In this document: positions 1 through 57,181 of the stretch, one piece after another
Layout: each line of letters starts with the position of its first letter
Numbering within the stretch: position 1 is the stretch's first letter
Virus record (IMG/VR): IMGVR_UViG_3300015360_000051
Coordinates: 1 to 57,181 of that record
DNA from: a virus
Lineage: Duplodnaviria > Caudoviricetes
Strand: one strand, 5' to 3'
Length of the DNA: 57,181 bases
Notes under the pieces: model-generated
Seen by the model: only the letters and a program-made list of their open reading frames with translations
What the model was told of the DNA's origin: nothing
Database searches by the model: none
Program-made: the position numbers and the translations under genes

Positions 1-2
1 AC

Positions 3-245
3 GGTCAACTCCACCGTGACGGTGGATTGCCTGCTGTCGAGTGGCCGGACGGGGAAAATTATTGGGTTGTGAAAGGCAAGCGCCACCGTGATGGAGGCCT
101 GCCTGCCGTCGAGTGGGCGGACGGTAGCGAGTCGTGGTATATCAATGGCAAAGAAGTTCCTCCTCCTCCTCCTCCTCCTCCTCCTTCCTGCGCTGGGTTT
201 ATTGAAATTGAAGGTAAGAAATACAAATTGGTTGAATGCGAATGA
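3..245 (+). CDS. HRDGGLPA beta-hairpin repeat protein (5'-truncated by window edge)
   Basis: Open frame from position 3 (GQLHRDGGLPAVEW...); ends with poly-Pro and the family tail SCAGFIEIEGKKYKLVECE. Confidence 0.85.
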   Translation, partial: GQLHRDGGLPAVEWPDGENYWVVKGKRHRDGGLPAVEWADGSESWYINGKEVPPPPPPPPPSCAGFIEIEGKKYKLVECE

Positions 246-901
246 AAACGTATACAGTAATCATCGATGACCAAGGGACCGTCTACTGGTACAATAAAGA
301 CGGTAAGTATCATCGCGAAGGTGCCCTACCTGCTATCGAACAGGCAGACGGAACCAAGAAATGGTACAAAAACGGTCTCCACCACCGTAATGGTGGCTTG
401 CCTGCCGTCGAGTGGGCAAATGGAGGCAGGGAGTGGTGGGTGGATGGAAATTTTCACCGCGAAGGAGACTTGCCTGCCATCGAATATGCAGACGGAGCCA
501 AGGAGTGGTTTGCGAATGGACTCCTCCATCGTGGCGGAGGCCTGCCCGCCATCGGACTGGCCAGCGGGACCAAGAAATGGTACAAAAACGGCCTTCGCAA
601 TCGTGACGGTGGGTTGCCTGCTATCGAATACGCAGACGGAACCAGGAGCTGGTGGAAAGACGGTCAACTCCATCGAGCAGGAGGGTTGCCTGCTATCGAG
701 TGGTTAGACGGGAAAAGGGAGTGGTTTGTGAACGACCACCGTCATCGTGATGGAGGCCTGCCTGCCGTCGAATACGCAGATGGAAGTAGGGAGTGGTTTG
801 TAAACGGTGAAGAGGTTTTGCCTCCTCCTCCTCCTCCTTCCTGCGCTGGTAAAATTGTTGAAATTGACGGCAAGAAATACAAATTGGTTGAATGCGAATG
901 A
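242..901 (+). CDS. HRDGGLPA repeat protein (MORN-variant/YwqK-like repeats)
   Basis: ATGA overlap with upstream stop; MKTY start, about 7 24-aa repeats, PPSCAGKIVEIDGKKYKLVECE tail. Confidence 0.9.
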   Translation: MKTYTVIIDDQGTVYWYNKDGKYHREGALPAIEQADGTKKWYKNGLHHRNGGLPAVEWANGGREWWVDGNFHREGDLPAIEYADGAKEWFANGLLHRGGGLPAIGLASGTKKWYKNGLRNRDGGLPAIEYADGTRSWWKDGQLHRAGGLPAIEWLDGKREWFVNDHRHRDGGLPAVEYADGSREWFVNGEEVLPPPPPPSCAGKIVEIDGKKYKLVECE

Positions 902-1269
902 AAACGTATAAGGTAACCATGGACGGCGGGGATACCTGCTGGTACAATAAAGACGGTAAGTATCACCGCGAAGGTGCCCTACCTGCTATCGAACAGGCAG
1001 ACGGAACCAAGAAATGGTACAAAAACGGTCTGTATCATCGTGACAACGACCTGCCTGCCGTCGAGTGGGCAAACGGAGCCAAGTTTTGGTACAAAAAAGG
1101 GGAATGCCATCGAGCAGGAGGGTTGCCTGCCATCGAGTTGCCAAACGGGGATAAGTTTTGGATTGTGAACGGGCATCGTCATCGTAACTGGGGGTTGCCT
1201 GCCGTCGAGTACGCAGATGGAAGCAGGGAGTGGTTTTCAAACGGAGAGAGAATAAATCCTCCTTCCTGA
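898..1269 (+). CDS. HRDGGLPA repeat protein, tail cut by TGA at the conserved Cys codon
   Basis: 4 repeats; ends PPS*, and the tail remnant AVKIDGEKYRLECK continues in frame to 1314. Confidence 0.85.
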   Translation: MKTYKVTMDGGDTCWYNKDGKYHREGALPAIEQADGTKKWYKNGLYHRDNDLPAVEWANGAKFWYKKGECHRAGGLPAIELPNGDKFWIVNGHRHRNWGLPAVEYADGSREWFSNGERINPPS

Positions 1270-1310
1270 GCTGTTAAAATTGACGGGGAAAAATACAGAT
1301 TGGAATGCAA

Positions 1311-1964
1311 ATGAAAAAATATACAGTAATCATCGATGAAGGGGATACCTGCTGGTACAGCGAAAAAGGTGTCCTTCACCGTGAAGGAGGCTTGCCTGCT
1401 ATCGAGCAATCGAACGGCCGCAAGGAATGGCGTGTGAATGGTTCCCTCCATCGTGACGGAGGCCTGCCTGCCGTCGAAAAGGCCGATGGAACCAAGCAGT
1501 GGTACGTAGACGGTCAATTTCATCGTGATGGAGACCTGCCTGCTATCGAGTGGGAAAACGGCGGTAAGGAGTGGTACAAAAACGGCCAATTCCACCGTGA
1601 CGACGACCTACCAGCCGTTCTGCGAGCAGATGGGCGCAAGGAATGGTGGATAAATGGTCGTCTCCACCGTGACAACGACTTGCCCGCCCTTGAGTGGTTA
1701 GACGGAGCCAAGTTTTGGTACAAAAAAGGGGTATGCCACCGAGCAGGAGGGTTGCCCGCAATTGAGAAGGCAGACGGGACCAAATACTGGTATGTGAACG
1801 GGCAGCAACATCGTGACGACGACCTACCTGCCGTCGAGTACGCAGATGGAAGTAGGGAGTGGTGGATAAATGGTCGTCTCCATCGTGACGGCGACTTGCC
1901 AGCCATAGAGAAGGCAGACGAAACCAAATACAGATTGGAATACAAATGGAAACGTATAAAGTAA
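1311..1964 (+). CDS. HRDGGLPA repeat protein
   Basis: About 8 repeats; MKKYTVIID start. Confidence 0.9.
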   Translation: MKKYTVIIDEGDTCWYSEKGVLHREGGLPAIEQSNGRKEWRVNGSLHRDGGLPAVEKADGTKQWYVDGQFHRDGDLPAIEWENGGKEWYKNGQFHRDDDLPAVLRADGRKEWWINGRLHRDNDLPALEWLDGAKFWYKKGVCHRAGGLPAIEKADGTKYWYVNGQQHRDDDLPAVEYADGSREWWINGRLHRDGDLPAIEKADETKYRLEYKWKRIK

Positions 1965-2470
1965 CAGTCGATGACCAAGGGAATACCTACTGGTACAATG
2001 AAAAAGGTCTTCTTCATCGTGACGGAGGCCTGCCTGCCGTCGAGTGGGCAACCGGGAAAAAGGAGTGGTGGAAGGATGGTCAACTCCATCGTGAAGGCGG
2101 GTTGCCCGCTATCGAACACCCAGATGGAGGCGAGTCGTGGTTGGCAGGAACCAAGTGTTGGTATCTGAACGGCCTTCTCAACCGTGAAGGGGGGTTGCCT
2201 GCCGTCGAGTACGCAGACGGAAGTAGGGAGTGGTACAAAAACGGTCAGCTCCACCGTGACGGCGACTTGCCAGCCATAGAGAAGGCAGACAAAACCAAAT
2301 ACTGGTTTGTGAACAACCGCCTCCACCGTGAAGGCAACCTGCCCGCCATCGAAAAGGCAAATGGACTCAGGGAGTTTTTTGTAAATGGCAAAGAAGTTTT
2401 CCCTCCTTCCTGCGCTGGTAAAATTGTTGAAATTGACGGCAAGAAATACAAATTGGTTGAATGCAAATGA
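1946..2470 (+). CDS. HRDGGLPA repeat protein
   Basis: METYKVTVD start, about 5 repeats, SCAGKIVEIDGKKYKLVECK tail. Confidence 0.9.
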   Translation: METYKVTVDDQGNTYWYNEKGLLHRDGGLPAVEWATGKKEWWKDGQLHREGGLPAIEHPDGGESWLAGTKCWYLNGLLNREGGLPAVEYADGSREWYKNGQLHRDGDLPAIEKADKTKYWFVNNRLHREGNLPAIEKANGLREFFVNGKEVFPPSCAGKIVEIDGKKYKLVECK

Positions 2471-3027
2471 AAACGTATAAAGTGACCATTGACCAAGGGA
2501 CCACCTGCTGGTACAACGAGGAAGACTGTTTTCATCGTGACGGTGACCTGCCTGCTATTGAACAGGCAGACGGCGGAAAACAGTGGTGGAAAGATGGTCA
2601 GCTCCACCGCGATAACGGACTGCCCGCCATCGAATGGCCGCACGGGACCAAGCAGTGGTACGTGAACGGCAAGCGTTTCCGTGACGGAGACCTGCCTACC
2701 ATCGAGTGGGCCAGTGGACATCTGGAATGGTGGGTGGGTGGTCATTTTAATTACCGTGACGGAGACCTACCTGCCATTAAGCGAGAGACCGGATGTAAGA
2801 CAGGTTATGTAGAAAACCGCCTCCACCGTGGCGGTGGGTTGCCTGCGGTCGTGCGAGAGGACGGACACCGGGAATGGTGGGTAGACGGCCAACTCCATCG
2901 TGACGGTGGCCTGCCCGCTATCGAAGGGATAAACGGGGGAAAGTGGTGGTACGTGAACGGCAAGCGTTACAGTGACGGAAACCTGCCTGCCATCGACGGG
3001 CCAGACGAACACAAGGTGAAGGAATAA
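2467..3027 (+). CDS. HRDGGLPA repeat protein
   Basis: MKTYKVT start via ATGA overlap, about 7 repeats, no family tail. Confidence 0.88.
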   Translation: MKTYKVTIDQGTTCWYNEEDCFHRDGDLPAIEQADGGKQWWKDGQLHRDNGLPAIEWPHGTKQWYVNGKRFRDGDLPTIEWASGHLEWWVGGHFNYRDGDLPAIKRETGCKTGYVENRLHRGGGLPAVVREDGHREWWVDGQLHRDGGLPAIEGINGGKWWYVNGKRYSDGNLPAIDGPDEHKVKE

Positions 3028-3605
3028 TGCAAACGTATAAAGTAACAGTCGATGGCCAAGGGAGTATCCACTGGTATACCAAAGAAGGCTCTCGCCATCG
3101 TGAAGGTGGATTGCCTGCCATCGAACACACAGACGGAGGTAAGGAGTGGTGGAAAAATGGTGGGCGTCACCGTGACGGAGGTCTGCCCGCATCCGAATGG
3201 GCAGACGGTACCAAGGAATGGTGGATGGACGGTAAGCAACACCGCGACGGAGGTTTGCCTGCTGTCGAATGGCCAGACTGTTCTAAACAGTGGTGGGTGG
3301 GCGGAAAACTCCATCGCGACAACGACTTGCCCGCCCTTGAGTGGTTAGAAGGGCATAAGGAGTGGCACGTAAATGGCCAGCGCCATCGTGACAACGACTT
3401 GCCCTCTGTCAAGTTCTCAAACGGGGACAATCATTGGTGGAAAAACGGAAAACGTCATCGTGACGGCGGATTGCCTGCTATTATTCGAGCAGACGGTAGA
3501 CAGTCGTGGTATATTGATGGCAAAGAAGTTTCGCCTCCTCCTCCTTCCTGCGCTGGTAAAATTGTTGAAATTGACGGCAAGAAATACAAATTGGTAAGTA
3601 TGTGA
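3027..3605 (+). CDS. HRDGGLPA repeat protein
   Basis: MQTYKVTVD start, about 6 repeats, family tail. Confidence 0.9.
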   Translation: MQTYKVTVDGQGSIHWYTKEGSRHREGGLPAIEHTDGGKEWWKNGGRHRDGGLPASEWADGTKEWWMDGKQHRDGGLPAVEWPDCSKQWWVGGKLHRDNDLPALEWLEGHKEWHVNGQRHRDNDLPSVKFSNGDNHWWKNGKRHRDGGLPAIIRADGRQSWYIDGKEVSPPPPSCAGKIVEIDGKKYKLVSM

Positions 3606-4276
3606 AAACGTATAAGGTAACCGTGTACGAAATCGGAGATAGTCGTTGGTACAACGAGGATAGTCGCCTCCATCGTGACGACGACTTGCCTGCCGTTGAA
3701 CGACCAGACGGTACCAAAGAGTGGTGGAAGGATGGTCTCCTCCACCGTGAAGGCGGACCTGCTATCGAGCTACTAGACGGTCGTAAGGAGTGGTACAAAA
3801 ACGGGAAACTTTGCCGTGACGACGACTTGCCTGCCGTCGAATATTCGGACGGCTCTAAACAATGGTGGAAAGACGGTCAACTCCACCGCGATGATGATTT
3901 GCCTGCCGCTGAATGGGCGAGTGGGGAAAGGCAGTGGTGGGTGGACGGTAAGCAACACCGCGATGGTAGATTGCCTGCTCGCTCGCGGGCAGACGGAAGC
4001 AAGGAATGGTGGAAAAGGGGGAATCGTCACCGTAATGGTGGCTTGCCTGCCATCGAGTGGGCAAATGGAACTAAAGAGTGGTACAAAAAAGGGAACCTTC
4101 ACCGCGATAAAGACTTGCCTGCCATCGAATATGCAGACGGAACCAAGTTTTGGTATAAAAACGGCCTCCCCCATCGTGACGGAGACCTGCCCGCCGTTGA
4201 ATATCCAAACGGGCATAAGGAATGGTGGGTAGACGGAGACCTCGTAAGGAGTCTTTGTCTCTATAATGAACCATAA
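3602..4276 (+). CDS. HRDGGLPA repeat protein
   Basis: GTG start overlapping upstream TGA; about 8 repeats. Confidence 0.9.
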   Translation: MKTYKVTVYEIGDSRWYNEDSRLHRDDDLPAVERPDGTKEWWKDGLLHREGGPAIELLDGRKEWYKNGKLCRDDDLPAVEYSDGSKQWWKDGQLHRDDDLPAAEWASGERQWWVDGKQHRDGRLPARSRADGSKEWWKRGNRHRNGGLPAIEWANGTKEWYKKGNLHRDKDLPAIEYADGTKFWYKNGLPHRDGDLPAVEYPNGHKEWWVDGDLVRSLCLYNEP

Positions 4277-4296
4277 TTGGTAGTTATGATAGATTT

Positions 4297-4331
4297 ATGA
4301 TACAATACCTCATTAAAACATTCATAGGAGT
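4297..4331 (+). promoter_or_regulatory. Putative extended -10 promoter (TGnTACAAT) and SD (AGGAG) for sbcC
   Basis: tttaTGaTACAAT in the AT-rich intergenic gap; AGGAG 7 nt before GTG 4338. Confidence 0.5.
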
Positions 4332-4337
4332 CGAGCA

Positions 4338-6392
4338 GTGAAAATAGTTCTCAAAACTATCTACGGGCAGGCCTTTCGGTCGTTAGTCGCTCCGTTTTCT
4401 ATTTCAGTCCCTGATTCGGGGCTTACCCTAATTAAGGGCTTGAACCAAGATACTGGAGACAGCTCTGCTTCTGGGAAGTCGTCTCTCGTCCTAGCTATGG
4501 CCCACCTTTTCGGTGGATGCCCTTTTCCTCGAACCGAATTCCAGTCATGGCTAACGGAAGAACCTGCCATGGTAGGAGCAGTGATAAAATGCGGCGACGG
4601 AGACTATACGGTAGAGCGTAGAAGTACAGGGTTGTCGGTACTTCGGCCCGATGGAGTACTAATTAAGGGCAAATCCGCTGAAGCGGAGTTGGACCGATTG
4701 TTCGGGTTAGACGTAAAAATGCGAGCGCTGCTCACCTACAGGGGGCAAGGGCAAGATGGCATTTTTTTGAGTATGTCAGACGCCGAAAAAAAGGAGTTCT
4801 TTGCGCAAACGCTTGGACTCGAACAATATGAGCAATTAGAGTCTCAGGCAGACGAGGCAGCCAAGGTATTGGAGAGGACATTTTTGAGCCTCCAGTCCGT
4901 CATGGAGTACATATCTAAAGACTTCGACCTTGCCTCTACAGAGCTAGTAGAGGCTCGAAAAGCGTCAGACAACATGACGGACGAAAAAATCAAGGAGTTG
5001 GAGACAGTCAAACTCGACCTCGAAAGAAGGGTAAGTAACCTCGCCTCGGAATTTGAAGGAATCAAAGGCTCTATCACTCTAGAGCTGGAGTCGGCAATCG
5101 CAAAAGTTAGGACGAGTATCGAATCGAGCCTAGGAGAAACTTCTACCGTGGTGCCAGAGCTTAGGGCCGCGCTGTCGGTAGCCGAGTCCCGGCTGAACAA
5201 AGTGCTCGAATTTGAAAGGGCTCAAAAGTCCGACCTAGACGGCCAGAGGGCAACGGCTGAGAAAAAAATTCAAGAGATAGACCGTGTCATTATCTGCAAC
5301 GGGGCGGAAATACGTACGAGTAGAAAAAACTTGTTACTCCGTCAGTCCCATCTGGAGGATAGCAAGTGTCCTACTTGTCTACAACAGTGGGCAAATGCTA
5401 AATCGGAACTACTGACAGTCCATGCCAGCCTGGAAGGACTAGGGAAAAAAGAAGAAGAATTAGTACTCTTGCAACAACAAAAAGTAGTGCAAGAATCCCA
5501 GCTTGAGACTGTGCCCACATTCGAGCAACATAAGTTCCACAGCTCCCTATCGATGGAAATATTGCGCCTCCGGGACCAAATAGTCGAGGTAGAAAGCGTA
5601 GGGAAGGAATCAAAAAACAAAGAATTAGCCGAATTAAAAATTCGGGAATCAGACCTAAAACAGGCCGCCGCTACATCCGTGGCCAGCCAGAGGGATGTCT
5701 TCGGCGCAGCGATAACCGAAGTCCGGTGTTTGATTGACCAGACATCTACTCAGATTAACGAAATGCGTCGTTTTTTGCAATCGCTATCGGACAAAAATAG
5801 CAAAGTGACCCAAGTAAGCAAAAAACTTGACACAGCACGTGCCGACAAAATGTCGGCAGAAGTCGAGTACAACAAGGAGAGAGATTTTAAGGCCTTGATT
5901 GGGCGAGAGGGGTTCCTTGGGGTTATTTTTGACGATATATTGGACGAAGTAGCTTCGGCGACGAACAACATCCTATCGATGGTTGCAAACGTCCGTCATG
6001 TAGTTTTTGAATTTGATTCTCAAAAGGAATCAAAATCTGGCAACATCCAAAGGCGCATCACTCCAATAGTAATCGTCGACGGTAGGAAGGTCTCATTTTC
6101 GTCTGGTCTATCGGGAGGAATGCAGTCTGCGGTTAAATTGGCGGTAGACCTAGCCGTAGGAGAGGTCTTGTCCAAGCGCCTGGGGTCCTATCCGGGTTGG
6201 CTAATCCTGGACGAGTCGTTCGATGGCCTTGGGAGAGTTTCAAAAGAAACGTGCATAGAGATGCTGGCCAAATTTGCAGGCGACCGCACAGTATTTGTAA
6301 TCGACCACGCCTCGGAATTTCAGGGTCAATTTTCCCAGATAATATCAGTAACATCTGTTGACGGAAAAAGTGCTGTCAGCTATAGTGGGTGA
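4338..6392 (+). CDS. sbcC: SbcC/Rad50/T4 gp46-like recombination ATPase
   Basis: Walker A SASGKS, coiled coil with CPTC zinc hook, LSGG signature, ILDESFDGL Walker B/D-loop, IDH H-loop. Confidence 0.92.
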   Translation: MKIVLKTIYGQAFRSLVAPFSISVPDSGLTLIKGLNQDTGDSSASGKSSLVLAMAHLFGGCPFPRTEFQSWLTEEPAMVGAVIKCGDGDYTVERRSTGLSVLRPDGVLIKGKSAEAELDRLFGLDVKMRALLTYRGQGQDGIFLSMSDAEKKEFFAQTLGLEQYEQLESQADEAAKVLERTFLSLQSVMEYISKDFDLASTELVEARKASDNMTDEKIKELETVKLDLERRVSNLASEFEGIKGSITLELESAIAKVRTSIESSLGETSTVVPELRAALSVAESRLNKVLEFERAQKSDLDGQRATAEKKIQEIDRVIICNGAEIRTSRKNLLLRQSHLEDSKCPTCLQQWANAKSELLTVHASLEGLGKKEEELVLLQQQKVVQESQLETVPTFEQHKFHSSLSMEILRLRDQIVEVESVGKESKNKELAELKIRESDLKQAAATSVASQRDVFGAAITEVRCLIDQTSTQINEMRRFLQSLSDKNSKVTQVSKKLDTARADKMSAEVEYNKERDFKALIGREGFLGVIFDDILDEVASATNNILSMVANVRHVVFEFDSQKESKSGNIQRRITPIVIVDGRKVSFSSGLSGGMQSAVKLAVDLAVGEVLSKRLGSYPGWLILDESFDGLGRVSKETCIEMLAKFAGDRTVFVIDHASEFQGQFSQIISVTSVDGKSAVSYSG

Positions 6393-6584
6393 ATGATTCT
6401 GCTCAAAAAAATCATCTACTATTCACTTCTTCCTTTTTGGTTACTAGGATGGGGGTGTTCCGTGGTGGGGGAATATATCGAATTTTTGCAATGGACGTTC
6501 GTTCGTTCTCTAGACTCGGCTGAGACGGTCGCCTTCGTCAAACAGATTAGAGACGAACAAAAAGCTAAAGAAACCTCAATTTAA
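6393..6584 (+). CDS. Small hypothetical protein, hydrophobic N-terminus
   Basis: Abuts sbcC stop; hydrophobic segment. Confidence 0.55.
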   Translation: MILLKKIIYYSLLPFWLLGWGCSVVGEYIEFLQWTFVRSLDSAETVAFVKQIRDEQKAKETSI

Positions 6585-6606
6585 AAAAGAAAGAAGAAAG
6601 AATAAA

Positions 6607-6933
6607 ATGGCAAAAAATGACGACAAGTTTTCAAAACTGGACGAGGAGTGGCGTTCACAAATGCTGTCCTCGCCCAACGAAAACGTCAATTCAACGATTG
6701 TTACATCAGCCGTTAATTTGATTTCGCTAGAGCTAGCGAAAAAGCTAGACGACGACCTACTCTCCCTGAAGGAGCAACTGAAGGTCGCTAACGAGCAATA
6801 TTCAGAGGGCAAAAAAGTAAATCTGCTACGGATGGAATTCCTAATAGAAGTTCTCCGTTCGCGAGGACTAAACGTTCCAGATGTTTCGGATTTTGTCAAA
6901 AAAGCAAAAAACGAAGCAATCTCGGAAGTTTAG
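6607..6933 (+). CDS. Hypothetical protein (helical)
   Basis: 108-aa ORF in operon context. Confidence 0.7.
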   Translation: MAKNDDKFSKLDEEWRSQMLSSPNENVNSTIVTSAVNLISLELAKKLDDDLLSLKEQLKVANEQYSEGKKVNLLRMEFLIEVLRSRGLNVPDVSDFVKKAKNEAISEV

Positions 6934-6960
6934 GCTCTGAGCAATAATCTAATTCGCTCA

Positions 6961-7275
6961 ATGCCGCTGAAGGAACCTACAAAGCAGACTCTTGCCCGCT
7001 ATGGCCTATCCGTACTAGAATGGCAGACCATGGCAGAGCAGCAAGAGTCTGCTTGTTATATTTGCAGAAAACAGCCTTCAACTGGTCGTCTCTGTATAGA
7101 CCACGACCACGCTAAGGGGTGGAAGAAGATGCCCCCTCGGCAGCGCGTGCTCTACGTGAGGGGGCTACTTTGTTGGGTCTGCAATCACTACTACGTAGGT
7201 CGCGGGATTTCCGTCGACAAAGCCCAGCAAGTCGTCAACTACCTTAAAGCGTACGAAGAAAGAAAACCCCGTTAA
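6961..7275 (+). CDS. Endonuclease VII-family nuclease
   Basis: CYIC...IDHDH...VRGLLCWVCN motifs. Confidence 0.88.
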   Translation: MPLKEPTKQTLARYGLSVLEWQTMAEQQESACYICRKQPSTGRLCIDHDHAKGWKKMPPRQRVLYVRGLLCWVCNHYYVGRGISVDKAQQVVNYLKAYEERKPR

Positions 7276-9152
7276 TGTCCACCAGACCATTCAGTAATTT
7301 GTCCAAAGTCGTCTATAAGCGGACATATGCCAGAAACGATGGAGGAATTCCTGAAAATTTCTCCGATACTATTGAGCGCATCATAAGAGGGAATACGGAG
7401 GGGCACAACGTCACCGCTCAGGAGGTTGAGCGCCTTAGGTATTTTATGACTGAACGCAAGGCTGGGCCTGCTGGGCGCGGCTGGTGGTGTTCTGGGTCCC
7501 CTGCGCAAAAACGGTTCGGTGGAGCCGCACTGACCAACTGTTGGTTTTTGACGGGTGATGATTGGGCGAATTTCGTGATGGCTCAAGACCTCCTAATGCT
7601 CGGCGGAGGCGTAGGATATAGCGTAGAGCGCCAATTTATCGACTCTCTACCGAGAATTAAAAAAAATGTGTTGATTACCCATAAATCGACCAAGGATGCT
7701 GATTTTATCATCCCGGATAGCCGAGAGGGGTGGTGTGAGCTTACTCGCAGAACGCTGGAGGCGTTTTTCGTGACCGGCAAGGGATTTAATTTCTCGACGG
7801 TGTGTATTCGGCCCACTGGAGAACCCATTGGAGGGTTTGGCGGGGTCGCCAGCGGCCCAAAACCCTTAATCCGGATGGTAGAAAAACTCTGCGGGATATT
7901 CCATTCAAGAGCTGGCCACAAATTGCGCTCGATAGATGCTGCCGATGTAATGTGCAGCGTCGGTGAAATGGTGGTCGCCGGAAATGTAAGGCGCTCCGCT
8001 ATCATCATCATCGGAGATGCGCATGACAAGGAATTTCTGAAAATTAAACGCTGGGACCTAGGCCCCATCCCTACACAGCGAGCGATGGCGAATTTTTCTA
8101 TCATGGCTGAGGACCCGGAGAACGACTTACGTCCTCTATTCTGGGCTACTTACCACCACGGAGAACCTCTCGGGATTGTTAATCGGCATAATATCAGGAA
8201 TTACGGTCGTGGAAGCGCTAATCCAAAAAAGGATTCGGCGATGGGGGTTAACCCGTGCGCTGAGGCCACGTTGGAGGACGGCGAGCCGTGCAACCTCCAG
8301 GAAATCAACTTGGCAGCTATAGAGTCAACACAGGAATTTGCGGAGGCTGCCCGGTTGATGCACCGATACGGTAAGCGGGTCACCATGGAAAAATACCATT
8401 GGGCCAAATCAGACGAGGTCATTAAACGCAACCGGCGCATCGGAACAGGGATTACGGGTTGTCTTCAAAATACCGCCCTGTTCAATGCAAAAGTCCTGGA
8501 TTATGTCTACGAGCAAATCCAGGAAGAGAACGTGTCTTACTCAAAGGAGTTGGAGATTGCTGAGTCCATCAGGACTACGGTCATAAAGCCGTCTGGTAGT
8601 CAATCGAAATTACTAGGCGCGATGGCCGAAGGCATCCATCCGGCCTATAGTAAATACTTGATTCAGCGCATCAGGATTGCATCCAACGACGCATTAATAG
8701 AGCGACTACAAAAGGCCGGACACTACATGGAGCCGGTTGAGAAATTTGACGGGACCCTCGACCCTGAGACGATGGTCGTCGACTTTTATCTAGAGACTCC
8801 GGATGGGTGCCCCATCGCCGATGAGGGGTTCGGGACTCGGGAACAGCTAGATTCTCTCCTGTTGGCTCAAGAGCACTGGGCGGACCAGGCGGTGAGTATC
8901 ACTGTATACTACAAAGAGGAAGACCTGCCCTTCATCAAGGAGTGGGTATCGGACCATCTCCACCGCATCAAAACGATTTCTTTTCTGAAACACGCAGGAC
9001 ACGGGTTCAAACAGGCCCCCAAGGAGCCAATCTCCCGGGAGCAGTTTTCGGAGCTATCCAGCAACATTAGACCTCTAGATATCGAGGGGGTTGGGGATGG
9101 CGAATTAGTGTCAGGTATTGAGTGTGATGGCGGCGCCTGCCCCATCAGATAA
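7275..9152 (+). CDS. nrdJ: Class II (adenosylcobalamin-dependent) monomeric ribonucleotide reductase
   Basis: TNC, GNVRRSA, NPCAE thiyl-radical motif, KPSGS, C-terminal ECDGGACPIR. Confidence 0.92.
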   Translation: MSTRPFSNLSKVVYKRTYARNDGGIPENFSDTIERIIRGNTEGHNVTAQEVERLRYFMTERKAGPAGRGWWCSGSPAQKRFGGAALTNCWFLTGDDWANFVMAQDLLMLGGGVGYSVERQFIDSLPRIKKNVLITHKSTKDADFIIPDSREGWCELTRRTLEAFFVTGKGFNFSTVCIRPTGEPIGGFGGVASGPKPLIRMVEKLCGIFHSRAGHKLRSIDAADVMCSVGEMVVAGNVRRSAIIIIGDAHDKEFLKIKRWDLGPIPTQRAMANFSIMAEDPENDLRPLFWATYHHGEPLGIVNRHNIRNYGRGSANPKKDSAMGVNPCAEATLEDGEPCNLQEINLAAIESTQEFAEAARLMHRYGKRVTMEKYHWAKSDEVIKRNRRIGTGITGCLQNTALFNAKVLDYVYEQIQEENVSYSKELEIAESIRTTVIKPSGSQSKLLGAMAEGIHPAYSKYLIQRIRIASNDALIERLQKAGHYMEPVEKFDGTLDPETMVVDFYLETPDGCPIADEGFGTREQLDSLLLAQEHWADQAVSITVYYKEEDLPFIKEWVSDHLHRIKTISFLKHAGHGFKQAPKEPISREQFSELSSNIRPLDIEGVGDGELVSGIECDGGACPIR

Positions 9153-9158
9153 TAGTTC

Positions 9159-9187
9159 TTGACAATGGTTCTAGTATCCATTACCAT
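9159..9187 (+). promoter_or_regulatory. Sigma70-type promoter
   Basis: TTGACA-17 nt-TACCAT in the intergenic gap after nrdJ. Confidence 0.6.
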
Positions 9188-9228
9188 TGGTAATGGGATA
9201 GCTTGCGTTCACATCTGGGGAAATAAAT

Positions 9229-10182
9229 TTGTTTTTTGATAATGATGGTGATGGTGACGGTTACACACAAGAAGACGATGTTGTCGAAGAACTTGAAGAA
9301 AAAATCCCATCAAATTTATTGATGGCCTCTGAATCGCCGGTAGAGGACGACTCAGAGATGGCGGAGGCGGAGAGCCGGCTCCATAAGGCTAACCTGTACC
9401 GTCAATTTTTAGTAGGTCGGGTTTTTGCCGGTCATGACGATGATACTGACAGTATCACGCTGGAAGTAGAGAAAGAGTTTCGCGATTTCGCAAAAACTCG
9501 GCTCTCCATCCTACTAGGTATCTCCTCGGCCAAACCCGAAGCCGCACAGCAGCAGTTTTCTGCTGACGAAGTGGAGGTGCTACGATTGGTGGCCAAACGT
9601 ATGAAGGTCGCTACTTCTACGACTGCACCTAGCGTCCCCCCAAAAAATATCGCACCTAGAAAAATGGCGGAACTTAAGCCACGACAGTTGACCCAGACCC
9701 AGACAAAGTCTGCTATCTCCAAGCCTGCGATGAAGCCTGCGATTAAGCCTGCTATCTCCAAGCCTGCGATGGATGCCTCAAATAAGGCTCCTCCTGTCAC
9801 TGCTAGTCCGGTAGACAAAAAAAGGAAAACCGTACCGCAAGACGAAGAGATTATCGAGGAGAGAGGGAGAAAATACAAAGTCGCGTGGCGTGAAGTAAAT
9901 TTCGATTCACTCGACAGGAACTCCCGAGAGCATCTCTCTCAGATGAAAAATGACTCGGCATCAGTACTGCCGGATGGTGTACAGGTAGTTAAGACCTCTG
10001 GTGGGGATTTTTTTAAGATTGTTAAATGCGATTTAACAACACAAAAGAGAAACTCCGCCAGCGTTCCTATGCCTATGGGGCACCAATTCGATGTTATCAG
10101 TGCGATGAGGGCGGCTGAAGCAGTCTCAACAGTGAGTAATTACACGAACACAATCATCACCAAGCTAGGAACAAAAACATGA
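9229..10182 (+). CDS. Hypothetical protein with acidic N-terminus and Pro/Lys/Ala-rich linker
   Basis: 317-aa ORF; short KPA repeats around 9710-9772. Confidence 0.75.
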   Translation: MFFDNDGDGDGYTQEDDVVEELEEKIPSNLLMASESPVEDDSEMAEAESRLHKANLYRQFLVGRVFAGHDDDTDSITLEVEKEFRDFAKTRLSILLGISSAKPEAAQQQFSADEVEVLRLVAKRMKVATSTTAPSVPPKNIAPRKMAELKPRQLTQTQTKSAISKPAMKPAIKPAISKPAMDASNKAPPVTASPVDKKRKTVPQDEEIIEERGRKYKVAWREVNFDSLDRNSREHLSQMKNDSASVLPDGVQVVKTSGGDFFKIVKCDLTTQKRNSASVPMPMGHQFDVISAMRAAEAVSTVSNYTNTIITKLGTKT

Positions 10183-10688
10183 TAGACACAGAATCGACGA
10201 AGCTCAAGAAAAAGTACCAAAAAACGATACTCGAACGGGTGCAGGACTTGGAGAGCTTCCAGCAGTTCCGCGAAGGGGTTGCTAAGCAAATAGGGGACCT
10301 GTGCCGAGTGGTAGAAGCACTGGTATCCCTAGTAGGAGTAGACGACGTTAACAAGGCAGTTCTCGACGCTCGAATCCGAGAGCTTGAGGAACCGGTACAG
10401 AATCAATTAGAGGCGATTAAAGACGCAGTAGAAAAGGGATTGCTAGTTGTGGAGGATTCAGCCACTTCTGGAGAGGTCCTCCTAATCACTTCGCAAAAGG
10501 CCGCTGACGGTACTCAAATGTATCCTTCACGGGTCATTATCCCGTTTCAGGGATATTCTCCTGACGCGCAAGTCCTATTGACAGGCAAGAAGGTTGGAGA
10601 TTTTGTGACCCTGTCAAACGGTTCGACAGTAGAAGTAGTGGCAATATACAAAGCTGCCACTAAAACCCAAAACAAGGAAGTGCAATAG
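10179..10688 (+). CDS. Hypothetical protein
   Basis: 169-aa ORF with ATGA overlap. Confidence 0.75.
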   Translation: MIDTESTKLKKKYQKTILERVQDLESFQQFREGVAKQIGDLCRVVEALVSLVGVDDVNKAVLDARIRELEEPVQNQLEAIKDAVEKGLLVVEDSATSGEVLLITSQKAADGTQMYPSRVIIPFQGYSPDAQVLLTGKKVGDFVTLSNGSTVEVVAIYKAATKTQNKEVQ

Positions 10689-11783
10689 ATGTCATCGACC
10701 CAGGACGTAAAAGACTTCTTGATAAAAATGGCGGCGTCACATAGGGCGGCCGACAAAAAATCTATCAACAGTAGGACGGCCAGCATTGCAGGCCGGGACC
10801 TACTGTTTATTCAGAATTTGGATGAAGTCTTGGGTCGAGTCTTCCACACCAAGTGGGCTGGTACTAAATTTAGGGGCTACCAGGGGCCGAAAACTCAACG
10901 AACAGAACGCCTGGTCCACGTTGTTATTTCTGATACGCATTTTCAATCGTTAATTGACGGAGAAGAATGCCCCATAGAATATACCGCTCTGCAAGAGAGT
11001 CGGAGGTTCGGCAAGGTCGTCGCGCAAGTGGCGGACTATAAGCGCCAGTATCGGAAACACACTGGACTGCGCGTGAAGTTGCTGGGCGATTTATTCCAGG
11101 GCCAACTCCACGATTTGCGTGAAGGTGCTCCTATGGCTGCTCAGTTCGCCGCCACCTTGCACTATTTAATCCAAGGTATTTCCTATTGGGCGCACGAATT
11201 TAAAGAGGTCCAGGTAGACTGTGCCTCTGGCAACCACGGCCGAAACAAAGCTCGCCATATGGACCGAGCGGTCCAGCAGAAATGGGACTCCATCGAAACG
11301 ATGGTCTATTACTCGCTCAAACAAGCGCTTAAGCCCATTAAAAACGTCAATGTTAAAATCGGCATGAGGCCGTACGTGGTAGAAGAAGTATTTGGCGACA
11401 AGGCTTTTTGGACGCACGGAGACACCGTGCTGAAACCCGGGTACCCCGGCCGGTCCATTAATGTCCAGGCGTTGTATCAACAAATTTGTAGGTGGAACGC
11501 CGCTCGGAAAATTGAAGGACCATTTAAAATGTTCGGCGTAGGGCACGTCCATTTCGGGTCGATTACGAATATGCCCGGAGAAATCGTGATGCTAACAAAC
11601 GGGTGCTTAGTCCCTCCCGACGCATTTGCTATCAGCATTGGGGCCCCGGACGTTACGTGCGGGCAGTATGTGTTCGAGTCTGCTCCTGGACATATCTGCG
11701 GAGACCAACGTTTCGTAAACGTCGACGATGCAGATGACAATAAATCGTATAACGATATCATAAAACCGTTTGTTAATTTTTAA
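10689..11783 (+). CDS. Calcineurin-like metallophosphoesterase
   Basis: SDTH, LGD, GNHG, THGD and GHVH motifs. Confidence 0.85.
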   Translation: MSSTQDVKDFLIKMAASHRAADKKSINSRTASIAGRDLLFIQNLDEVLGRVFHTKWAGTKFRGYQGPKTQRTERLVHVVISDTHFQSLIDGEECPIEYTALQESRRFGKVVAQVADYKRQYRKHTGLRVKLLGDLFQGQLHDLREGAPMAAQFAATLHYLIQGISYWAHEFKEVQVDCASGNHGRNKARHMDRAVQQKWDSIETMVYYSLKQALKPIKNVNVKIGMRPYVVEEVFGDKAFWTHGDTVLKPGYPGRSINVQALYQQICRWNAARKIEGPFKMFGVGHVHFGSITNMPGEIVMLTNGCLVPPDAFAISIGAPDVTCGQYVFESAPGHICGDQRFVNVDDADDNKSYNDIIKPFVNF

Positions 11784-11785
11784 TT

Positions 11786-12175
11786 GTGGACAATAAAGCG
11801 CGCATAAAAGAGCAGATGGCTGAGGTCTACAAGTTTGTGAGAGATGCCTCTCACAATATCAAGGGCGCTGAAGACCGGAAAATACTCGCAGAGGCAGAAC
11901 TCCAGGATGCACAGATACGGTTAGAAGCGTTTAAAGACATCCACACCAGCATTAAGAACAATCCGGAATTCGTGGACCTGAATATGTTTCGAGCCTCTCG
12001 GAAGAAGCTGATAGAGTTTCAAGAAACGTGCCAGTCTATGTCAATAGTTATAAATACTTTGACCGCAACGGTTGACCAATTGACCAAAAAAAAAGAGACT
12101 CTGACGGCTCTTTATGACGAGCTTACGAGGAAATTGATTGCTATGGTTGGGAAGGTGGTCGCATTTCATGAGTAG
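11786..12175 (+). CDS. Hypothetical coiled-coil protein
   Basis: Heptad-like helical ORF. Confidence 0.7.
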   Translation: MDNKARIKEQMAEVYKFVRDASHNIKGAEDRKILAEAELQDAQIRLEAFKDIHTSIKNNPEFVDLNMFRASRKKLIEFQETCQSMSIVINTLTATVDQLTKKKETLTALYDELTRKLIAMVGKVVAFHE

Positions 12176-12638
12176 TTTTATAGAAAGAGTCCTGAAGAAA
12201 ATATTGCCGCATAAGGACATCGTCAAGGACGATGTACTCTATCTACGTAGGCATTATCTGACTCCTCGTACCTGGCGCTACAAGCTGGTCTTGCACCTAA
12301 TTGCAATGCCTGATATCGACCGGTCGGTGCATGACCATCCGTGGTGGTTCATTACCCTTGTCCTCCGAGGAGGGTATTTGGAGGAGGTCGTGAATAAGCT
12401 CGGGAGGTCGAGCTACCTTGCTCGACGGGCAGGTAGCTGTTTGTTCCGGACAGCTACTCATACTCATAAAATATTAGCCCTCTTTCGGCCGCGAACTTGG
12501 ACTCTGGTCATGATGGGACCTGCTACTCGGGTGTGGGGTTTTTGGGATGCCCAAAACCTTTACACTCCCTGGCACGAATATCTGGCTGACGAGGACGGCC
12601 TTTCTCCGGTACAGTTGCCGGAGGACGCCATTCGATAA
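12168..12638 (+). CDS. Cupin-fold phage protein
   Basis: HDHPW...GGYLE...HTH cupin metal-binding pattern. Confidence 0.7.
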   Translation: MSSFIERVLKKILPHKDIVKDDVLYLRRHYLTPRTWRYKLVLHLIAMPDIDRSVHDHPWWFITLVLRGGYLEEVVNKLGRSSYLARRAGSCLFRTATHTHKILALFRPRTWTLVMMGPATRVWGFWDAQNLYTPWHEYLADEDGLSPVQLPEDAIR

Positions 12639-12860
12639 ATGCTGACGAAGGTACAAATGCAACAGATGCTTGAGACAGACCCGGATTTTATTTCTATCCG
12701 ACGCTACGGCTACAGCCTGGCAAAATTGGAGGGCCGGTATCCGGATGGGGTCCCAGACCACATCCTCGCTACTGCTCTCCTCCTGACGACTGAGGAGATG
12801 AATTCGAGATATCACCAGATTGTCCTGACCCTCCGAAACCTAATGAGAATCGAAGTTTAA
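12639..12860 (+). CDS. Small protein, possible sigma region-4-like HTH
   Basis: ILATALLLTTEEMNSRYHQIVLTLRNLM loosely resembles the sigma-4 helix pattern. Confidence 0.55.
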   Translation: MLTKVQMQQMLETDPDFISIRRYGYSLAKLEGRYPDGVPDHILATALLLTTEEMNSRYHQIVLTLRNLMRIEV

Positions 12861-12864
12861 TCGT

Positions 12865-12893
12865 TGACATAAAATGCCCGATTTGGTATCTTT
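12865..12893 (+). promoter_or_regulatory. Sigma70-type promoter upstream of dnaE
   Basis: TTGACA-17 nt-TATCTT. Confidence 0.65.
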
Positions 12894-12928
12894 CGTAAAG
12901 TGAAGAATATCAAGGGACAACAAGCTCT

Positions 12929-14695
12929 ATGAGGCAATTCGCGACATGTCACTGTCATCCTGCGTCGTTGGATTCGGGCTCCACTCCAGAAGTTTTCGCA
13001 AAGCGCGAAGTTGAGCTTGGCAGCGGGGTAATCACCTGCACAGACCACGGTTCCCTGGCCGCTGCGCAGCAAATTTACTCACTAGGGAAAAAGTACAACC
13101 TCACCCCAGTAATAGGGTTAGAGGGGTACTTCCGCGATGACAACTGTCCAATCCTAAAGGATTCTGGGATTGCTAAAACAGATATCATTCCTAGAGGAAT
13201 GGATTCTGACAAGTGGAAGACGGAACACCCTGACGGGTCGTTTTTTGAATACCTCAAATATCAGCACATCACTACCCATTTTATGGATTATGCGGCCTAT
13301 CAAAAGGGCGTGCAGTTGTTGTCTAGGGCCGATGCTCGGGCGGAGCGACATGGGAGCGAACTGAAGCCTTTGTTTGAGTGGTCGGATATCGAGGAACTAG
13401 CGGCGCAGCCGGGTACCGTGGCTACGTCGAGCTGCCTCATCGGAATGATTCAACGTCATTTATTCGACGCAAAAAAGCCGGACATCGCAAAAAAATACTT
13501 CGACAGGATGCTACACCTATTCGGAGACCGATTTTATGTCGAGGTTTTCCCACATGCGTGCACCCATAACTGGAGCAAGGCGATTCTTGTCAAAGCTCTG
13601 GGGCCGGATGGTTCCGAACATGACCTGAAGTTCTATTTCACAAAGAAAATCAAAACTACGACCAATCTCACACTAGATGCCGAGGACCTAGAAGCGAGAT
13701 TTAACGGGGGAGAGAGACTTGGGAAACTCGCTGAGATTTCCCACTATCGGAAGTGGGTCACGTTCGAGAGAGGTCCGTTCGAGGTCGTTTCGGTCGAACG
13801 CCGAGAAGGGTTTTTTAGGAACGAGTGCTCTCCAGTGGCCCCGGATGGGGATATCCAGTGGGGGTGCAATAAATACGTACTCGCAATGGCGGAGAAAAAT
13901 GGAGTTAAGGTCCTTATCGCTGACGACAGCCATTTTGCGTACCCTGAGGAAAAAATCTACCAGGATGTTCGCCTCGCGCAATCCGGAGATTGGAAATTCC
14001 ATAACTCATACCACCGCCAAACTTCGGAAGAAGCCTGGCATCATTTTCGCGACAAGCTCGACATCAAGCTCGACATGTTCGAGGGGTGGGTAGACAACAC
14101 TCAAGAGTGGGCTAGTCGGTTCAAAAATTTTAAACTAGAGACCTCGCCAAGTCTGCCTACTAAATTTTTCCCCTCTGACTCCTTGAAATTTACAAAGGAA
14201 CTGATTCTCAAAAACGGTAGAATGCCGCAGGACCCGAAATACCTTGCAAGACTCAAGCTAGAGATAGACATCCTGCATAAAAACGGGACGATAGACCTGC
14301 TGCCTTATTTTCACATTGACGAGGAGGTTTGCAAGCTCTACGAAAACCAGGGGTGGCTCACGGGGCCGGGTCGTGGGTCCGCTGCTGGATTGCTAATCTG
14401 CTATCTGTTAGGTATTACTCATATCGACCCGATAAAATACGGACTCTCACTAGAGCGCTTTATCACGTTGGACCGTATTAAATCCGGTAAAATGCCAGAC
14501 ATCGACCAGGACCTTCCTTTCCGCGAGCCATTGGCTGGACAGGATGACGTAAATGTGGTAGAATTCGAGGCCGAAGATGGCAGTAAGCATATCCTCCCGG
14601 AAGATTTTAGGATTGAGACCGATATGGGGTTACTAACTGTCAGACAGGCTCTTGCGCAGGGAGCCGATATCGCACCGTGGTGGGAGAGCCGTTAG
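12929..14695 (+). CDS. dnaE: DNA polymerase III alpha, N-terminal part (PHP + first palm segment)
   Basis: HCH, TDHG, GLEGY and DSH PHP motifs; GPGRGSAAG; ERF; MPDIDQD. Confidence 0.92.
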   Translation: MRQFATCHCHPASLDSGSTPEVFAKREVELGSGVITCTDHGSLAAAQQIYSLGKKYNLTPVIGLEGYFRDDNCPILKDSGIAKTDIIPRGMDSDKWKTEHPDGSFFEYLKYQHITTHFMDYAAYQKGVQLLSRADARAERHGSELKPLFEWSDIEELAAQPGTVATSSCLIGMIQRHLFDAKKPDIAKKYFDRMLHLFGDRFYVEVFPHACTHNWSKAILVKALGPDGSEHDLKFYFTKKIKTTTNLTLDAEDLEARFNGGERLGKLAEISHYRKWVTFERGPFEVVSVERREGFFRNECSPVAPDGDIQWGCNKYVLAMAEKNGVKVLIADDSHFAYPEEKIYQDVRLAQSGDWKFHNSYHRQTSEEAWHHFRDKLDIKLDMFEGWVDNTQEWASRFKNFKLETSPSLPTKFFPSDSLKFTKELILKNGRMPQDPKYLARLKLEIDILHKNGTIDLLPYFHIDEEVCKLYENQGWLTGPGRGSAAGLLICYLLGITHIDPIKYGLSLERFITLDRIKSGKMPDIDQDLPFREPLAGQDDVNVVEFEAEDGSKHILPEDFRIETDMGLLTVRQALAQGADIAPWWESR

Positions 14696-17188
14696 TTGAA
14701 AATTACAGCTATTACTAATAGTACAACGGAGGGAGACCTCCCTCCTACCTTCCCGGGCTGGTTCGAGGAACGTTATGGGAGGCACTACTCCCAAATCTCG
14801 GTAGACGTTGCCCTCAAGCTAAAATCGGCAGTCAAAGACGTTTCTCGCGCCTTGAGGAAAAAATGTCACAAGTGCGGGGCCCTGCATTTGACTAGGGAGC
14901 CTATTACTGAATGTCCAGACTGCGGGGGGAGGACTGCCGGTTTTGTCCCTCCAGATATTGAGCAATTGGCGAAAGCCTTTTTGACGCCCCCTCAAGGTGT
15001 CGACGACCACAGGTTTGCAATCGGATATGCGGCCGATGATGGTTGGATAATGGGAGCCGCCGAGCCCGGACACAGCGGCACTGATGAGAATTTGATAAAA
15101 TACATCGAACGCTACCCAGACGACTGGGGAATAGTGCAAGGATGTTTGGGTTTGCCCCGGCAAAAGTCCCGCCACGCTTGCGCGTACGTCATCGCAAATC
15201 GCCCTATCTCGGAATTCATTCCATTGACCACGGTGACCGGGGTGAGCGTCACGGCCTTCACGGCCGAGGCGGTGGAGGCGGTAGGAGGGCTCAAAATGGA
15301 TTTTTTGGTGATTTACGCTCTCCGAGATATCCAGGATTGTATCAAAAAGGTCCAAGAGACTTTTGGGTGTCTTCAGACTCAAGCTGCTATCATTAATGGT
15401 CGGAGAGTGCCCGCTCACAGAATGGTGCCCGACCCCAAACAGCCAGATATATTGTTCGATATTTGGGATTTACCAGAAGACTCTGAGGTATTTGCTGATA
15501 TCTCTAGCGGCAAGACTGAATCGGTATTCCAATTCAGTACCCAGGCCGCGAAAAAATGGCTAAAGCATTTTAATTTCAAAAAACCAGACGGTACGACAGC
15601 CATTAACTCTATCCGAGATATGGCTGCATTCACAGCCTTGGACCGACCCGGACCTCTAGACGTTATGGTGACCGACCCGGACACTGGGCTGCAACACAAC
15701 GCCCTGGTGGAGTACGCCAGGAGGGCTAGAGGAGCGGCGGGTAGTCCGGACATTCTCCCGATACTGGATACTCTCATCCCTGAGACCTATTCCGTCCTGA
15801 CCTTCCAGGAGCAGCTACAGCTAATCTACCAAAAAATGACAGGGTGTACGGGGTCTGAGGCCGAGGAGTTCAGGACAAATGCGGCAAAAAAAAGAAAAGA
15901 AAAGGTAGATGCAGCATATCTCTTTTTCATCGAAAAAGCATCTCTACAAATTGGGGCAGAAGACGCTGAAAAACTCTGGGAGTTTCTCAGGACGTGGGCC
16001 CAATACGGTTTCAACCTGTCACACGCAGTCTCGTATTCCTTCATCGCCTATGCTTGCGCCTTTTTGAAGCACCACTACCACCTACAATGGTGGTGGGCGG
16101 TGTTGAAAAATGCCAAGAGAAACGATGTAAATGACAAATTCTGGAGTCATTGCTCTGATATTATCCTACTGCCGGACCTGAAGGTGTCGGAACTAGACTG
16201 GACTATCCACGCAGGGGGGTATCTCCAAGCTCCTATCAGCCTCCTGCACGGGATTGGGGAAAAAGCCCATCAACAGATATGTAAATATTCTCCCTATGTC
16301 GATGTTCAGGATTTTGCGAATAAAATTGCCGATTTCAGAGACTTAGGAGAGATGGTAGTAAAAATCAAGGACGGGAAAGAGTCCTTGGCTTATGTCCTCA
16401 AGCGAAACGCCATCCAGCGTACTCAGGTTTACAATATGCTGGTATCTGGGGTTATGGATGGGTTGTACCCGCCTGGTCTGTCAGTGACCGAGAAGCTGGA
16501 AAAATTCGATGAAGCCATGGTCCTAGCTACGTCTCAAAAATTGGAGATGCACCGAACTCCAGAAAAAAAGAAAACGTGGAAGGCGGCCGTAGCAGCCGCA
16601 AAAAAGGCAAGCAAAACTTACTACGCCACTCTGGACGCTGTCGGTAGGTATCAGGCACGTAAGGGGATTCTACCGGCCTACGGCGAAGACCTGAGGGTCG
16701 TTTTTCGCCCCGTCGTGAATGATTACCCAACCCTGTCTTTGGTCGATACCGATAGCGTTAAAATGCGCTATCGGTGGAAGGCCTGGAATTCTGAAAAAAA
16801 ACAAAACGAACAAAAGGAGTGCCCGATAGTTGACATCGACCTCCTCTCTAGGCTAGAGTTGTCTAGGTCGGTCCCATCTGGCGGCTACCTTTGCGCTGTG
16901 CTAGGATACGTGGAAGAGAAAAAAATCTTCACATACCACAAAACCAAAGAGGCGCTTAAAATTTTGGTAGATATTGGTGGGACAAAGAAAGAGTTCGTAA
17001 TGTGGCCAAACTACAATACGGGGTTAGTCTCCGACGATGCAAAAAAAGACATCCAGCCTGGGGCAATATGCGCCTTTCAGTTGCATCGGCGGGATTTAGA
17101 TACTGATTTCTCCCTAAAAAAATATTCAGTACTCAGAGTTGCACTGTCTCATTCGGAAAAGGTAGAAAAAACAGATGAAGAAGAATAA
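14696..17188 (+). CDS. dnaE: DNA polymerase III alpha, C-terminal part
   Basis: YG..SQI, SRHAC, KMDFL, VFQF, LTFQEQ, YGFNLSHAVSY, HGIGEK HhH; TTG start with GGAG 9 nt upstream. Confidence 0.9.
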   Translation: MKITAITNSTTEGDLPPTFPGWFEERYGRHYSQISVDVALKLKSAVKDVSRALRKKCHKCGALHLTREPITECPDCGGRTAGFVPPDIEQLAKAFLTPPQGVDDHRFAIGYAADDGWIMGAAEPGHSGTDENLIKYIERYPDDWGIVQGCLGLPRQKSRHACAYVIANRPISEFIPLTTVTGVSVTAFTAEAVEAVGGLKMDFLVIYALRDIQDCIKKVQETFGCLQTQAAIINGRRVPAHRMVPDPKQPDILFDIWDLPEDSEVFADISSGKTESVFQFSTQAAKKWLKHFNFKKPDGTTAINSIRDMAAFTALDRPGPLDVMVTDPDTGLQHNALVEYARRARGAAGSPDILPILDTLIPETYSVLTFQEQLQLIYQKMTGCTGSEAEEFRTNAAKKRKEKVDAAYLFFIEKASLQIGAEDAEKLWEFLRTWAQYGFNLSHAVSYSFIAYACAFLKHHYHLQWWWAVLKNAKRNDVNDKFWSHCSDIILLPDLKVSELDWTIHAGGYLQAPISLLHGIGEKAHQQICKYSPYVDVQDFANKIADFRDLGEMVVKIKDGKESLAYVLKRNAIQRTQVYNMLVSGVMDGLYPPGLSVTEKLEKFDEAMVLATSQKLEMHRTPEKKKTWKAAVAAAKKASKTYYATLDAVGRYQARKGILPAYGEDLRVVFRPVVNDYPTLSLVDTDSVKMRYRWKAWNSEKKQNEQKECPIVDIDLLSRLELSRSVPSGGYLCAVLGYVEEKKIFTYHKTKEALKILVDIGGTKKEFVMWPNYNTGLVSDDAKKDIQPGAICAFQLHRRDLDTDFSLKKYSVLRVALSHSEKVEKTDEEE

Positions 17189-17965
17189 ATGAAAATACAC
17201 GAACTGATTCAAGAGCGCGAGAGAGTAAAAACCCTCTCAGAAGTCGTAGAAGAAAGCGTCCCGTACAAGCTACGAGCTGGTGCAGGTGTTCAAATCGCGG
17301 CGGCAACCCAAAGACTTCAGGAGATTGACGACCAGATTCTAGCGCGTACAGTGCCGGAACGTCTTATCGCCGTTTTTGCCAATTTTCCCAAAACAGAAAC
17401 CCCGTCAACAGCCCTGGAGGATTTGTATGGGTTTGTGACCACTAATTCGATTACTATTTTCCCGAAAACGATGTTCGTCCAGTTTGCGCGGGAACTGGAA
17501 TACTCGTTCGCACAGCCCATCTCGGACATAGTAGAGAAGGACGTGCACGCTAGACCCAAGTTCTCGACGGTACAGTACTCCCTCCTGAAGAATCATCTCC
17601 AAGCGGCCTGCCTTTTTTACAACGTTCCTGAATTCGATTTCGAGTTCCAGGAACGCGAATGCTTGTCCTTTGACGCATTGGCCAATATCGTCACCGACAC
17701 CATCCTGAGCACGGATGGCGGACGAATACTCTTGACTGCGAGAGTAAAAACAGATATTCTAGCTCAGGTGGTGACGAAGTCGTTGTTGGATAGGCGAGTC
17801 CCCGTATTTGTTTTCGGAGACGACAGACAACTAATTCGAGACACCATCAAACCGCTGTTCAATAAAACTATAGACCATACATTTAATCCAGAATTTGCAG
17901 CAACCAAAGACAATATCACAAAAATCCTCAAAGAAGCGAAAGAAACAAACCATGACCACGAATGA
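17189..17965 (+). CDS. Hypothetical protein
   Basis: 258-aa ORF abutting dnaE-C stop. Confidence 0.75.
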   Translation: MKIHELIQERERVKTLSEVVEESVPYKLRAGAGVQIAAATQRLQEIDDQILARTVPERLIAVFANFPKTETPSTALEDLYGFVTTNSITIFPKTMFVQFARELEYSFAQPISDIVEKDVHARPKFSTVQYSLLKNHLQAACLFYNVPEFDFEFQERECLSFDALANIVTDTILSTDGGRILLTARVKTDILAQVVTKSLLDRRVPVFVFGDDRQLIRDTIKPLFNKTIDHTFNPEFAATKDNITKILKEAKETNHDHE

Positions 17966-19028
17966 ACCGCAGATGCAAATGCCAGAAGGCTTTGAAGACC
18001 CGAATTATGGAGGGAGCAGTTACGAAAACTGGTCCCTAAAGGAAGATTCGACGGAGCTGTATCGCATCCTCCCGGCCATGAAGAGCCTGACGAAGGTGCG
18101 AGACTACTCACAATTTTGGTATACCCACTGGTGGAAGGGACGGTCCATCAAGGGTGACGACAAGTTGCGGTCATATCCCATCCTGTGCCACCAGGAGAGA
18201 GTTTTCAGCAATGGTTCGTCTACCATTACGAAAGAATGCCCACTCTGTCAAAAACGAGACAAGCACAAGGCCAAAGTCGCCGAGATTGAGGCCATCGGGC
18301 GCAGCAAGGGTGCCTCCAAGATTCAACTGAGCAAGGCCCTTGCGCCATATGTCCAATGGCTCAAAGACCACGGGCACGACGGGAAATACCGTGTCTATGC
18401 TATAAATAAGTCTGGACAGTTCGGTGTCCTACGTCTGACCCCTACCTGTATGCGGAAGCTGCGCGCCAAGGTTAAGGCGCTCATCGCAAACGGTCTGACC
18501 CCGATGGGAGTCCGGGGGGTCTGGTGGGAGTTCTCCAGGACGGGGACTGGATTCAACACTGAGGACGAGGTACACCCTCACCGCATTGAGCGGGACGACG
18601 GGTCATCGATTGTTGATTTCCACATTCTCGACAAGGCTACGGCGGTGACAGCTCTGTCATCTCTACCGGATTTCTCGGAAGAGATTGAAAAAATTCGGTA
18701 CTCGGCAGAAACGATGCAGGCCATCGCATCCAGTAACGATGACCCGGACGAGGTCACGAAGTTGCTGGGGCTGAATGTTGAGGCTCCTAGGGAGGAGGAC
18801 CTGTTCGACGGCGTCCCGGAAGACGCTGCCGCTGCCGCTGCTGCAAATCCACCAAGCGATGACCCGTTTGGAGATATTGCTCCTGTCGCTGCTCCCAAGC
18901 CTGTAGTCGTCGCCGCTGCTGCTCCCAAGCCTGTAGCTGCTACTCCTGCTCCCAAGCCTGTAGTCGCCCCTGCCGAACCTGCGGCGTTGTCTGATGAAGA
19001 TTTTGCGGCCGAGTTCGCAAATCTGTAA
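17952..19028 (+). CDS. Single-stranded DNA-binding protein (gp32-like), probable
   Basis: YRILP, HW, CPLC, acidic tail (SDEDFAAEFANL), upstream of recA. Confidence 0.7.
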   Translation: MTTNEPQMQMPEGFEDPNYGGSSYENWSLKEDSTELYRILPAMKSLTKVRDYSQFWYTHWWKGRSIKGDDKLRSYPILCHQERVFSNGSSTITKECPLCQKRDKHKAKVAEIEAIGRSKGASKIQLSKALAPYVQWLKDHGHDGKYRVYAINKSGQFGVLRLTPTCMRKLRAKVKALIANGLTPMGVRGVWWEFSRTGTGFNTEDEVHPHRIERDDGSSIVDFHILDKATAVTALSSLPDFSEEIEKIRYSAETMQAIASSNDDPDEVTKLLGLNVEAPREEDLFDGVPEDAAAAAAANPPSDDPFGDIAPVAAPKPVVVAAAAPKPVAATPAPKPVVAPAEPAALSDEDFAAEFANL

Positions 19029-19042
19029 TTAATCTCTTATCC

Positions 19043-19101
19043 GCTCGTATTTTGCCTGTAGTTTTTTGTTCATGGGCTACAGGCAAAATACGAGCCTTTT
19101 T
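19043..19101 (+). terminator. Rho-independent terminator
   Basis: 19-bp perfect inverted repeat gctcgtattttgcctgtag/ctacaggcaaaatacgagc followed by a T run. Confidence 0.8.
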
Positions 19102-19113
19102 AAGGTGAGATAG

Positions 19114-19725
19114 ATGAAAGACGCACTTATCGACAGCCCTGAGGGAAAATACATTGTGCCATCCGGCGACGGTACTGGCAGTCCTTTAATCCTAGACATA
19201 CAGGAAATCGTTCGGGCTGAGTGCAGGCTGTCAGAGGTCGCGACCGCCAATGCGCACAACTCGGCAGAGTTATTGTCTGTCTATTCCGACAATTGGGGGA
19301 AACTCAACAGGACAGTGACCCTGCTCACCCACCAGCGGAATATGGCACAGCATTCCCTTGATGTTGGATATGCTGAGGCTATACTAGGAGCCGACACATC
19401 ACTGGTCAAGCGAGGAATTCGAGCCTCGAAAGAGACGAGGGAGGCGATTGCGGTTCTAGACCCTGAGGTCCGTAGCTGCACCGAGCGACTGAACGAAATT
19501 AAAACCGTCCTGTCCTATATAGTAGGCAAGGCAGAGTTGTTCATGAACGCCTACAACAGTGTCAAAAAGTTGATTTCCGGGTCCTCAGTCTGGCAACCCA
19601 ATCAACCACTACACTCTCCTAGACCTAATCCTAATCAACAGTTTGCGACTCGGGAGTCGTGGACGGCGGACGATGATGGCGTATTAGATATGCCAGCAGG
19701 ATTCGCAGACCCTCACAAAAGGTAA
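19114..19725 (+). CDS. Hypothetical helical protein, possible UvsY-like recombination mediator
   Basis: Helical ORF between SSB and recA; function inferred from position only. Confidence 0.6.
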   Translation: MKDALIDSPEGKYIVPSGDGTGSPLILDIQEIVRAECRLSEVATANAHNSAELLSVYSDNWGKLNRTVTLLTHQRNMAQHSLDVGYAEAILGADTSLVKRGIRASKETREAIAVLDPEVRSCTERLNEIKTVLSYIVGKAELFMNAYNSVKKLISGSSVWQPNQPLHSPRPNPNQQFATRESWTADDDGVLDMPAGFADPHKR

Positions 19726-19730
19726 AAAAC

Positions 19731-20876
19731 ATGGCTAACAAATGGACGGAACAACTAAAAAAGCTCGACGGAGCAATGAAAAAGCGGATAGATAGATTTG
19801 CGAATGTCATCCGCACACCTTCCCCATCCACCAATTTCATTTTTGGGAACACTCACGGAATGCCTCTAGGGTATTCGACTCTGTTATGGGGCCCTCCAGG
19901 TGGGGGAAAGTCGTTGTTGACCAATGCTACCATTGGACAACTCCATCGCGACGACCCAGAAGCGATTGCTGTAAAATTTGATACCGAGTTCAGAGACGAC
20001 GGTCAAATGTCTGAGGAGACCTTGCGGTCATTTGGGGTTGACCCCGACCGATATATCGTTTTTGAAGTCAACCGACCTGGAGAGGTATTCGACGTTTTTG
20101 CGGGCGAGATTTACGCCCTAATCCAAAAGGGCGCTCCAATTAAATTAGCGATAATCGACTCCATCAACGGCATTCAGGGCCGGAGAGAGGCCGAGCTAGA
20201 GTCGGTTGAACAGTATACTATCGGAGACCACGCCCAGACACTCCAGATAGGGCTTAAAAAGATTTTGCCAGTGCAGAGGCGTGGAAATCTGCATCTGATT
20301 CTAGCCTGTCAGCAGCGCGCTGAGATGGACAGCCTAGAACAAAAACGAGGTAACAAAACGAAGGCGGCGGCAAGTTTCGGTGTTCTACATCATTGTGAGT
20401 ATTTCGTTTACGTCGAACGGAACAAAAACAAGGCTGGCCGAGTCGATGAGCTAGGAAACTCGTTTGAGGATGCGTCACGAAAAGACGTGACTGACGCTGC
20501 CGATATCACCGGTCACAAAATAGCTGTCTGGATGCAAAAATCATCCGTCGGCCCGGCGGGGAGAAGTGCTGAATTCACCATCGACTACAAGGGAGGGATA
20601 ATAAATCAGCATGAGGAAATTTTCCGTCTTGGAACTAAATGGGGGATTATCGAGCGAGTCAACAATACAACCTACGCCCTGGCCGGTTCAAAATTTGTAG
20701 GAAAACCCGCATTGTTAGACGGGCTAAAGAAGTCTCCAGACCTGCAAAAACTGGTGATTAGAGAGCTTTTGAATGCTGAAAAAAGCGCTCGGATTCCGAC
20801 GGTCATCACCGACGAAATCCTAGAGTCTCCAGACGATGACTCTGACGAAGTCACAAAACTCCTGGCAGGGGGCTGA
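19731..20876 (+). CDS. recA: RecA/UvsX-like recombinase
   Basis: GPPGGGKS Walker A, FDTE, IIDSI Walker B, QQR. Confidence 0.9.
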   Translation: MANKWTEQLKKLDGAMKKRIDRFANVIRTPSPSTNFIFGNTHGMPLGYSTLLWGPPGGGKSLLTNATIGQLHRDDPEAIAVKFDTEFRDDGQMSEETLRSFGVDPDRYIVFEVNRPGEVFDVFAGEIYALIQKGAPIKLAIIDSINGIQGRREAELESVEQYTIGDHAQTLQIGLKKILPVQRRGNLHLILACQQRAEMDSLEQKRGNKTKAAASFGVLHHCEYFVYVERNKNKAGRVDELGNSFEDASRKDVTDAADITGHKIAVWMQKSSVGPAGRSAEFTIDYKGGIINQHEEIFRLGTKWGIIERVNNTTYALAGSKFVGKPALLDGLKKSPDLQKLVIRELLNAEKSARIPTVITDEILESPDDDSDEVTKLLAGG

Positions 20877-21166
20877 TGATGGACGAAAATGCTGGTCCAT
20901 GGCTAGACGGGCGCAAGGTATGGAAAGTGAACGGTCAGCTCCACCGTGACGGCGACTTGCCAGCCGTTGAGCGACTAGATGGGCGCAAGGAGTGGTGGAT
21001 AGGCGGCCAGCGTCATCGTGACGGCGGCCTGCCTGCCGTTGAGTGGGCAGACGGGACACGAGCATGGTATAGAGCTGACGAATTGCTGATGATTTTAAGC
21101 GCTGACGAGGTTCAGACTTTGGTACTCTACCTACTCGCCAAAAATGAGCCTGTCAAGGCATCGTAA
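20876..21166 (+). CDS. HRDGGLPA repeat protein (2 repeats) between recA and primase
   Basis: HRDGDLPAVE and HRDGGLPAVE repeats. Confidence 0.75.
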   Translation: MMDENAGPWLDGRKVWKVNGQLHRDGDLPAVERLDGRKEWWIGGQRHRDGGLPAVEWADGTRAWYRADELLMILSADEVQTLVLYLLAKNEPVKAS

Positions 21167-22175
21167 GGTAGACGCCGCTCGACTAGCATCCTATTTGCAG
21201 TCTAGTGGGCTGTCGTACCGCACCGTAAATAAATCCTACATTTTCGACTGCCCCTCCTGTAAAAAAAAAGAAAAACTATATCTGTATCGGGACGGCAGTT
21301 CGTTTGTCTGTTGGGTCTGTAAGGAGTCTCGTGGGTTTGCCGGACGGCCCGAGAAGGCATTGGCGGCGATGACGGGGGTACCGTATTCTCTAATTGGGGA
21401 GGCTATCTGTGGAGGAGCGGTTACCCAGGAGGAGTATGAGGGGGAATTAACCTTAGAGATGGACGAGGAACAACTTGACAATCCCGACCAGTTCAGCATA
21501 GAATCAACACCAGACCTAGTATGGCCAATACATTGCCTACCGATAGATTCACCAGGAGCAAGGTCAGGAGCTGACTATCTGGCCGGGAGAGGGGTCCCGG
21601 TTGAGATTGCTAAGGAGTACGATATCCGGTATTCTCTCGACGATAAGACCGTAGATTTTCCAGTCTGGGTGGGGGATAGGTTAGTCGGTTGGCAGTCGCG
21701 TAAGTTGGTCGTGACTCCTCGATTAATTAAGGATTCGGATTTTGGCCACCTAAAAAAGAGGGGAATGAAGGTCATTAGCACCCCAGAAATTCCTAGAGAG
21801 CATGTTTTAATGTTTCAAAATCGAATTGTAGGGTCTGTAGCAGTATTGTGCGAAGGCCCTATTGACGCGCTCAAGGCTCATAATATTGGCGGAAACGTAG
21901 CCACCATGGGTAAAGAGGTCAGCGATGGACAAATTAACCATCTATATCGGAAGAATGTCAATAAGGTATATATAGCATTTGACCCAGATGCTGCAAATGG
22001 AGTAGATAAATTAATTGCGAGACTAAGGTCCGCAAAGATGGATACGTTTTTAGTTGACATTCCAGATGGTTTCGACGATATTGGGGACATGTCTATCACC
22101 GAGGCGACCGAAGTGATTAAGGCTGCACCGGAAGTGTATCCTTTTAGCCGTATGAATATTTTCTTGGATTTTTAG
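21144..22175 (+). CDS. dnaG: DNA primase (zinc finger + TOPRIM)
   Basis: CPSC/CWVC zinc finger; CEGPID, FDPD, DIGD TOPRIM motifs. Confidence 0.88.
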   Translation: MSLSRHRKVDAARLASYLQSSGLSYRTVNKSYIFDCPSCKKKEKLYLYRDGSSFVCWVCKESRGFAGRPEKALAAMTGVPYSLIGEAICGGAVTQEEYEGELTLEMDEEQLDNPDQFSIESTPDLVWPIHCLPIDSPGARSGADYLAGRGVPVEIAKEYDIRYSLDDKTVDFPVWVGDRLVGWQSRKLVVTPRLIKDSDFGHLKKRGMKVISTPEIPREHVLMFQNRIVGSVAVLCEGPIDALKAHNIGGNVATMGKEVSDGQINHLYRKNVNKVYIAFDPDAANGVDKLIARLRSAKMDTFLVDIPDGFDDIGDMSITEATEVIKAAPEVYPFSRMNIFLDF

Positions 22176-22184
22176 CGCTTCCAC

Positions 22185-22613
22185 ATGAAAACATACAAAC
22201 TGACAGTCTCTCCAGATGGAGCGTCCCGCGTGTATTACGATGACGGATTTGAAAGCCCACACCGTGACAACGACTTGCCCACCGTCGAATGGTTCGACGG
22301 CTCTAAACAATGGTACAAAAACCGTGTCCTCCACCGCGAAGGTGGCTTGCCTGCCGTTGAGTGGGCGTGTGGACATAAAGAGTGGTTTATAAAAGGCAAA
22401 CTCCACCGTGATGGAGACCTGCCTGCAATTGAGAAGGCAGACGGGACCAAGCAGTGGTGGATAAAGGGGGACCTCCATCGCGATGGAGGCCTGCCTGCCG
22501 TCGAGAATGCGGACGGGACCAGAGAGTGGTGGACAAAAGGTGTCCGCCACGGTAAACTTCCTCCTACTGTTATAAACATTGGCAGCAAGAGATATAAATT
22601 GGTGGAGATTTAG
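22185..22613 (+). CDS. HRDGGLPA repeat protein between primase and helicase
   Basis: MKTYKLTV start, 4 repeats, variant tail PPTVINIGSKRYKLVEI. Confidence 0.88.
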   Translation: MKTYKLTVSPDGASRVYYDDGFESPHRDNDLPTVEWFDGSKQWYKNRVLHREGGLPAVEWACGHKEWFIKGKLHRDGDLPAIEKADGTKQWWIKGDLHRDGGLPAVENADGTREWWTKGVRHGKLPPTVINIGSKRYKLVEI

Positions 22614-24088
22614 TGTCAGAAAAAACTGAATTTTCCAAAATTCACCAACAGGCCGTCATAGGGCACGCACTCCAAACCCCGGTTTTTTGGAGTCAACTAG
22701 AGGCCCTCTCAGTCAATAAGGAATGGTTTTCAACTACTTCCGCCATCGTGGCCGAGGTATATGACCACATTTCTAGTTTTCGCAAGGTTTACAAAAAACC
22801 TCCAACAGCTACAGAACTTGAGGCGTACCTCTACACTCGGGACAGCGAAAATGCTGTAGCTCTAGTAAGGGCGGTAAAGGAATGCACCAAGACCGCCACG
22901 GAGGTTGGGTTTGATGTCATTAGCGCCAAACTCCTAGACTGGGCTAAGAGTCGGTTAATTGTCCAACAAGCCAAGGAAATGGCGGAGACTTTTAACAAGG
23001 GTGACCACGACGCCGCGTTCGCTCTGTGGGAGTCCGGCGCGGCCAAGCTACAAAGGCTTGATTCGTCTATGGGGCTCACCCCGGACGCTATGGAGTCAAT
23101 GGCTGACCGCATCGGGCGCGAACAAGCCGAAAGGTATTCGGAGTCTCAACAGCCTATCCAGTATGGCATGAATTACCTGGATGACGCGTTGATTAGGATT
23201 GCGAGAAAGGATTTAATCATCCTCGGCGCCCGTACTGGGGTTGGCAAGACTGAGATGGCAAAAATCATCGCCAAACACAACGCCGAAAAAGGCATCAGAG
23301 TCTCGGCATTTTTTCTAGAGGCCGAGGAAAACGAGATAGAGCGACGCATAAAGTACAATATACTTTTAGATAAATGGCTTGACGAAAATCCCGGAACCGG
23401 AGACTGTTTTGGCTACGCAGAATGGCGCCTCGGTAAGTACAAACTCACTCTCGACAAATTCAGCGACGAGGCCGACGAAGTAATCAAGGCTAAATACAAG
23501 ACTCTGCGGACCTATTACCGAGTGCGGGGGGATTTCAGCATTGACGACCTCGACCGTGAGGTAATGAAGGTCTACAAAGAGTCAGACCTCATCATTATTG
23601 ACCATTTACATTACATCGACCTCGACTCCAAAAGCGGGAATGATAACTCAGAGATGGGGCGACTGCTTAAAAAACTACGGTACTTGACGTTGGTCCTAGG
23701 AGTTCCTATACTCTGTATAGCCCATCTGCGCAAGGGGGCGTCAAAAAATATTGTCCCAGAACTGGACGATTTCCATGGCTCTTCAGAAATCACAAAAATC
23801 GCAACTACTTGCATCATGCTAGCTCCGTGCAAAGAATTCGTCTCCGCTGACCCAGACCAAGACACGGGACTTGCGACCTTTGTTAGGATAGCGAAATTCC
23901 GCCTAGACGGTTCAAGAACTGGGTATGTAGGGGTTGGATTCTATGACAGGAATAGGGGGATGTATTCATCTAAATATGCTATAGGTCGTTTGAATTTCGC
24001 AGAAACAAAATGGTCTCCCCTAAAAAGTATATGGCCATACTGGACGACCGAAACCAACCTGATAAAAGACGTGCAGGAGGCGGATTGA
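22613..24088 (+). CDS. dnaB: DnaB-like replicative helicase
   Basis: GARTGVGKT Walker A, FLEA, IIIDHLH Walker B, KFR arginine finger. Confidence 0.9.
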   Translation: MSEKTEFSKIHQQAVIGHALQTPVFWSQLEALSVNKEWFSTTSAIVAEVYDHISSFRKVYKKPPTATELEAYLYTRDSENAVALVRAVKECTKTATEVGFDVISAKLLDWAKSRLIVQQAKEMAETFNKGDHDAAFALWESGAAKLQRLDSSMGLTPDAMESMADRIGREQAERYSESQQPIQYGMNYLDDALIRIARKDLIILGARTGVGKTEMAKIIAKHNAEKGIRVSAFFLEAEENEIERRIKYNILLDKWLDENPGTGDCFGYAEWRLGKYKLTLDKFSDEADEVIKAKYKTLRTYYRVRGDFSIDDLDREVMKVYKESDLIIIDHLHYIDLDSKSGNDNSEMGRLLKKLRYLTLVLGVPILCIAHLRKGASKNIVPELDDFHGSSEITKIATTCIMLAPCKEFVSADPDQDTGLATFVRIAKFRLDGSRTGYVGVGFYDRNRGMYSSKYAIGRLNFAETKWSPLKSIWPYWTTETNLIKDVQEAD

Positions 24089-24666
24089 GAAAAAAAAGAA
24101 AATTAACAGAATCGGTATCGCCGATTTTGTCAACAGATGACAGAGCTAGGGAGTTGTATTTGTTTGGCGGTGTGGACATAAACAATGCAGGCGCTCTAAT
24201 CATAGACCTGCGGAGGCTAGACAGAAAACCAGGCGGGATTACTCTAATTATGTCCTCCCTTGGTGGAGAGGAAGGCGCGGGGTGGGCTATCTACGATGCG
24301 ATTAGAGGCGCCAGGAACCCGGTGACTTGTAAGGTATTCGGAGAGTGTCAATCAATCGCCACTCTAATCTTGCAGGCCTGTCATGTTCGCCTCCTCAGCC
24401 CCCATACTCGTTTCATGATTCATAACGGCTCCCTGTCTGCCGACGTTACCGCAAACCAAGCAATTGCTCTAGGGAAGGAAATACAAATTCTATCCGAGAT
24501 GTACTATGGCATACTAGCGCACCATTCTGGAATTCCAGCGGAAGAAATTGAAATTTTGTGTCAAAATGATTATTTTATGTCCGCTGAAGCAGCAGTTCAA
24601 AGAGGATTTGCTGATGGGCTCGTTCCGAAAGAGGTAATAAATTGGAAAAAATCAAGAAAATCATAA
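24085..24666 (+). CDS. clpP: ClpP-like serine protease
   Basis: SLGG, AIYD, CQSIA (catalytic Ser), MIH, FMSAEAAVQRGFAD; TTG start overlapping helicase stop (alternative start 24010). Confidence 0.85.
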   Translation: MRKKRKLTESVSPILSTDDRARELYLFGGVDINNAGALIIDLRRLDRKPGGITLIMSSLGGEEGAGWAIYDAIRGARNPVTCKVFGECQSIATLILQACHVRLLSPHTRFMIHNGSLSADVTANQAIALGKEIQILSEMYYGILAHHSGIPAEEIEILCQNDYFMSAEAAVQRGFADGLVPKEVINWKKSRKS

Positions 24667-25265
24667 CCAGCCCTATCCTTATCCTAGTTCTGATTAGCGG
24701 CGCGTTTTTTGCAGGGCGTTTTACGTCTCCTGCCAAAATTAAAACAGTAGAGATTGAAAAGCGGGTGGAGATTCACCATGAGTCGTTGACGATTGAGAAG
24801 AAATTAGATATCCAGGAGCTTAAAACCATGATAGCGGAGTTCTCGACGCAGCGTCGTTCAGACCTCCGCAAGGTCACCGTAACCAATACTAAGCCGACAG
24901 GAGAGACGACAACGACAGAGACACTGGTCGACAGGGTCGCTACTGATACGGTATCTAAAACTGATTCCACCACCAAAACTTCAACCTCGGTCGACGAGCT
25001 TGTAAAGCTCTGGAAAGCATCGGTTAAGACTGAGGAGAAAATTAAGATAGTGGAGAAGGACTCCTCTTCTGAGTGGGGACTAGGAATACAGGCAGGGTTA
25101 AATCTACGGTCTCCTCTAGGGGATACCAACAATGTCATCCCGGGGGTGCCCGAACAGATAGTGCTCGGAGCATTCGTAGAGCGGAGGCTCTTTTTAAATA
25201 TCTATACGGGCGTCTGGCTCAACAGTCGTCTCGATGGTGGGTTGCAGGTAAGGATGGGGTTTTAG
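24642..25265 (+). CDS. Membrane-anchored protein with stalk and C-terminal beta-strands (spanin-like?)
   Basis: N-terminal TM helix, Thr-rich middle, amphipathic strands ending GGLQVRMGF. Confidence 0.65.
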   Translation: MEKIKKIITSPILILVLISGAFFAGRFTSPAKIKTVEIEKRVEIHHESLTIEKKLDIQELKTMIAEFSTQRRSDLRKVTVTNTKPTGETTTTETLVDRVATDTVSKTDSTTKTSTSVDELVKLWKASVKTEEKIKIVEKDSSSEWGLGIQAGLNLRSPLGDTNNVIPGVPEQIVLGAFVERRLFLNIYTGVWLNSRLDGGLQVRMGF

Positions 25266-25266
25266 G

Positions 25267-26286
25267 ATGGACAGTTTAGTGCAGCGAGAAGAAGTTGACG
25301 GGTGGACCAATCTAGCAATTGGTGACGCGGTGGTCGTGAGAGAGGCCTACAAACACAGTATCCCTACCTCACTCTCCCTGAGCGCCTCAGAGCTAGGTTA
25401 TCCTCCCTGTGACGGCCTGCCGGAGCTACAGGCAGCAATTCTGAAGTGGTGCATCTCAGAGGGTGTATGCACTGAGGACCACCCAGGACACGTCGTAATC
25501 ACTAATGGAGCCACTCAGGGTCTGTTAGCTGTCATCAGCGCCTACGAGGGGATTAAATTGAGCCCCCCTTACTGGCCTCGGATTCCGGTACTGGCAGACT
25601 TCGCAGGAGTCACTCTCAACAATGAGAAACAGGGCTCGGCCTGTCCGGAACTAATTACCTGGCCTAACAATCCATCCGGTTGCGAGTTCGGGACGAACGT
25701 AGCAGATGCGGACAGCGGTGTCATTTGGGACGCCGTTTACGCCTCTGAGATTTACGGATTCGACCCAGCCCTCGTGCCGTTCTTGCAACGGTCGGACGCT
25801 ATTATTGGCTCGGTGTCGAAAATCTTCGGGCTGAGCGGTCTTCGGGTTGGGTGGGTGCTGTTCAAGGACCGGGCTCACTGGGAAAAGGCGTCGCACTATC
25901 TGGAGACCTCCACGTCTGGGGTGTCGGTCATTTCTCAGCTATATACCGCTGACCTACTAGACCGCGTCAATAAGTTCCCGGCCATTTTCCAAAAAATCAA
26001 GAAACTAGCAAAAAAATCGCTAGAAACAAACAGCAGAATCATCCAGGATGTCGTTACCCCGTTTGCGTCGGCCGTCGGAGGCTCTATAGGCGGCCATGGT
26101 GGGCTTTTTGCGTGGTTCCGGCCTAGCAATTATGCCTCTTTCAAGGATGCGCTCAACCGCGCCAAGATTTTCATCGTGCGCGGGGACCTGTGTGGCTTTA
26201 CAAAAGAGTGGATTCGTATCAACGCCGGTGCCGATGCCGTCAAAATACAAGACTCTATGGGTAGGCTTGCAAAAGAACTAGGATGA
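25267..26286 (+). CDS. PLP-dependent aminotransferase class I/II
   Basis: TNGATQGL, PNNPSG, WDAVY, SVSKIFGLSGLRVGW (PLP Lys), terminal RIN. Confidence 0.88.
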   Translation: MDSLVQREEVDGWTNLAIGDAVVVREAYKHSIPTSLSLSASELGYPPCDGLPELQAAILKWCISEGVCTEDHPGHVVITNGATQGLLAVISAYEGIKLSPPYWPRIPVLADFAGVTLNNEKQGSACPELITWPNNPSGCEFGTNVADADSGVIWDAVYASEIYGFDPALVPFLQRSDAIIGSVSKIFGLSGLRVGWVLFKDRAHWEKASHYLETSTSGVSVISQLYTADLLDRVNKFPAIFQKIKKLAKKSLETNSRIIQDVVTPFASAVGGSIGGHGGLFAWFRPSNYASFKDALNRAKIFIVRGDLCGFTKEWIRINAGADAVKIQDSMGRLAKELG

Positions 26287-26290
26287 TGGT

Positions 26291-26539
26291 ATGGTAAGGT
26301 CAATATCGAAGATAAAATTGTCAGAAACGTCCATACGGTATTTTATTCGATTGTTCGACGAGGACAGTTCTGGTAGTCATATTACCCGTAGGCAATTGCC
26401 CTTCCTGAAGGAGGTCGTTGTCGAGGGAGAAATCAATCATATGCTGTACACCGGTCCAGCACTGTTTGAAAAATTGACCATGTGCCACAATGGCGAACGA
26501 TGGATGATTGAACTCGAAGGAGTGGTAGAAGATGGGTGA
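26291..26539 (+). CDS. Hypothetical protein
   Basis: 82-aa ORF in operon. Confidence 0.65.
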   Translation: MVRSISKIKLSETSIRYFIRLFDEDSSGSHITRRQLPFLKEVVVEGEINHMLYTGPALFEKLTMCHNGERWMIELEGVVEDG

Positions 26540-26936
26540 TGTTGTTTGTATTAGTTGTAGTCTCGAAATAGAGGACTACGAAAATAGACTGATATGGTAT
26601 CTGAATGGACAAGAGGTTCTCATCTACATCCCATTAAGAGAGTCGACGTATCTAAAGCTCAGTTCTCCCTATGCAGACGGCACCAACACCAAAGTTCACC
26701 CCAAGCTAAAAAAAATGGGGTTCTCTGTACAGGTCGAATCTCGGCCTACTAACAGATACGTAGACAAAACGTTTGACGGTGACGAAGACCAGGCACTAGC
26801 GGCTGGCTGGGTCGAAAACGAATTCGGTATGGTGTGCCCAGAATGCAACGGGGGATGCGATACAGGAGACAGCACCTCAAATCTAGAGCTTAAAGACATT
26901 CTAACCACGATGTTAATCACACAGGAAGAGCCATAA
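26532..26936 (+). CDS. Hypothetical zinc-binding protein
   Basis: CISC...CPEC pair. Confidence 0.65.
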   Translation: MGDVVCISCSLEIEDYENRLIWYLNGQEVLIYIPLRESTYLKLSSPYADGTNTKVHPKLKKMGFSVQVESRPTNRYVDKTFDGDEDQALAAGWVENEFGMVCPECNGGCDTGDSTSNLELKDILTTMLITQEEP

Positions 26937-27301
26937 TGCTAAAATATTTCGTCGAGAACAAGTTCCCCAATAAGGGAATTCTATGTAAACCTCCCGTTAA
27001 GGCCGTCAAGGAAAAAGGCACAGGAGGTCTCGCATTCCTCAACAGCCGGAAGACCGTTATTTCGTTGGAGGTACTGGTAGGGTCTGTCGATATGCAGGAT
27101 ACGGCCCGCATATGGGTAATTGAGGATTGGTCACAGGCTTGGATGTCTGCTACGTATAATTGCTCGGACCTCGGCGAGGACACCCCTTTTATTTTGGTCC
27201 CGTTCGGAGAAATCGTATTTTCAGAAAAGTTCGCCCTGGCATTTGCGGAAAATCTTCGTGGCCCGCAATGGGTTCTATCCCACTCACAAGAGGACCTATA
27301 A
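26936..27301 (+). CDS. Possible GroES/gp31-like co-chaperonin
   Basis: GILCKP...KEKGTGGLAF mobile-loop-like segment, LEVLVG, FILVPFGEIV resemble the cpn10 pattern. Confidence 0.5.
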   Translation: MLKYFVENKFPNKGILCKPPVKAVKEKGTGGLAFLNSRKTVISLEVLVGSVDMQDTARIWVIEDWSQAWMSATYNCSDLGEDTPFILVPFGEIVFSEKFALAFAENLRGPQWVLSHSQEDL

Positions 27302-27304
27302 GCT

Positions 27305-28318
27305 TTGCTAAATCTAGTAGTAGGAGACGTACACTGCACTCCAGACGAGCTAGAAGATTGTGAAGCTCTACTTGTGGCGGTACGCCAGTATGCGGCAGAT
27401 TGCGAACTGGTTACATTCCTGGGGGACCAATTTCATACCCATGACGTTGTCAACGTGCGTTGTATCGATTTTTGGCATGAGCATCTAAAGGTTCTAGCCT
27501 GCGGCGGACGCAAAGTCGTATTGATGAGGGGCAACCACGACCAGGTGACTCCTACGCAGGGGTATCCCCACTCTCTGATTCCGTTTGCGGCGATGCCGGG
27601 GGTGTTTGTTGCCGACGGCCTCAATGAGCCCATTCCGGTGGAGGGGGTCGGGTTTCTGCCGTATTATTACAATCAGTCAGATTTTCTGAAGGCGTACTCG
27701 GAGACGGCGAAGCGTTGTCATACCATTTTTTGTCATCAGACGTTTCAGGGGGCGTATTATGAGAATGCCTTCTACGCCAAGGACGGAATAGCGTTGGCGC
27801 TGATGGCGGAGCGGACTGTAATTTCTGGACATATCCACTCCCCCCAACAGGTCGGCTACGTACAATATGTTGGGGCCCCGAGATGGCGGACTCGGTCTGA
27901 CGCCAATCAGGAGAGGTTCATTAATTTGTTTGGTCACTCCGCGACAGGGTCGGAAATTGTGAAGTCTATCTCTACTGCCGAGTATTGCAAAAAGATTCAC
28001 CAATTTGATGACACTCCAGAAAACCCTCTCACCCGCACTCGTCTAGACTCAGTAGTGAGGCCCCACCACAAGGTGCTGGTCGACGTGTATGGCCCCACCA
28101 GGGGGTGGGTCAGAGACCGTGAACAGGAGTGCAAGGGGTGGAGTAGTTCTATGGTTACACGCGGGTTTCCAACAAGGGAGCGGTCGCCGGAGGTCTCCGA
28201 GAGTGAAGGGATTGAAAAGTCTTTTGCCAAATTTGAGGCAAAATTCTTGCCACCTAACGGGACAGATAAGGCCGTTATCTCACAGATGGTAAGAGACAGG
28301 ATGTCGAAGCATGAATAA
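27305..28318 (+). CDS. sbcD: SbcD/Mre11/T4 gp47-like nuclease
   Basis: GDVH, LGDQFH, GNHD, FCHQ, SGHIH, YVGAP motifs. Confidence 0.87.
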   Translation: MLNLVVGDVHCTPDELEDCEALLVAVRQYAADCELVTFLGDQFHTHDVVNVRCIDFWHEHLKVLACGGRKVVLMRGNHDQVTPTQGYPHSLIPFAAMPGVFVADGLNEPIPVEGVGFLPYYYNQSDFLKAYSETAKRCHTIFCHQTFQGAYYENAFYAKDGIALALMAERTVISGHIHSPQQVGYVQYVGAPRWRTRSDANQERFINLFGHSATGSEIVKSISTAEYCKKIHQFDDTPENPLTRTRLDSVVRPHHKVLVDVYGPTRGWVRDREQECKGWSSSMVTRGFPTRERSPEVSESEGIEKSFAKFEAKFLPPNGTDKAVISQMVRDRMSKHE

Positions 28319-28727
28319 ATCGCAAAATCTCAGTGCCGAACAGCAGCTAATAACCCTACGCGGTATGGCCGAGCGGTTTGGGTTTTTGCATGAGGCACAA
28401 ATATTGCAAATCAAATTGTGGCCTTTTTCGGTTGACCCTAAATTAAAATCCTCGACCGCCGAAATCGACATTGAACATACCTCGATTCTGTACAATTGGG
28501 TGGGCAATGGGGTTGTGAATGCAAAATACCTCCAGAGAGTTAACACTCTACACGATACTGTGCGTCATTTTTTTGGAGATGGCTGGGAGATACAAATTTT
28601 GTTAAACGAGAAGGCAATCTATCCTATAGCTGCCGCCCCTAAGAAAAAGGCGTCAAAGAAACCAGCGAAAAAACCAGCGAAGAAAAATGCTAATAAAATC
28701 CGAAAACCAGTCACTACAAGAAAGTGA
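28311..28727 (+). CDS. Hypothetical protein with basic Lys/Ala-rich tail
   Basis: 138-aa ORF; KKPAKKPAKK tail. Confidence 0.7.
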   Translation: MNKSQNLSAEQQLITLRGMAERFGFLHEAQILQIKLWPFSVDPKLKSSTAEIDIEHTSILYNWVGNGVVNAKYLQRVNTLHDTVRHFFGDGWEIQILLNEKAIYPIAAAPKKKASKKPAKKPAKKNANKIRKPVTTRK

Positions 28728-29352
28728 CCTTAGCTGGCTGATTCCTGAGGAGCGCACAGCTCTACAGTATTTTATTTCCCATTTGCGCCGGGGTGGGTCT
28801 GAGACTTACCCCATTTCTGATAGCGTAGTAGAAACCCTATTCGTACTCTATCTACAAGGGCGTACAATTTCGGAAATTCGCCGACTGAGGCCAGATTTCG
28901 GGCTCGGACAGATTGTGTATGCCGCCGCTGTCAACGACTGGCAGAGCAGACGGCAGGAACATCTAGACCTCTCAGTGGAGCGAGCCAAGGTTCGAGCCTT
29001 ACTGGCCATAACTGAAGGCGTGGACATCGCTGCCGACATGATGGCCGCACTAAAAAAGATTCATACGGATAATATCTCTATGTACCTTATGTCTGGAGAC
29101 CTTCGCCACCTAAACAAGGGCACGGGTTCTCCGATGCAGGCGATTAAGCAGCTACGAGATATCACTGAGGTATTGATGAAGCTGACCGGACAGGACCAGA
29201 AAAAGAATGTCAGTGGCAGCATCGAGGTAAAGCACAGTGGATTGCCAACAATCCCCTCCAAGAAATTGGAAATAGATTCCACGGTGGAAGGGAACGTACT
29301 GGCCGATTGGGCGGCGGCTGAAAAGGCCAGGCTCAAGAAGAGCATGGAATAA
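28687..29352 (+). CDS. Probable terminase small subunit
   Basis: HTH-like YLQGRTISEI, helical body, immediately upstream of TerL. Confidence 0.55.
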   Translation: MLIKSENQSLQESDLSWLIPEERTALQYFISHLRRGGSETYPISDSVVETLFVLYLQGRTISEIRRLRPDFGLGQIVYAAAVNDWQSRRQEHLDLSVERAKVRALLAITEGVDIAADMMAALKKIHTDNISMYLMSGDLRHLNKGTGSPMQAIKQLRDITEVLMKLTGQDQKKNVSGSIEVKHSGLPTIPSKKLEIDSTVEGNVLADWAAAEKARLKKSME

Positions 29353-31326
29353 ATGGACGACGACTCCCTACCACTATCCTCCCGGGACGAAACAGAACTT
29401 AGACGTAAGTTTCTGTTTCGCATCTGCAAATCCAAGAAGGAGCTTCACGACTGGGTAGCTGTTTTCCTGGGATTGGACCTGCCAGACGGTATTGTGGACC
29501 AAAACTCTACCTCGTCCCCTATGTCCATGGTCTGGGAGATGTACTCCAAGATGCTGGAGGGCACTGACGAGAGCTTCATGCGGGTCCTGTACTATGCCAG
29601 CCGAGATTCCTTTAAGACCTTGTCCGCAGCGGTAATTGAAGTCCTAGCAATGTTGCATTGCAATCGAAACGTTGCTCATATGGCCGCCATCCAAGACCAA
29701 GCGTTAAAGGCGCAAGAGTATGTCAAGCGCTCGTTCAGGCGGCCTTACATCCGAGATTTCGTCGTCGGAAACAACGAACGGGTCACAAAGGTTTTACGAT
29801 ACTATCACCCCCATACTGAGCATTCCATTACGGGGGCCGAGTACGACGCTTTTGTTGCTGACGAGAGTGGCGAGTTCTCGACGATATCTAAGACCATCGA
29901 TGAATATATCGAGAAGGACCAATACGTTAAAATCGTCATCTGCACCCTAGCTGGTGCCAACAGTGAGCACGCCCCGCTATTCGTCATCGATGAGGTCGAT
30001 GTCGTCTCAAACCCGACAGCTTACGAGGAATCTCAAAACATTCCGGCTGGCCGTGGAAACAAGTTGCCTATTACTATGCTGACCTCGACGAGGAAACAGG
30101 CCTTCGGACTAGTCCAAAAAGAAATCGACAACGCCAACAAATCGGGCCTCAATATCCGGTCGTGGAACATCATAGACGTGACCGAACAGTGCCCTACGTC
30201 GAGGCATAAGCCGGACAAGCCTAAGATTCCTCTGTATGTTAGCTCTGAACATCTGAGACACGTTGACGTACAGACGTATCAGGCGATGAATTTCAAAGAG
30301 GCAGAAACCTACCTGCCAGTGGAGGGGTTTGCTGGTTGTAAATCGTGTAAACTGTTCCCGGCCTGCCGAGGGAGGCTCGCCACTAACCAGACATCTACCT
30401 CCCTAATGCTGAAGAGCATCCCGGAGACTATTGGCAAATTTAACGCCAATTCTACGGACATGGCCAAAGCGCAGCTTTTGTGCCTGAAGCCTTCCTCGTT
30501 TGGGTTGATTTATTCTCGGATGGATAAGACCCATCACGTCATCTCTCCGGCCCAGGCCCATCTAAAGATTTTCGGTGAACTGCCCGAAGACCCCTCTAAT
30601 TTTACAAAAGCAATGCTAATGGCCCTACTGGCCGAGACCAGGGCAGGTCAATTCATCGCAGGTATCGACTGGGGGCATTCTCATAATTTTGTTTATGTCC
30701 AGGCACTGAAAGATGGGTCCCGGTGCTTTGTGACCCATTTTGTATCGATGCCAGGATTGGACCCAGACCAGATGCTCGACGTTTGCGAACCGTATAAGAC
30801 GTTCCAAGCATCCGCCTTCCCGGACAATGCCGACCCCAAAATGGCCAAACTTTTCTCAAAAAAAGGCTACAACATCAAAAAGGCGACCAAAGGGGCGGGG
30901 TCAGTGGTGTCGGGAATCAACGTAGTGCGCTGGCTCCTAAGGCCTCCAGGGCAGGACGAGCCGAATCTGTATTTTATTCACGATATCGGCGAGGACCCCA
31001 TGATGGCGGAATCGATAAACCGCATCTGCCAATACCATTGGAAAAAAGACGCCGCCGGGCAGCCTACAGAAATACCGGCAGACGACGAAGACGACGAAGT
31101 TGACGCACTCCGTTACATGATTGTAGGGTCATTCAAATTAGCTGGAGGGTTGGCGGTGTCGAAATCCGATTTAGACAGCGACTCTCGCTACAAACCAGTA
31201 TACACGGAGGCGAATTGGATGAGTAAGGTGTTGAGGGAAAAAACGGGAAGCGATTATTCCGAGACCAACGACGAACCCCAAGGGGAAAAGAAGGGGCGAA
31301 ATAGTGGCCTGCTGTGGGATATCTAG
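29353..31326 (+). CDS. terL: Terminase large subunit
   Basis: Atypical Walker A SRDSFKT, FVIDEVD Walker B, TST coupling motif, GIDWG and DEVDALRY nuclease motifs. Confidence 0.88.
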   Translation: MDDDSLPLSSRDETELRRKFLFRICKSKKELHDWVAVFLGLDLPDGIVDQNSTSSPMSMVWEMYSKMLEGTDESFMRVLYYASRDSFKTLSAAVIEVLAMLHCNRNVAHMAAIQDQALKAQEYVKRSFRRPYIRDFVVGNNERVTKVLRYYHPHTEHSITGAEYDAFVADESGEFSTISKTIDEYIEKDQYVKIVICTLAGANSEHAPLFVIDEVDVVSNPTAYEESQNIPAGRGNKLPITMLTSTRKQAFGLVQKEIDNANKSGLNIRSWNIIDVTEQCPTSRHKPDKPKIPLYVSSEHLRHVDVQTYQAMNFKEAETYLPVEGFAGCKSCKLFPACRGRLATNQTSTSLMLKSIPETIGKFNANSTDMAKAQLLCLKPSSFGLIYSRMDKTHHVISPAQAHLKIFGELPEDPSNFTKAMLMALLAETRAGQFIAGIDWGHSHNFVYVQALKDGSRCFVTHFVSMPGLDPDQMLDVCEPYKTFQASAFPDNADPKMAKLFSKKGYNIKKATKGAGSVVSGINVVRWLLRPPGQDEPNLYFIHDIGEDPMMAESINRICQYHWKKDAAGQPTEIPADDEDDEVDALRYMIVGSFKLAGGLAVSKSDLDSDSRYKPVYTEANWMSKVLREKTGSDYSETNDEPQGEKKGRNSGLLWDI

Positions 31327-31347
31327 CCTCAATCTTTAGTTGACCAT

Positions 31348-32325
31348 ATGTCATCGCTAAACCGCTCTTGCCACGCAGTAATTTTTGAGGATTCCCTATC
31401 CGCGTCTAATTCCCCCCAACGTAGGGTAGCGGACTGGAAACGGGTGAATCAGAACATACCCGTGTCTAACCCCAAAAGCCAAATTGTGGAAGTAGCCCCC
31501 CTGGCGGAGGTTCAGCTTTTTTCGGGGACTCGGTCTCTGACTACCGATAACACTACTGAGTACGCATTGGCGCTAGTATCAAGCTCTACCTACAGAATCA
31601 GGTGGACGGGCACTGGGGCAGCTCCTGGGTTCAGGGTTGACCGAAACGTTGCCGTCACTGGAGGCAACGCCATCGTGACCCTGAACGCGAACCAGACTGT
31701 AACAGTGACTCACTCGGCCGGTGCCGTTTTTGGGGCGGTCGTAGCTGGAGACTCGGTTCGTATTCCGGGCGTTGTGACCAACGAAACAGCGGGGCCTTTC
31801 GATTCATTAAACCAGGGTAACTGGGCGGTTCTGTCCGCCACCGCGACGACTTTGGTATTATCTCGGGCTAGCGGTACCGTATTCACAGGGAGAACTGAAA
31901 CGGTGGCAATTACCAACAATAGCCAGTTCATCTCTTATTCCTCTGCTGGGGTTCAGGTAGGCGACACTATTGACATTGCGGGGGGTTTCTCCGTCCCCAC
32001 TCGTCAGGGATTTGTAGTTTCTCAAGTTACCTCGTCGATGGTCGAATTCGTTTCGACAGTCCCCCTAGCTCAAGAAACTGTCATTCCTGGAGTAGCGGCG
32101 TTTGTGGTTTATTCTTCCTCTAATAGATACCTCTATATCGAGACCAACCAGGCTTGCGCGATTAAGCTCAATGGCGCTATTGACGAAACGAACAGAGTGG
32201 ACCCCATCATTGCCGGGGACCAATCAAAGGTTGGTTTTTTTGAAAAGTGGGGGCCAACGTACTCTCTTTCCGTCAAAAATAGAAGCACGAACATCGCCAC
32301 AATCACGGTCTTCACGGCGGAATAA
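31348..32325 (+). CDS. Putative virion structural protein (beta-rich)
   Basis: Thr/Val/Gly-rich, between TerL and portal. Confidence 0.65.
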   Translation: MSSLNRSCHAVIFEDSLSASNSPQRRVADWKRVNQNIPVSNPKSQIVEVAPLAEVQLFSGTRSLTTDNTTEYALALVSSSTYRIRWTGTGAAPGFRVDRNVAVTGGNAIVTLNANQTVTVTHSAGAVFGAVVAGDSVRIPGVVTNETAGPFDSLNQGNWAVLSATATTLVLSRASGTVFTGRTETVAITNNSQFISYSSAGVQVGDTIDIAGGFSVPTRQGFVVSQVTSSMVEFVSTVPLAQETVIPGVAAFVVYSSSNRYLYIETNQACAIKLNGAIDETNRVDPIIAGDQSKVGFFEKWGPTYSLSVKNRSTNIATITVFTAE

Positions 32326-32327
32326 AA

Positions 32328-34400
32328 ATGTCTGAAGCAGAAAAAAAAACAAACAATAGAGTCATTTACGGCCTAGCGAAGGGCGAAGGTCGTTTGACTG
32401 CGACAGCCTTCGTCAGGACTCCTCTGTCGAAAAGTATCCTCAACATTTTAAATGGAGAGGAGGGCTCAGTCGAGCGACTGGCATTCGAGGTAGACCCCTC
32501 GTTACACAGTTCTCTAGCCGGAGTCTATCAGCCCAAGACTCGCGGTATCCCTGACGATATTTTGAAGCGTATTGCGGTTCAGGACTCCCTAGTCTCGAAC
32601 ATAGTGAGGGCTCGTCAGAACCATATCGGAGTATTCGGACACCCACGTCACGACCGGTTCAGCGTTGGTTTTACGCTTGAGCCTAACACTGGCATCATCG
32701 ACACAATGGATGATGGGCAAAAAAAGACCTTCAACGATGAAATCGACAAGGCAGTCCGATTAATCTACAATTGCGGGCACACTCATGGGATGGCAGACCA
32801 TGACAAATTAAATTTTTCAGAATGTTTAGTCCAGCTAGCGAGAAACGCCGTAGTTAATGGGCGTATCGCTATCGAAATAATTAAGACAGGGACTGACAAC
32901 GACAAAAAATTTCACCACTTTGCTCCAATCGACGCTGGCACAATCTACAAGGCCACTGAGAACAACGATGCGGCCCAAAGCTCACTTAGAGAAGGGGCGT
33001 ATCACACCCTCTGTCAGGTCACAGGGAAGAAGCTCATAAAAGAAAAATTTCTAGCTGATGAGTACAGGTGGATTCAGGTTATAGCAGGTCGACCCTATGC
33101 CGCATTCACCAGCGACGAGGTCAAAACATATAACTTCTACGCAGTACCGGATGTCGAGTGGAACGGATATCCCGTCACGCCTATCGATACGGTAATCACC
33201 TCGATTACGACTCATATAAATATCGTAAACCACAATCGACTTTATTTTCAGTCCGGGCGTGCAGCGAGAGGTATGCTGGTTATTACCTCAGACGACATTA
33301 ATCCGTCAGTCATCGGGAATATCAAACAGCAATTTAACGCCTCGATTAACTCCACCAATAACGCTTTCCGTATGCCTGTGTTTGGTTGTGGTACGGGCGA
33401 CCAGATTCAGTGGCAGCCAATTGACAGTGGTGGCGGCAAGGACATGGAGTTCCAATACCTGACCGACATGAACGCTAGAGAAATTCTAACTGCGTTCATG
33501 ATGTCGCCGGATGAGTTGCCGGGGTGGTCGTACCTCTCCAGAGGGACTTCCAATCAGGCACTAAGCGAGGGGAACCAGGAGTACAAACTGACTGCCGCTA
33601 GAGACGTTGGAATTCGCCCCCTCCTTCAGGGGTTCGAGGACTTTTTCAACACCAACATTATGGGCCTAATCAACTTAGAACTTTCCAAAAAGGTAAAGTT
33701 GAGGTTTGTGGGTCTTGACGCAGACAACGCAGAAAAAGAAGCCGTCCGACTCCAACAGGATATGTCGATTTGGGAGACCTACGACGGCCTGATGAAACGT
33801 GTTGAGCGAGACCCACTAGGCGCAGATTGGGGAGGTAGTCTCCCATTCAATCCGAATATTAAGGGGTATATCGACCAGTATTTTACGGTAGGTGAGATAT
33901 TGGAAAAATTTTGCGGCAGGCAAAACGCGTCCAAGGACCCTAATTTAGCATATAGACGCGACCAGTATTTTTTCCAGTGGATACAGATACAACAGGCTCA
34001 ACAGCAGCAGGCTATGGCTCAGCAACAACAGCAGGCTATGGCTCAGCAACAGGGTCAAGCTGAGCAACAGGGTGGTCAAGCTGAGCAACAGGGTGGTCAA
34101 GCTGAGCAACAGGGTGGTTCCAATAATCCCGAGCAGACCGAAAACCAAAAAAACCAAGCAGCCGAACAGTCGTCAGCTTCTGGTGGTGCAGAAGGGGCCG
34201 GGAACGCTCTAGCCCGCAGCATAGACCAGGCCCTCGATAGCTTGACAAAATCTGAAAAAGACCTCCCACCAGGTAAGCGCAGAATCCTTGCTCAGCAGAA
34301 AAAGACGGTAGAGCATTTCCTGCACGGGTGGGAAGAGGACTCTAAGCACGCCATCAAAGAAATTCTAGAAATCGCCGAACATCACGGCAAAAAAAGATAA
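32328..34400 (+). CDS. Portal protein
   Basis: IDAGTI, GYPVTPI, YFQSG..ARGML, DMEFQ, FMMSPDE, GIRPLL motifs; position after TerL. Confidence 0.9.
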   Translation: MSEAEKKTNNRVIYGLAKGEGRLTATAFVRTPLSKSILNILNGEEGSVERLAFEVDPSLHSSLAGVYQPKTRGIPDDILKRIAVQDSLVSNIVRARQNHIGVFGHPRHDRFSVGFTLEPNTGIIDTMDDGQKKTFNDEIDKAVRLIYNCGHTHGMADHDKLNFSECLVQLARNAVVNGRIAIEIIKTGTDNDKKFHHFAPIDAGTIYKATENNDAAQSSLREGAYHTLCQVTGKKLIKEKFLADEYRWIQVIAGRPYAAFTSDEVKTYNFYAVPDVEWNGYPVTPIDTVITSITTHINIVNHNRLYFQSGRAARGMLVITSDDINPSVIGNIKQQFNASINSTNNAFRMPVFGCGTGDQIQWQPIDSGGGKDMEFQYLTDMNAREILTAFMMSPDELPGWSYLSRGTSNQALSEGNQEYKLTAARDVGIRPLLQGFEDFFNTNIMGLINLELSKKVKLRFVGLDADNAEKEAVRLQQDMSIWETYDGLMKRVERDPLGADWGGSLPFNPNIKGYIDQYFTVGEILEKFCGRQNASKDPNLAYRRDQYFFQWIQIQQAQQQQAMAQQQQQAMAQQQGQAEQQGGQAEQQGGQAEQQGGSNNPEQTENQKNQAAEQSSASGGAEGAGNALARSIDQALDSLTKSEKDLPPGKRRILAQQKKTVEHFLHGWEEDSKHAIKEILEIAEHHGKKR
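33995..34117 (+). repeat. In-frame Gln-rich tandem repeats in the portal C-terminus
   Basis: AMAQQQQQ units and 21-bp units caagctgagcaacagggtggt x3. Confidence 0.85.
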
Positions 34401-35206
34401 TGAAGTTTTTCATCGGCCGGGCGGCCGTCAAGGCCATTCATTCAGCGATAGAAGCGCTTTTTGTAAGAGCTAAACAACGTCTGCTAGCGCGTAGAGGGCC
34501 TAAACAAATAAGGGTCTCGGTCAGCTCCAAGCCTGTAGGTATCCGGGTAGACCTCAGCATTCCGGGGCTGTATCATAGCTCGTCAGAAGAAGAGGGTTTC
34601 CAGGGGTCCAACCATATCGAGAACTCCCTGAGCCGAGTCGTCGAAGGTTATATGGATGCACACCAAGAATTGGCTAAGGTCCAAATGGTTAATGCGGTCC
34701 AGAACTGGCTGCACGAGGCCGAGACCAAAAAAATCAAGACGGACCTCAACACTGTCCTAGGTGGAGAACTCCACGAATTGATGGGGAAGGTCACAAGTAA
34801 CGTCACGCGCATCGTGGGCACAGAGGCAACAAGAGCCAGGAACACCGGCTCGGTGGACGCTATTAGTAGGATTTCTGCGTCAGCCAGTGAATCTGACCCT
34901 AATGTATTTTTCGTCATAGTGAGAGACGAGCACGTCTGCGAGGAATGCCTAGAAATGCACCAATTGGACGGGACACTTTCCGGTCCGCCTAAGGTTTATA
35001 AACTGTCTGAAATAGGGCACGGGTACCACAAACGAGGGCAGACGGAGCCTAAGGTAGGAGGGCTGCACCCCCATTGCCGGTGTACTCTGTGCCGTCTAGG
35101 TTCCGGATACGGATTTGACGGCGGAGGCATGGTAAAATTTATCGACGTAGGGCACGACGAATATAAAAAGCAACGAGGAGAGGGTGACGAGGGTGACGAA
35201 GGATGA
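34400..35206 (+). CDS. MuF/SPP1 gp7-like minor head protein
   Basis: TEATRA, DEHVCEEC, HPHCRC; directly after portal. Confidence 0.85.
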   Translation: MKFFIGRAAVKAIHSAIEALFVRAKQRLLARRGPKQIRVSVSSKPVGIRVDLSIPGLYHSSSEEEGFQGSNHIENSLSRVVEGYMDAHQELAKVQMVNAVQNWLHEAETKKIKTDLNTVLGGELHELMGKVTSNVTRIVGTEATRARNTGSVDAISRISASASESDPNVFFVIVRDEHVCEECLEMHQLDGTLSGPPKVYKLSEIGHGYHKRGQTEPKVGGLHPHCRCTLCRLGSGYGFDGGGMVKFIDVGHDEYKKQRGEGDEGDEG

Positions 35207-35394
35207 AGGTCAGAGTAGTCACTCTAGAGATGGTCCGGGCTGTCCATATAGTTGAGGTACCAGCCGATTTCGTAACGGACGATATAGACGACTACTCGAA
35301 TTTTATCGCAGACCAGGACTCGGAACCGGTGGCCCTAGAGGACGCGCAGATTTACGAAGTCGTCTCGGCCGAAGAGATTCGGCCCCCCAATTAG
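35203..35394 (+). CDS. Small acidic hypothetical protein
   Basis: ATGA overlap with MuF stop. Confidence 0.6.
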   Translation: MKVRVVTLEMVRAVHIVEVPADFVTDDIDDYSNFIADQDSEPVALEDAQIYEVVSAEEIRPPN

Positions 35395-35636
35395 ATACTG
35401 CTAGTATCTATGTAGATATCTGTGACGGATGGCAGCGCCGAACAGACCACGGTAAAGAGGATATGCCCTCCTAGCCCTTCGTTGAGGGCCTTACAGTCAC
35501 TTTCCGCCTCTTCACGACTCGTGTAGAGCTTGGCTGGCGGGATACCTGCCAGGTACCCAATGGGCCCTTCATAGGGCTCTAGGAGGACGGATAGCCTACG
35601 CTTGTTCACAGCGCCCTTGACAATCATGAACGTCAT
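35391..35636 (-). CDS. Hypothetical protein
   Basis: ATG 7 nt downstream of a TTGACA-16-TAGACT promoter. Confidence 0.65.
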   Translation of the reverse strand: MTFMIVKGAVNKRRLSVLLEPYEGPIGYLAGIPPAKLYTSREEAESDCKALNEGLGGHILFTVVCSALPSVTDIYIDTSSI

Positions 35637-35643
35637 TGGTTAT

Positions 35644-35719
35644 AGTCTACCTTAAATGTTTAGCCTGTCAATTCCCTAAAAATATTTGTGTTGACAAAGT
35701 CGCTCTCCAGGATTAAGAT
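35644..35719. promoter_or_regulatory. Divergent pair of sigma70-type leaderless promoters
   Basis: Minus: TTGACA-16-TAGACT-7-ATG(35636); plus: TTGACA-17-TAAGAT-6-ATG(35726). Confidence 0.7.
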
Positions 35720-35725
35720 GACGGT

Positions 35726-35899
35726 ATGGATTGCAAGTGTGGTAAGAACAAAAAGAGTACGGAACCTTGTCCTCTGTTCCCAGCGAACAAGAAAAGCTAC
35801 CTAGCAGGCGTTATCACCCTGTCGATAGTTGTGAGTATTGGCCTTGTCTGTTATCATTTAATAATGCACCTGTTTAATCGCCTTGGAGGAGGAATATGA
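35726..35899 (+). CDS. Small membrane protein (57 aa, not in ORF track)
   Basis: MDCKCGK...LAGVITLSIVVSIGLVCYHLIMHLF; ATG at predicted +1 of promoter. Confidence 0.6.
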   Translation: MDCKCGKNKKSTEPCPLFPANKKSYLAGVITLSIVVSIGLVCYHLIMHLFNRLGGGI

Positions 35900-36033
35900 T
35901 GTCAAGAAATTTTGTGGAAAAAGTGGATAATGTCGTAACAATATTGCTGGTAATCCTCATTGGCGTTCTGGCCGTCTCGACTCTAGCGCTAGTAGCATGT
36001 TTCGGTTATCACGTTTTGGTCGGCATCTCCTAA
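35896..36033 (+). CDS. Small membrane protein (45 aa, not in ORF track)
   Basis: GGAGG SD, ATGA overlap, TM segment VVTILLVILIGVLAVSTLALVACF. Confidence 0.6.
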   Translation: MMSRNFVEKVDNVVTILLVILIGVLAVSTLALVACFGYHVLVGIS

Positions 36034-36149
36034 TGTTATTGGTGGGGTTTTCGCTTTTCTGTTTTCTTGTGCTGGAGTTTTTTTTTGGAGTCAAAAAGTG
36101 GTGCCCGCGTGCGTTAGAGGCTGACCTAAAAGAGAGCAGGGCTTTAAAG

Positions 36150-37127
36150 ATGTCGTCGTTCAAGGTCAGAATCGTAAGGTTCCCAAAGTGCGGAAAACAC
36201 CCAAACGCCGACACTCTATGCATCGTCCATATCCTAGGGTACCAGGTCGTAATGAAGACCGGCCTCTTCAGAGAGGGCGACTGGTGCGTCTACGTCCCGG
36301 CCGACGCCCTAGTTCCCCTAGACCATCCGACTTTTCAGTTCCTGAAAACGCCTGATTCGTCCAAGACTCATTCAAGAATTCGTCCGCGAAAGTTGCGTGG
36401 TATTTTTTCGATTGGGTTTATTATCCCGTTGCCGCCCGGAACGGGAGTGTCGCCTCCCGAAGAGGAGGAGGTCACCAAGGCCCTAGGAATCACTCTCTGG
36501 GAGCCCACAGAGACATACGCTCTAGATGGCAGGCAGGCCAGTCCACCAGACCTTTTTTGCCCGATTTATCAAATCGAACCGCTGTGGAATTCTCCAGACG
36601 CCATTAAGGAAGGCGAAATGGTGTGGATTACCGAAAAAATCCACGGCTGTAATACCCGATTCTGTGTCGACCATTCCGGTAATTTTCATGTCGGGTCTCA
36701 TAATTGTTTTTGGTTAGACTCTGAGGCAAATGTATGGTGGAAGACTTCGAGAGCTTACCCTGAATTAGAGCAGGCTTGTCGGGAAAATCCGGGATGGACC
36801 ATCTACGGCGAAACGTACGGGGTCCAAGATTTAAAATACGGTCTGAAGAATGGGCAAACCGCCTTTGCCGCCTTTGCCGTCTTTGCCGGTTCTGCCTGGT
36901 TGAGTCCGGACGCATTGAGCGACTTTTGTCAGCGATACAAAATACCTACGGTCCCTCACCTATACACAGGACCGTTTAACCTTCAAAGCACCAAGGATTT
37001 AATCAAGCTCTCTGTCCTCTCCGACCATATGATGGAGGGGGTTGTCATTGTCTCAGAACGCGGAGCCCCTCTCAAGCTCCACGGAGAGGAGTACCTGCTG
37101 CGCAAGAACGGGACAGAAGCAAAGTAA
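36150..37127 (+). CDS. RNA ligase, Rnl2/DRB0094-type with N-terminal OB domain
   Basis: HPNADTL N-domain, TEKIHGCN motif I, IYGETYG, MEGVV, LK; longer in-frame starts at 35997 and 36033. Confidence 0.87.
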   Translation: MSSFKVRIVRFPKCGKHPNADTLCIVHILGYQVVMKTGLFREGDWCVYVPADALVPLDHPTFQFLKTPDSSKTHSRIRPRKLRGIFSIGFIIPLPPGTGVSPPEEEEVTKALGITLWEPTETYALDGRQASPPDLFCPIYQIEPLWNSPDAIKEGEMVWITEKIHGCNTRFCVDHSGNFHVGSHNCFWLDSEANVWWKTSRAYPELEQACRENPGWTIYGETYGVQDLKYGLKNGQTAFAAFAVFAGSAWLSPDALSDFCQRYKIPTVPHLYTGPFNLQSTKDLIKLSVLSDHMMEGVVIVSERGAPLKLHGEEYLLRKNGTEAK

Positions 37128-37163
37128 TCGATTGAAACTTAGGGTAACAATCTTTTCGATAGC

Positions 37164-40100
37164 GTGGCTGACCAGAAACCTAAAAAATCTACGGGAATGC
37201 TCATCGATGGCGTTTTCGCATCCGAAGCTATTGACAGCTCAGGCGAAATCGTATCAATAGAAGGCATGGACGTGACCACCATAGAAGAAGGGTGGGGTGT
37301 AGCAAATTATGAACACCTAGACGAAAAAGGTGGCTACGGCAGGGAAATTGTTGGCAAGATAGTAAGTGTCAAGAAAATTTTCACCGAAGGCGATTGCGAA
37401 AACGACCGTCAGAAGGAATACTTCAACAAAATCAAGAAGATTCCTTACCTATATGGCATAGTCAGACTCTATGACGGAGCAGGCCACGAAGGAGCCAAGG
37501 CATTAGCGGCTCAAATCCGAGACGCCGTCGCCAACGACGAGGAAATTATCGTACGATATTCGATTGAGGGGTCGACTACAAAAAAGACCGACAATCGAAT
37601 CGAAGAATCAATCGCAAAAAAAGTTGCGATGACTTTAAGACCATGTAACAAAACCGCTATTTCCGGTCTCATGGACGACCCGAACGCTCCGGACGGGTTC
37701 GACACTGTGCATAAGGCGGAGAGGCAGTTCATCGACCCGGAATTTTCCCCTCTAGGGGCCTCGACCGCGCTGGCATGCAACCCCTGTATGGACCGACAGG
37801 CCGAGGCTCAGATGCGCCTCCTAGGGTCATTCGCGAAGCTCAAGGCTCTCGCCAAGACTACTACCGCCGGGAACTATGACGTTGCCCCTTCTGCTCTTAC
37901 AGGCGGTGCAGCCCTACAGGTCGAAGACCTAGGGAGAACCGTAAGGAACACCGCCAAAGCCGTACTGAGAGACTACGGGTGGGGCACCTTCGATAGAGAT
38001 AAGTTCAAAAAATTTGCGAAATCAAAGTTACCGGAGATGTCCGATGACTTTATCAACCATTTCACTGACGTAGCATCAGATTTTGCCATCCGGAAGGCTA
38101 TCCAGAAGGGCGAGCTGTCGAGGACCTTTGAACCACTTCAGAAAAAACTCGCAACGGAACCTAAAGGCGGTGAGGCAGCCGCAGCACCGGTAGTCGGTAC
38201 TATTAGAGGCAAAAAAATTCGCCCCAATGTCGGGATGGTAGGTTCGTCCTTTGACTCGAAAAAGGGGGTGCTGCATACGGCTATAGGTAGCTTTAAGGCC
38301 TACCTTCCCCATAACGACGGCCCTGACTCCGCCGAAAACTACAATAACATCCTCAAGAGTCCAAAAGTGGAAGACGCTTTAGACCATGCTATGTCGAATT
38401 GGTCAAAGGTTCATCGCCTCAATAAGGCAGGCAAGTTACCACCCGAAGTATTGATGCACGCCGTCATGTTTTCCCAACTGTCTCCCAACAGGGCGGTACC
38501 GGTTCAGGAAATACAGTTTGCTCGAATGGTTGACGCGATGAAGGCATCTGGCCTAGACCCGCGCAAAAAGGGTTTCGAGGCAATCCTACCCAAAATGCGG
38601 GAACTCGACCATCCTACCAACGCCCCCGACACCGGGAGGGAGGCCATCGAATCGAACCTCGCCTACTATATCGGCGGCAAAAAAGGCGTCGAATATGGCA
38701 CTAGCGGCGAAAAGCTAGGACTTAGGTCCAAGACGAATAGATATCCGGGAGAGTTACATTCAGTCGAATCGTTAATCGGCACAAGCATCTCAAACATGTC
38801 TAAATATCATGGACTCCACGACGGTCTAGTAGATATCCTCCACAGACACCGTACTGACTCGGTAGGGGCGGTCGGAGAGCTGCTGGAAAATAAGAGACTA
38901 TCCAGAAACTGGTTGATGACGAATAAAAAAAATGGAGGTGACCCATCGGTCAACCCGCATTCGTCTGTTCCTGGGCTAGCCGCCAAAACAGGCCTGTATA
39001 CCTGGGGTATGATTGGTGGCGGCAACTCGGTAGTCCCGGATACGCACTTCATCCGGAACATGTTCGGACTTGACGTAACCAAGGATGCGAAAACGCTTTT
39101 CTATTTGAAAAGTAATATTTTGCAATCTGACGGAATCAAGCCACTGACTGAATACAACCATTGGTTCGCTAAGAATCATCCATCGGTCCAGTACACACTG
39201 AACCACCCCAAATGGGGCAGCACTTTTGAAAAGCCGGAAGACGCCATCTTTCCAGCATTCTGGCGCCATTGGTTAGCTATTGCTCCCCATGAGAAGTCAT
39301 TAGGGATGCGAAGCTACTCTAATCAACAGGGGACAAACCACGCTCCATTTTGGGAGGCTATTGCCCCGCACGTAGACCCGTTGTTGAAGGCCACCGGCCA
39401 AGGAGATTCCTCAATCCCCTTCAGGACCGCCATTCTACATCAACAGTACGTTAAGGACTACGGCGAGGTCCCCGGGATGTTCCTGTACTACCACCATATA
39501 GTACCCAAGCTACTAGAAGCGGCCAAGGTTAGAGAGAGAATTGGCGACGACCTAAAATTTCTCGCCAAGGCTAGTAAAATCGAGGCTGGGCTAGTAAACC
39601 TGCGTAAGGCTATCTCGGATGCTATTGAACCGTGGCAGCCTCCTCAAGTTCACAACGTCGAAATTAGCATCAAGGGCCGGAACCACCCTGCTGGGCGATA
39701 CCTCATCCACAACGGGAGACTCCACCACCTGGAGGATTATCACGGGATTCTGAGTTCCTTCTTGCCCGAAGGCGACCTCGACGTTGAGGCGGTTAGTCGG
39801 CTAAATGGCCTACAGTGGTCATCCAAACTTCATACTACTCCTCATTATCCTGTCATTGCACCACCTCCTCAGGCCGGTCAGGCTCAGGCTCAGGCTCCAT
39901 CGTACCGGGTGTCCTCTCTATCTGCTCAGGAGCCTAGACCTCCATCAGTATTCGAGTACCACCGCGTCGGAATGTCTCAGCCTCATATCGTGGAGGTAGG
40001 CGGAGGCGGAGCATCACTAGATGGTCGGAAAATCTCTGACCCCGAACTCCAGTTGATTTTGAGAAATGCCGAAAACGGTATTGCAAAAATAAAATACAAG

Positions 40101-40817
40101 CAGTCTCCCGCAGGGCTAAAAAAGGCCGACGACGAGACCCCCGTAATGTCTCCCGACGAGGTAATGCAGCATATCCAGGAGGCAGTCGCTCAAGGACATG
40201 TATCCGCAGATGTTGAGCGAGCCTATCGTCAGCATATTTATGGCGACGCGATGGTTTCAGGAGTCGGTAACAAGTACGCCTATACACAATTCCGGAACCA
40301 AAACAAGCCCGGCGTTTGGCTCTCAATGGACGCAAACAGCTTCAAGCACGTCAACGACAGTCACGGACACGAAGCGGGTGACCACGCAATCAAAGCGGTC
40401 GGAGGCGCGATTAAAAATGCAGCGGCAGTGGTCGGGACTGGTAAGGTGTTTCGCCCGGGTGGCGACGAATTCGCCGCCTATTTCCCCTCCCACGAGGAGG
40501 CATCTAGATTCATGAGGCACGCGACTACCCATTTAGACGCCGTACCGCCCGTCGCCGGGACGCACAAACTGTCCATGAGTTTTGGGGTTGGTGCCGATTT
40601 CCCAACTGCTGACAAAGCACTGTTGCTGGCCAAGGAGCAGAAAAAAGACCCTTTGTCGGGCAGGTTGATGTATCATCCTACCAATACTCCCCATCTAGCG
40701 CATAGCCTGATGCCAGGAAATGAAGGACCGGTGGGCCTACACAGTAAGGCGCCGCATCCAGCAACTATCCCGACCGGGGCAGGGGCAGGGGCAGGGGCAC
40801 CGCCCACAAATCCTTGA
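37164..40817 (+). CDS. Prohead protease fused to capsid-N-arm mimic, HhH glycosylase-like domain and GGDEF domain
   Basis: DSSGE, NYEH, YSIEG protease motifs; PGLAAKT...VPDTHFIR; DANSFKHVND.HGHEAGD...RPGGDEF. Confidence 0.88.
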   Translation: MADQKPKKSTGMLIDGVFASEAIDSSGEIVSIEGMDVTTIEEGWGVANYEHLDEKGGYGREIVGKIVSVKKIFTEGDCENDRQKEYFNKIKKIPYLYGIVRLYDGAGHEGAKALAAQIRDAVANDEEIIVRYSIEGSTTKKTDNRIEESIAKKVAMTLRPCNKTAISGLMDDPNAPDGFDTVHKAERQFIDPEFSPLGASTALACNPCMDRQAEAQMRLLGSFAKLKALAKTTTAGNYDVAPSALTGGAALQVEDLGRTVRNTAKAVLRDYGWGTFDRDKFKKFAKSKLPEMSDDFINHFTDVASDFAIRKAIQKGELSRTFEPLQKKLATEPKGGEAAAAPVVGTIRGKKIRPNVGMVGSSFDSKKGVLHTAIGSFKAYLPHNDGPDSAENYNNILKSPKVEDALDHAMSNWSKVHRLNKAGKLPPEVLMHAVMFSQLSPNRAVPVQEIQFARMVDAMKASGLDPRKKGFEAILPKMRELDHPTNAPDTGREAIESNLAYYIGGKKGVEYGTSGEKLGLRSKTNRYPGELHSVESLIGTSISNMSKYHGLHDGLVDILHRHRTDSVGAVGELLENKRLSRNWLMTNKKNGGDPSVNPHSSVPGLAAKTGLYTWGMIGGGNSVVPDTHFIRNMFGLDVTKDAKTLFYLKSNILQSDGIKPLTEYNHWFAKNHPSVQYTLNHPKWGSTFEKPEDAIFPAFWRHWLAIAPHEKSLGMRSYSNQQGTNHAPFWEAIAPHVDPLLKATGQGDSSIPFRTAILHQQYVKDYGEVPGMFLYYHHIVPKLLEAAKVRERIGDDLKFLAKASKIEAGLVNLRKAISDAIEPWQPPQVHNVEISIKGRNHPAGRYLIHNGRLHHLEDYHGILSSFLPEGDLDVEAVSRLNGLQWSSKLHTTPHYPVIAPPPQAGQAQAQAPSYRVSSLSAQEPRPPSVFEYHRVGMSQPHIVEVGGGGASLDGRKISDPELQLILRNAENGIAKIKYKQSPAGLKKADDETPVMSPDEVMQHIQEAVAQGHVSADVERAYRQHIYGDAMVSGVGNKYAYTQFRNQNKPGVWLSMDANSFKHVNDSHGHEAGDHAIKAVGGAIKNAAAVVGTGKVFRPGGDEFAAYFPSHEEASRFMRHATTHLDAVPPVAGTHKLSMSFGVGADFPTADKALLLAKEQKKDPLSGRLMYHPTNTPHLAHSLMPGNEGPVGLHSKAPHPATIPTGAGAGAGAPPTNP

Positions 40818-41415
40818 GCTTGAGGCCCGTATAGGAATTGTCACTGACCTCTGCCTTCAACGCGTTGGAGAAGGCCTTTGCGTTTTCGAGGTCTCGGAAT
40901 CTGTAGCCCATCGCGTAGAACTTCAGGCACCGACTCAACAATCCCTCCGTCGAGGATTTAGAGAAGTTCGACAAGAAATTTAACGTCCTGCTGTTTACGT
41001 CTTCCAGGAAACTCGAATGAGCTAGTACCTGGGGGTGCCCGTATTCCGTGTAAAAGAGTGAAGCGGAACAGTTAGTAAAATCGAACCCGACCCCCTCCGC
41101 GACACTGACTGGGTTGTACCAGCGGAACTTCACCAACTGGATAGGGACCTCCAGCGGTCTGGACCAGATTGGGCAACCCTTCGGCCCGTTTTCTTCGTAT
41201 CCGTTTTTGGTCAGAATACTCTCCGCTTCCTCTACTATTCCCTTGAAATTGTCTTCAAAAAAAATGTCGATATCTGTTGGAGGAACCTTCTCTACGATGG
41301 AGCGGAGATATCCGCCCGATACGTGAATTTTTGAGGACCTGCTCAGAATCGAGCGGACCGGTTCTGGGAGGGCGTGAAAAGCTTCTACGGCGAACTCTGG
41401 CAGTATCTTTGACAT
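40765..41415 (-). CDS. Nucleotidyltransferase, CCA-adding/poly(A) polymerase head-like
   Basis: VSGGYLRS...TDIDIFF...FDFTNC motifs. Confidence 0.8.
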   Translation of the reverse strand: MSKILPEFAVEAFHALPEPVRSILSRSSKIHVSGGYLRSIVEKVPPTDIDIFFEDNFKGIVEEAESILTKNGYEENGPKGCPIWSRPLEVPIQLVKFRWYNPVSVAEGVGFDFTNCSASLFYTEYGHPQVLAHSSFLEDVNSRTLNFLSNFSKSSTEGLLSRCLKFYAMGYRFRDLENAKAFSNALKAEVSDNSYTGLKLKDLWAVPLPLPLPRSG

Positions 41416-41457
41416 GTGCTCTGGACACTATCACGGCATTTTAATAAATGCAAGTGT

Positions 41458-41790
41458 TTATTTAGCCTGGCCGCCACGACAGGCCTTGCAAGTGCTGCTC
41501 CGGCCATAGAAGGAGAGATATAGGGGCAATAACTTGTTGCATTTTTTGCAATGCCGGAGGCCGGAATCGTCATTGCAAAGCTTGCAAATTTTATTGATGT
41601 CTAGTCTGCGGAATTGCTGACAGCAGGCGCATTGCGTTTTGTATTTTTCGGAAAAGTACAACGCGCTTCGACATTTTTTACATCTCGATGTTACTGCCCT
41701 GTTACGGTCATCTGATTTAAATTCGTGAAATGCTTCTCGCCCTAATTCGAGTTGGCATCCGGAGCATTTGTATTTTACGTCGTCAGTCAT
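41458..41790 (-). CDS. Multi-CxxC zinc-finger protein
   Basis: Six CxxC-type motifs; ATG 41790 preceded by CAATCTT. Confidence 0.7.
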   Translation of the reverse strand: MTDDVKYKCSGCQLELGREAFHEFKSDDRNRAVTSRCKKCRSALYFSEKYKTQCACCQQFRRLDINKICKLCNDDSGLRHCKKCNKLLPLYLSFYGRSSTCKACRGGQAK

Positions 41791-41930
41791 CAGTTTAAAG
41801 ATTGACGCTCTTTTGTATCGACAGAAAATCAATCTAATAGGAAGTAAATGGGCGCTTTTTTAGTGCTCTTCGCAGCACCTTCAAAAAAAGGACGCTGCCT
41901 CAAAATCAGATAAATGGAGAATTAGAAAAA

Positions 41931-42398
41931 ATGCCAACTACATACAAAGCCATTGCGAGCCTCCGCGAATTGGTAGACCTGCTTAAGAAATCTTGCACCA
42001 CGCTTCCGGTCATCACCGAGTCGTTCGACTCGAACGAAGACCCCGTCGTCACCCTTAGTGCCGATGCTACACCCGCTGCTGGAGAAAAAGTGGTTGTGCT
42101 ACGGATGAAGGCAATCGGCGCAATCGGCGCCAGAGACATTTTTGGTAACGTGGCTCAACAGTTTAGCCACCATGTTATTCAGATTTGTACAGAGGCGAAC
42201 CCGGCCGCTGGCGCAGGGGCAGACATCCTCACTCCCGCTGAAATCCTCCCGATTGTTGTCGAGTGCGGCCGAAAAGGGTCCTTCGTCGAGTGGTATACGA
42301 CGGCTGCTACAGTGATTCCGTCGACTGCGGCGATGGTTGCTGGAAACCTCCGTTCGACCTGGAGAGACCTGTACTGGAACGTCAGCAAGGCTGGTTAA
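41931..42398 (+). CDS. Putative head-associated structural protein
   Basis: GGAG SD; first gene of the scaffold/MCP unit. Confidence 0.65.
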   Translation: MPTTYKAIASLRELVDLLKKSCTTLPVITESFDSNEDPVVTLSADATPAAGEKVVVLRMKAIGAIGARDIFGNVAQQFSHHVIQICTEANPAAGAGADILTPAEILPIVVECGRKGSFVEWYTTAATVIPSTAAMVAGNLRSTWRDLYWNVSKAG

Positions 42399-42435
42399 TC
42401 CTTGGTTTCTCCCTGCAAAGAAAGGTTATGAAACC

Positions 42436-43371
42436 ATGAAAAAATTGTCAAAATCGCAAATCTCAAAGATTTTGGAGGAGGTCACTAATGACGTGGCCGA
42501 ACTTCTGAAATCAGAGGCTGAAGAGGCTGTTGCGCTCAGTAAAGCAGACCCCGGGAAAGAGACGGCTGCTGAAGCTACCCCCTCCGGTAGCTCGACAGAG
42601 GAGTCTTCGGCTCCTCCGCCTGAAATGTCCGCTAGCCCTCCGGCTGGCGAACCTGATGGTGGTGGTCTAGAAGGCGGTCCAGAAGGTAGTCCAGAAGGCA
42701 GTCCAGAAGGTAGTCCAGAAGGTAGTCCAGAAGGCGGTCCAGAAGGCGGTCCAGAAGGCGGTCCAGAAGGTGCAGACGGCGGTCAGGAAATGTCGCCCGA
42801 AGCTCTCCAGGGCGAATATTCGCAACTGCCCATCGAAGAACTCAAGATGCATTTTTTGGCGGCGAAAGCCGCTCTCGAAGCTGCATTGCAGGGTGGTGGT
42901 GGTGGTGCAGGGGCTCCAGAAGCTTCGGCTCCTCCGGGTGCTCCTCCGGGACCTCCGGGTGCTCCTCCGGGTGCTCCTCCGGGTGCTCCTCCGGTTCCAG
43001 GCACGGACAAGCTGGAACTCAAAGAGGTTAAAAACTCTTTGGCGGACCTCAAGAAAAACGTATCAGCTAAGGACGCAGAAATCCTGGAGTTGCGGAACAA
43101 ACTCGACCAGTTAGTTACTGGATTTGAGGGAATTCTGACTCGTCAACAGGTTTTGCGCAAGTCGGCAAGAGATTTGTCCTCATTCGCACCTGCGAATGGT
43201 GATGATACTGTCGTCGACATCTCTAATCTGTCCAAAAAAGAAATCGTAGCGAAGCTTAGTGAGGTCACTGCTTCGACCAACAAACTAACTAAATCAGACC
43301 GTGACCTCATCAACCGCTTCGTGGTATCCGATTCAGTGCCCGCTGAGTCCGTAGCCAAGTTCTGCAAGTAA
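42436..43371 (+). CDS. Probable scaffold protein
   Basis: Acidic Pro/Gly-rich low complexity plus coiled coil, many LxKS/A motifs, directly before MCP. Confidence 0.7.
   Translation: MKKLSKSQISKILEEVTNDVAELLKSEAEEAVALSKADPGKETAAEATPSGSSTEESSAPPPEMSASPPAGEPDGGGLEGGPEGSPEGSPEGSPEGSPEGGPEGGPEGGPEGADGGQEMSPEALQGEYSQLPIEELKMHFLAAKAALEAALQGGGGGAGAPEASAPPGAPPGPPGAPPGAPPGAPPVPGTDKLELKEVKNSLADLKKNVSAKDAEILELRNKLDQLVTGFEGILTRQQVLRKSARDLSSFAPANGDDTVVDISNLSKKEIVAKLSEVTASTNKLTKSDRDLINRFVVSDSVPAESVAKFCK
42669..42770 (+). repeat. 12-bp in-frame tandem repeat (EG[G/S]P)n
   Basis: ccagaaggyrgt about x8; second 12-bp (PPGA)n run at about 42930-42992. Confidence 0.9.
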
Positions 43372-43389
43372 TTTAAAGGAAATAAAAAA

Positions 43390-44787
43390 ATGGAAACAGT
43401 AGATAAAATCAACTCCCTTATCAAGGCGATGGAGGCTGGCAATTACGATGCCGCTCCTTCCACTCTGACCCAGGGTGGAGCCCTCCAAATCGAGGACCTG
43501 AGCCCCGTCATGAACAACGTCACGTTCGAGGAAGCCAGCCTGAAGCTCCAGAAGAAAATGACCGTTAAATCGTGCAAGTCAACCCTCGCACAGTTTGACC
43601 GTCAGCTTTCGTACGGTAACTTCGGGGGGTCGGCCCAGCTCGAAGGTAACGTTGGTCAAGAAGACACGAGTGACTTCGTTCGTTCGACCGTCCCGATGGC
43701 ATTCTACAGCTCGACTCGTCGGGTTACGATTGCGTCGACGATGGTGGCTACGGTCGATGGCATTTCGAGCGACGACCGCGCCGCCGCTGACGCTGCGAAG
43801 AAATTGGCTGGAGACATCGAATTCGACCTCTTTCGCGGGTTGGATGATTTCTCGAACGCTGGTGTATTCGATGGCAATCCTCTCGTTGTTCCAAACCTCC
43901 CGAATATTCACGGTGTGGGCCTGCAAATCCGTCAGTCGGATTTTCAAGTCAATTCGCGTGACCTCATGTTTGCGGAGTATGGTTCGGATGACTCGGTCAT
44001 CATCTCCGGTGGTGGTGTCGCACTGACTCAGGACAAGGTTGAAGACTCGGCCGTTCGTTCGGCCCTGAATTTCGGCACTGCTGAATCGCTTCTGATTGAC
44101 CCGATTTCGTTGTCTGCGTACAACAAAATCTCGTTTGGTAAGGAACGTATCATCCTGGCTGGTTCGCCTCAAGAGGCCACTGGCGCCGAGCTACGGAAAC
44201 AGTGGGTTTCGGTTGGCACTGTCAACGTAGAGTCCAGCAATTTCCTTCGTGGTAAAAGCAAGCCCGCCCGCACTCGACCGAACGGCCCTGCCGCTCCTTC
44301 GATTACTGGCGCTGCTAGCGGTGGTGGTGCGTTGGGTGCCGGTACGTACGTATACTACGTATCGGGCTTCAATGAGGTTGGTGAATCGGCTGGTTCGACT
44401 TCTATCGCGGTCGTCGTCTCTGCTAACGAAAAGGTCACACTCACAATCACGCATAGCGGCGCAGGCACAACTACGAGAGGCTTCAACGTCTATCGTTCGG
44501 GTGCTGGTGGCACGGCTGTGTCAGCTAAGTTCATTGGTCGCGGTACGACCACTGCTAACTCGGCAACCACCGATTTCGTGGACCTTGGCAACAAGGTTCC
44601 CGGATTCGTTACTGGATACCTAATCCAGAAGGACACGATGGAAATGAAGGAGTTGGCCCCGTACAGCCGTCTAAAGCTGGGCGTTGCCGACCTTTCGACT
44701 CCTGAGGCTCACTTCCGCTTTACTTGTCTTGCGATGCTTCAGCCCCGCAAGAACGTAATTTTGGATAACCTGAAGGGGACGTTCTAA
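43390..44787 (+). CDS. Major capsid protein (SPO1/Twort-like, with Ig/FN3-like insertion)
   Basis: LIK|AMEAG...GGALQIEDL N-terminus as in Herelleviridae-type MCPs; TYVYYV...N..GES...FNVYRS...FVD insertion; strong terminator after. Confidence 0.9.
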   Translation: METVDKINSLIKAMEAGNYDAAPSTLTQGGALQIEDLSPVMNNVTFEEASLKLQKKMTVKSCKSTLAQFDRQLSYGNFGGSAQLEGNVGQEDTSDFVRSTVPMAFYSSTRRVTIASTMVATVDGISSDDRAAADAAKKLAGDIEFDLFRGLDDFSNAGVFDGNPLVVPNLPNIHGVGLQIRQSDFQVNSRDLMFAEYGSDDSVIISGGGVALTQDKVEDSAVRSALNFGTAESLLIDPISLSAYNKISFGKERIILAGSPQEATGAELRKQWVSVGTVNVESSNFLRGKSKPARTRPNGPAAPSITGAASGGGALGAGTYVYYVSGFNEVGESAGSTSIAVVVSANEKVTLTITHSGAGTTTRGFNVYRSGAGGTAVSAKFIGRGTTTANSATTDFVDLGNKVPGFVTGYLIQKDTMEMKELAPYSRLKLGVADLSTPEAHFRFTCLAMLQPRKNVILDNLKGTF

Positions 44788-44813
44788 GAGATAAACGCAA
44801 CATACTGTTGTGT

Positions 44814-44858
44814 GAATGGCCCGGTCGCCCTTTTGGATGACCGGGCCATTCTCTTTTT
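44814..44858 (+). terminator. Rho-independent terminator after MCP
   Basis: gaatggcccggtc/gaccgggccattc 13-bp stem plus T tract, between convergent genes. Confidence 0.88.
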
Positions 44859-45153
44859 ATTCGGTTTTGGCTGTTGCGGAATACGAACGATAGCTACGAA
44901 TCACTGAGTAGTGTTGTTCGAGTGACCGGTTTTTTGAATGGACCACCTGATATTCGATGTTACGCGCTTTCAGCGTAGTGAAAAGGGTGGTCACGTCAGA
45001 GTCCTCTTCGAGATAGACCGTCTTCCCCTTGACGTAGGAATAATGGGTGATGGCGTCAGCAATCTCTAACTTGTGTAAGAGAGCGAGCTTGACGGCCAAC
45101 CAGCCGTGGCCTGGGTCAGAATAGAACTTGAACTTGAGAATTTTGTTGTCCAT
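44857..45153 (-). CDS. Small phage hypothetical protein
   Basis: SDPGHGWL...YLEEDSD; leaderless promoter cassette directly upstream. Confidence 0.8.
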   Translation of the reverse strand: MDNKILKFKFYSDPGHGWLAVKLALLHKLEIADAITHYSYVKGKTVYLEEDSDVTTLFTTLKARNIEYQVVHSKNRSLEQHYSVIRSYRSYSATAKTE

Positions 45154-45219
45154 TTATTTAATCTACAGGGAATTGGATTGAATGTCAATCAATTAATTCA
45201 CCTAGACAGTGGTAGGTGA
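45143..45219 (-). promoter_or_regulatory. 77-bp stem-loop + promoter + start-codon cassette, copy 1
   Basis: TCACCTA/TAGGTGA hairpin, TTGACA-17-TAGATT-6-ATGGACAAC; identical to 45839-45915. Confidence 0.85.
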
Positions 45220-45228
45220 TTTGCCCGC

Positions 45229-45522
45229 TCAACGGCGGCTATCGTTCACCCACCACTGCTTTTCCCCACTTGCCCATTCGACGGCGGGCAGGCCACCATC
45301 ACGGTGACGCTGGCCACCCACCCACCATTCCTTGCCGCCGTCTGCGTATTCGACGGCGGGAAGGTCACCATCACGATGGAGAACACCGTCCACCCACCAC
45401 GACCTGTCCCCGTCTGCCCATTCGACGGCAGGCAACCCCCCTTCACGATGTAGGCGTCCCTCTTTGTTACGCCAACGGCTGGTTCCGTCTTGGACTGTCT
45501 TGTTTCCTGTGTTGTTGTCCAT
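45229..45522 (-). CDS. HRDGGLPA repeat protein
   Basis: MDNNTGNKTV start, 3 repeats. Confidence 0.85.
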   Translation of the reverse strand: MDNNTGNKTVQDGTSRWRNKEGRLHREGGLPAVEWADGDRSWWVDGVLHRDGDLPAVEYADGGKEWWVGGQRHRDGGLPAVEWASGEKQWWVNDSRR

Positions 45523-45540
45523 TTTTACTCAACCTGGTGG

Positions 45541-45849
45541 TTATTCGCCGTCCCGGACACGGAGTTTTCCGTACACGTACCACTCCTTGCGCCCGCTTGC
45601 CCACTCGACAGCAGGCAAGCCTCCGTCGCGGTGTTGCTGGCCGTCCACCCACCATTCCTTGCCGCTTGCCCGTTCAACGGCAGGCAACCCTCCACCACGG
45701 TGGAGGCGTCCGTTTACGTACCACTCTTTGGTACCGTCTGCCTGTTCGAGGGCGGGCAATCCACCATCACGGTGGAGAAGACCTTGTTTGTTGAGCCAGA
45801 AGACGGTTCTGTCTGCTTCAACTACTTTTCTTTCTTCGTTGTTGTCCAT
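45541..45849 (-). CDS. HRDGGLPA repeat protein
   Basis: 3 repeats; leaderless promoter. Confidence 0.85.
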   Translation of the reverse strand: MDNNEERKVVEADRTVFWLNKQGLLHRDGGLPALEQADGTKEWYVNGRLHRGGGLPAVERASGKEWWVDGQQHRDGGLPAVEWASGRKEWYVYGKLRVRDGE

Positions 45850-45915
45850 TTATTTAATCTACAGGGAATTGGATTGAATGTCAATCAATTAATTCACCTA
45901 GACAGTGGTAGGTGA
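45839..45915 (-). promoter_or_regulatory. 77-bp stem-loop + promoter cassette, copy 2
   Basis: Identical to 45143-45219. Confidence 0.85.
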
Positions 45916-45918
45916 GTC

Positions 45919-46293
45919 TCATCTACGGTGGTGGACACCGTTTGTCCACCATTCCTTATGACTCGTTATCCGCTCAACGGCAGGCAGGCCGCCACCACGA
46001 TGAAGGCGGTCGTTTATCCACCACTCTTTGGTACCGTCCACTTGCTCAATGGCAGGCAATCCACCGTCACGATGGCGAACACCGTTTGTCCACCACTCCC
46101 TATCTCCGTCTTTCCACTCGATGGCAGGCAAGTCTTTATCTCGATGGAGACTCCCCTTTTTATACCAAAACCTATCCCCATTTACCCACTCGACAGCGGG
46201 CAAGTCTCCTTCGCGATGGATAAGACCTTTTTCGTTATGCCAACGGACAGTTCCGTCTCGGTCGACTGTCTTGTTTCCTGTGTCGTTGTCCAT
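45919..46293 (-). CDS. HRDGGLPA repeat protein
   Basis: MDNDTGNKTV start, 4 repeats; 5' region near-identical to that of 45229-45522. Confidence 0.85.
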   Translation of the reverse strand: MDNDTGNKTVDRDGTVRWHNEKGLIHREGDLPAVEWVNGDRFWYKKGSLHRDKDLPAIEWKDGDREWWTNGVRHRDGGLPAIEQVDGTKEWWINDRLHRGGGLPAVERITSHKEWWTNGVHHRR

Positions 46294-46315
46294 TTTTTAC
46301 TCAACCTGGTGGTTA

Positions 46316-46642
46316 TTATTCTGAACTGGTAAGGTGTCTTCCGTACCTGTACCACTCTTTACGTCCGTCCGCTCGCACAACGGCAGGCAATCCACCATCA
46401 CGATGGCGCTCGTTGTCCACCCACCAGCTCTTGCTCCCGTCTATGTGTTCGACGGCAGGCAAGCCGCCATCGCGGTGTTGCTTCCCATTCGCGTGCCACT
46501 GCTTGCTTCCGTCTCTCCATTCGATGGAAGGGCGACCTCCCTCACTGTGGAGTTTTCCCTCTTCATTAAAATAACGAATATTTCCTTTTTTGTCTACTAC
46601 TTTATTCCTAGAGTCTACTACTTTGCTCCCGATATCATCCAT
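46316..46642 (-). CDS. HRDGGLPA repeat protein
   Basis: MDDI start 6 nt after a -10 box; 3 repeats. Confidence 0.85.
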   Translation of the reverse strand: MDDIGSKVVDSRNKVVDKKGNIRYFNEEGKLHSEGGRPSIEWRDGSKQWHANGKQHRDGGLPAVEHIDGSKSWWVDNERHRDGGLPAVVRADGRKEWYRYGRHLTSSE

Positions 46643-46683
46643 CACAGCATCCTACAAGGAATTGGATTAAATGTCAATGAATT
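46630..46683 (-). promoter_or_regulatory. 54-bp promoter + start cassette, copy A
   Basis: TTGACA-17-TAGGAT-6-ATGGATGATATCG; identical to 47081-47134. Confidence 0.85.
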
Positions 46684-46703
46684 CAGTGTCCATCTATTTG
46701 TCT

Positions 46704-47093
46704 CTACTCAGAGACTTCTTTTCCGTCCACCCACCACTCCTTGAGTCCATTAGACCACTCAACGGCAGGCAGTCCGCCGCCACGATGACGCTGGCCGTTT
46801 TTCCACCAAGACGCATCGCTATTTTCGTTCCAACCGGCGGGCTCGTCCCAAACGGCGGGCTCGTCGCCGTCACGGTGGAGACGACCGTTTACGTGCCACT
46901 CCTTATGTCCGTCTAACAACGAGACGGCTGGCAAGTCGCCGTCACGGTGGAGCTGACCGTTTTTATACCATTGCTTGCCTCCGTCTCTCCACTCGATGGC
47001 GGGACGACCTCCCTCACGGTGGAGTTTCCCGTCTTGGTTAAAATAACGAGTATTCCCTATAGGGTCTACTACTTTGTTTTCGATATCATCCAT
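46704..47093 (-). CDS. HRDGGLPA repeat protein
   Basis: MDDI start, 4 repeats. Confidence 0.85.
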   Translation of the reverse strand: MDDIENKVVDPIGNTRYFNQDGKLHREGGRPAIEWRDGGKQWYKNGQLHRDGDLPAVSLLDGHKEWHVNGRLHRDGDEPAVWDEPAGWNENSDASWWKNGQRHRGGGLPAVEWSNGLKEWWVDGKEVSE

Positions 47094-47134
47094 CACAGCA
47101 TCCTACAAGGAATTGGATTAAATGTCAATGAATT
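47081..47134 (-). promoter_or_regulatory. 54-bp promoter + start cassette, copy B
   Basis: Identical to 46630-46683. Confidence 0.85.
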
Positions 47135-47137
47135 AAC

Positions 47138-47605
47138 TCACCCGTCTCTGCTGACCCATGTATTGCCGCAAGTCTGAGAATGACCCCCAAACCCCTGAGC
47201 GTTTCCGATGGTCCATTCGTTTTCGGATATCTTGGTAGTGCCAGAAACTCTAGAGCTGTTAAAAATCTGAGCGTTCCCGTAAACCCGAGCACTGCCGCAG
47301 ACCCTAGCCTCACCATACACCCAGGCGTTGCCGTAAATCGCTGAAGACCCAAAAATTAAAGTATCCCCATAAATCTGTGCACTACCAAAAATCTGAGCAT
47401 TCTCGGAGACCCAGGCGTTGCCAAAAATCTGAGCACGCTCGTAGACCCAGACGTTTTGGCAGACCCTGGCGTTGCCAAAAATCTGAGAATGAGGCCCTAC
47501 CCAGACAGAGTCTGAAACGAAAGCGGTATCGGCCACCCAACCTTTGCCGTTAGGATGCTGGTGAATAGATACTGGCCCATTGCCATCTTGGAAGTCTTTT
47601 TTCAT
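47138..47605 (-). CDS. Hexapeptide-repeat left-handed beta-helix protein
   Basis: Tandem [GE][NS]A[QWR][IV][FY] hexapeptides. Confidence 0.85.
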   Translation of the reverse strand: MKKDFQDGNGPVSIHQHPNGKGWVADTAFVSDSVWVGPHSQIFGNARVCQNVWVYERAQIFGNAWVSENAQIFGSAQIYGDTLIFGSSAIYGNAWVYGEARVCGSARVYGNAQIFNSSRVSGTTKISENEWTIGNAQGFGGHSQTCGNTWVSRDG

Positions 47606-47613
47606 TTTTTTGA

Positions 47614-47835
47614 TTACTCGTCTTGCTGTAATGAGTGTGTAACGATTTTGAGGGCGATTAAATCCCGCAAGATGCCGTGCTTTACGGCTAGCCGCGTTAT
47701 ACGGCCGAGGTCGCCGTGCCTGATGAGGCTAAACCTCCCGCGCTGGAATGCTCTTGCGCCCTTGGGCGACTGGTATTCTGGCGGTAACTCCAGGCTAATG
47801 ATGATAGGTTCTTTAGGCGTCTTCTTCTTTGGCAT
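47614..47835 (-). CDS. Small basic hypothetical protein
   Basis: ATG 8 nt after TTGACA-18-TAATCT. Confidence 0.6.
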   Translation of the reverse strand: MPKKKTPKEPIIISLELPPEYQSPKGARAFQRGRFSLIRHGDLGRITRLAVKHGILRDLIALKIVTHSLQQDE

Positions 47836-47943
47836 CTAGACCAAGATTACCAATGAGTTCGCTTGTTTGTCAAAGGAATAAGTGCGTCATTTTGCAGGGA
47901 CAACCTTTAAAAAAAGAACAAACTTTGTTCTCCAAGTCTGAAA

Positions 47944-48000
47944 ACGTGTGGTAGAATTGTAACTAAATGAAAGGACGTGTGGCAGAATCGTTACTAAATG
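47944..48000. repeat. Two imperfect 26-bp direct repeats in the divergent intergenic region
   Basis: acgtgtggtagaattgtaactaaatg and acgtgtggcagaatcgttactaaatg, period 31 bp. Confidence 0.75.
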
Positions 48001-48095
48001 GAGAAGGATTAGAACTCCGTATGAATAAATTCAGTAGCTTGAGCTACGGGAGGATGTCGGAGTGCCTGTAGTGAAAACGTTACTAGTAGGGGTCC

Positions 48096-48716
48096 TTGGT
48101 CCGAAAAGCCACACGAGGAAAACAGAAATTGAACCGTAAAAATTTAGCATTTGTGTGCAGTGCCCTCCGGGGGGCCAATCTCGAAGAGAATCAAAAATTG
48201 GCCAGGCTCTACTGTCTGTATGCCACCGAGCAGGGAGCTGTCCCGTTTGCCCCTCACCTGTTTTTTACCCAATTCCTGGAAGACACAAACGAGGAGCAGC
48301 GGAGGCTAGGAATCGAATGCGGCAAGGCCATCCTATCTCAGGCGTGTGCGGAGGTTTGGGTGTTTGTGGTGAATTCCTACATTTCGGCTGGCATGTCCGA
48401 AGAGATTGATTTTGCGTACAAAATCGGGAAACCCGTCAAGTGGTTCGTGGCGGGGTGGGACGCCATCTCCGACAACGTGGTGATTACCCGCCTAAACCAC
48501 CTGCCAGATGACGCTATGCCATCTCAGGCCGACCTCCAGACCGATAGCAGTGTTGTAGACGTGTTCAGGAAAATTGCAGACCGGTTGAATTCTGGTGAAT
48601 TCTACGAGGACTGCCTGGACGACCTAGACGGAGTACTAGATACGGCCCTGTCAGAACGCGACAGAGAAATAGAATGTGATTGGCAGCTTGACATGGACAA
48701 CAGGAGAAACCCATGA
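48096..48716 (+). CDS. DUF4406/nucleoside deoxyribosyltransferase-like protein
   Basis: FVCS...N..LAR.YC...PFAPHL.F.QFL...EVWVF...SAGMSEEI...GKPV. Confidence 0.75.
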   Translation: MVRKATRGKQKLNRKNLAFVCSALRGANLEENQKLARLYCLYATEQGAVPFAPHLFFTQFLEDTNEEQRRLGIECGKAILSQACAEVWVFVVNSYISAGMSEEIDFAYKIGKPVKWFVAGWDAISDNVVITRLNHLPDDAMPSQADLQTDSSVVDVFRKIADRLNSGEFYEDCLDDLDGVLDTALSERDREIECDWQLDMDNRRNP

Positions 48717-49048
48717 AAGACTTTTACGAAGTATTCCAAACAAAAATCAAAACGGAGTACGAGGAAGGGACTCTAGGAGCCGCCGCATTCCACGAGGCGT
48801 CCTTGGACTGCATCTCTAGGTTTATGGAGTCCGGCCATGAACAGGCCGCCCTTAGGGCAATAGCTAGTCTTGACGAGACATACCTAAATAGCGAGAGTTT
48901 TTTGAAGCTGTGCGCGAAAGACAAAAACATAGCGGCAACCTTATCTAAGGCTGCTTCCTGGTTCGAACAAGCCAAAGATTTTTTGGTGGAAGAAGAAGAG
49001 GAAGACCGCGTCGTTACCCAACCTAACGACAGAAAGATGTATTCGTGA
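48713..49048 (+). CDS. Hypothetical protein
   Basis: AGGAG SD, ATGA overlap. Confidence 0.7.
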   Translation: MKDFYEVFQTKIKTEYEEGTLGAAAFHEASLDCISRFMESGHEQAALRAIASLDETYLNSESFLKLCAKDKNIAATLSKAASWFEQAKDFLVEEEEEDRVVTQPNDRKMYS

Positions 49049-49254
49049 GAGTTAAGATTTTGCGGACAATAGCAAAAATCATGCTAGCTATCTGTACAAT
49101 TGGGTTCGCGTTTAATTTGCTCCTCCTAGCGAATCTGCACGAAGTCATCCCCGAGCTGTCTATTCTATGGCTCCTGCTGATGGGGGTATTTTGCTTTGGT
49201 ATCTATGCCAATCTAGAGTACCTCAAGGATACAAAATTCCTCTCGGGGAAGTAG
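49045..49254 (+). CDS. Small two-TM membrane protein
   Basis: Two hydrophobic helices. Confidence 0.6.
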   Translation: MRVKILRTIAKIMLAICTIGFAFNLLLLANLHEVIPELSILWLLLMGVFCFGIYANLEYLKDTKFLSGK

Positions 49255-49282
49255 CAATCTTTTCCCTGAGGTTAATCTAGAG

Positions 49283-49696
49283 ATGCTCCTTTCCGCTCGA
49301 CTATTAGACGATGTTTGCGAAGTAAATGCTTACAAATACGTACCCGAAATCGAAGTCACCGCTAGAGACTCTTTCGATATATATCTCCAGTTAATTGACA
49401 AGTCTCAGAACGTGGCCAGATTGGGGTTCAATCCTTCGGGGTTGCGCCACATGCCTCTGGCTGGGGCTACGCTGACAGCCACGGTCGTCAACGTGAATCC
49501 GGCAGTGGCGTTTTCCCGTGTCGCTACCCAGCCTTTCCCCCGAGATACGTCGATTTGGCGATTGTCTTTTTTGACCACCGACCCCATATCGGCAGGGACT
49601 GTTACTCTGTCTTTTGCTCTGACTGAGGGGGCCGTGGTCCGTCGGTTCACCTTACTCGCAGCCCTGAGGGTGAGTGGCTCTCTGGAGGCCTGCTAA
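49283..49696 (+). CDS. Putative virion protein (beta-sandwich)
   Basis: Beta-rich; begins a late-looking unit after CAATCTT. Confidence 0.65.
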   Translation: MLLSARLLDDVCEVNAYKYVPEIEVTARDSFDIYLQLIDKSQNVARLGFNPSGLRHMPLAGATLTATVVNVNPAVAFSRVATQPFPRDTSIWRLSFLTTDPISAGTVTLSFALTEGAVVRRFTLLAALRVSGSLEAC

Positions 49697-50541
49697 TGCC
49701 TTCTGACTACGCAAAAAGCAAGGAAGGGCTAGGAGGTCAGTTACTAGACGGGGTCATTGAGACGACCTGGCAGGACTCTGGGCCGTTGGTTACCGCCGCC
49801 GAAGTCAAGCGGATGCACCTGTTCGGCATCCCATTGGTGTCCGCAATTGTTGACCCCTATACTGGGATGCCGGAGTTCATTGGTCCGGAGACCCTTTCTG
49901 AGTATATAGTCGAGGCTGTCTCAATCGTAGAGACGGAAACCGGGTTGGAAATTTTCCCCCGGCAACGAGACGAGCGGCACCCATATGACCAAAAAGCCCA
50001 AGAATCGTTTGGCTATACGGTTTTACGCCACCGCCCTGTACAGTCTATTGAAAAGCTAGCTGTTACCTCTACGGACGGTGTCGACGTGTGGCAAGTACCC
50101 ACAGCCTGGATTGATACAGGCTACCTCCATCAGGGGCAAATCAATCTGATCCCGTTCGCGATTGCTGGGCAAGGAGGCTCTACAGTGCCTGTTACTGGCC
50201 CGGTCGGGATGGGGCTACTCCCGTCACTGTTTCGATTCCACTGGGTCCCAGGGATTTGGACGGTTACGTACACTACCGGCTTCAAAAATGGCTGTATCCC
50301 AAAAATCGTAAACCACCTGATTGGGGTAGTTGCGTCGATGGAAATTCTCTCGATGTTGGCAACCACCTACTCGAAGAGCCAGTCTTCCTCTCTATCAATT
50401 GACGGCATGTCTCAGTCGGTTTCTACACCGGGGCCTCAACTGTTCGACACTCGGCTAATGGTCCTAGGGGAGAAGCGGAAGTGGCTGGTCAATAAACTCA
50501 AACGACTATTTGGACTAGGATTCTGGTCCGACAACGTGTAA
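49696..50541 (+). CDS. Putative head completion/neck protein
   Basis: LFGIPL, AVSIVE, HRPVQSIEKL, VTYTTGF, SLSIDGMSQS pattern typical of head-tail adaptors. Confidence 0.7.
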   Translation: MPSDYAKSKEGLGGQLLDGVIETTWQDSGPLVTAAEVKRMHLFGIPLVSAIVDPYTGMPEFIGPETLSEYIVEAVSIVETETGLEIFPRQRDERHPYDQKAQESFGYTVLRHRPVQSIEKLAVTSTDGVDVWQVPTAWIDTGYLHQGQINLIPFAIAGQGGSTVPVTGPVGMGLLPSLFRFHWVPGIWTVTYTTGFKNGCIPKIVNHLIGVVASMEILSMLATTYSKSQSSSLSIDGMSQSVSTPGPQLFDTRLMVLGEKRKWLVNKLKRLFGLGFWSDNV

Positions 50542-50543
50542 CA

Positions 50544-53500
50544 ATGGCAACACCTGAGGGCGAAGCTACACATTCTGCTGAGGTTGCCCTAATCCAGGTA
50601 ACCAACGCACAGGGGCATCTGCTCCTGGGCAAACGTAACGATACCGGTAAATGGACGTTGCCTGGTGGTCACCTAGAGCACGGAGAAAGTCCAGAGAGAG
50701 GGGCTATTAGGGAGCTGTTCGAGGAGACCGGGTTGAAGCCTGAGTCTCTAACCTATGCCAGGAAGTTCAGCCCGCACGATGGGTTAACTATTCACTGTTT
50801 CACAGCTCTCTGTCTCGGAGACCCTCATGGGGACAATGACCCAGACAACGAATGCGACAAATGGGAATGGGTGGACGTTAGTGACGGCATTCCTGAGGAT
50901 ATGTGGGAGAACCTAGCGGGGCCCAAAAATGGAAATGTGGTTAAGCAGGTGTTCGACCAGAGTTTGACCAAAATGGACATTAAAGAGGTACACGATTACA
51001 ATTCGTCAATAGACGACCACGTTCCTCCGCCAACTTCCACTAATTTTCCCAGGCCTGTAAAGGATAATCCCCATCAGCATCAAATTCCTGCCAAACCTAT
51101 GGCTAAGGTCGTCCACAAGACTTCGCTAGCACAACTGAATTTATACGACCGGGAATTTCAGGGATATATCCCCGCTCCCAGCCTTGCTATCGTCCATCAG
51201 GACAAGGATTTTGACTCGTTCGGTGACGTGACCCTCATCGCTCATCCTAGGATGGTCGACCCTAGGGTAACGAACACCCATGTCTATTCGGGGGACTCCT
51301 ACTCTCCACGGAGCGGCAAGCCGATATGGCGCTCTGGACTCGAAGCTAATAATAGCTTTGCGTCAGAGGTTCACAACGACCCGACTGCTAGCGATACAGA
51401 CCGAGGAACTAGTAGATATTCAAAAGAATCGTTCGCGAGAGAGTTTGGGGAGTATTTTAATTCTCACCATTCGGTCTCCGTCTTCCACCAAGGACTATTA
51501 GCTGTCCCTGGTTCCTCCAGCGGCGATGTACCAAGAATGGTGGTCGATAGGTTCTATGCCGAACACCCCCTCGTGGGTTTTGGAGAGAGAGGACTAAATC
51601 ACCAATACTTATTTGATAACTGGCTCTCTCAGAAAATGAAGGCTAGCGGATGGCAGCGAAAATTTTCATCCTCGTCGAGTGACGGAGCCGTTGAAGACTC
51701 TGACCCCGAGACAATCCTACGCAGAATGAATAGACGCCCCACGTTCGGCGGAGAAAGTCACCTAACCCACGCCTCCGCCCGCAAGAACCCAACAATGCAA
51801 GGCATCTTGTTGGAGACAAAGAAGTTTCGCTCCTTGAACGAGATAAAGGCACATACCGGTCAATTAATTGGGCATTCCGGTATTGAGGATAATGAAGAAA
51901 AAATAAACGAACAAACACAAACTCTGAGAGATTCTCTAACTGCTGACGCCTCCAAAAGGGGCAGCACTGTCACTGACGAAGACATTGACCATGTCGTCAG
52001 AGGGGTCCACTCAGGCAAATATCGTACCGCCAAAAAAGCAGTTCAGGCGATTCTGGGAGGGGATGTAGAATCAAAATTCCCAGAAGTCAGCGGCCGAATT
52101 GAAGAGATTATCAAGCTCTCTACTAAGAGAGGTCAAGAATATTTTGAGGCCAAGCCCAGGCGCTTGGTTCATTTGTCCGAGTTTCACACCGCCGTTGTCC
52201 CTCCGACCATATTTCCGGAACAGCTCGCGACCCTCAAAAGGTACGGGCTCAATGTCGTCAAACAGGACGCAAACCCCAGCCAGGTAACCAATATAGCAAG
52301 AGACCACAACTTGCTGCTGTCAGAGCATAGCATAGACGAACTCCAGTTCGCCGAACTTCAAAAATCTGATGACATGGATATTGAGTGGCTAGCGAAAGCA
52401 ATGACCACGGAAGACGAAGTGTCGACCTTGCTCCAGCACCACGACCCGATGGAACGCAGGCTCGCGCTGCGGCTCAATACGGCCACCCCTTCCCACATCC
52501 GCCAAGGGGCCTTCGACGCCGATGAAGAAGTCTGGAAGGAGGCACTCGCCCATCCAGACTCCGCAATCGCTAAGAGGGCTGTGCTTGCCTGTACCTCGAA
52601 CGACAAAGGGGAGGACCTGTGGCCCCAACAGCAGCACTTACTAGCAGATGACAACCTGCCAGCCGAGGCCCTGGATACCCTATACTCGACCATCCTACAT
52701 GATAACGACATCGGAGATAGTTCGAGGAAGGCGCGACTAAATGAGATAGCGGGTCACCCAAACTTCGATTTCCCTACAGAGAACCCCGACCAGTCCCTCG
52801 CAAAGCATTGGGGGCACGACCTGATTGAAGGTGCGCATAATATTCACCCTCCTACGGATTCTCTCGCCCCTAATCAGGCTCATAACATTGACCGTCATGC
52901 AGCCTACAAAAACGATTTCGATTCCCACCAACATCTAGTACCGGTCAAAAATGACAAGTTAGCACAGCTAGGCGAAAACAAAAAAGTCATTCACAAGACG
53001 AAGGTTTCGAAATATATGGTCAAGCCGTGGACTGCTGGAGAGAGCATCTCCCAACAGGTATTCCACGCCGCCGGAATGGGACACATCCATCAAAAAAGTT
53101 TCACCACCGAATACGTGGACAAAAAAACGGGTAAGGGTACCCAGGCCACGGTCATCAAGATAGAGCCTTTTCACTCAACAATCGCCAGCCTGAATGGGTG
53201 GGGCGGAACTGGACGAGTTAAACACCCCCTCCCAGACGAGCCGAGGCACGACCCGGATGATTTCATTAAAGGAAACATCTTAGACGCCGCTCTAGGACAG
53301 AATGACCGACATTTAAACAATATCATGATAGATGATATCTCGGGGAAGCCTCTATATATAGATAGCGACGCGTGCGGGAAGTCCATCTATGGGAATTGGG
53401 GGGAATTTAAGGACTCAGTAGAGTTTTCTAATTTTCTCAGCCACAGTAGAAGCCATCTCGACGGACACCTAGCAAAACAATTACTGGGAGACAGAAGCGA

Positions 53501-56500
53501 GGAAGCGTTTCGCCGAAAGGTCCACAGACTGGTACAAACGTGGTGGCCTACAGTGTCAGAGCCAATTAAAGCGAAGTTGGGCGAACTAGGCGACCGAGGC
53601 CGCAGTTCTGTCCTAGAGAATATCCACAACAACGTAAGCCAACTTGACAGACTTGTCCGTGGAAAAAGCGAAGACGGCTCAGAATCTGTTAACGACGAAA
53701 ACGGCGCCCGAAAGGAATGGCGCAACGTCGAAGGTCTCATTCATCGTGATGGTGACTTGCCTGCTATTATTCGCCAAAATGGCGAGAATGCCTATTACAA
53801 AAACGGTAAACGCCACCGTGACGGTGACCTTCCTGCTATCTTGGGCGGCCCTGACGGAGGGGTAACGTATTACAAAAACGGCTTCCGCCATCGTGACGGC
53901 GACCAGCCAGCCCACAAAGACAAAGATGCGGAAGCGCATTACCGAGATGGCAAGCTCCATCGTGACGGAGGCCTGCCTGCCGTTGTGCACGCCAACGGGC
54001 GCAAGGAGTGGTACGAAGGCGGGCTTCATCACCGTGACGGAGACCTGCCCGCTATCGAATACGAAGACGGAGGTAAGGAATACCTATATCGTGGAGTGAG
54101 AGGCCGCAACGGCGAGGACAAGCCATCCATTATCCGTAATGGAACTGAAACCTACTATATGGATGACCTTATTCATCGCATGAATGACTTGCCCTCCGTA
54201 ATAGGCCCTGGGCGGGAGGAATATTTTCGACTTGGTCGTCCCCACCGTGACGGCGGCCTGCCTGCCGTCGTCGTGGACAAACCAGGAGGGGTCAAAGAAC
54301 ATCATTATTTTCTGAATGGAGTCCCGTACCGCCCGCTCGGACTACCCACCTATGATGACGGAGCAGGATATCAGGAGTGGCGGAGTGCGGACGGGCTTCT
54401 CCACCGTCTCGATGGCCCCGCTGTAATCAAGGGCGCCGTTGGAGAACCTTACGAGGAGCATTATTACAAGGATGGCAAGCTCCATCGTGAGGATGGCCCC
54501 GCTATATTCAGACGCGACGGGGGTCACGAATTCTACGAGAAAGGCGTCCAGGTATTTCAAACTGCGGATGGATACAGAACTCTCAGTAGTGGGCTAGGAG
54601 GCATCAAGCTGAAAGAGCTACGAAACAAATCCGGGGACCTCCACAGCAAAAACGACCTTCCGGCCTATATTAAGATAAGGGAGGGCGAGAGAGGGAAGGA
54701 AAGAGTTATTAGAAAAGAGTGGCACAAAGAAGGGAAGGTCCATCGTGATGGAGACCTGCCCGCCATCGAGTTGTCAGACGGAACCAAGTTTTGGTACAAA
54801 GACGGCCTCCCCCATCGTGACGGTGGATTGCCTGCCATCGAGAGACTGGACGGCAGTAAAGAATGGCACGTAAACGGTAAGCGCCATCGTGATAACGACT
54901 TGCCCGCCATCGAACAGGCAGACGGGAGCAAGGAATGGTTTGTAAATGGTAAGCGCCATCGTGACGGTGATTTGCCTGCCGTTGAATGGCAGGACGGGCA
55001 TAAGGCGTGGTATGAAAACGGTCAGCCCCACCGTGACGGCGGCCTGCCTGCGGTCGAGTGGGCAGACGGGCATAAGGAATGGAAGGTAAACGGTTATCTC
55101 CATCGTGACGGAGACCTGCCTGCCATCGAACGGCCAGACGGGGCCAGGCAGTGGTACGTACGCGGGAAACGCCATCGTGACAACGACTTGCCCGCAATCG
55201 AATGGCCAGACGGAACCAGGTCGTGGTGGGTGGACGGCCAGCATTACCGTGACGGAGGACTACCCACTATTGAACGCGCAGGAATACCAGGAGTTAAAAA
55301 AGCCCTCGAAAGCGGCTGGGCGGATAACCTCCACAGCAAACCAGACCAGATGCCCACCGTTTTTAGGGCTAATGATGCTGTAAAAAAATACAAACAATTT
55401 GAAGGAACCCACAAGACGTTTGAGACTCACGAACCCGTACAGCCGTCTAAAGCTCTTTTCCAGAAGCATGTCCAAGACTCTCCGCATCTAATACCAACCC
55501 CTCCCCCTACATCCAATATGGGAGGGGTTGAGAATAAACACGTTCACGAATTCGAGGACGATTCAGGGGCATACCATAGATTCCTAATTAAAGGGTACCA
55601 CAGCAACTACGCCATGCACAGCGGGTTTGGGGAGCTAATGTCACAGGACGCCTACCACGCCGGAAACATTGGACACCTGCATCAAAAATCCTTCGCCACC
55701 ACTGACGACCAAGGCAATCCGGCATTGGTAATTCATATGGACCATAGCAGGAATGTAGGGGTGGATGATTGGCCCGAACATGCGGAAGACTATCATAAAA
55801 TCGCAATGATGGACTTTTTGTTGCAAAATGGTGACAGACATGGTGATAATATAATGTCTCCCCCTCTGGCGATAGACAATGCTGCGTCGAGTTACATGGA
55901 CTTTTACGGGGGGAACGTACCTCCTACCCAAGAAGAACTGTGGAAGGATTCAGACGCCCTAGAAAGGATTCCAAACAACCTAGGGACCAAACACTCTCCT
56001 GGAATTAAGGAGTGGTGGAATCAAAATAAGGTAGCCATTAAGGATTCAGTTCATAGGAATTTCCGAAAAGTGCTCCCCGACGACGATGGAGACGTAAATC
56101 ATGCGCACAGTCGGTTAGATGCCCGATTTGATGACCTGGACAGTTCGGTTAACTTTAAGTTCGGTCAACACACCCGCGTTTCCGAAGGAGTCACAAACAG
56201 CCTAAACGAGCACGGCCTCGCGCACAGTTTTGACGACCAGCCCGCCCTGATAATGAGGGGCGGCGGTCTCAAAATCTGGATGAAAAATGGGGTCAAACAT
56301 CGTGACGGTGGCTTGCCTGCATATGTTGAGGACGACGGATACGAAATCCACTACAAAGACGGCAAAGTCCATCGTGACGGAGGCCTGCCCGCCATCGAAT
56401 ACGCAGACGGTGGTAAGGAGTGGCACGTAAACGGAAAAATCCACCGCGATAACGGACTGCCCGCCGTCGAACGGGCGGACGGGACCAAGGAGTGGTGGGA

Positions 56501-56747
56501 AAATGGTAAGCGCCACCGTTACGACGGCCTGCCTGCCGTTGTGCGAGCGGACGGACACAAGGAATGGCACTGGAACGGGCACCTGCATCGTAACAACGAC
56601 TTGCCCGCAATCGAATGGACAAGCGGAGGTCGGTCGTATTACAAGGACGGGAAACTCCATCGAGACGGTGGCCAGCCCGCCAAGGAACAACCAAACGGTA
56701 ACCATGAGTGGTGGGTGGACGGAAAAAACTATCCCAAACCACAGTGA
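50544..56747 (+). CDS. 2067-aa polyvalent protein: Nudix, ART-like, HEAT-like, kinase, repeats, kinase, repeats
   Basis: Nudix box GGHLEHGESPERGAIRELFEETG; kinases DRHLNN..ID and DRHGDN..IDN; two HRDGGLPA blocks. Confidence 0.9.
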   Translation: MATPEGEATHSAEVALIQVTNAQGHLLLGKRNDTGKWTLPGGHLEHGESPERGAIRELFEETGLKPESLTYARKFSPHDGLTIHCFTALCLGDPHGDNDPDNECDKWEWVDVSDGIPEDMWENLAGPKNGNVVKQVFDQSLTKMDIKEVHDYNSSIDDHVPPPTSTNFPRPVKDNPHQHQIPAKPMAKVVHKTSLAQLNLYDREFQGYIPAPSLAIVHQDKDFDSFGDVTLIAHPRMVDPRVTNTHVYSGDSYSPRSGKPIWRSGLEANNSFASEVHNDPTASDTDRGTSRYSKESFAREFGEYFNSHHSVSVFHQGLLAVPGSSSGDVPRMVVDRFYAEHPLVGFGERGLNHQYLFDNWLSQKMKASGWQRKFSSSSSDGAVEDSDPETILRRMNRRPTFGGESHLTHASARKNPTMQGILLETKKFRSLNEIKAHTGQLIGHSGIEDNEEKINEQTQTLRDSLTADASKRGSTVTDEDIDHVVRGVHSGKYRTAKKAVQAILGGDVESKFPEVSGRIEEIIKLSTKRGQEYFEAKPRRLVHLSEFHTAVVPPTIFPEQLATLKRYGLNVVKQDANPSQVTNIARDHNLLLSEHSIDELQFAELQKSDDMDIEWLAKAMTTEDEVSTLLQHHDPMERRLALRLNTATPSHIRQGAFDADEEVWKEALAHPDSAIAKRAVLACTSNDKGEDLWPQQQHLLADDNLPAEALDTLYSTILHDNDIGDSSRKARLNEIAGHPNFDFPTENPDQSLAKHWGHDLIEGAHNIHPPTDSLAPNQAHNIDRHAAYKNDFDSHQHLVPVKNDKLAQLGENKKVIHKTKVSKYMVKPWTAGESISQQVFHAAGMGHIHQKSFTTEYVDKKTGKGTQATVIKIEPFHSTIASLNGWGGTGRVKHPLPDEPRHDPDDFIKGNILDAALGQNDRHLNNIMIDDISGKPLYIDSDACGKSIYGNWGEFKDSVEFSNFLSHSRSHLDGHLAKQLLGDRSEEAFRRKVHRLVQTWWPTVSEPIKAKLGELGDRGRSSVLENIHNNVSQLDRLVRGKSEDGSESVNDENGARKEWRNVEGLIHRDGDLPAIIRQNGENAYYKNGKRHRDGDLPAILGGPDGGVTYYKNGFRHRDGDQPAHKDKDAEAHYRDGKLHRDGGLPAVVHANGRKEWYEGGLHHRDGDLPAIEYEDGGKEYLYRGVRGRNGEDKPSIIRNGTETYYMDDLIHRMNDLPSVIGPGREEYFRLGRPHRDGGLPAVVVDKPGGVKEHHYFLNGVPYRPLGLPTYDDGAGYQEWRSADGLLHRLDGPAVIKGAVGEPYEEHYYKDGKLHREDGPAIFRRDGGHEFYEKGVQVFQTADGYRTLSSGLGGIKLKELRNKSGDLHSKNDLPAYIKIREGERGKERVIRKEWHKEGKVHRDGDLPAIELSDGTKFWYKDGLPHRDGGLPAIERLDGSKEWHVNGKRHRDNDLPAIEQADGSKEWFVNGKRHRDGDLPAVEWQDGHKAWYENGQPHRDGGLPAVEWADGHKEWKVNGYLHRDGDLPAIERPDGARQWYVRGKRHRDNDLPAIEWPDGTRSWWVDGQHYRDGGLPTIERAGIPGVKKALESGWADNLHSKPDQMPTVFRANDAVKKYKQFEGTHKTFETHEPVQPSKALFQKHVQDSPHLIPTPPPTSNMGGVENKHVHEFEDDSGAYHRFLIKGYHSNYAMHSGFGELMSQDAYHAGNIGHLHQKSFATTDDQGNPALVIHMDHSRNVGVDDWPEHAEDYHKIAMMDFLLQNGDRHGDNIMSPPLAIDNAASSYMDFYGGNVPPTQEELWKDSDALERIPNNLGTKHSPGIKEWWNQNKVAIKDSVHRNFRKVLPDDDGDVNHAHSRLDARFDDLDSSVNFKFGQHTRVSEGVTNSLNEHGLAHSFDDQPALIMRGGGLKIWMKNGVKHRDGGLPAYVEDDGYEIHYKDGKVHRDGGLPAIEYADGGKEWHVNGKIHRDNGLPAVERADGTKEWWENGKRHRYDGLPAVVRADGHKEWHWNGHLHRNNDLPAIEWTSGGRSYYKDGKLHRDGGQPAKEQPNGNHEWWVDGKNYPKPQ

Positions 56748-56770
56748 TGGATTGATTTTTTGATGACCTG

Positions 56771-56799
56771 TGGACAATGTCCTGACAGTGTAGTAGAAT
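56771..56799 (+). promoter_or_regulatory. Sigma70-type promoter
   Basis: TGGACA-17-TAGAAT. Confidence 0.55.
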
Positions 56800-56811
56800 A
56801 AAGAGATATAA

Positions 56812-57015
56812 ATGATTGTCAAGATTACAGAAATGCACAGCCATGCTAGTCAGACCTATCGAGGGTCTGCCGATGATTTGCGGCGTCAATTGTTAATCCG
56901 GTACCCGTGGGCGGCGTACAGTTATTACAATCAGCAACATGATACGGAATCGCTCGACGACCTGCTTTTCAGAATTGGCACGAGTCAAAACCTTTCGGTG
57001 GAGTTCAAGAGGTAA
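56812..57015 (+). CDS. Small hypothetical protein
   Basis: 67 aa; similar to the next ORF. Confidence 0.7.
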   Translation: MIVKITEMHSHASQTYRGSADDLRRQLLIRYPWAAYSYYNQQHDTESLDDLLFRIGTSQNLSVEFKR

Positions 57016-57017
57016 CC

Positions 57018-57181
57018 ATGCCGCACATCGTCATTATAGACCACTACGCCGCTGATGGCGAAGACCGCCAGGATTTTGTCGGTAGCGAGAGCGATATAAA
57101 AAGCGACCTCCTACATCACTACCACTGGCTCTATGACCACGGGGGTCCTGGGGCCTCCCTGCCCACACTACTACACGCTCT
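57018..57181 (+). CDS. Small hypothetical protein, paralog of the previous ORF (3'-truncated)
   Basis: GAGG SD; FVGSESDIKSDLLHHYHWL aligns with YRGSADDLRRQLLIRYPWA. Confidence 0.6.
   Translation, partial: MPHIVIIDHYAADGEDRQDFVGSESDIKSDLLHHYHWLYDHGGPGASLPTLLHA

Follow-up and report, generated by a model that had tools for sequence, protein, structure and literature searches.

The window, which is the whole stretch of DNA that was analysed and covers a complete record of 57,181 bp, is a tailed-phage contig whose source is an uncultured tailed phage of microbial mats. Its ORFs give phage-type matches to an SbcC-like nuclease, ribonucleotide reductase, a split DnaE, recombinase, primase, helicase, protease, terminase and portal; the phage's own recombinase is UvsX-like, and the nucleases that it encodes are SbcCD-like. 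No match was obtained when 19.8 kb of the genome were compared by megablast with phage records, no close relatives were found in viral_contigs via DnaE, the SbcC-like protein and protein P0121, and no related loci were found in metagenome_contigs with the latter two.

About 8.6 kb of the 57.2 kb (about 15% of the DNA) belong to one repeat family. With the anchor defined as H-R-x3-L-P-A, a six-frame regular-expression scan and a scan within genes gave 92 repeat anchors and 83 canonical units of 24 aa (72 nt), whose consensus is HRDGGLPAVEWADGTKEWWVNGKL. Conserved columns in the 83 units are P7 (83), R2 (82), L6 (79), H1 (78) and G14 (78), followed by W18 (77), A8 (77), G22 (71) and E10 (69). 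The variable columns 11, 12, 15, 17, 19, 20, 21, 23 and 24 hold 2.1 to 3.15 bits and are biased in composition, column 12 being A in 43 units and column 19 W, Y or F in 67. An earlier note on this DNA had described a fixed scaffold in which all other positions vary freely: the scaffold is indeed fixed, but the variable columns are not free of bias. The same note had claimed a single family spread over distant loci, and the units do occupy four regions of the genome (Table 1); its tally of 8 tandem genes, 2 solo genes in the replication module and 5 minus-strand genes is correct, but the blocks in the 2067-aa protein number three, not two.

Table 1. Repeat-bearing genes, promoter-like elements and domains of the 2067-aa protein in the window.
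Feature	Position	Strand	Description
g01	3..245	+	2 MORN-like units, nine-proline linker, C-terminal KYKLVE tail; truncated by contig start
g02	236..901	+	221 aa; MKTYxV cap, 7 units, poly-Pro linker, KYKLVE tail
g03	892..1269	+	125 aa; 4 units
g04	1305..1964	+	219 aa; 8 units; AlphaFold pLDDT 91.8, MORN-like fold (predicted)
g05	1946..2470	+	174 aa; 5 units and tail; 36-nt tract copy 2240-2275 (+)
g06	2461..3027	+	188 aa; 6-7 units, no tail
g07	3027..3605	+	192 aa; 6 units and tail; AlphaFold pLDDT 92.7
g08	3602..4276	+	224 aa; 7-8 units
r09	20876..21166	+	96 aa; 2 units; 36-nt tract copy 20930-20965 (+)
r10	22185..22613	+	142 aa; 4 units; cap and tail of cluster-A type
m11-m15	45229..47096	-	five genes, 97-130 aa, 3-4 units each; MDN/MDD-type cap, no tail; m15 carries 36-nt tract copy 46926-46961 (-)
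Promoter-like 29-nt sigma-70-like element, four copies	47128-47100, 46677-46649, 45884-45856, 45188-45160	-	TTGACA, 17-nt spacer, TAGGAT or TAGATT
2067-aa polyvalent-type protein	50544..56747	+	profile matches
NUDIX domain	50577-50897	+	E 3.2e-21
PBECR5 domain	51162-51377	+	E 2.1e-7
Kinase-like domain 1	about 52932-53393	+	PI3_PI4_kinase-like stretch
Kinase-like domain 2	about 55485-55910	+	PI3_PI4_kinase-like stretch
Repeat block D1	53700..54554 (about)	+	degenerate, spacing irregular
Repeat block D2	54642..55316	+	7 regular 72-nt units and irregular flanking ones
Repeat block D3	56223..56729	+	C-terminal; 6-7 units, downstream of kinase-like domain 2

Of the 15 small genes, fourteen are full-length ORFs that have a start codon; the exception, g01, is cut at the start of the contig, and joining the contig ends in frame provides it with an ATG. 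Their neighbours are fellow repeat genes, replication genes or a YdcK-like solenoid, with r09 placed between the genes for the UvsX-like recombinase and the primase and overlapping each, and r10 between those for the primase and a DnaB-like helicase. Two gene types track their loci. In type A the cap is MKTYKVTV, and a poly-Pro linker followed by a KYKLVE hairpin tail is frequently present as well; genes of type C are capped by MDN/MDD, are tailless and have duplicated promoters of their own, as predicted from the 29-nt element, each copy of which stops 6 nt ahead of an ATG. The starts in cluster C are predicted to be leaderless. One of these copies (45188-45160) precedes a non-repeat gene (44857-45153), of which it is the predicted driver; no sigma-70-like promoter stands out in the tandem cluster A. 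The KYKLVE tail occurs in none of the 120 homologues listed, and was seen only in this phage and in one other locus, L002.

Judging from predicted models, the units form elongated all-beta arrays that share the fold of the solved MORN proteins. AlphaFold returned high pLDDT values for the two proteins modelled, with a strand pattern that repeats every 24 residues, the tail of g07 being a beta-hairpin of lower confidence; the models thus have the beta-hairpins of about 23 residues, lined up in one elongated antiparallel sheet, by which MORN structures are recognized. All of the top 8 Foldseek matches in the PDB are MORN1 (best 6t68, E 5e-7, TM 0.49/0.53), and after these come junctophilin, radial-spoke proteins and MORN4; the best matches among solved MORN proteins, namely MORN1 (6t68, 6t69, 6t4d), junctophilins (7rw4, 7rxq), MORN4 (6jle) and RSP1/RSP10 of the radial spoke, have E-values of 5e-7 to 2e-3 at a probability of 1.00. 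What is shared with the eukaryotic proteins is a period of 23-24 residues, one beta-hairpin per unit and a single elongated beta-sheet; the phage proteins differ in being short and stand-alone, in their motif (H-R-D-G-x-L-P-A ... G-x-K-x-W ... N-G), and in an identity of only 12-20% to the solved chains. Sequence profiles give little: an hmmscan of 7 window proteins at E<=0.1 produced no match to PF02493 (MORN) and one match to PF07661 (MORN_2) in a single protein (E 0.026, 15.1 bits, below the gathering cut-off of 29.6 bits), NCBIfam has no family for the 5 repeat proteins searched, the PHROGs matches of the repeat genes are to unnamed families only, and a PDB sequence search with a repeat protein gave nothing useful (best E 1). 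The repeat is therefore best described, on the strength of the models, as a MORN-like beta-hairpin array that has no Pfam model of its own.

In the solved Myo3a and CaV1.1 complexes, so named by their PDB titles, MORN arrays act as a protein-binding surface. The phage arrays may be protein-binding surfaces as well: the small proteins would then act early, binding host or phage proteins stoichiometrically or serving as adaptors for them, and the blocks of the 2067-aa protein would tether or aim its kinase domains. A logic of this kind, which the earlier note had likened to that of LRR or ankyrin proteins, is plausible given the predicted MORN-like fold and the fusions of the array to partner domains in other viruses.

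A more specific role is suggested by YwqK, the immunity protein of the YwqJ toxin. The small proteins might be MORN-variant antitoxins, one for each toxin domain of the host (abortive-infection or polymorphic-toxin systems), so that the number of paralogues would reflect the toxins met. The YwqK family (PF07661 MORN_2, COG2849) does show weak sequence similarity to the repeat, seen in the faint MORN_2 match; some homologues bear the YwqK name or PF07661 ('antitoxin component YwqK' was assigned by JGI to 3 of the 120 homologues listed), and one of the structural neighbours listed by the Atlas is a bacterial cluster of the YwqK family (TM 0.78 by query). However, the MORN_2 score is below threshold in the one protein of seven that matches, NCBIfam matches none, a toxin gene adjoins none of the 15 genes, no toxin domain was found among the scanned neighbours of the repeat genes, and the blocks within the kinase protein would be left unexplained. 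We consider this role rather unlikely.

Self-association or membrane binding was the role first proposed for MORN repeats, and the solved MORN1 proteins are dimers; the MORN domains of plant PIP kinases are also said, in work attributed to Ma et al. 2006, to affect localisation. The arrays could accordingly be imagined to self-associate or to bind membrane, and to organise replication or assembly compartments rather than target host defence. MORN1 being the best structural match is consistent with such a scaffold or tether, as are the translational coupling of r09 and r10 to the recombinase, primase and helicase genes and the parallel between the kinase plus MORN layout of the plant proteins and the kinase-like plus MORN-like layout found here. 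Fifteen diverged paralogues exceed the needs of a scaffold, however, and no transmembrane or lipid-binding feature was seen in the arrays, which makes this explanation distinctly improbable.

The 2067-aa protein combines unrelated effector domains (NUDIX, PBECR5 and two kinase-like) in one polypeptide, at least two such domains being the mark of a polyvalent protein, and its repeat units come after each of the two kinase-like domains. Polyvalent proteins (Iyer, Burroughs, Anand, de Souza, Aravind 2017, PMC5512222) are likewise very large phage proteins that string effector domains together, and that article describes PBECR domains as well as kinase-bearing polyvalent proteins with small 'cassette' ORFs nearby. 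The kinases described in that article are of Ser/Thr/Tyr type and lack the C-lobe, whereas the match here is to a PI3/PI4-kinase catalytic loop; the word 'MORN' has no occurrence in the main text of the article. The layout of NUDIX plus kinase-like domain recurs in 6 of the 7 best homologues scanned, and the kinase-like region has no match in a PDB sequence search. None of 150 homologues of the kinase domain carries the repeat unit, while all of 120 positive controls were recovered, suggesting that the blocks were acquired within this lineage. Polyvalent proteins are further recognized by delivery together with the DNA, through packaging in the virion or linkage to MuF or portal genes; in this genome a MuF/minor-head-like gene is present at 34400-35206, 15 kb away from the 2067-aa ORF.

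As to how the family arose, we think it probable that a MORN-like beta-hairpin family expanded specifically in this lineage, mainly by duplication, and that it serves as a set of binding modules. The mean identity between units is 61% at the nucleotide level, and self-blastn aligns the paralogues at 65-76% identity with collinear shifts, the maximum being 82% over 123-156 nt. The genes of cluster A are collinear duplicates with gains and losses of units, the N-terminal caps form locus-specific subfamilies, and the existence of two such subfamilies points to local duplication; the four duplicate copies of the promoter-like cassette of cluster C were also counted toward duplication as the main mode. 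The closest pairs of units are local (g02.1-g03.1, 94%; g03.2-g04.5, 88%). Taken over all units, 39 of 83 have their nearest neighbour in another locus versus 65% expected at random, a value close enough to random that the history at the unit level must be largely erased, and duplication is not cleanly separable from exchange by this measure. Growth would have relied chiefly on tandem duplication of genes, and on unequal crossing-over that added or deleted whole units; a gene of cluster-A type (r10) would have been dispersed to the replication module, and the polyprotein would have received its repeat blocks by insertion. Rare ectopic exchange of short patches may have left the 36-nt tract in three loci and the patchy differences between populations.

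The extent of such exchange can be gauged from the exact tracts shared between loci, which we compared with 300 shuffles in which all amino acids and the codon pool of each column were preserved. The 36-mer said in the earlier note to be identical at three loci is exact at all three, its flanks are diverged, and it was matched in none of 100 shuffles; the longest exact tract at three or more loci in the 300 codon shuffles is at most 28 nt. For two loci the observed maximum is 39 nt, and a tract of at least 39 nt arose in 2 of the 300 shuffles. The 47-mer reported for two distant positions is shared (4136-4182 and 54777-54823), except that the copies differ at its two degenerate positions. The remaining cross-locus exact matches are of 29 nt or less, all inside the shuffle null, while shared 24-mers number 43 across loci against 7.1 +/- 5.7 in the shuffles, an excess that is also predicted by plain common descent. 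Part of the sharing between loci, namely the 36-nt tract and the excess of 24-mers, goes beyond the effect of codon usage, and to that extent agrees with the recombination or gene conversion that had been proposed; the other matches stay within the null.

A far more dynamic scheme would have the repeats form an actively recombining pool of cassettes, in which gene conversion makes new specificities and the stand-alone genes serve the blocks of the kinase polyprotein as a library of donors. Besides the 36-nt tract with its diverged flanks, several observations agree with it: unit 6 of g08 matches polyprotein unit 10 at 83% identity (82% over 123 nt once the flanks are included, 54714-54836), and g06.2 matches big.21 at the same level (83%); the blocks are absent from the kinase homologues; the phage has a recombinase and nucleases of its own; differences between samples are patchy, involve multiple nucleotides and are paralogue-like at 2 of 6 sites (see below); and a similar cassette idea has been put forward for kinase-bearing polyvalent proteins in PMC5512222. 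Yet frequent conversion would homogenise the copies, and their mean identity is as low as given above with a pS of 0.67; one tract alone clearly exceeds the null; and the small genes are separately translated, nearly all complete, in some cases with predicted promoters of their own, rather than the promoterless or truncated cassettes, highly similar to an expressed gene, that silent donors would be. Identity of the small-gene units to the polyprotein blocks is in fact no higher than 83% per unit. With paralogues this old, caps that are locus-specific and a cluster A that is collinear, the shuffled pool of cassettes envisaged in the earlier note is not supported as a description of the family, and we regard active recombination of this kind as rather improbable. 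Selection is of no help here: pN/pS is 0.9-1.08 in the variable columns and clearly above 1 in no column of the units, and, because synonymous sites are saturated at that pS, the per-column ratio is uninformative on positive selection, which is not supported by these data.

Natural variants were taken from short mat-metagenome Logan contigs of four public runs (X1-X4). Contigs of X1 and X2 cover 30 of 30 bins of positions 1-4500, several pieces with 0 differences; the array was recovered in pieces of 230-700 nt, none of those listed spans it whole, and the gene order is thus without independent confirmation. Of the 54 joints found, most have short sides (20-33 nt) and were set aside as cross-matches of paralogues or other organisms. 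The sole joint used, 745->1310, has a side of 46 and a depth resembling that of the flanking phage contig; it occurs in three of the four runs and removes g03, the depth over 901-1200 (within g03) being 2.7 in X3 and 0 in X4. Among six substitution sites tested, two (3 of 7 variant forms) shift toward paralogous units: at one the variant is 1 mismatch away from three units, at the other it is 3 mismatches from g07 versus 11 for the reference. For the other four between-sample sites no donor was found in this genome. On these contigs the array varies between natural samples, though the contigs concerned could be chimeric or come from a co-occurring relative. A diversity-generating retroelement was considered and rejected, since the between-sample changes are of all kinds and not adenine-specific; no reverse-transcriptase family was found among the ORFs scanned.

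These data bear also on the reality of the array. Arrays that were mis-assembled or collapsed, with genes that are not real, would be in keeping with the fragmentation of the Logan contigs and with the under-recovery of MORN-repeat genes in short-read assemblies, which a long-read study describes (PMC9238414). Against this, each of the 16 reading frames is open, with homology to 1327 database proteins, the paralogues diverge by 24-35%, well above the level that confuses assemblers, and comparable arrays occur on unrelated contigs. Misassembly had been named at the outset as something that would undo the case for the arrays; with contigs from independent runs exact over the region and paralogues this far apart, it is extremely improbable.

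A further possibility is a self-renewing repertoire of MORN-like binders. Ectopic patch exchange inside the phage genome, together with indels of units and genes, would show up as the differences between natural mat populations, and would re-assort binding surfaces among the 15 genes, expressed early, and the targeting blocks of the NUDIX/RNase/double-kinase effector, which would be injected. The stand-alone genes would both inhibit host proteins and supply the donor sequences with which the kinase is re-aimed. We hold this to be unlikely; if true, it would be a prokaryotic-virus counterpart of the ankyrin and F-box host-range families of large eukaryotic viruses. Multigene families of repeat proteins are a recognised tool of host manipulation in giant eukaryotic viruses, and our search of the literature on MORN repeats in phages found no description of a phage MORN-like gene family. 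The interest of the expansion is that a small phage devotes such a share of its genome to one family, and has the module also in a polyvalent protein of NUDIX/kinase type, the 150 nearest relatives of which are without it. If the partners of just one paralogue were identified, a sizeable part of viral dark matter (uncultured Uroviricota) would gain an annotation, and it could be tested whether phages deploy modular binders against bacterial defences as poxviruses and pandoraviruses do with ankyrin, F-box and MORN proteins.

The family is indeed widespread. Among 4305 candidates scored, 1327 proteins are homologues at E<=1e-3, and the Atlas holds 30 look-alike clusters, those listed being viral and mostly from Uroviricota. 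Uncultured phages and giant viruses commonly carry the repeat, in many cases as tandem gene arrays, which are present in the loci L001, L002, L003/L005 and L007; in L001, a locus of a giant-virus MAG, the same HRDGGLPA repeat is found in at least 5 neighbouring genes. L001 to L003 have no gene in common with the window beyond the repeat genes. In other viruses the array is fused to RING, F-box-like or DUF7666 domains, or to a shared C-terminal domain. The MORN, ankyrin and F-box families of giant viruses (Pandoravirus, amoebal viruses; PMC5753266, PMC6418002) resemble the present one in consisting of many paralogous repeat-protein genes in tandem. They differ from it in that the virus here is a tailed phage with a genome of 57 kb and a prokaryotic host, and in that the genes of the window lack the F-box, RING and C-terminal domains and have a poly-Pro linker and the KYKLVE tail instead.

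The repeats form a MORN-like family, expanded in this small phage and also added to its polyvalent NUDIX/kinase protein; it is a variant of a kind of repeat family already known in giant viruses. Six-frame and in-gene scans located 92 repeat anchors, 83 in canonical units of 72 nt, and the repeat loci add up, by coordinates, to about 8.6 kb (15% of the genome). The earlier note's observation of the family, in eight tandem, two replication-module and five minus-strand genes, is confirmed by these scans, and both DNA strings that it quoted as shared occur in the window as stated. It had also placed two blocks in the 2067-aa protein; blocks are indeed present, but they number three. The consensus unit is HRDGGLPAVEWADGTKEWWVNGKL, with columns P7, R2, L6, H1, G14, W18 and A8 near-invariant: the proposed fixed scaffold is thus borne out, but not the free variation elsewhere, since columns 11, 12, 15, 17, 19-21, 23 and 24 are variable yet biased.

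Coordinates of the repeat loci and of other features of the phage genome
Feature	Position	Strand	Basis or detail
Eight overlapping repeat genes (g01-g08)	3-4276	+	six-frame and in-gene scans
Two repeat genes (r09, r10) wedged among recombinase, primase and helicase	20876-21166, 22185-22613	+	six-frame and in-gene scans
Five repeat genes (m11-m15)	45229-47096	-	six-frame and in-gene scans
Three repeat blocks (D1, D2, D3) in the 2067-aa ORF	53700-54554, 54642-55316, 56223-56729	+	six-frame and in-gene scans
29-nt sigma-70-like promoter element, four copies	45160-45188, 45856-45884, 46649-46677, 47100-47128	-	
Non-repeat gene with MDN start	44857-45153		
Terminator-like hairpins	372-388, 1582-1598, 2241-2257	-	ACGGT, 7 nt, ACCGT, T-run
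Terminator-like hairpin	46944-46960	+	ACGGT, 7 nt, ACCGT, T-run
DnaE-type DNA polymerase III alpha, split	12929-14695, 14696-17188	+	two abutting ORFs, 588 + 830 aa
Aminotransferase-like ORF	25267-26286	+	class I/II aminotransferase, E 4.3e-19; alliinase_C
GGDEF-type ORF, 1217 aa	37164-40817	+	C-terminal domain, aa 1042-1145, E 2.3e-14
Collagen-like 12-nt tandem repeats in ORF 42337-43371	42664-42770, 42928-42995	+	8.9 and 5.8 copies
YdcK-type beta-solenoid repeat protein	47138-47605	-	E 1.2e-15

On the repeat itself no Pfam family reached the cut-off save one spurious DUF834 match; MORN_2 and Tcp10_C matched weakly, NCBIfam returned nothing for the repeat proteins, and the family falls below the sequence-profile test for both PF02493 and PF07661. 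AlphaFold modelled g04 and g07 with confidence (pLDDT 91.8 and 92.7), and in both models an identical strand pattern recurs at intervals of 24 residues; with g04 as the query, Foldseek returned first MORN1 of Trypanosoma, Toxoplasma and Plasmodium, then junctophilins, radial-spoke proteins and MORN4. As modelled, the family would work like a MORN array.

Homologous proteins number 1327 at E<=1e-3 within one length band, and 30 Atlas clusters resemble the repeat proteins, those listed being viral and mostly Uroviricota; just 5 of 50,697 deposited phage records, from three phages, match the repeat. The literature searched contained no description of a phage MORN-like repeat gene family. In other genomes the partners fused to the array are RING fingers, F-box-like heads, DUF7666, ankyrin or a C-terminal domain that an ankyrin gene also has; a generic binding module behaves in this way, and the binder logic proposed for the arrays is plausible. 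Tandem multi-gene arrays also occur in a giant-virus MAG (locus L001) and at loci L002, L003/L005 and L007. At L001 (6511-12628) one C-terminal domain (FCQKM...YFWWIQICYD...) is carried by five or more HRDGGLPA-repeat genes as well as by an ankyrin gene, which suggests that repeats of different types are combined with a common adaptor. Several tandem genes at L007 (4200-9571) together have about 30 units of a 23-residue variant, HREDGPA; their 14-kb contig is binned as a Flavobacteriaceae MAG and may derive from a phage or prophage.

The earlier note further viewed the units as a genome-wide shuffled cassette pool. Against this, self-blastn gives paralogue identities of 65-76% (maximum 82%, over 123-156 nt), mean unit identity is 61%, the last three units of g02, g03 and g04 are collinear, caps track locus, and cross-locus exact matches, one tract excepted, are <=29 nt and within the nulls. 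Close unit pairs are few (gene and unit number: g02.1-g03.1 94%, g03.2-g04.5 88%; with units of the 2067-aa protein, g08.6-big.10 and g06.2-big.21, both 83%). The exception is a 36-mer common to three loci, with strongly diverged flanks, which beats 300/300 column-preserving codon shuffles (null maximum 28); a 39-nt two-locus match was equalled in 2/300. Shared 24-mers across loci number 43, versus 7.1 +/- 5.7 expected. The 36-mer, its flanks and the 24-mers point to a degree of exchange or to late common descent, and since plain descent also predicts the 24-mer excess, that excess does not discriminate between the two. An active cassette-shuffling and donor-library mechanism is weakly supported. 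Selection per column, a check raised in the earlier note, was run as pN/pS: variable columns gave 0.9-1.08, values that neither demonstrate diversifying selection nor exclude it, because synonymous sites are saturated (pS = 0.67).

Variation between samples was read from contigs rather than reads. A contig junction joins 745 to 1310 in three public runs (X2, X3, X4), and X3 has a depth of 2.7 over 901-1200, X4 a depth of 0; there is therefore a form lacking both g03 and the g02 tail. Of the 40 single-letter differences listed, most lie in short clusters at six sites, tested as seven variant forms. At site A six letters within nine are changed (motif state HRGGG to HRDND), and the variant is 1 mismatch from three paralogous units; at site B, with nine letters changed, the variant is 3 mismatches from g07 versus 11 for the reference (random-control minimum 5). 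The remaining four sites had no donor in the window genome. These patches fit occasional templated replacement, and chimeric contigs or a co-occurring relative could also have produced the variants.

An MKTYKVTV-type cap is common to g01-g08 and r10, and in five genes (g01, g02, g05, g07, r10) the C-terminus consists of a proline linker of 2-9 residues plus a short xIEIDGKKYKLVE tail, the latter modelled as a hairpin of lower confidence. Outside the window this tail was seen only in L002, and in 0/120 of the homologues listed. The minus-strand genes have an MDN/MDD-type cap and r09 starts with MMDEN, all without the tail. The promoter-like copies stand 5' of m15, m14, m12 and the non-repeat gene, and in each the -10 hexamer stops 6 nt short of the ATG, suggesting transcription by the host RNA polymerase of possibly leaderless mRNAs. 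That non-repeat gene shares the MDN start of repeat genes. The terminator-like hairpins are antisense to unit junctions, built from N-G ... H-R codons within the 36-nt tract, and are probably a by-product of coding.

The 2067-aa protein comprises NUDIX, PBECR5 and two kinase-like domains, which are related to each other (28% identity, E 2e-11) and match PI3/PI4 kinases at the catalytic loop; blocks D1 and D2 come after the first domain and D3 after the second. For the kinase-like domain, 185 representatives score at E<=1e-3; most of the proteins bearing it are 600-2500 aa long, and NUDIX is also present in 6/7 of the best homologues scanned. A unit HMM that detected units in 120/120 positive controls found them in 0/150 of the kinase-domain homologues listed, so the blocks were probably added, in the lineage of this phage, to a NUDIX/kinase protein of older origin. 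Proteins P0121-P0129 belong to a family, 900-1550 aa long, that pairs NUDIX with one to three PI3/PI4-kinase-like stretches and also gives weak Fam20C and HipA_2 matches; this family, with its 185 representatives at E<=1e-3, appears not to have been described as such.

The window is one contig of 57,181 bp, the entire genome record. By PHROG and Pfam scans it encodes terminase, portal, MuF-like head protein, head protease, exonuclease, UvsX-like recombinase, primase, DnaB-like helicase, SbcC- and SbcD-like nucleases, ribonucleotide reductase, RNA ligase and the split polymerase, a gene content that marks it as a tailed phage. Megablast against phage records gave no match, and the polymerase's nearest phage record, Myxococcus phage Mx1, has just 37.8% identity; 72-94% of sampled words from the first 10 kb are present in five public runs labelled microbial-mat metagenome. 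The two contig ends showed no overlap of 10-300 nt. Joining 57120-57181 to 1-245 keeps the frame and gives truncated g01 an ATG, so the contig probably represents a whole genome that is circular or permuted. In the late region, the GGDEF-type ORF has no matches outside that domain. The aminotransferase-like ORF lies 3' of the head protease, in the expected capsid-gene place, and the YdcK-type gene is immediately upstream of the minus-strand repeat cluster. The ORF with collagen-like repeats probably encodes a fibre protein.

Follow-up and report, generated by a model that had tools for sequence, protein, structure and literature searches.

In an Mx1-like myxophage, a prohead protease that cuts after lysine probably processes the scaffold, the capsid protein (MCP), the portal and its own polyprotein, and the enzymes so freed would stay in the head, from which they could enter the host. 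The window (the whole stretch of DNA analysed, 57,181 nucleotides) is a fragment of such a phage, related to Myxococcus phage Mx1, and has the gene order portal, MuF-like, RNA ligase, protease polyprotein, p155, scaffold and MCP, the protease polyprotein gene having the portal/MuF genes on one side and the scaffold/MCP genes on the other. The order is the same in Mx1, where the counterpart gene is annotated as 'putative prohead protease'; protease, capsid, virion and mass spectrometry all go unmentioned in the Mx1 genome announcement.

We infer cleavage, head packaging and injection from motif statistics, conservation, linker positions and domain identities (features in Table 1). The 1217-aa protein would begin, over its N-terminal ~180 residues, with the prohead serine protease, cutting after Lys in phi-x-K↓[A/S/T] (↓, predicted cut), often with E at P2'. 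The scaffold would be cut at many sites, letting the head be cleared of it, the capsid protein would shed a 12-residue propeptide at K12↓A13, and the portal may be trimmed at both ends. The polyprotein would cut itself in inter-domain linkers near K184, K231, K311, K742, K802/K815 and K987, and its copy of the MCP N-terminal ~30 residues may be a shared docking/cleavage element that brings it into the head during assembly. By cutting itself, the polyprotein would release the glycosylase-like domain, small beta domains and the GGDEF cyclase, each as a folded protein of its own; since these are too large to exit the shell, they would remain beside the DNA and could be carried into the host along with it. 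The 2067-aa protein would be a polyvalent effector, a type of protein for which transport together with phage DNA has been predicted before.

Table 1. Features of the window, with motif positions and predicted cut sites.
Feature	Position (nt)	Strand	Residues, motifs or predicted cuts	Assignment or comment
Portal	32328..34400	+	LSKS33 (nt 32424-32435); LTKS639 (nt 34242-34253)	portal PHROGs
1217-aa protease polyprotein	37164..40817	+	VHKA182, LAKT229, IRKA309, LLKA740, LAKA800, LRKA813, LKKA985	single continuous ORF; protease, MCP-N mimic, helical module, glycosylase-like, beta domains, GGDEF
Head-maturation protease domain	37191..37703	+	aa 10-180	candidate catalytic His51 (nt 37314-37316) and Ser133 (nt 37560-37562)
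MCP N-terminus mimic	37848..37931	+	aa 229-256	predicted cut K231↓T232
Helical module	37932..38114	+	aa 257-317; IRKA309 at its end	conserved; AF2 model, homologue alignment
HhH-GPD DNA-glycosylase-like domain	38301..39341	+	aa ~380-726	VIA-align structural match
Linker region	39381..39632	+	LLKA740, LAKA800, LRKA813	pLDDT<50 at 744-749, 793-805, 807-823
Linker directly ahead of GGDEF	40104..40142	+	aa 981-993; LKKA985	pLDDT<50
GGDEF nucleotide-cyclase domain	40143..40703	+		PF00990, E 2.3e-14
Scaffold	42436..43371	+	LSKS37, LLKS56, LSKA67, LRKS273, LTKS317 (5 sites)	directly upstream of MCP; ORF opens 42337, likely start M34
MCP	43390..44787	+	SLIK↓AMEAG (aa 9-17); predicted 12-aa propeptide (nt 43390-43425), cut K12↓A13	phrog_752
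2067-aa polyvalent protein	50544..56747	+	Motifs LTKM141, LQKS605, LAKA616, LAKH752, VKKA1584. Modules: Nudix aa 12-118; PBECR5-containing ~146-594; module 623-736; kinase-like 1 ~749-1013; MORN-like repeats 1043-1581; kinase-like 2 ~1657-1864; MORN-like repeats 1880-2065	Pfam NUDIX, PBECR5, PI3_PI4_kinase; module limits by BLAST to homologues
Candidate cut sites LQK↓S (K607), LAK↓A (K618)	52356..52400	+		module border
Candidate cut site VKK↓ALESG (K1586)	55293..55313	+		between MORN-like array and kinase-like 2

The lysine-specific cut motif that an initial annotation of this DNA had proposed is a real signature of the phage family, marked by an excess in scaffolds, a depletion in MCP bodies and specificity for K, the family counts being drawn from related sequences that are not independent events. 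In 44 distinct scaffolds, phi-x-K-[AST] occurs 351 times against 67.2 expected; the excess is specific to lysine (observed/expected 5.22 for K, 1.29 for R and 0.22 for E), with L/M/I 3-fold enriched at P3, S or A at P1' and E 2.3-fold enriched at P2'. By contrast, the bodies of 45 distinct MCPs hold 11 motifs against 52.3 expected (expectation range 52-64), a 5-fold and again K-specific depletion, and all 45 MCPs have a motif inside their first 30 residues (at residues ~10-13). When the 686 ORFs of the window and four complete relatives are compared, scaffolds stand out most; across all ORFs the motif is 1.22-fold over composition, and in giant proteins of relatives its observed/expected ratio ranges from 0.98 to 2.3. 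In p155 the motif is not conserved (2/25).

Scaffolds are helical, with a high content of K, E, A and S. The MCP is 55.7% identical to that of Mx1, and 44 sequences share L10, K12, E15, G17, P23, L26, G29 and L32 without exception. Both portal sites singled out in the initial annotation are conserved in the aligned portals, the N-terminal one in 4/4 and the C-terminal one in 4/4 as L-[TS]-K-[SG]-E (3 strict), behind a variable Gln-rich stretch.

For the protease domain, the profile phrog_1028 ('head maturation protease') is matched by 36/40 aligned members (best E 3.4e-13), in all 40 of which His51 and Ser133 are invariant (full-protein numbering, i.e. protease alignment (A4) numbering + 9); the window's own domain has no phrog_1028 match at E<=0.1 and no direct Pfam or PHROG family match, and a PDB profile search with it gave none. 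An hhalign comparison with HK97 gp4 gives a weak match (prob 15.9%, E 0.0016), in which the Ser-containing strand is placed onto the 'GFSV' strand of gp4. The N-terminal domain is modelled confidently and is beta-rich (AF2); in fold searches with the whole model (1200 residues) no protease is listed, both lists being filled by the GGDEF domain.

The 1217-aa protein has 187 homologues (669-2130 aa), of which 120 were listed, many full length. These 120 hold 846 motifs against 431.6 expected, 692 of them in 13 hot spots that include all nine window sites; the strongest hot spots fall in parts of the alignment rich in indels. In an AF2 model of aa 1-1200 (mean pLDDT 84.1), 5/9 motif lysines lie in segments with pLDDT<50 that together cover 12.4% of the model's length (P 0.0024), and 7/9 lie in low-confidence segments with a 5-residue pad (P 0.0002); K398 and K421 are both in confident helices. 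The motif lysines of this protein are conserved in the family and mostly placed, in line with the initial annotation, in linkers between folded modules.

The mimic element and MCP aa 5-44, both encoded in the window, share 53% identity (E 7e-8); the element has pLDDT<50 at 231-233 and 235-256, and it recurs in the protease protein at almost every related locus. K231 is kept in 118/118 homologues, in a phi-x-K-[ATS] context every time. The helical module that follows (helices 257-271, 278-288 and 294-317 in the AF2 model) has K-[AST] at its border in 12/12 homologues, after which comes a variable linker (316-339). In the next domain, model range 380-726 matches the 8-oxoguanine DNA glycosylase 3n0u_A (Z 13.8, rmsd 3.2, 207/209 aligned), a single structural match whose Z just clears the level below which the tool advises caution with helical folds. 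This domain, for which there is no Pfam match and an atlas lead to DUF7178, has nearly invariant G604, G618, D626, H628 and R631; G604, G618, D626 and H628 resemble the Gly-rich hairpin and 'DTH' Asp of endonuclease III.

Downstream, homologue hot spots fall at 743, 802 and 816. At the LLKA site the lysine (window K742, reference-row position 743) is kept in 87/100 homologues, and K815 in 112/119, with L at P3 in 110; some relatives split the gene ~10 aa past K815. At LKKA985 the 120 homologues listed of 187 have 54 motifs, and the separate cyclase gene of Mx1 begins at this linker position. The GGDEF domain scores 53.9 bits against a PF00990 cut-off of 23.8, has its signature intact and has diguanylate cyclases as top Foldseek and VIA matches (Z up to 18.0). 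The full fusion occurs at 97-100% coverage in at least ~35 homologues, and among the homologues listed the C-terminal GGDEF can be replaced by PI3_PI4_kinase or ADPrib_exo_Tox. In relatives with the C-terminal part as its own gene, the product is without an N-terminal motif or propeptide, so cleavage is not needed to make the C-terminal module; how such a product would reach the head is unexplained under the preferred reading.

Counts inside the window are less telling. Every motif named in the initial annotation is present at its place, although three (LAKT, LTKM and LAKH) depart from that annotation's own [AS] rule, and ILKS396 and LNKA419 of the 1217-aa protein are further to those it gave. 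In a chance test with the strict form [LVI]xK[AS] (2000 shuffles per protein), motifs exceed expectation in the 1217-aa protein (8 vs 2.8, p 0.007), the scaffold (5 vs 0.9, p 0.0015) and the portal (4 vs 1.0, p 0.018); the MCP has 1 vs 0.9 expected and the 2067-aa protein is not enriched (strict 3 vs 2.8, p 0.54; wide motif 5 vs 3.95). The contrast between head and other genes of the window, 23/5173 aa vs 36/11305 aa, is not significant (Fisher p 0.21). Thus the reported motif positions stand, and the enrichment is weak in the window, does not extend to the 2067-aa protein and is strong only across relatives.

The 2067-aa protein is a classic 'polyvalent protein'; like the 1217-aa protein, it has several unrelated enzyme domains in one polypeptide. 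Hallmark domains of the polyvalent class are PBECR, ART-PolyVal, MuF-C and LPDs. The PBECR5 match of the 2067-aa protein is above the Pfam cut-off (E 2.1e-7), and its homologues P0122-P0138 carry PF18814, PF18760, PF18819 and other polyvalent-protein domains. The module list proposed initially was largely right (GGDEF, glycosylase-like, Nudix and two PI3/PI4-kinase-like domains), except for an ART-like domain where Pfam gives PBECR5; Pfam detects ART-PolyVal solely in homologues. That the 2067-aa protein would be a motif-rich substrate finds no backing in the shuffles, and one match to the wide motif, VHKT190, is located within the conserved core of PBECR5. The protein's sequence offers no more than two or three plausible cut sites (K607/K618 and K1586). 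In a site matrix trained on relatives, without window sequences, K618 ranks 2 and K1586 ranks 5 among 1113 window lysines; both resemble the capsid cut site (for K1586, the family MCP site KALEAG), and both are at HSP-defined module borders, which were read after the cut sites were known. AlphaFold linker mapping covers the 1217-aa protein, the model of the 2067-aa protein being poor. The earlier interpretation is therefore supported in part: for the Lys motif, the linker sites of the 1217-aa protein, the portal sites and most modules, and not for the 2067-aa protein, where the motif is not enriched.

It is very improbable that phi-x-K-[AST] is no cut site at all, i.e. that it reflects helical sequence rich in Lys, Ala, Ser and Glu, with the MCP N-terminus acting as a structural N-arm. 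The slight general excess over composition, the helical, K/E/A/S-rich nature of scaffolds and the modelling of several 1217-aa sites as helix would agree with this, but composition is already accounted for in the scaffold excess, which is confined to lysine, and MCP bodies show the opposite trend. Moreover, S or A at a heptad 'd' position would be ill-suited to a coiled coil, and the MCP-N element recurs behind the protease domain in relatives' protease proteins. Inference lends good support both to the cut motif and to the processing of the protease polyprotein by itself. Given a genuine cut site, cuts in the 1217-aa protein might only take the protease apart and remove it once assembly is over, as happens in other phages, the modules being neither packaged nor injected and the glycosylase-like and GGDEF modules acting in the infected cell before or during assembly. 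Relatives that encode the C-terminal modules as their own genes, without N-terminal tag or motif, and the Mx1 cyclase as its own gene, show that modules can work detached from the protease. This alternative is nevertheless unlikely, in view of the retention of the full fusion in so many homologues, the swapping of the effector end while the frame of protease, mimic and linker stays, and the location of cut sites at domain borders, not through domains, so that folded products are preserved.

For the 2067-aa protein the balance is closer, and there is somewhat less than an even chance that it is uncut, packaged whole or not in the head, its five named sites reflecting chance and fusion junctions. 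The lack of enrichment and the strict form of just 3/5 named sites favour this, as does the Nudix of the nearest relative, a stand-alone 135-aa gene that ends at the LTKM position with a different gene next, which places the LTKM site at a fusion junction. There is precedent in the phage N4 virion RNA polymerase, packaged unprocessed according to part of the text of PMC5512222. Against it are the high matrix ranks of K618 and K1586 and the position of 3/3 strict sites between HSP-defined modules, space that makes up ~8% of the protein (estimated after the sites were seen).

The preferred reading, of a Lys-cutting protease that processes head proteins and its own polyprotein, has parallels in other phages. 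The T4 prohead protease has the cut motif L-x-E, with Glu at P1 where Lys is found here. As with T4 gp21, a head protease with a short hydrophobic-x-charged motif would degrade scaffold, trim capsid protein and process head proteins that enter the host. T4 internal proteins carry a capsid-targeting sequence (CTS) (PMC9024508, in part), short and N-terminal, whereas the cargo candidates here are fused to the protease and the putative tag is a copy of the capsid protein N-terminus. A T4-type N-terminal targeting peptide is absent from both giant proteins, and the split-off C-terminal modules of relatives start without the motif. The HK97 gp4 maturation protease is said, in 2013 work of Duda, Oh and Hendrix, to have a capsid-targeting C-terminal part. 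In both systems a non-catalytic part downstream of the catalytic domain may carry the protease into the prohead, although HK97 has no enzyme cargo behind its protease and the similarity of the window domain to gp4 is weak. The HK97 capsid protein is matured by an N-terminal cut (PMC9024508, in part).

In the phiKZ-like giant phage SPN3US, an AXE motif is cut by gp245 in many head/ejection proteins, the portal and the protease itself, as found by mass spectrometry (sections of PMC10052503). The use of one short motif for many head proteins, portal and protease is shared; motif and protease lineage differ, and the SPN3US substrates are separate genes, with no protease-led polyprotein. Its cuts are experimentally shown, whereas the Mx1-like system is known here from sequence. 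Iyer et al. 2017 (PMC5512222, in part) describe giant proteins in which enzyme domains of unrelated kinds (PBECR, ART, GGDEF, kinases, Nudix neighbours) follow one another; these proteins are predicted to accompany the DNA on delivery and, in some cases, to process themselves. The 2067-aa protein can be placed in this class together with its homologues; the portion of that account at hand describes neither the Lys motif nor the MCP-N mimic. In phage P1, a short transferable N-terminal signal directs DarB, a large anti-defence enzyme, into the head; the signal is not reported, in the portion of PMC9024508 at hand, as a copy of the capsid protein N-terminus, and DarB is not fused to a protease.

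A further proposal, which we regard as doubtful, is that the first ~50 MCP residues, cut site included, are a portable capsid-entry/release tag that docks a changeable enzyme kit for host entry. The MCP-N copy would dock enzymes into the growing shell like the capsid N-arm, after which the protease would cut the linkers. If true, the head would hold free enzymes in a varying set (nucleotide cyclase, DNA glycosylase-like, kinase, ADP-ribosyltransferase), which would reach the host ahead of gene expression, and the head protease would double as cargo carrier. In one relative, an unrelated 337-aa protein has a 50-aa copy of MCP aa 8-57 (72% identical), which fits a portable tag.

The initial annotation proposed that two giant proteins of the window, a 1217-aa protease polyprotein and a 2067-aa protein, are cut by the prohead protease at a short lysine motif, and all the instances that it listed are present. 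When the strict form of the motif ([LVI]xK[AS], presumably cut after the lysine) was counted in each protein against shuffled sequences, it was in excess in the 1217-aa protein (8 versus 2.8 expected, p 0.007), the scaffold (5 versus 0.9, p 0.0015) and the portal (4 versus 1.0, p 0.018), but not in the major capsid protein (MCP; 1 versus 0.9) or the 2067-aa protein (3 versus 2.8, p 0.54), nor did motifs per residue differ significantly between the head set and the other window genes (Fisher p 0.21). From the window alone the case for the motif is too weak to decide, and for the 2067-aa protein it is absent; the motif was therefore tested at the level of the phage family.

Scaffolds were taken as the ORF directly upstream of the MCP at every locus, giving 44 distinct sequences. 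These contain 351 instances of the wider motif phi-x-K-[AST] versus 67.2 expected by composition, with 4-14 per protein, and the excess is specific to lysine, the ratio of observed to expected (O/E) being 5.22 for K, 1.29 for R and at most 0.88 for E, D, Q and N. The context of the scaffold lysines is L, M or I at P3 (~3-fold up), S or A at P1' and E at P2' (2.3-fold up). All 45 distinct MCPs carry the motif within their first 30 residues, as L-x-K-A-L-E-A-G, and the bodies of the same proteins are depleted in it, with 11 instances versus 52.3 expected (O/E 0.21; controls 0.85-1.71 for R, E, D and Q, and 0.55 for N). Such a distribution, rich in the scaffold, which must be destroyed, and poor in the MCP, which must survive, matches the prediction for a cut motif. 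Among 686 ORFs of at least 100 aa from four complete relatives and the window, scaffolds are the top outliers by motif. As judged from these sequences, the lysine specificity and the direction of the family signal are clear, with the kinship of the sequences making P values overstate independence. Counting motifs that share an alignment column, across 30 orthogroups from these relatives and the window, had too little power: the 15,978 columns contain 7 conserved phi-x-K-[AST] sites, of which the protease polyprotein has 2. The apparent lysine-specific cut signature of this large uncultured family of ~150-170 kb myxophages, readable from sequence alone, is new.

Both portal sites named in the initial annotation are conserved in the four aligned portals. 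The N-terminal site, L-[SV]-K-S, comes after a variable N-terminal stretch (4/4), and the C-terminal one, L-[TS]-K-[SG]-E, after a variable Gln-rich stretch (4/4, 3 strict); trimming of the portal by the head protease is described for giant phages (PMC10052503). LKKS18 of a 155-aa protein (p155) was rejected as a conserved site, being kept in 2/25. Two 12-nt tandem arrays in the middle of the scaffold gene encode PEGS/PEGG and PPGA low-complexity repeats. In three relatives a further motif-rich family, of scaffold-like density and with a conserved L-x-K-A-A-E around residue 22, adjoins the giant polyvalent gene (genomes G009, 77530-78855 (+); G007, 34005-34874 (-); G006, 63419-64510 (-)); the G009 member has 9 motifs in 441 aa and an insertion (aa 207-322) that is GNAT-like by eye and homologous to part of the adjoining giant protein. 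No homologue of this family was found in the window.

[quoted passage not shown] When the N-terminal ~185 residues encoded at 40 loci are aligned, His51 and Ser133 (full-protein numbering) prove invariant, the latter being the serine of the YSIEG sequence noted initially. The profile phrog_1028 'head maturation protease' is matched by 36/40 members, the window's own copy missing E 0.1 alone, and the homologue in Myxococcus phage Mx1 is annotated 'putative prohead protease'. The domain has no Pfam match, a PDB profile search with the alignment returned a single chance-level match (E 0.63), and hhalign gave a weak match to HK97 gp4. Foldseek and VIA-align searches with the 1200-residue model are dominated by GGDEF matches and list no protease fold, which is uninformative either way.

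At the C terminus, the predicted GGDEF cyclase is borne out by Pfam, Foldseek and VIA-align, which agree. The description of a central domain as glycosylase-like is likewise supported, in that residues ~380-726 align to the 8-oxoguanine DNA glycosylase 3n0u_A (VIA-align, Z 13.8, 207/209 residues), with nearly invariant Gly, Asp and His positions, but the helical fold and the lack of a Pfam match to this domain call for caution. Among the homologues listed, at least 11 have a PI3_PI4-kinase domain in place of the GGDEF end; an ADP-ribosyltransferase domain (PF03496) is added in one, and intein domains occur in two. The presumptive effector end changes, as far as the sequences indicate, and the frame of protease, MCP N-terminus mimic and linker is retained. 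A polyprotein headed by the protease, with a last domain that is swapped among cyclase, kinase and ADP-ribosyltransferase, is new. The kinase-like regions of the 2067-aa protein were rejected as close kin of the kinases fused to protease homologues, there being one 23-residue match and only the Pfam family in common.

The wide motif is also in excess among the 120 homologues of the protease polyprotein listed (846 versus 431.6 expected), and 692/846 instances, including all nine window sites, fall in 13 hot spots (reference positions ~180, 218, 229, 286, 315, 400, 417, 429, 650, 743, 802, 816 and 983), the strongest of which are low-occupancy, indel-rich parts of the alignment. In an AlphaFold model of the 1217-aa protein (mean pLDDT 84.1, from an 86-row alignment), confidence is low in the segments 183-191, 193-209, 231-233, 235-256, 316-339, 744-749, 793-805, 807-823, 904-923 and 981-993. 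The expected placement of the motif in linkers holds for most sites: motif lysines 184, 231, 802, 815 and 987 lie within these segments (5/9 in 12.4% of the chain, P 0.0024, with only 12/91 lysines overall so placed), and 311 and 742 are no more than five residues away from one (7/9 with a five-residue pad, P 0.0002), but K398 and K421 are in confident helices. Some relatives split the gene into two or three genes near K815 and K987, so that these regions are independently marked as domain borders. The split-off products begin without a motif or propeptide, which speaks against a strict need for cleavage.

Residues ~224-263 of the 1217-aa protein are 53% identical to MCP residues 5-44 (E 7e-8). 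In almost every related locus, an MCP N-terminus profile locates this element in the protease protein, after the protease domain, at a varying distance but with the lysine and the following A/S/T kept. In the window protein this lysine is K231, which is present in 118/118 of the database homologues (among the 120 listed), always in motif context. Conservation extends ~25 residues beyond the predicted cut, far longer than a protease cleft needs, and the stretch is therefore read as a docking element together with a cut site; such a copy of the capsid N terminus, seemingly serving as a shared docking and cut element, is new. AlphaFold gives the mimic low confidence, as would be expected of a peptide that orders only when bound. 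Complex prediction with MCP aa 45-465 and polyprotein aa 229-330 scored 0.00 in two runs with no controls, and argues neither for nor against binding. In G006, a 337-aa protein encoded far from the head module (locus L072, contig 16702-17715 (-)) contains, flanked by unrelated sequence, 50 residues that copy MCP residues 8-57 at 72% identity, which would fit a portable tag. A weaker internal copy occurs in a 161-aa protein of G007, again far from the head module (locus L081, contig 10517-11002 (+)). It is possible that both proteins are tagged head cargo; a tag that proved portable would be a candidate means of loading phage heads with proteins.

What we take to be the Nudix box is intact in the 2067-aa protein, which also has PBECR5, two regions bearing the DRHxxN loop of kinases, and MORN-like repeats of 24 residues in two arrays; its database homologues carry PBECR5, ART-PolyVal, MuF-C and LPD domains. 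These domains mark it as a polyvalent protein as Iyer et al. 2017 (PMC5512222) use the term. It is poorly conserved even between close relatives: a related-locus search with its middle region found no relative, a search of five relatives gave patchy weak matches only, and in the nearest relative, locus L004 (MCP 74% identical), the Nudix domain is a stand-alone 135-aa gene (16060-16467) followed by an unrelated ORF, so that the fusion in the window is recent. VHKT190 falls within the conserved PBECR5 core. When all 1113 window lysines are scored with a matrix derived solely from the MCP and protease sites of relatives, the MCP site ranks 1st, K618 of the 2067-aa protein 2nd, K231 of the protease polyprotein 3rd and K1586 of the 2067-aa protein 5th. 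The three strict sites lie between modules set by BLAST segment ends, with borders read after the sites were known. The model of aa 1-1060 is poor (mean pLDDT 46.2, even the Nudix domain being unfolded). Matrix ranks and inter-module positions favour a few real cut sites in this protein, for which we judge the chances to be about even. At least 12 small ORFs (72-224 aa) consist almost wholly of its 24-residue MORN-like repeat.

T4 and phiKZ-like phages are known to process head and ejected proteins at a short motif (PMC10052503, PMC9024508), and T4 and P1 to use capsid-targeting signals (PMC9024508). Polyvalent proteins have been catalogued, with an assemblin-like peptidase reported only at C termini in the accessible part of PMC5512222; that of PMC3601020 is silent on a lysine site in A511 or phage K. 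A literature search, with many subscription papers and supplements outside its reach, found neither a protease-led polyprotein ending in GGDEF, nor the lysine motif in this family, nor the capsid N-terminus mimic described before, and a 2026 myxophage preprint does not mention protease, diguanylate, polyvalent, Nudix or kinase. For the present family, we infer from sequence that the polyproteins would be cleaved, packaged in the head and injected. Since cuts after lysine are invisible to ordinary tryptic virion proteomics, such processing may be overlooked elsewhere. The idea is open to direct testing in Mx1, which grows on Myxococcus xanthus.

The window is a 57-kb IMG/VR virus contig of 35% estimated completeness; its gene order agrees with that of Mx1, a 169.6-kb myovirus of Myxococcus, and the two MCPs are 55.7% identical. 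An MCP search of viral contigs gave 54 related loci, many on contigs of 150-172 kb.

Features of the window, with positions in nucleotides
Feature	Position	Strand	Remarks
MORN-like small ORFs	236-4276, 20876-21166, 22185-22613	+	50-68% identity to repeat of 2067-aa protein
Terminase	29353-31326		
Portal	32328-34400		
MuF-like head protein	34400-35206		
RNA ligase	35997-37127	+	PF09414, phrog_968
1217-aa protein	37164-40817		
155-aa protein (p155)	41931-42398		
Scaffold	42436-43371		
Tandem arrays in scaffold gene	42664-42770, 42928-42995		12-nt
MCP	43390-44787		
tRNA-Val(tac) call	44316-44415	+	100 nt
MORN-like small ORFs, cluster of five	45229-47096	-	between MCP and tail-side genes; 72-nt period
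155-aa repeat ORF	47138-47605	-	
Adaptor-like protein	49696-50541		
2067-aa protein	50544-56747		

The RNA ligase gene lies inside the head module, with the MuF-like gene before it and the protease polyprotein after it, at the place where Mx1 has four small minus-strand genes. The sole ARAGORN call in the window, a tRNA-Val(tac) within the MCP coding sequence, is probably a false positive. The 155-aa repeat ORF is made of short 'NAWV-G-A-I-G' type repeats, resembling hexapeptide- or bactofilin-like repeat proteins.

Follow-up and report, generated by a model that had tools for sequence, protein, structure and literature searches.

Why should a phage join a diguanylate cyclase to the protease that matures its capsid? 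The question is raised by a gene in the 57,181-nt stretch of viral DNA analysed here (IMG/VR record IMGVR_UViG_3300015360_000051; hereafter the window). A preliminary description of the locus had noted an intact cyclase domain at 40240-40650, fused to the capsid maturation protease, and had proposed that the enzyme, delivered with the virion and insensitive to feedback, could change c-di-GMP in the host. The two units indeed share one ORF, with about 850 residues and further domains between them. From the N- to the C-terminus, the encoded polyprotein, P0001, consists of a protease with the predicted fold of gp21 and assemblins, a linker resembling a capsid propeptide, a domain resembling HhH-GPD glycosylases, two small domains and the GGDEF cyclase (Table 1); the linker and the glycosylase-like and small domains were absent from the preliminary description. 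Candidate translational starts are GTG 37164 and ATG 37197 (M12). The ESM Atlas entry for the polyprotein begins at M12.

Table 1. Features of the polyprotein gene and the surrounding head module (positions in the window).
Feature	Position	Strand	Basis or remark
Upstream head module (large terminase, unknown ORF, portal, Mu-F-like minor head protein)	29353..35206	+	
Head-module polyprotein P0001	37164..40817	+	single 1,217-codon ORF
Prohead (capsid-maturation) serine protease domain, aa ~12-175	37197..37688	+	invariant H51, S133
Disordered linker, aa 222-263, repeating the N-terminal propeptide of the major capsid protein (MCP)	37827..37952	+	own-genome search
HhH-GPD superfamily DNA-glycosylase-like domain, aa ~380-726, with K608 and D626	38301..39341	+	VIA-align
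Two small alpha/beta domains, aa 828-894 and 928-978	39645..40097	+	AF2 pLDDT about 95
L-x-K-x-[E/D] motif in a disordered, acidic linker of variable length just 5' of the cyclase	40116..40130	+	
GGDEF diguanylate-cyclase domain, aa 1028-1160, without RxxD I-site	40245..40643	+	Pfam, PDB, AF2 model, Foldseek, VIA-align
Cyclase C-terminal extension P-x-L-A-H-S-L-x-P-G-x-E-G-P, then a Pro/Ala/Gly-rich tail	40689..40733	+	ordered
Scaffold-like low-complexity protein, also with A-L-Q-G-E	42337..43371	+	syntenic with Mx1 WNM70326
MCP	43390..44787	+	phrog_752, 1.9e-43
MCP N-terminus with the propeptide motif common to the polyprotein	43396-43521	+	

The identity of the cyclase domain is far beyond chance by sequence and by fold. 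PF00990 matched at E 2.3e-14 with a score of 53.9 bits, the gathering cut-off being 23.8. The Pfam alignment spans profile positions 25-132 only; nevertheless, the opening motif, in the variant form D-x-M-x-x-G-x-G-N-K (D1028, G1035 and N1036 each in 76/76 homologues), and the C-terminal motif A-D-x-A-L-x-x-A-K (K1157 in 76/76) are both present, so that, judged by its motifs, the domain is complete. Among PDB sequences there were 29 matches at E<=0.01 (best 5m3c, 1.5e-9), 28 of them named as diguanylate cyclase, GGDEF, response-regulator or motility-regulator proteins and one deposited as an ammonium transporter. Employing an AF2 model of the C-terminal part that includes the cyclase (pLDDT 88.7), Foldseek returned 97 PDB matches at E<=1e-3, the top ones listed being diguanylate cyclases or GGDEF-domain proteins. 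In VIA-align, ranks 1-30 were all GGDEF-domain chains (SiaD, Z 18.1, rmsd 2.2, 155 aligned residues), and class III cyclases followed at Z about 12-13.6. The bacterial enzymes SiaD (7e6g), DgcB (6ttr), SadC (4wxo), WspR (3bre/3i5c), PleD (1w25) and DosC (4zvg) have the same fold as the model (Z 16-18, rmsd 2-3 A, 140-160 residues), the same GG[D/E]EF motif and the same residues for binding metal, base and phosphate. Unlike them, the phage domain lacks both a sensor or receiver domain and an RxxD I-site, carries an additional H-S-L-x-P-G-x-E-G-P extension and sits inside a phage head polyprotein.

Both signature segments named in the preliminary description were located, D-A-N-S-F-K-H-V-N-D-S-H-G-H-E-A-G-D at aa 1056-1073 (nt 40329-40382) and R-P-G-G-D-E-F at aa 1097-1103 (nt 40452-40472). 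In an alignment of 76 homologues with 35-57% overall identity, the second is conserved at R1097 (76), G1099 (75), G1100 (76), D1101 (76), E1102 (75) and the Phe (62), and the first at D1056 (75), N1064 (75), H1069 (75) and D1073 (73); of the candidate phosphate-binding residues, K1160 is found in 75 homologues and K1157 in all. In 5m3c and in a WspR variant, identical residues align with these positions. From work on PleD and WspR, we take D1056 to bind metal, N1064 and D1073 to bind guanine and K1157/K1160 to bind phosphate, with K1160 presumably equivalent to R446 of PleD (Lys instead of Arg). The Asp at the GHxxGD position, D1073, points to guanine specificity, a rule on which the earlier assignment to c-di-GMP chemistry also rests. 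Since the key metal- and GTP-binding positions are kept in 73-76 of the 76 homologues, the alignment shows that the catalytic set is under purifying selection, and the domain is apparently a working c-di-GMP synthase.

GGDEF enzymes work as dimers. No dimerising element was identified in the polyprotein, and a homodimer prediction with two copies of aa 828-1194 scored 0.00 against a mark of 0.42, a 'no answer' that is evidence neither way. No Shine-Dalgarno-led internal start was found 5' of the cyclase unit, an uninformative result in a phage whose genes for the most part have no such motif.

The RxxD I-site is a frequent but not a defining feature of GGDEF cyclases. At its position the polyprotein reads V-G-T-G (aa 1090-1093), and the Asp of R-S-S-D in WspR aligns to G1093. 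The absence is family-wide: column 1090 holds V41/A12/T11/S8 and column 1093 G51/T9/I6/V4 (n=76), and at neither I-site column does Arg or Asp form a majority in the 76 homologues. The earlier characterisation of the enzyme as feedback-insensitive is therefore right about the missing motif; because GGDEF proteins without an I-site are common, the absence is a weaker sign of a special, feedback-insensitive weapon than had been implied.

The protease domain was recognised by its fold. Compared with the protease model using VIA-align, the closest solved structure, T4 gp21 (5jbl), gave Z 8.8 (rmsd 2.7, 124 aa), and the herpesvirus assemblins of VZV, HCMV and KSHV gave Z 7.9, 5.8 and 5.3. In BFVD, Foldseek found 56 matches at E<=1e-3, prohead protease being a frequent name among them (E 1e-5 to 7e-4). 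Foldseek against the PDB was weak for this region (herpesvirus assemblins at prob 0.96, best E 0.11) and returned nothing at E<=1e-3 for the 840-aa model. H51 and S133 are invariant in alignments of 62 and 105 sequences. S133-I-E-G is in register with S140-S-R-G of gp21, next to a weak hhalign match between the N-terminal profile and gp21 (E 0.011, prob 3.7%) that covers 37 columns in local mode, has no counterpart in global mode and serves as a register hint only. No match to a protease sequence family (Pfam S77/S78/U35, PHROG) was obtained for the window protein (Pfam E<=1, PHROGs E<=0.1) or for 37 family members (E<=0.01). On the strength of the model, the protease domain is of the gp21/assemblin fold.

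Searching the polyprotein against its own genome, we found that the linker is 50% identical to aa 3-44 of the MCP (E 1.4e-7), the common motif being ...AGNYDxAPSxLTxGGALQxE followed by DL. The linker has pLDDT <50 at aa 231-257; among 62 sequences K231 is invariant, and A235, G236, P242, L245, G248, A250, L251 and E254 are conserved in >=90%. The pattern A[LIVM]QxE occurs in only three long frames of the window, all three of which encode head proteins, and paired propeptide motifs in the protease linker and the MCP recur in Mx1 and other loci. The linker is thus a candidate capsid-targeting segment with a Glu-specific cleavage site, as read from its sequence.

The order of genes in the head module is terminase, portal, MuF-like protein, RNA ligase, polyprotein, scaffold-like protein and MCP, which places the polyprotein gene between portal and scaffold/MCP, where a prohead protease is expected. 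The neighbouring ORFs 40768-41415(-), 41461-41832(-) and 41931-42395(+) gave nothing credible in Pfam at E<=1. The polyprotein is a head-assembly protein, and the phage encoding it is uncultured and Mx1-like, its genome measuring about 160-170 kb. Leads to the host of this phage come from its relatedness to Mx1 and from one contig of 163.6 kb that was binned in a Myxococcales MAG.

The middle of the polyprotein resembles HhH-GPD glycosylases such as T. maritima Tm1821, EndoIII, OGG1, MutY, AlkA, Mag1 and QNG1, with about 11% identity and extra insertions. The model is a two-lobed helical fold with a helix-hairpin-helix; it aligned in VIA-align with the 8-oxoG glycosylase Tm1821 (3n0u) at Z 13.7 (rmsd 3.3, 208/209 aa), which the VIA-align note places at the edge of the chance range for helical models. 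About 20 further HhH-GPD entries, including QNG1, hOGG1, Mag1, EndoIII, MagIII, ROS1, NTHL1, MutY and AlkA, gave Z 6.3-8.8. By hhalign with the family profile (E 0.0012, prob 19%, 33 columns), K608 and D626 fall on K120 and D138 of E. coli Nth/EndoIII, which we take to be its catalytic residues and which are likewise 18 residues apart; D626 is invariant and K608 is present in >=90% of the family sequences. The fold surfaced with VIA-align, not with Foldseek against the PDB. PF00730 matched neither the window protein nor any of 37 family members scanned, and a PDB profile search, in which the homologue rows were full length, returned GGDEF entries only. Some homologues have inteins, inserted at a conserved S-P-N segment of this domain.

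The two small domains always precede the cyclase and are retained in short forms that lack the middle domain. Their counterpart in Mx1 is a separate 150-aa protein (BLAST of aa 843-972 to Mx1 P0003). For aa 825-985 the ESM Atlas gave no usable match; the VIA-align list for the C-terminal model was filled by the GGDEF domain, and the small domains were not represented in it. Between them and the cyclase, the L-x-K-x-[E/D] motif is conserved (L985 in 69, K987 in 73 and E or D at 989 in 63 of 76 homologues) within a segment of pLDDT <50 (aa 984-990, AF2). It coincides with a gene boundary in Mx1 and is, from its sequence, a candidate second cleavage site. On the other side of the cyclase, the C-terminal extension (pLDDT 96-98) has P1176 and S1181 invariant in the 76 homologues; its motif is family-specific and found after GGDEF only.

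In Myxococcus phage Mx1 (OR576727.2), the units that form one ORF in the window are encoded by three adjacent genes, those of a protein annotated by its depositors as 'putative prohead protease' (WNM70322.1, 1,239 aa), a hypothetical protein (WNM70323.1, 150 aa) and a 'nucleotide cyclase' (WNM70324.1, 243 aa). BLAST identity to the Mx1 proteins is 37% (aa 9-827), 27% (aa 843-972) and 38% (aa 1025-1204), and the Mx1 head module is syntenic with that of the window (terminase, portal, protease, cyclase, scaffold-like, MCP). The Mx1 cyclase also has the GGDEF motif, and an ALQxE-type propeptide motif is likewise common to the Mx1 protease linker and MCP; the Mx1 protease protein has an extra region of ~380 aa at its end. 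In the text of the Mx1 genome announcement, 'cyclase' and 'protease' occur 0 times, and these genes are not discussed.

The polyprotein family comprises 187 matches, on contigs of up to about 200 kb. Among the 119 homologues listed, the full architecture is seen in 60, a short form missing the middle domain in 12 and an N-truncated form in 3, and the other 44 have no GGDEF; the protease-cyclase fusion, for which the preliminary description had recommended a search, is thus present in 72 of the 119, plus the 3 N-truncated. Of 18 IMG/VR loci examined, the cyclase unit is fused to the protease in 12 and is the next gene in 6. In 37 members scanned, the C-terminal module is GGDEF in 25, PI3/PI4-kinase-like in 9 and an ADP-ribosyltransferase (ART) in 1, varying as a delivered effector does. 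In the window, a PI3/PI4-kinase-like domain is found instead in a 2,067-aa NUDIX protein.

With at least two unrelated enzymatic domains (protease, glycosylase-like, GGDEF), the polyprotein resembles the polyvalent proteins of Iyer, Burroughs, Anand, de Souza and Aravind (2017), which combine several unrelated enzymatic domains and are predicted to be delivered on invasion (PMC5512222). The accessible part of that article lists GGDEF as an occasional domain of phage polyvalent proteins, describes neither a prohead protease as carrier nor the architecture seen here, and contains 'prohead protease' once, in the reference list. The window encodes a classic polyvalent protein too, in which NUDIX, PBECR5 and kinase-like domains are combined. 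A literature search of open-access article texts found no prohead-protease-GGDEF fusion and no virion-borne diguanylate cyclase.

T4 offers a precedent for delivery. According to the accessible part of PMC9026906, Glu is the residue after which gp21 and related proteases cleave, propeptides direct proteins to the capsid, and the host receives Alt and the internal proteins by ejection. The candidate cuts in the polyprotein likewise lie after Glu, and Alt is an ADP-ribosyltransferase, a domain that one polyprotein-family member also has. The difference is that T4 cargo (Alt, IPI-III) is encoded by separate genes and bears short N-terminal targeting peptides (PMC9026906, as far as accessible), whereas the cargo of the polyprotein is fused to the protease itself.

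Building on the observed domain identities, catalytic-residue conservation, I-site absence, fusion recurrence, propeptide motif and head-module context, we propose the following route. The polyprotein would be produced late, at the same time as scaffold and capsid protein, and would enter the procapsid by means of its protease domain, its MCP-like propeptide segment or both. The protease would then cut after Glu in the disordered linkers and release the enzymatic cargo, which would remain in the filled head and pass into the next host when the DNA is ejected. There, the cyclase would turn two GTP into c-di-GMP without product feedback and shift host behaviour at the start of infection. The enzymes are probably joined to the protease so as to be loaded into the capsid. 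Procapsid entry, cleavage, ejection and synthesis in the host are inferred, delivery by analogy with Alt and the internal proteins of T4. Because the cyclase unit is a separate gene in 6/18 loci and in Mx1, covalent attachment is not required, and because these separate cyclases carry no recognisable copy of the ALQxE propeptide, packaging cannot proceed by covalent fusion alone. By analogy with prohead proteases and scaffold fragments, which usually leave the head after maturation, the proteases by self-digestion (PMC9026906, accessible part), the cargo could also be degraded or expelled. The whole chain, from loading to raised c-di-GMP in the host, is a tentative proposal that falls somewhat short of probable.

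c-di-GMP controls motility, exopolysaccharide and development in many bacteria, Myxococcus included. A head-borne, feedback-free synthase could therefore rewrite host behaviour at the instant of infection. In a bolder form, which we regard as doubtful, the prohead protease of Mx1-like phages is a built-in cargo loader, and the I-site-less cyclase floods the host with c-di-GMP within seconds. If so, any enzyme placed behind the propeptide-like linker, be it a GGDEF cyclase, a PI3/PI4-kinase-like enzyme, an ADP-ribosyltransferase or an HhH-GPD glycosylase, would enter the procapsid, be cut after Glu and be injected; c-di-GMP would rise before any phage gene is expressed, and this would be the first virus to deliver a ready-made bacterial second-messenger synthase. 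The rise could freeze pilus/EPS-based social motility, block superinfection or blunt cyclic-nucleotide immunity, the last of which would fit the insensitivity of Mx1 to a CBASS plus type III-B island. Any influence on motility, biofilm or nucleotide immunity, raised already in the preliminary description, is speculation. Swappable, protease-fused cargo would also be a simple natural capsid-loading system, of interest for phage engineering. With Mx1 on M. xanthus DK1050 the family has a cultivable member, in which packaging, cleavage, activity and phenotype are directly testable.

The cyclase might, instead, act undelivered in the producer cell late in infection, as the free polyprotein or as a separate protein. 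Raised c-di-GMP would then alter, for example, surface polysaccharide, pili or motility, with progeny being spared debris or the cell staying among its neighbours, and the placement beside the protease would amount to late co-expression. A gene in a late head operon, conserved catalytic residues, split genes in Mx1 and 6/18 loci whose separate cyclase has no obvious targeting peptide, and the normal self-digestion and exit of prohead proteases (PMC9026906, accessible part) would all suit such an enzyme. Against this, the cyclase unit is fused to the protease gene or directly follows it in 18/18 loci and in Mx1, in-frame fusion is frequent, the C-terminal module is exchanged for ART and kinase-like domains of types characteristic of injected effectors, and the polyprotein has a propeptide in common with the MCP; for such fusion, swapping and propeptide sharing a cytoplasmic enzyme has no evident need. 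We consider action confined to the producer cell unlikely.

Two further alternatives concern the activity of the domain. The GGDEF domain might make another nucleotide, or its c-di-GMP might act mainly against cyclic-nucleotide immunity (CBASS, type III CRISPR, decoy-nucleotide systems). GGDEF is a palm-domain relative of Cas10/mCpol (mCpol 9mnr, Z 11.9 in VIA-align), and one family member matches Cas10 palm2 at 1.5e-4. However, true diguanylate cyclases outrank other palm enzymes (Z 14-18 vs <=13.6), and the presumed guanine-reading residues N1064 and D1073 are canonical and conserved. As reported in the accessible part of PMC11506125, the CBASS plus type III-B regulon with which M. xanthus stops Mx4 does not stop Mx1, for which the authors suggested countermeasures in its larger genome; nothing, however, ties the phenotype to the cyclase gene. 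Interference with host nucleotide signalling was also proposed for polyvalent GGDEF domains by Iyer et al. (PMC5512222, accessible part). In sum, we judge another product or a mainly anti-immune role improbable.

The remaining alternative on activity, a catalytically silent GGDEF with a structural, GTP-binding or scaffolding role within the head, would agree with the presumed substitution of Lys (K1160) for R446 and with the divergent opening motif, and many natural GGDEF domains are degenerate. In a mere structural module, however, the presumed metal-, base- and phosphate-binding positions would not be expected to persist in 73-76 of 76 homologues that are 35-57% identical overall, and we hold a silent domain to be very improbable.

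An assembly chimera, which the preliminary description had allowed for, or a frameshifted pseudogene can be dismissed: although CheckV puts the record, one linear metagenomic fragment, at 35% completeness, the same architecture recurs in homologues drawn from several sources, 60 of them full-length and 12 short, and the fusion in 12/18 IMG/VR loci, and contigs of two independent metagenome runs (X3 and X4), neither of them marked as the source, between them cover the fusion. The X3 and X4 contigs cover 39147-40764 and 37100-40151, most pieces at >=99% identity and with no indels listed across these intervals; a short repeat at 40765-40808 was skipped, and the X4 piece over 40269-40900 has 6 gaps. 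GGDEF-like matches in Pseudomonas Yuavirus are a different case, being small stand-alone ORFs among early genes rather than head-module fusions.

The two motifs named in the preliminary description, D-A-N-S-F-K-H-V-N-D-S-H-G-H-E-A-G-D and R-P-G-G-D-E-F, were found at aa 1056-1073 and aa 1097-1103 of the polyprotein, the large head-module ORF to which all aa numbers refer, and the profile search that it proposed (PF00990) matched Pfam GGDEF with E 2.3e-14 (53.9 bits, cut-off 23.8). The domain matched 29 PDB sequences at E<=0.01; 28 carry names of diguanylate cyclases, GGDEF proteins, response regulators or motility regulators, and one was deposited as an ammonium transporter. The AlphaFold2 model of aa 790-1217 (76 aligned sequences) had a mean pLDDT of 88.7. 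Foldseek against the PDB gave 97 matches at E<=1e-3, with diguanylate cyclases or GGDEF-domain proteins in the top rows listed. In VIA-align, the domain matched SiaD with Z 18.1 (rmsd 2.2 A, 155 residues); ranks 1-30 were all GGDEF-domain chains, class III adenylyl/guanylyl cyclases stood below (Z <=13.6), and the mCpol palm reached Z 11.9. The Pfam alignment spans profile positions 25-132 only. Despite this, the domain is complete as judged by its motifs, the opening D1028-x-M-x-x-G-x-G1035-N1036-K and the closing A-D-x-A-L-x-x-A-K1157 both being found; an ordered, family-specific extension, P-x-L-A-H-S-L-x-P-G-x-E-G-P, follows. Clearly, the GGDEF domain is real.

To assess conservation, the window sequence was aligned with 75 GGDEF-bearing homologues (n=76, 35-57% identity). 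D1056, N1064, D1073, K1157 and K1160, which we take to be metal, guanine or phosphate contacts after work on PleD and WspR, and the residues of the GGDEF motif are conserved in the way expected of an enzyme under selection. D1073 is presumably the position at which Hypr (cGAMP-making) GGDEFs have Ser; with Asp there, c-di-GMP would be the favoured product, in agreement with the earlier reading of GHxxGD. The RxxD inhibitory site (I-site), previously described as lacking, is missing not only from the window but from the entire family, since column 1090 holds V41/A12/T11/S8 and column 1093 holds G51/T9/I6/V4 in the 76 sequences, and the Asp of R-S-S-D in a WspR variant aligns to G1093. Because many GGDEF proteins have no I-site, its absence is unremarkable by itself.

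Features of the window and of its polyprotein, with conservation of residues in the 76-sequence alignment
Feature	Position	Strand	Remarks
Polyprotein ORF	37164-40817	+	1,217 aa
Protease domain	aa ~4-172	+	fold, invariant His/Ser
Glycosylase-like domain	aa 380-726	+	VIA-align fold match
Small domains	aa 828-978	+	two alpha/beta domains, predicted, confidently modelled
Pre-cyclase motif, L985-x-K987-x-[E/D]989	40116-40130 (aa 985-989)	+	in variable, disordered acidic linker
Metal (presumed)	D1056		kept 75/76
Guanine (presumed)	N1064		kept 75/76
Guanine (presumed)	D1073		kept 73/76
Precedes GGDEF	R1097		kept 76/76
GGDEF	G1099		kept 75/76
GGDEF	G1100		kept 76/76
GGDEF	D1101		kept 76/76
GGDEF	E1102		kept 75/76
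GGDEF	F1103		kept 62/76
Phosphate (presumed)	K1157		kept 76/76
Phosphate (presumed)	K1160		kept 75/76
Polyvalent ORF	50544-56747	+	2,067 aa; NUDIX E 3.2e-21, PBECR5 nuclease-like 2.1e-7, PI3/PI4-kinase-like 2.4e-10

The claimed fusion to a capsid maturation protease lies in a single ORF, and the architecture recurs. Among the best 120 of 187 homologues at E<=1e-3 (119 without the window's own protein), 60 combine protease, glycosylase-like middle domain, small domains and GGDEF, 12 lack only the middle domain of this set, 3 are truncated at the N-terminus, and 44 end in other extensions without the GGDEF unit. A family scan (n=37) gave GGDEF (25), PI3/PI4-kinase-like (9), intein (2), Hint (2) and ADP-ribosyltransferase (1). 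In the best 18 of 30 IMG/VR loci (the 12 left out were GGDEF-core-only matches at 30-43% identity), the units form one single frame in 12, and in 6 the small-domain-plus-cyclase unit is the next ORF after the protease. In Myxococcus phage Mx1 (OR576727.2), the protease (WNM70322.1), small-domain (WNM70323.1) and cyclase (WNM70324.1) units are three genes. Contigs from two microbial-mat metagenome runs not marked as source independently covered 39147-40764 (X3) and 37100-40151 (X4) with no insertion or deletion listed; the comparison skipped the short repeat 40765-40808, and an X4 piece over 40269-40900 had 6 gaps. These results established that the fusion is real and that fusion and fission both happened within a fixed gene order. 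An artefact or assembly chimera is ruled out, to near certainty, by the 60 full and 12 short homologues, the fused loci and the X3/X4 contigs.

A small stand-alone GGDEF-like ORF (~156 aa) is found among the early genes of Yuavirus phages that infect P. aeruginosa; it is annotated only as hypothetical and is ~31% identical to the window's domain (matches H4-H10; locus L005, Pseudomonas phage Psa21-HRN, ORF 6941-7411).

No protease family in Pfam or PHROG matched the N-terminal domain, so its assignment as a protease is based on the fold, on the invariant His and Ser, on where the gene lies and on how the Mx1 depositors annotated their protein. An AlphaFold2 model of aa 1-840 (pLDDT 83.0, 62 sequences) was searched three ways. 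VIA-align (48,161 PDB representatives) matched the domain to T4 gp21 (5jbl; Z 8.8, rmsd 2.7, 124 residues) and to the proteases of VZV (Z 7.9), HCMV (Z 5.8) and KSHV (Z 5.3); in BFVD, 56 entries matched at E<=1e-3, many of them annotated as prohead or capsid-maturation proteases; Foldseek found only weak matches in the PDB, the best being HCMV protease (E 0.11, prob 0.96). H51 and S133 did not vary in either of the two sets compared (105 and 62 sequences), and S133-I-E-G is in register with S140-S-R-G of gp21, adjoining a weak hhalign match.

The middle domain, which went unnoticed in the first reading of the sequence, matched T. maritima 8-oxoguanine glycosylase Tm1821 (3n0u) in VIA-align with Z 13.7 (rmsd 3.3, 208/209 residues), followed by QNG1, hOGG1, Mag1, EndoIII, MagIII, ROS1, NTHL1, MutY and AlkA. 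By hhalign, the family profile placed S-V-P-G-L-A-A-K608…V-P-D626-T-H-F-I-R on residues 113-145 of E. coli endonuclease III (Nth; E 0.0012, prob 19%), with K608 on K120 and D626 on D138; D626 is invariant, and K608 occurs in at least 90% of sequences. Inteins occur at the conserved S440-P-N442 in some homologues. Since inteins are usually placed in active sites of important enzymes, this placement suggests that the middle domain functions as an enzyme. Inserts of 300-650 aa, with Intein_splicing or Hint families in some, break the domain at its most conserved segments, at window aa ~442-453 (homologues P0010, P0012, P0028, P0083, P0091, P0107, P0120 and P0122) and ~620-627 (P0032 and P0052).

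When the whole polyprotein was searched against the record, aa 222-263 matched residues 3-44 of the major capsid protein (MCP) with 50% identity (E 1.4e-7; consensus K-A-x-E-A-G-N-Y-D-x-A-P-S-x-L-T-x-G-G-A-L-Q-x-E-D-L). In the polyprotein this segment is disordered (AlphaFold2 pLDDT <50 at 231-257) and strongly conserved, with K231 invariant and A235, G236, P242, L245, G248, A250, L251 and E254 each present in at least 90% of 62 sequences. Mx1 has the same motif pair, in the protease linker and at the MCP N-terminus. With a deliberately strict pattern, the MCPs of 9 and the polyproteins of 5 among 20 sources carried the motif. Of all long frames in the window, just three contain A[LIVM]QxE, and these encode the polyprotein, the scaffold-like protein and the MCP. 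According to PMC9026906, gp21-type proteases cleave after Glu, T4 N-terminal propeptides are capsid-targeting sequences, and T4 Alt and internal proteins, loaded via propeptides, reach the host by ejection. On this analogy, targeting and self-cleavage are candidate functions of the linker. The pre-cyclase motif (L985 kept in 69/76, K987 in 73/76, E/D at 989 in 63/76) lies exactly at the Mx1 gene boundary, and the stand-alone Mx1 cyclase has a similar D-L-K-K-M-D near its N-terminus; this motif could signal cleavage or targeting.

Taking these features jointly, we tentatively propose that the polyprotein would be loaded into the procapsid and cut after Glu, that the freed cargo would be ejected into a new host, and that the cyclase would there produce c-di-GMP without feedback. 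By analogy with T4, delivery of the cyclase is plausible. The main rival, an enzyme at work in the producer cell during late infection, is only somewhat less likely; it draws on the split forms without a visible targeting peptide and on the usual departure of proteases from the head. A product other than c-di-GMP, or a role directed at immunity, is improbable; the insensitivity of Mx1 to a CBASS plus type III-B island (PMC11506125) is no more than circumstantial for the immunity role. A silent structural domain is more doubtful still, given the conserved catalytic positions.

GGDEF cyclase, prohead protease and polyvalent protein are known kinds, here combined. That phage polyvalent proteins can include GGDEF domains, and that these might interfere with host nucleotide signalling, has been published (PMC5512222). 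The literature searched, which did not extend to subscription journals and supplementary files, yielded no publication describing a prohead protease fused to GGDEF or a cyclase carried in the virion; the Mx1 genome announcement (PMC10720576) mentions neither the protease nor the cyclase gene, and gives a GC content of 55.5% for Mx1 versus 68.8% for its host M. xanthus. The window record is linear (57,181 bp, IMG/VR, CheckV completeness 35%) with ~50% GC; its one match among species-representative genomes was a 163.6-kb contig assigned to a Myxococcales MAG by binning.

The large terminase gene is followed by an unknown ORF, the portal, Mu-F-like and RNA ligase genes, the polyprotein, two ORFs on the minus strand, the scaffold-like protein and the MCP, an arrangement parallel to the head module of Mx1. 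Downstream of the head genes, the 2,067-aa ORF is a textbook polyvalent protein as per Iyer et al.; it carries the PI3/PI4-kinase-like unit, whereas in Mx1 and other relatives this unit is on the protease protein. The polyprotein is separated from the Mu-F-like gene by the RNA ligase (35997-37127, +; PF09414 3.2e-22, phrog_968), and a 216-aa ORF (40765-41415, -) with weak nucleotidyltransferase-like PHROG matches overlaps the last ~50 bases of the polyprotein; Mx1 has neither at these places. The 124-aa ORF (41458-41832, -) is Cys-rich with repeated C-x-x-C pairs and looks zinc-ribbon-like; no family match was found for it. The scaffold-like protein (42337-43371, +) has long P-E-G-S/G and P-P-G-A repeats, and its Mx1 counterpart is likewise low-complexity. 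A 100-nt tRNA-Val called by ARAGORN within the MCP ORF (44316-44415, +) is probably a false positive. In the replication/metabolism half, we observed an aminotransferase/alliinase-like ORF (25267-26286, +) and a B12-type ribonucleotide reductase-like ORF (7275-9152, +). DNA polymerase III alpha is seemingly split in two abutting plus-strand ORFs, 12929-14695 with PHP and the start of the NTPase domain, and 14696-17188 with the remaining NTPase domain and the finger domain.
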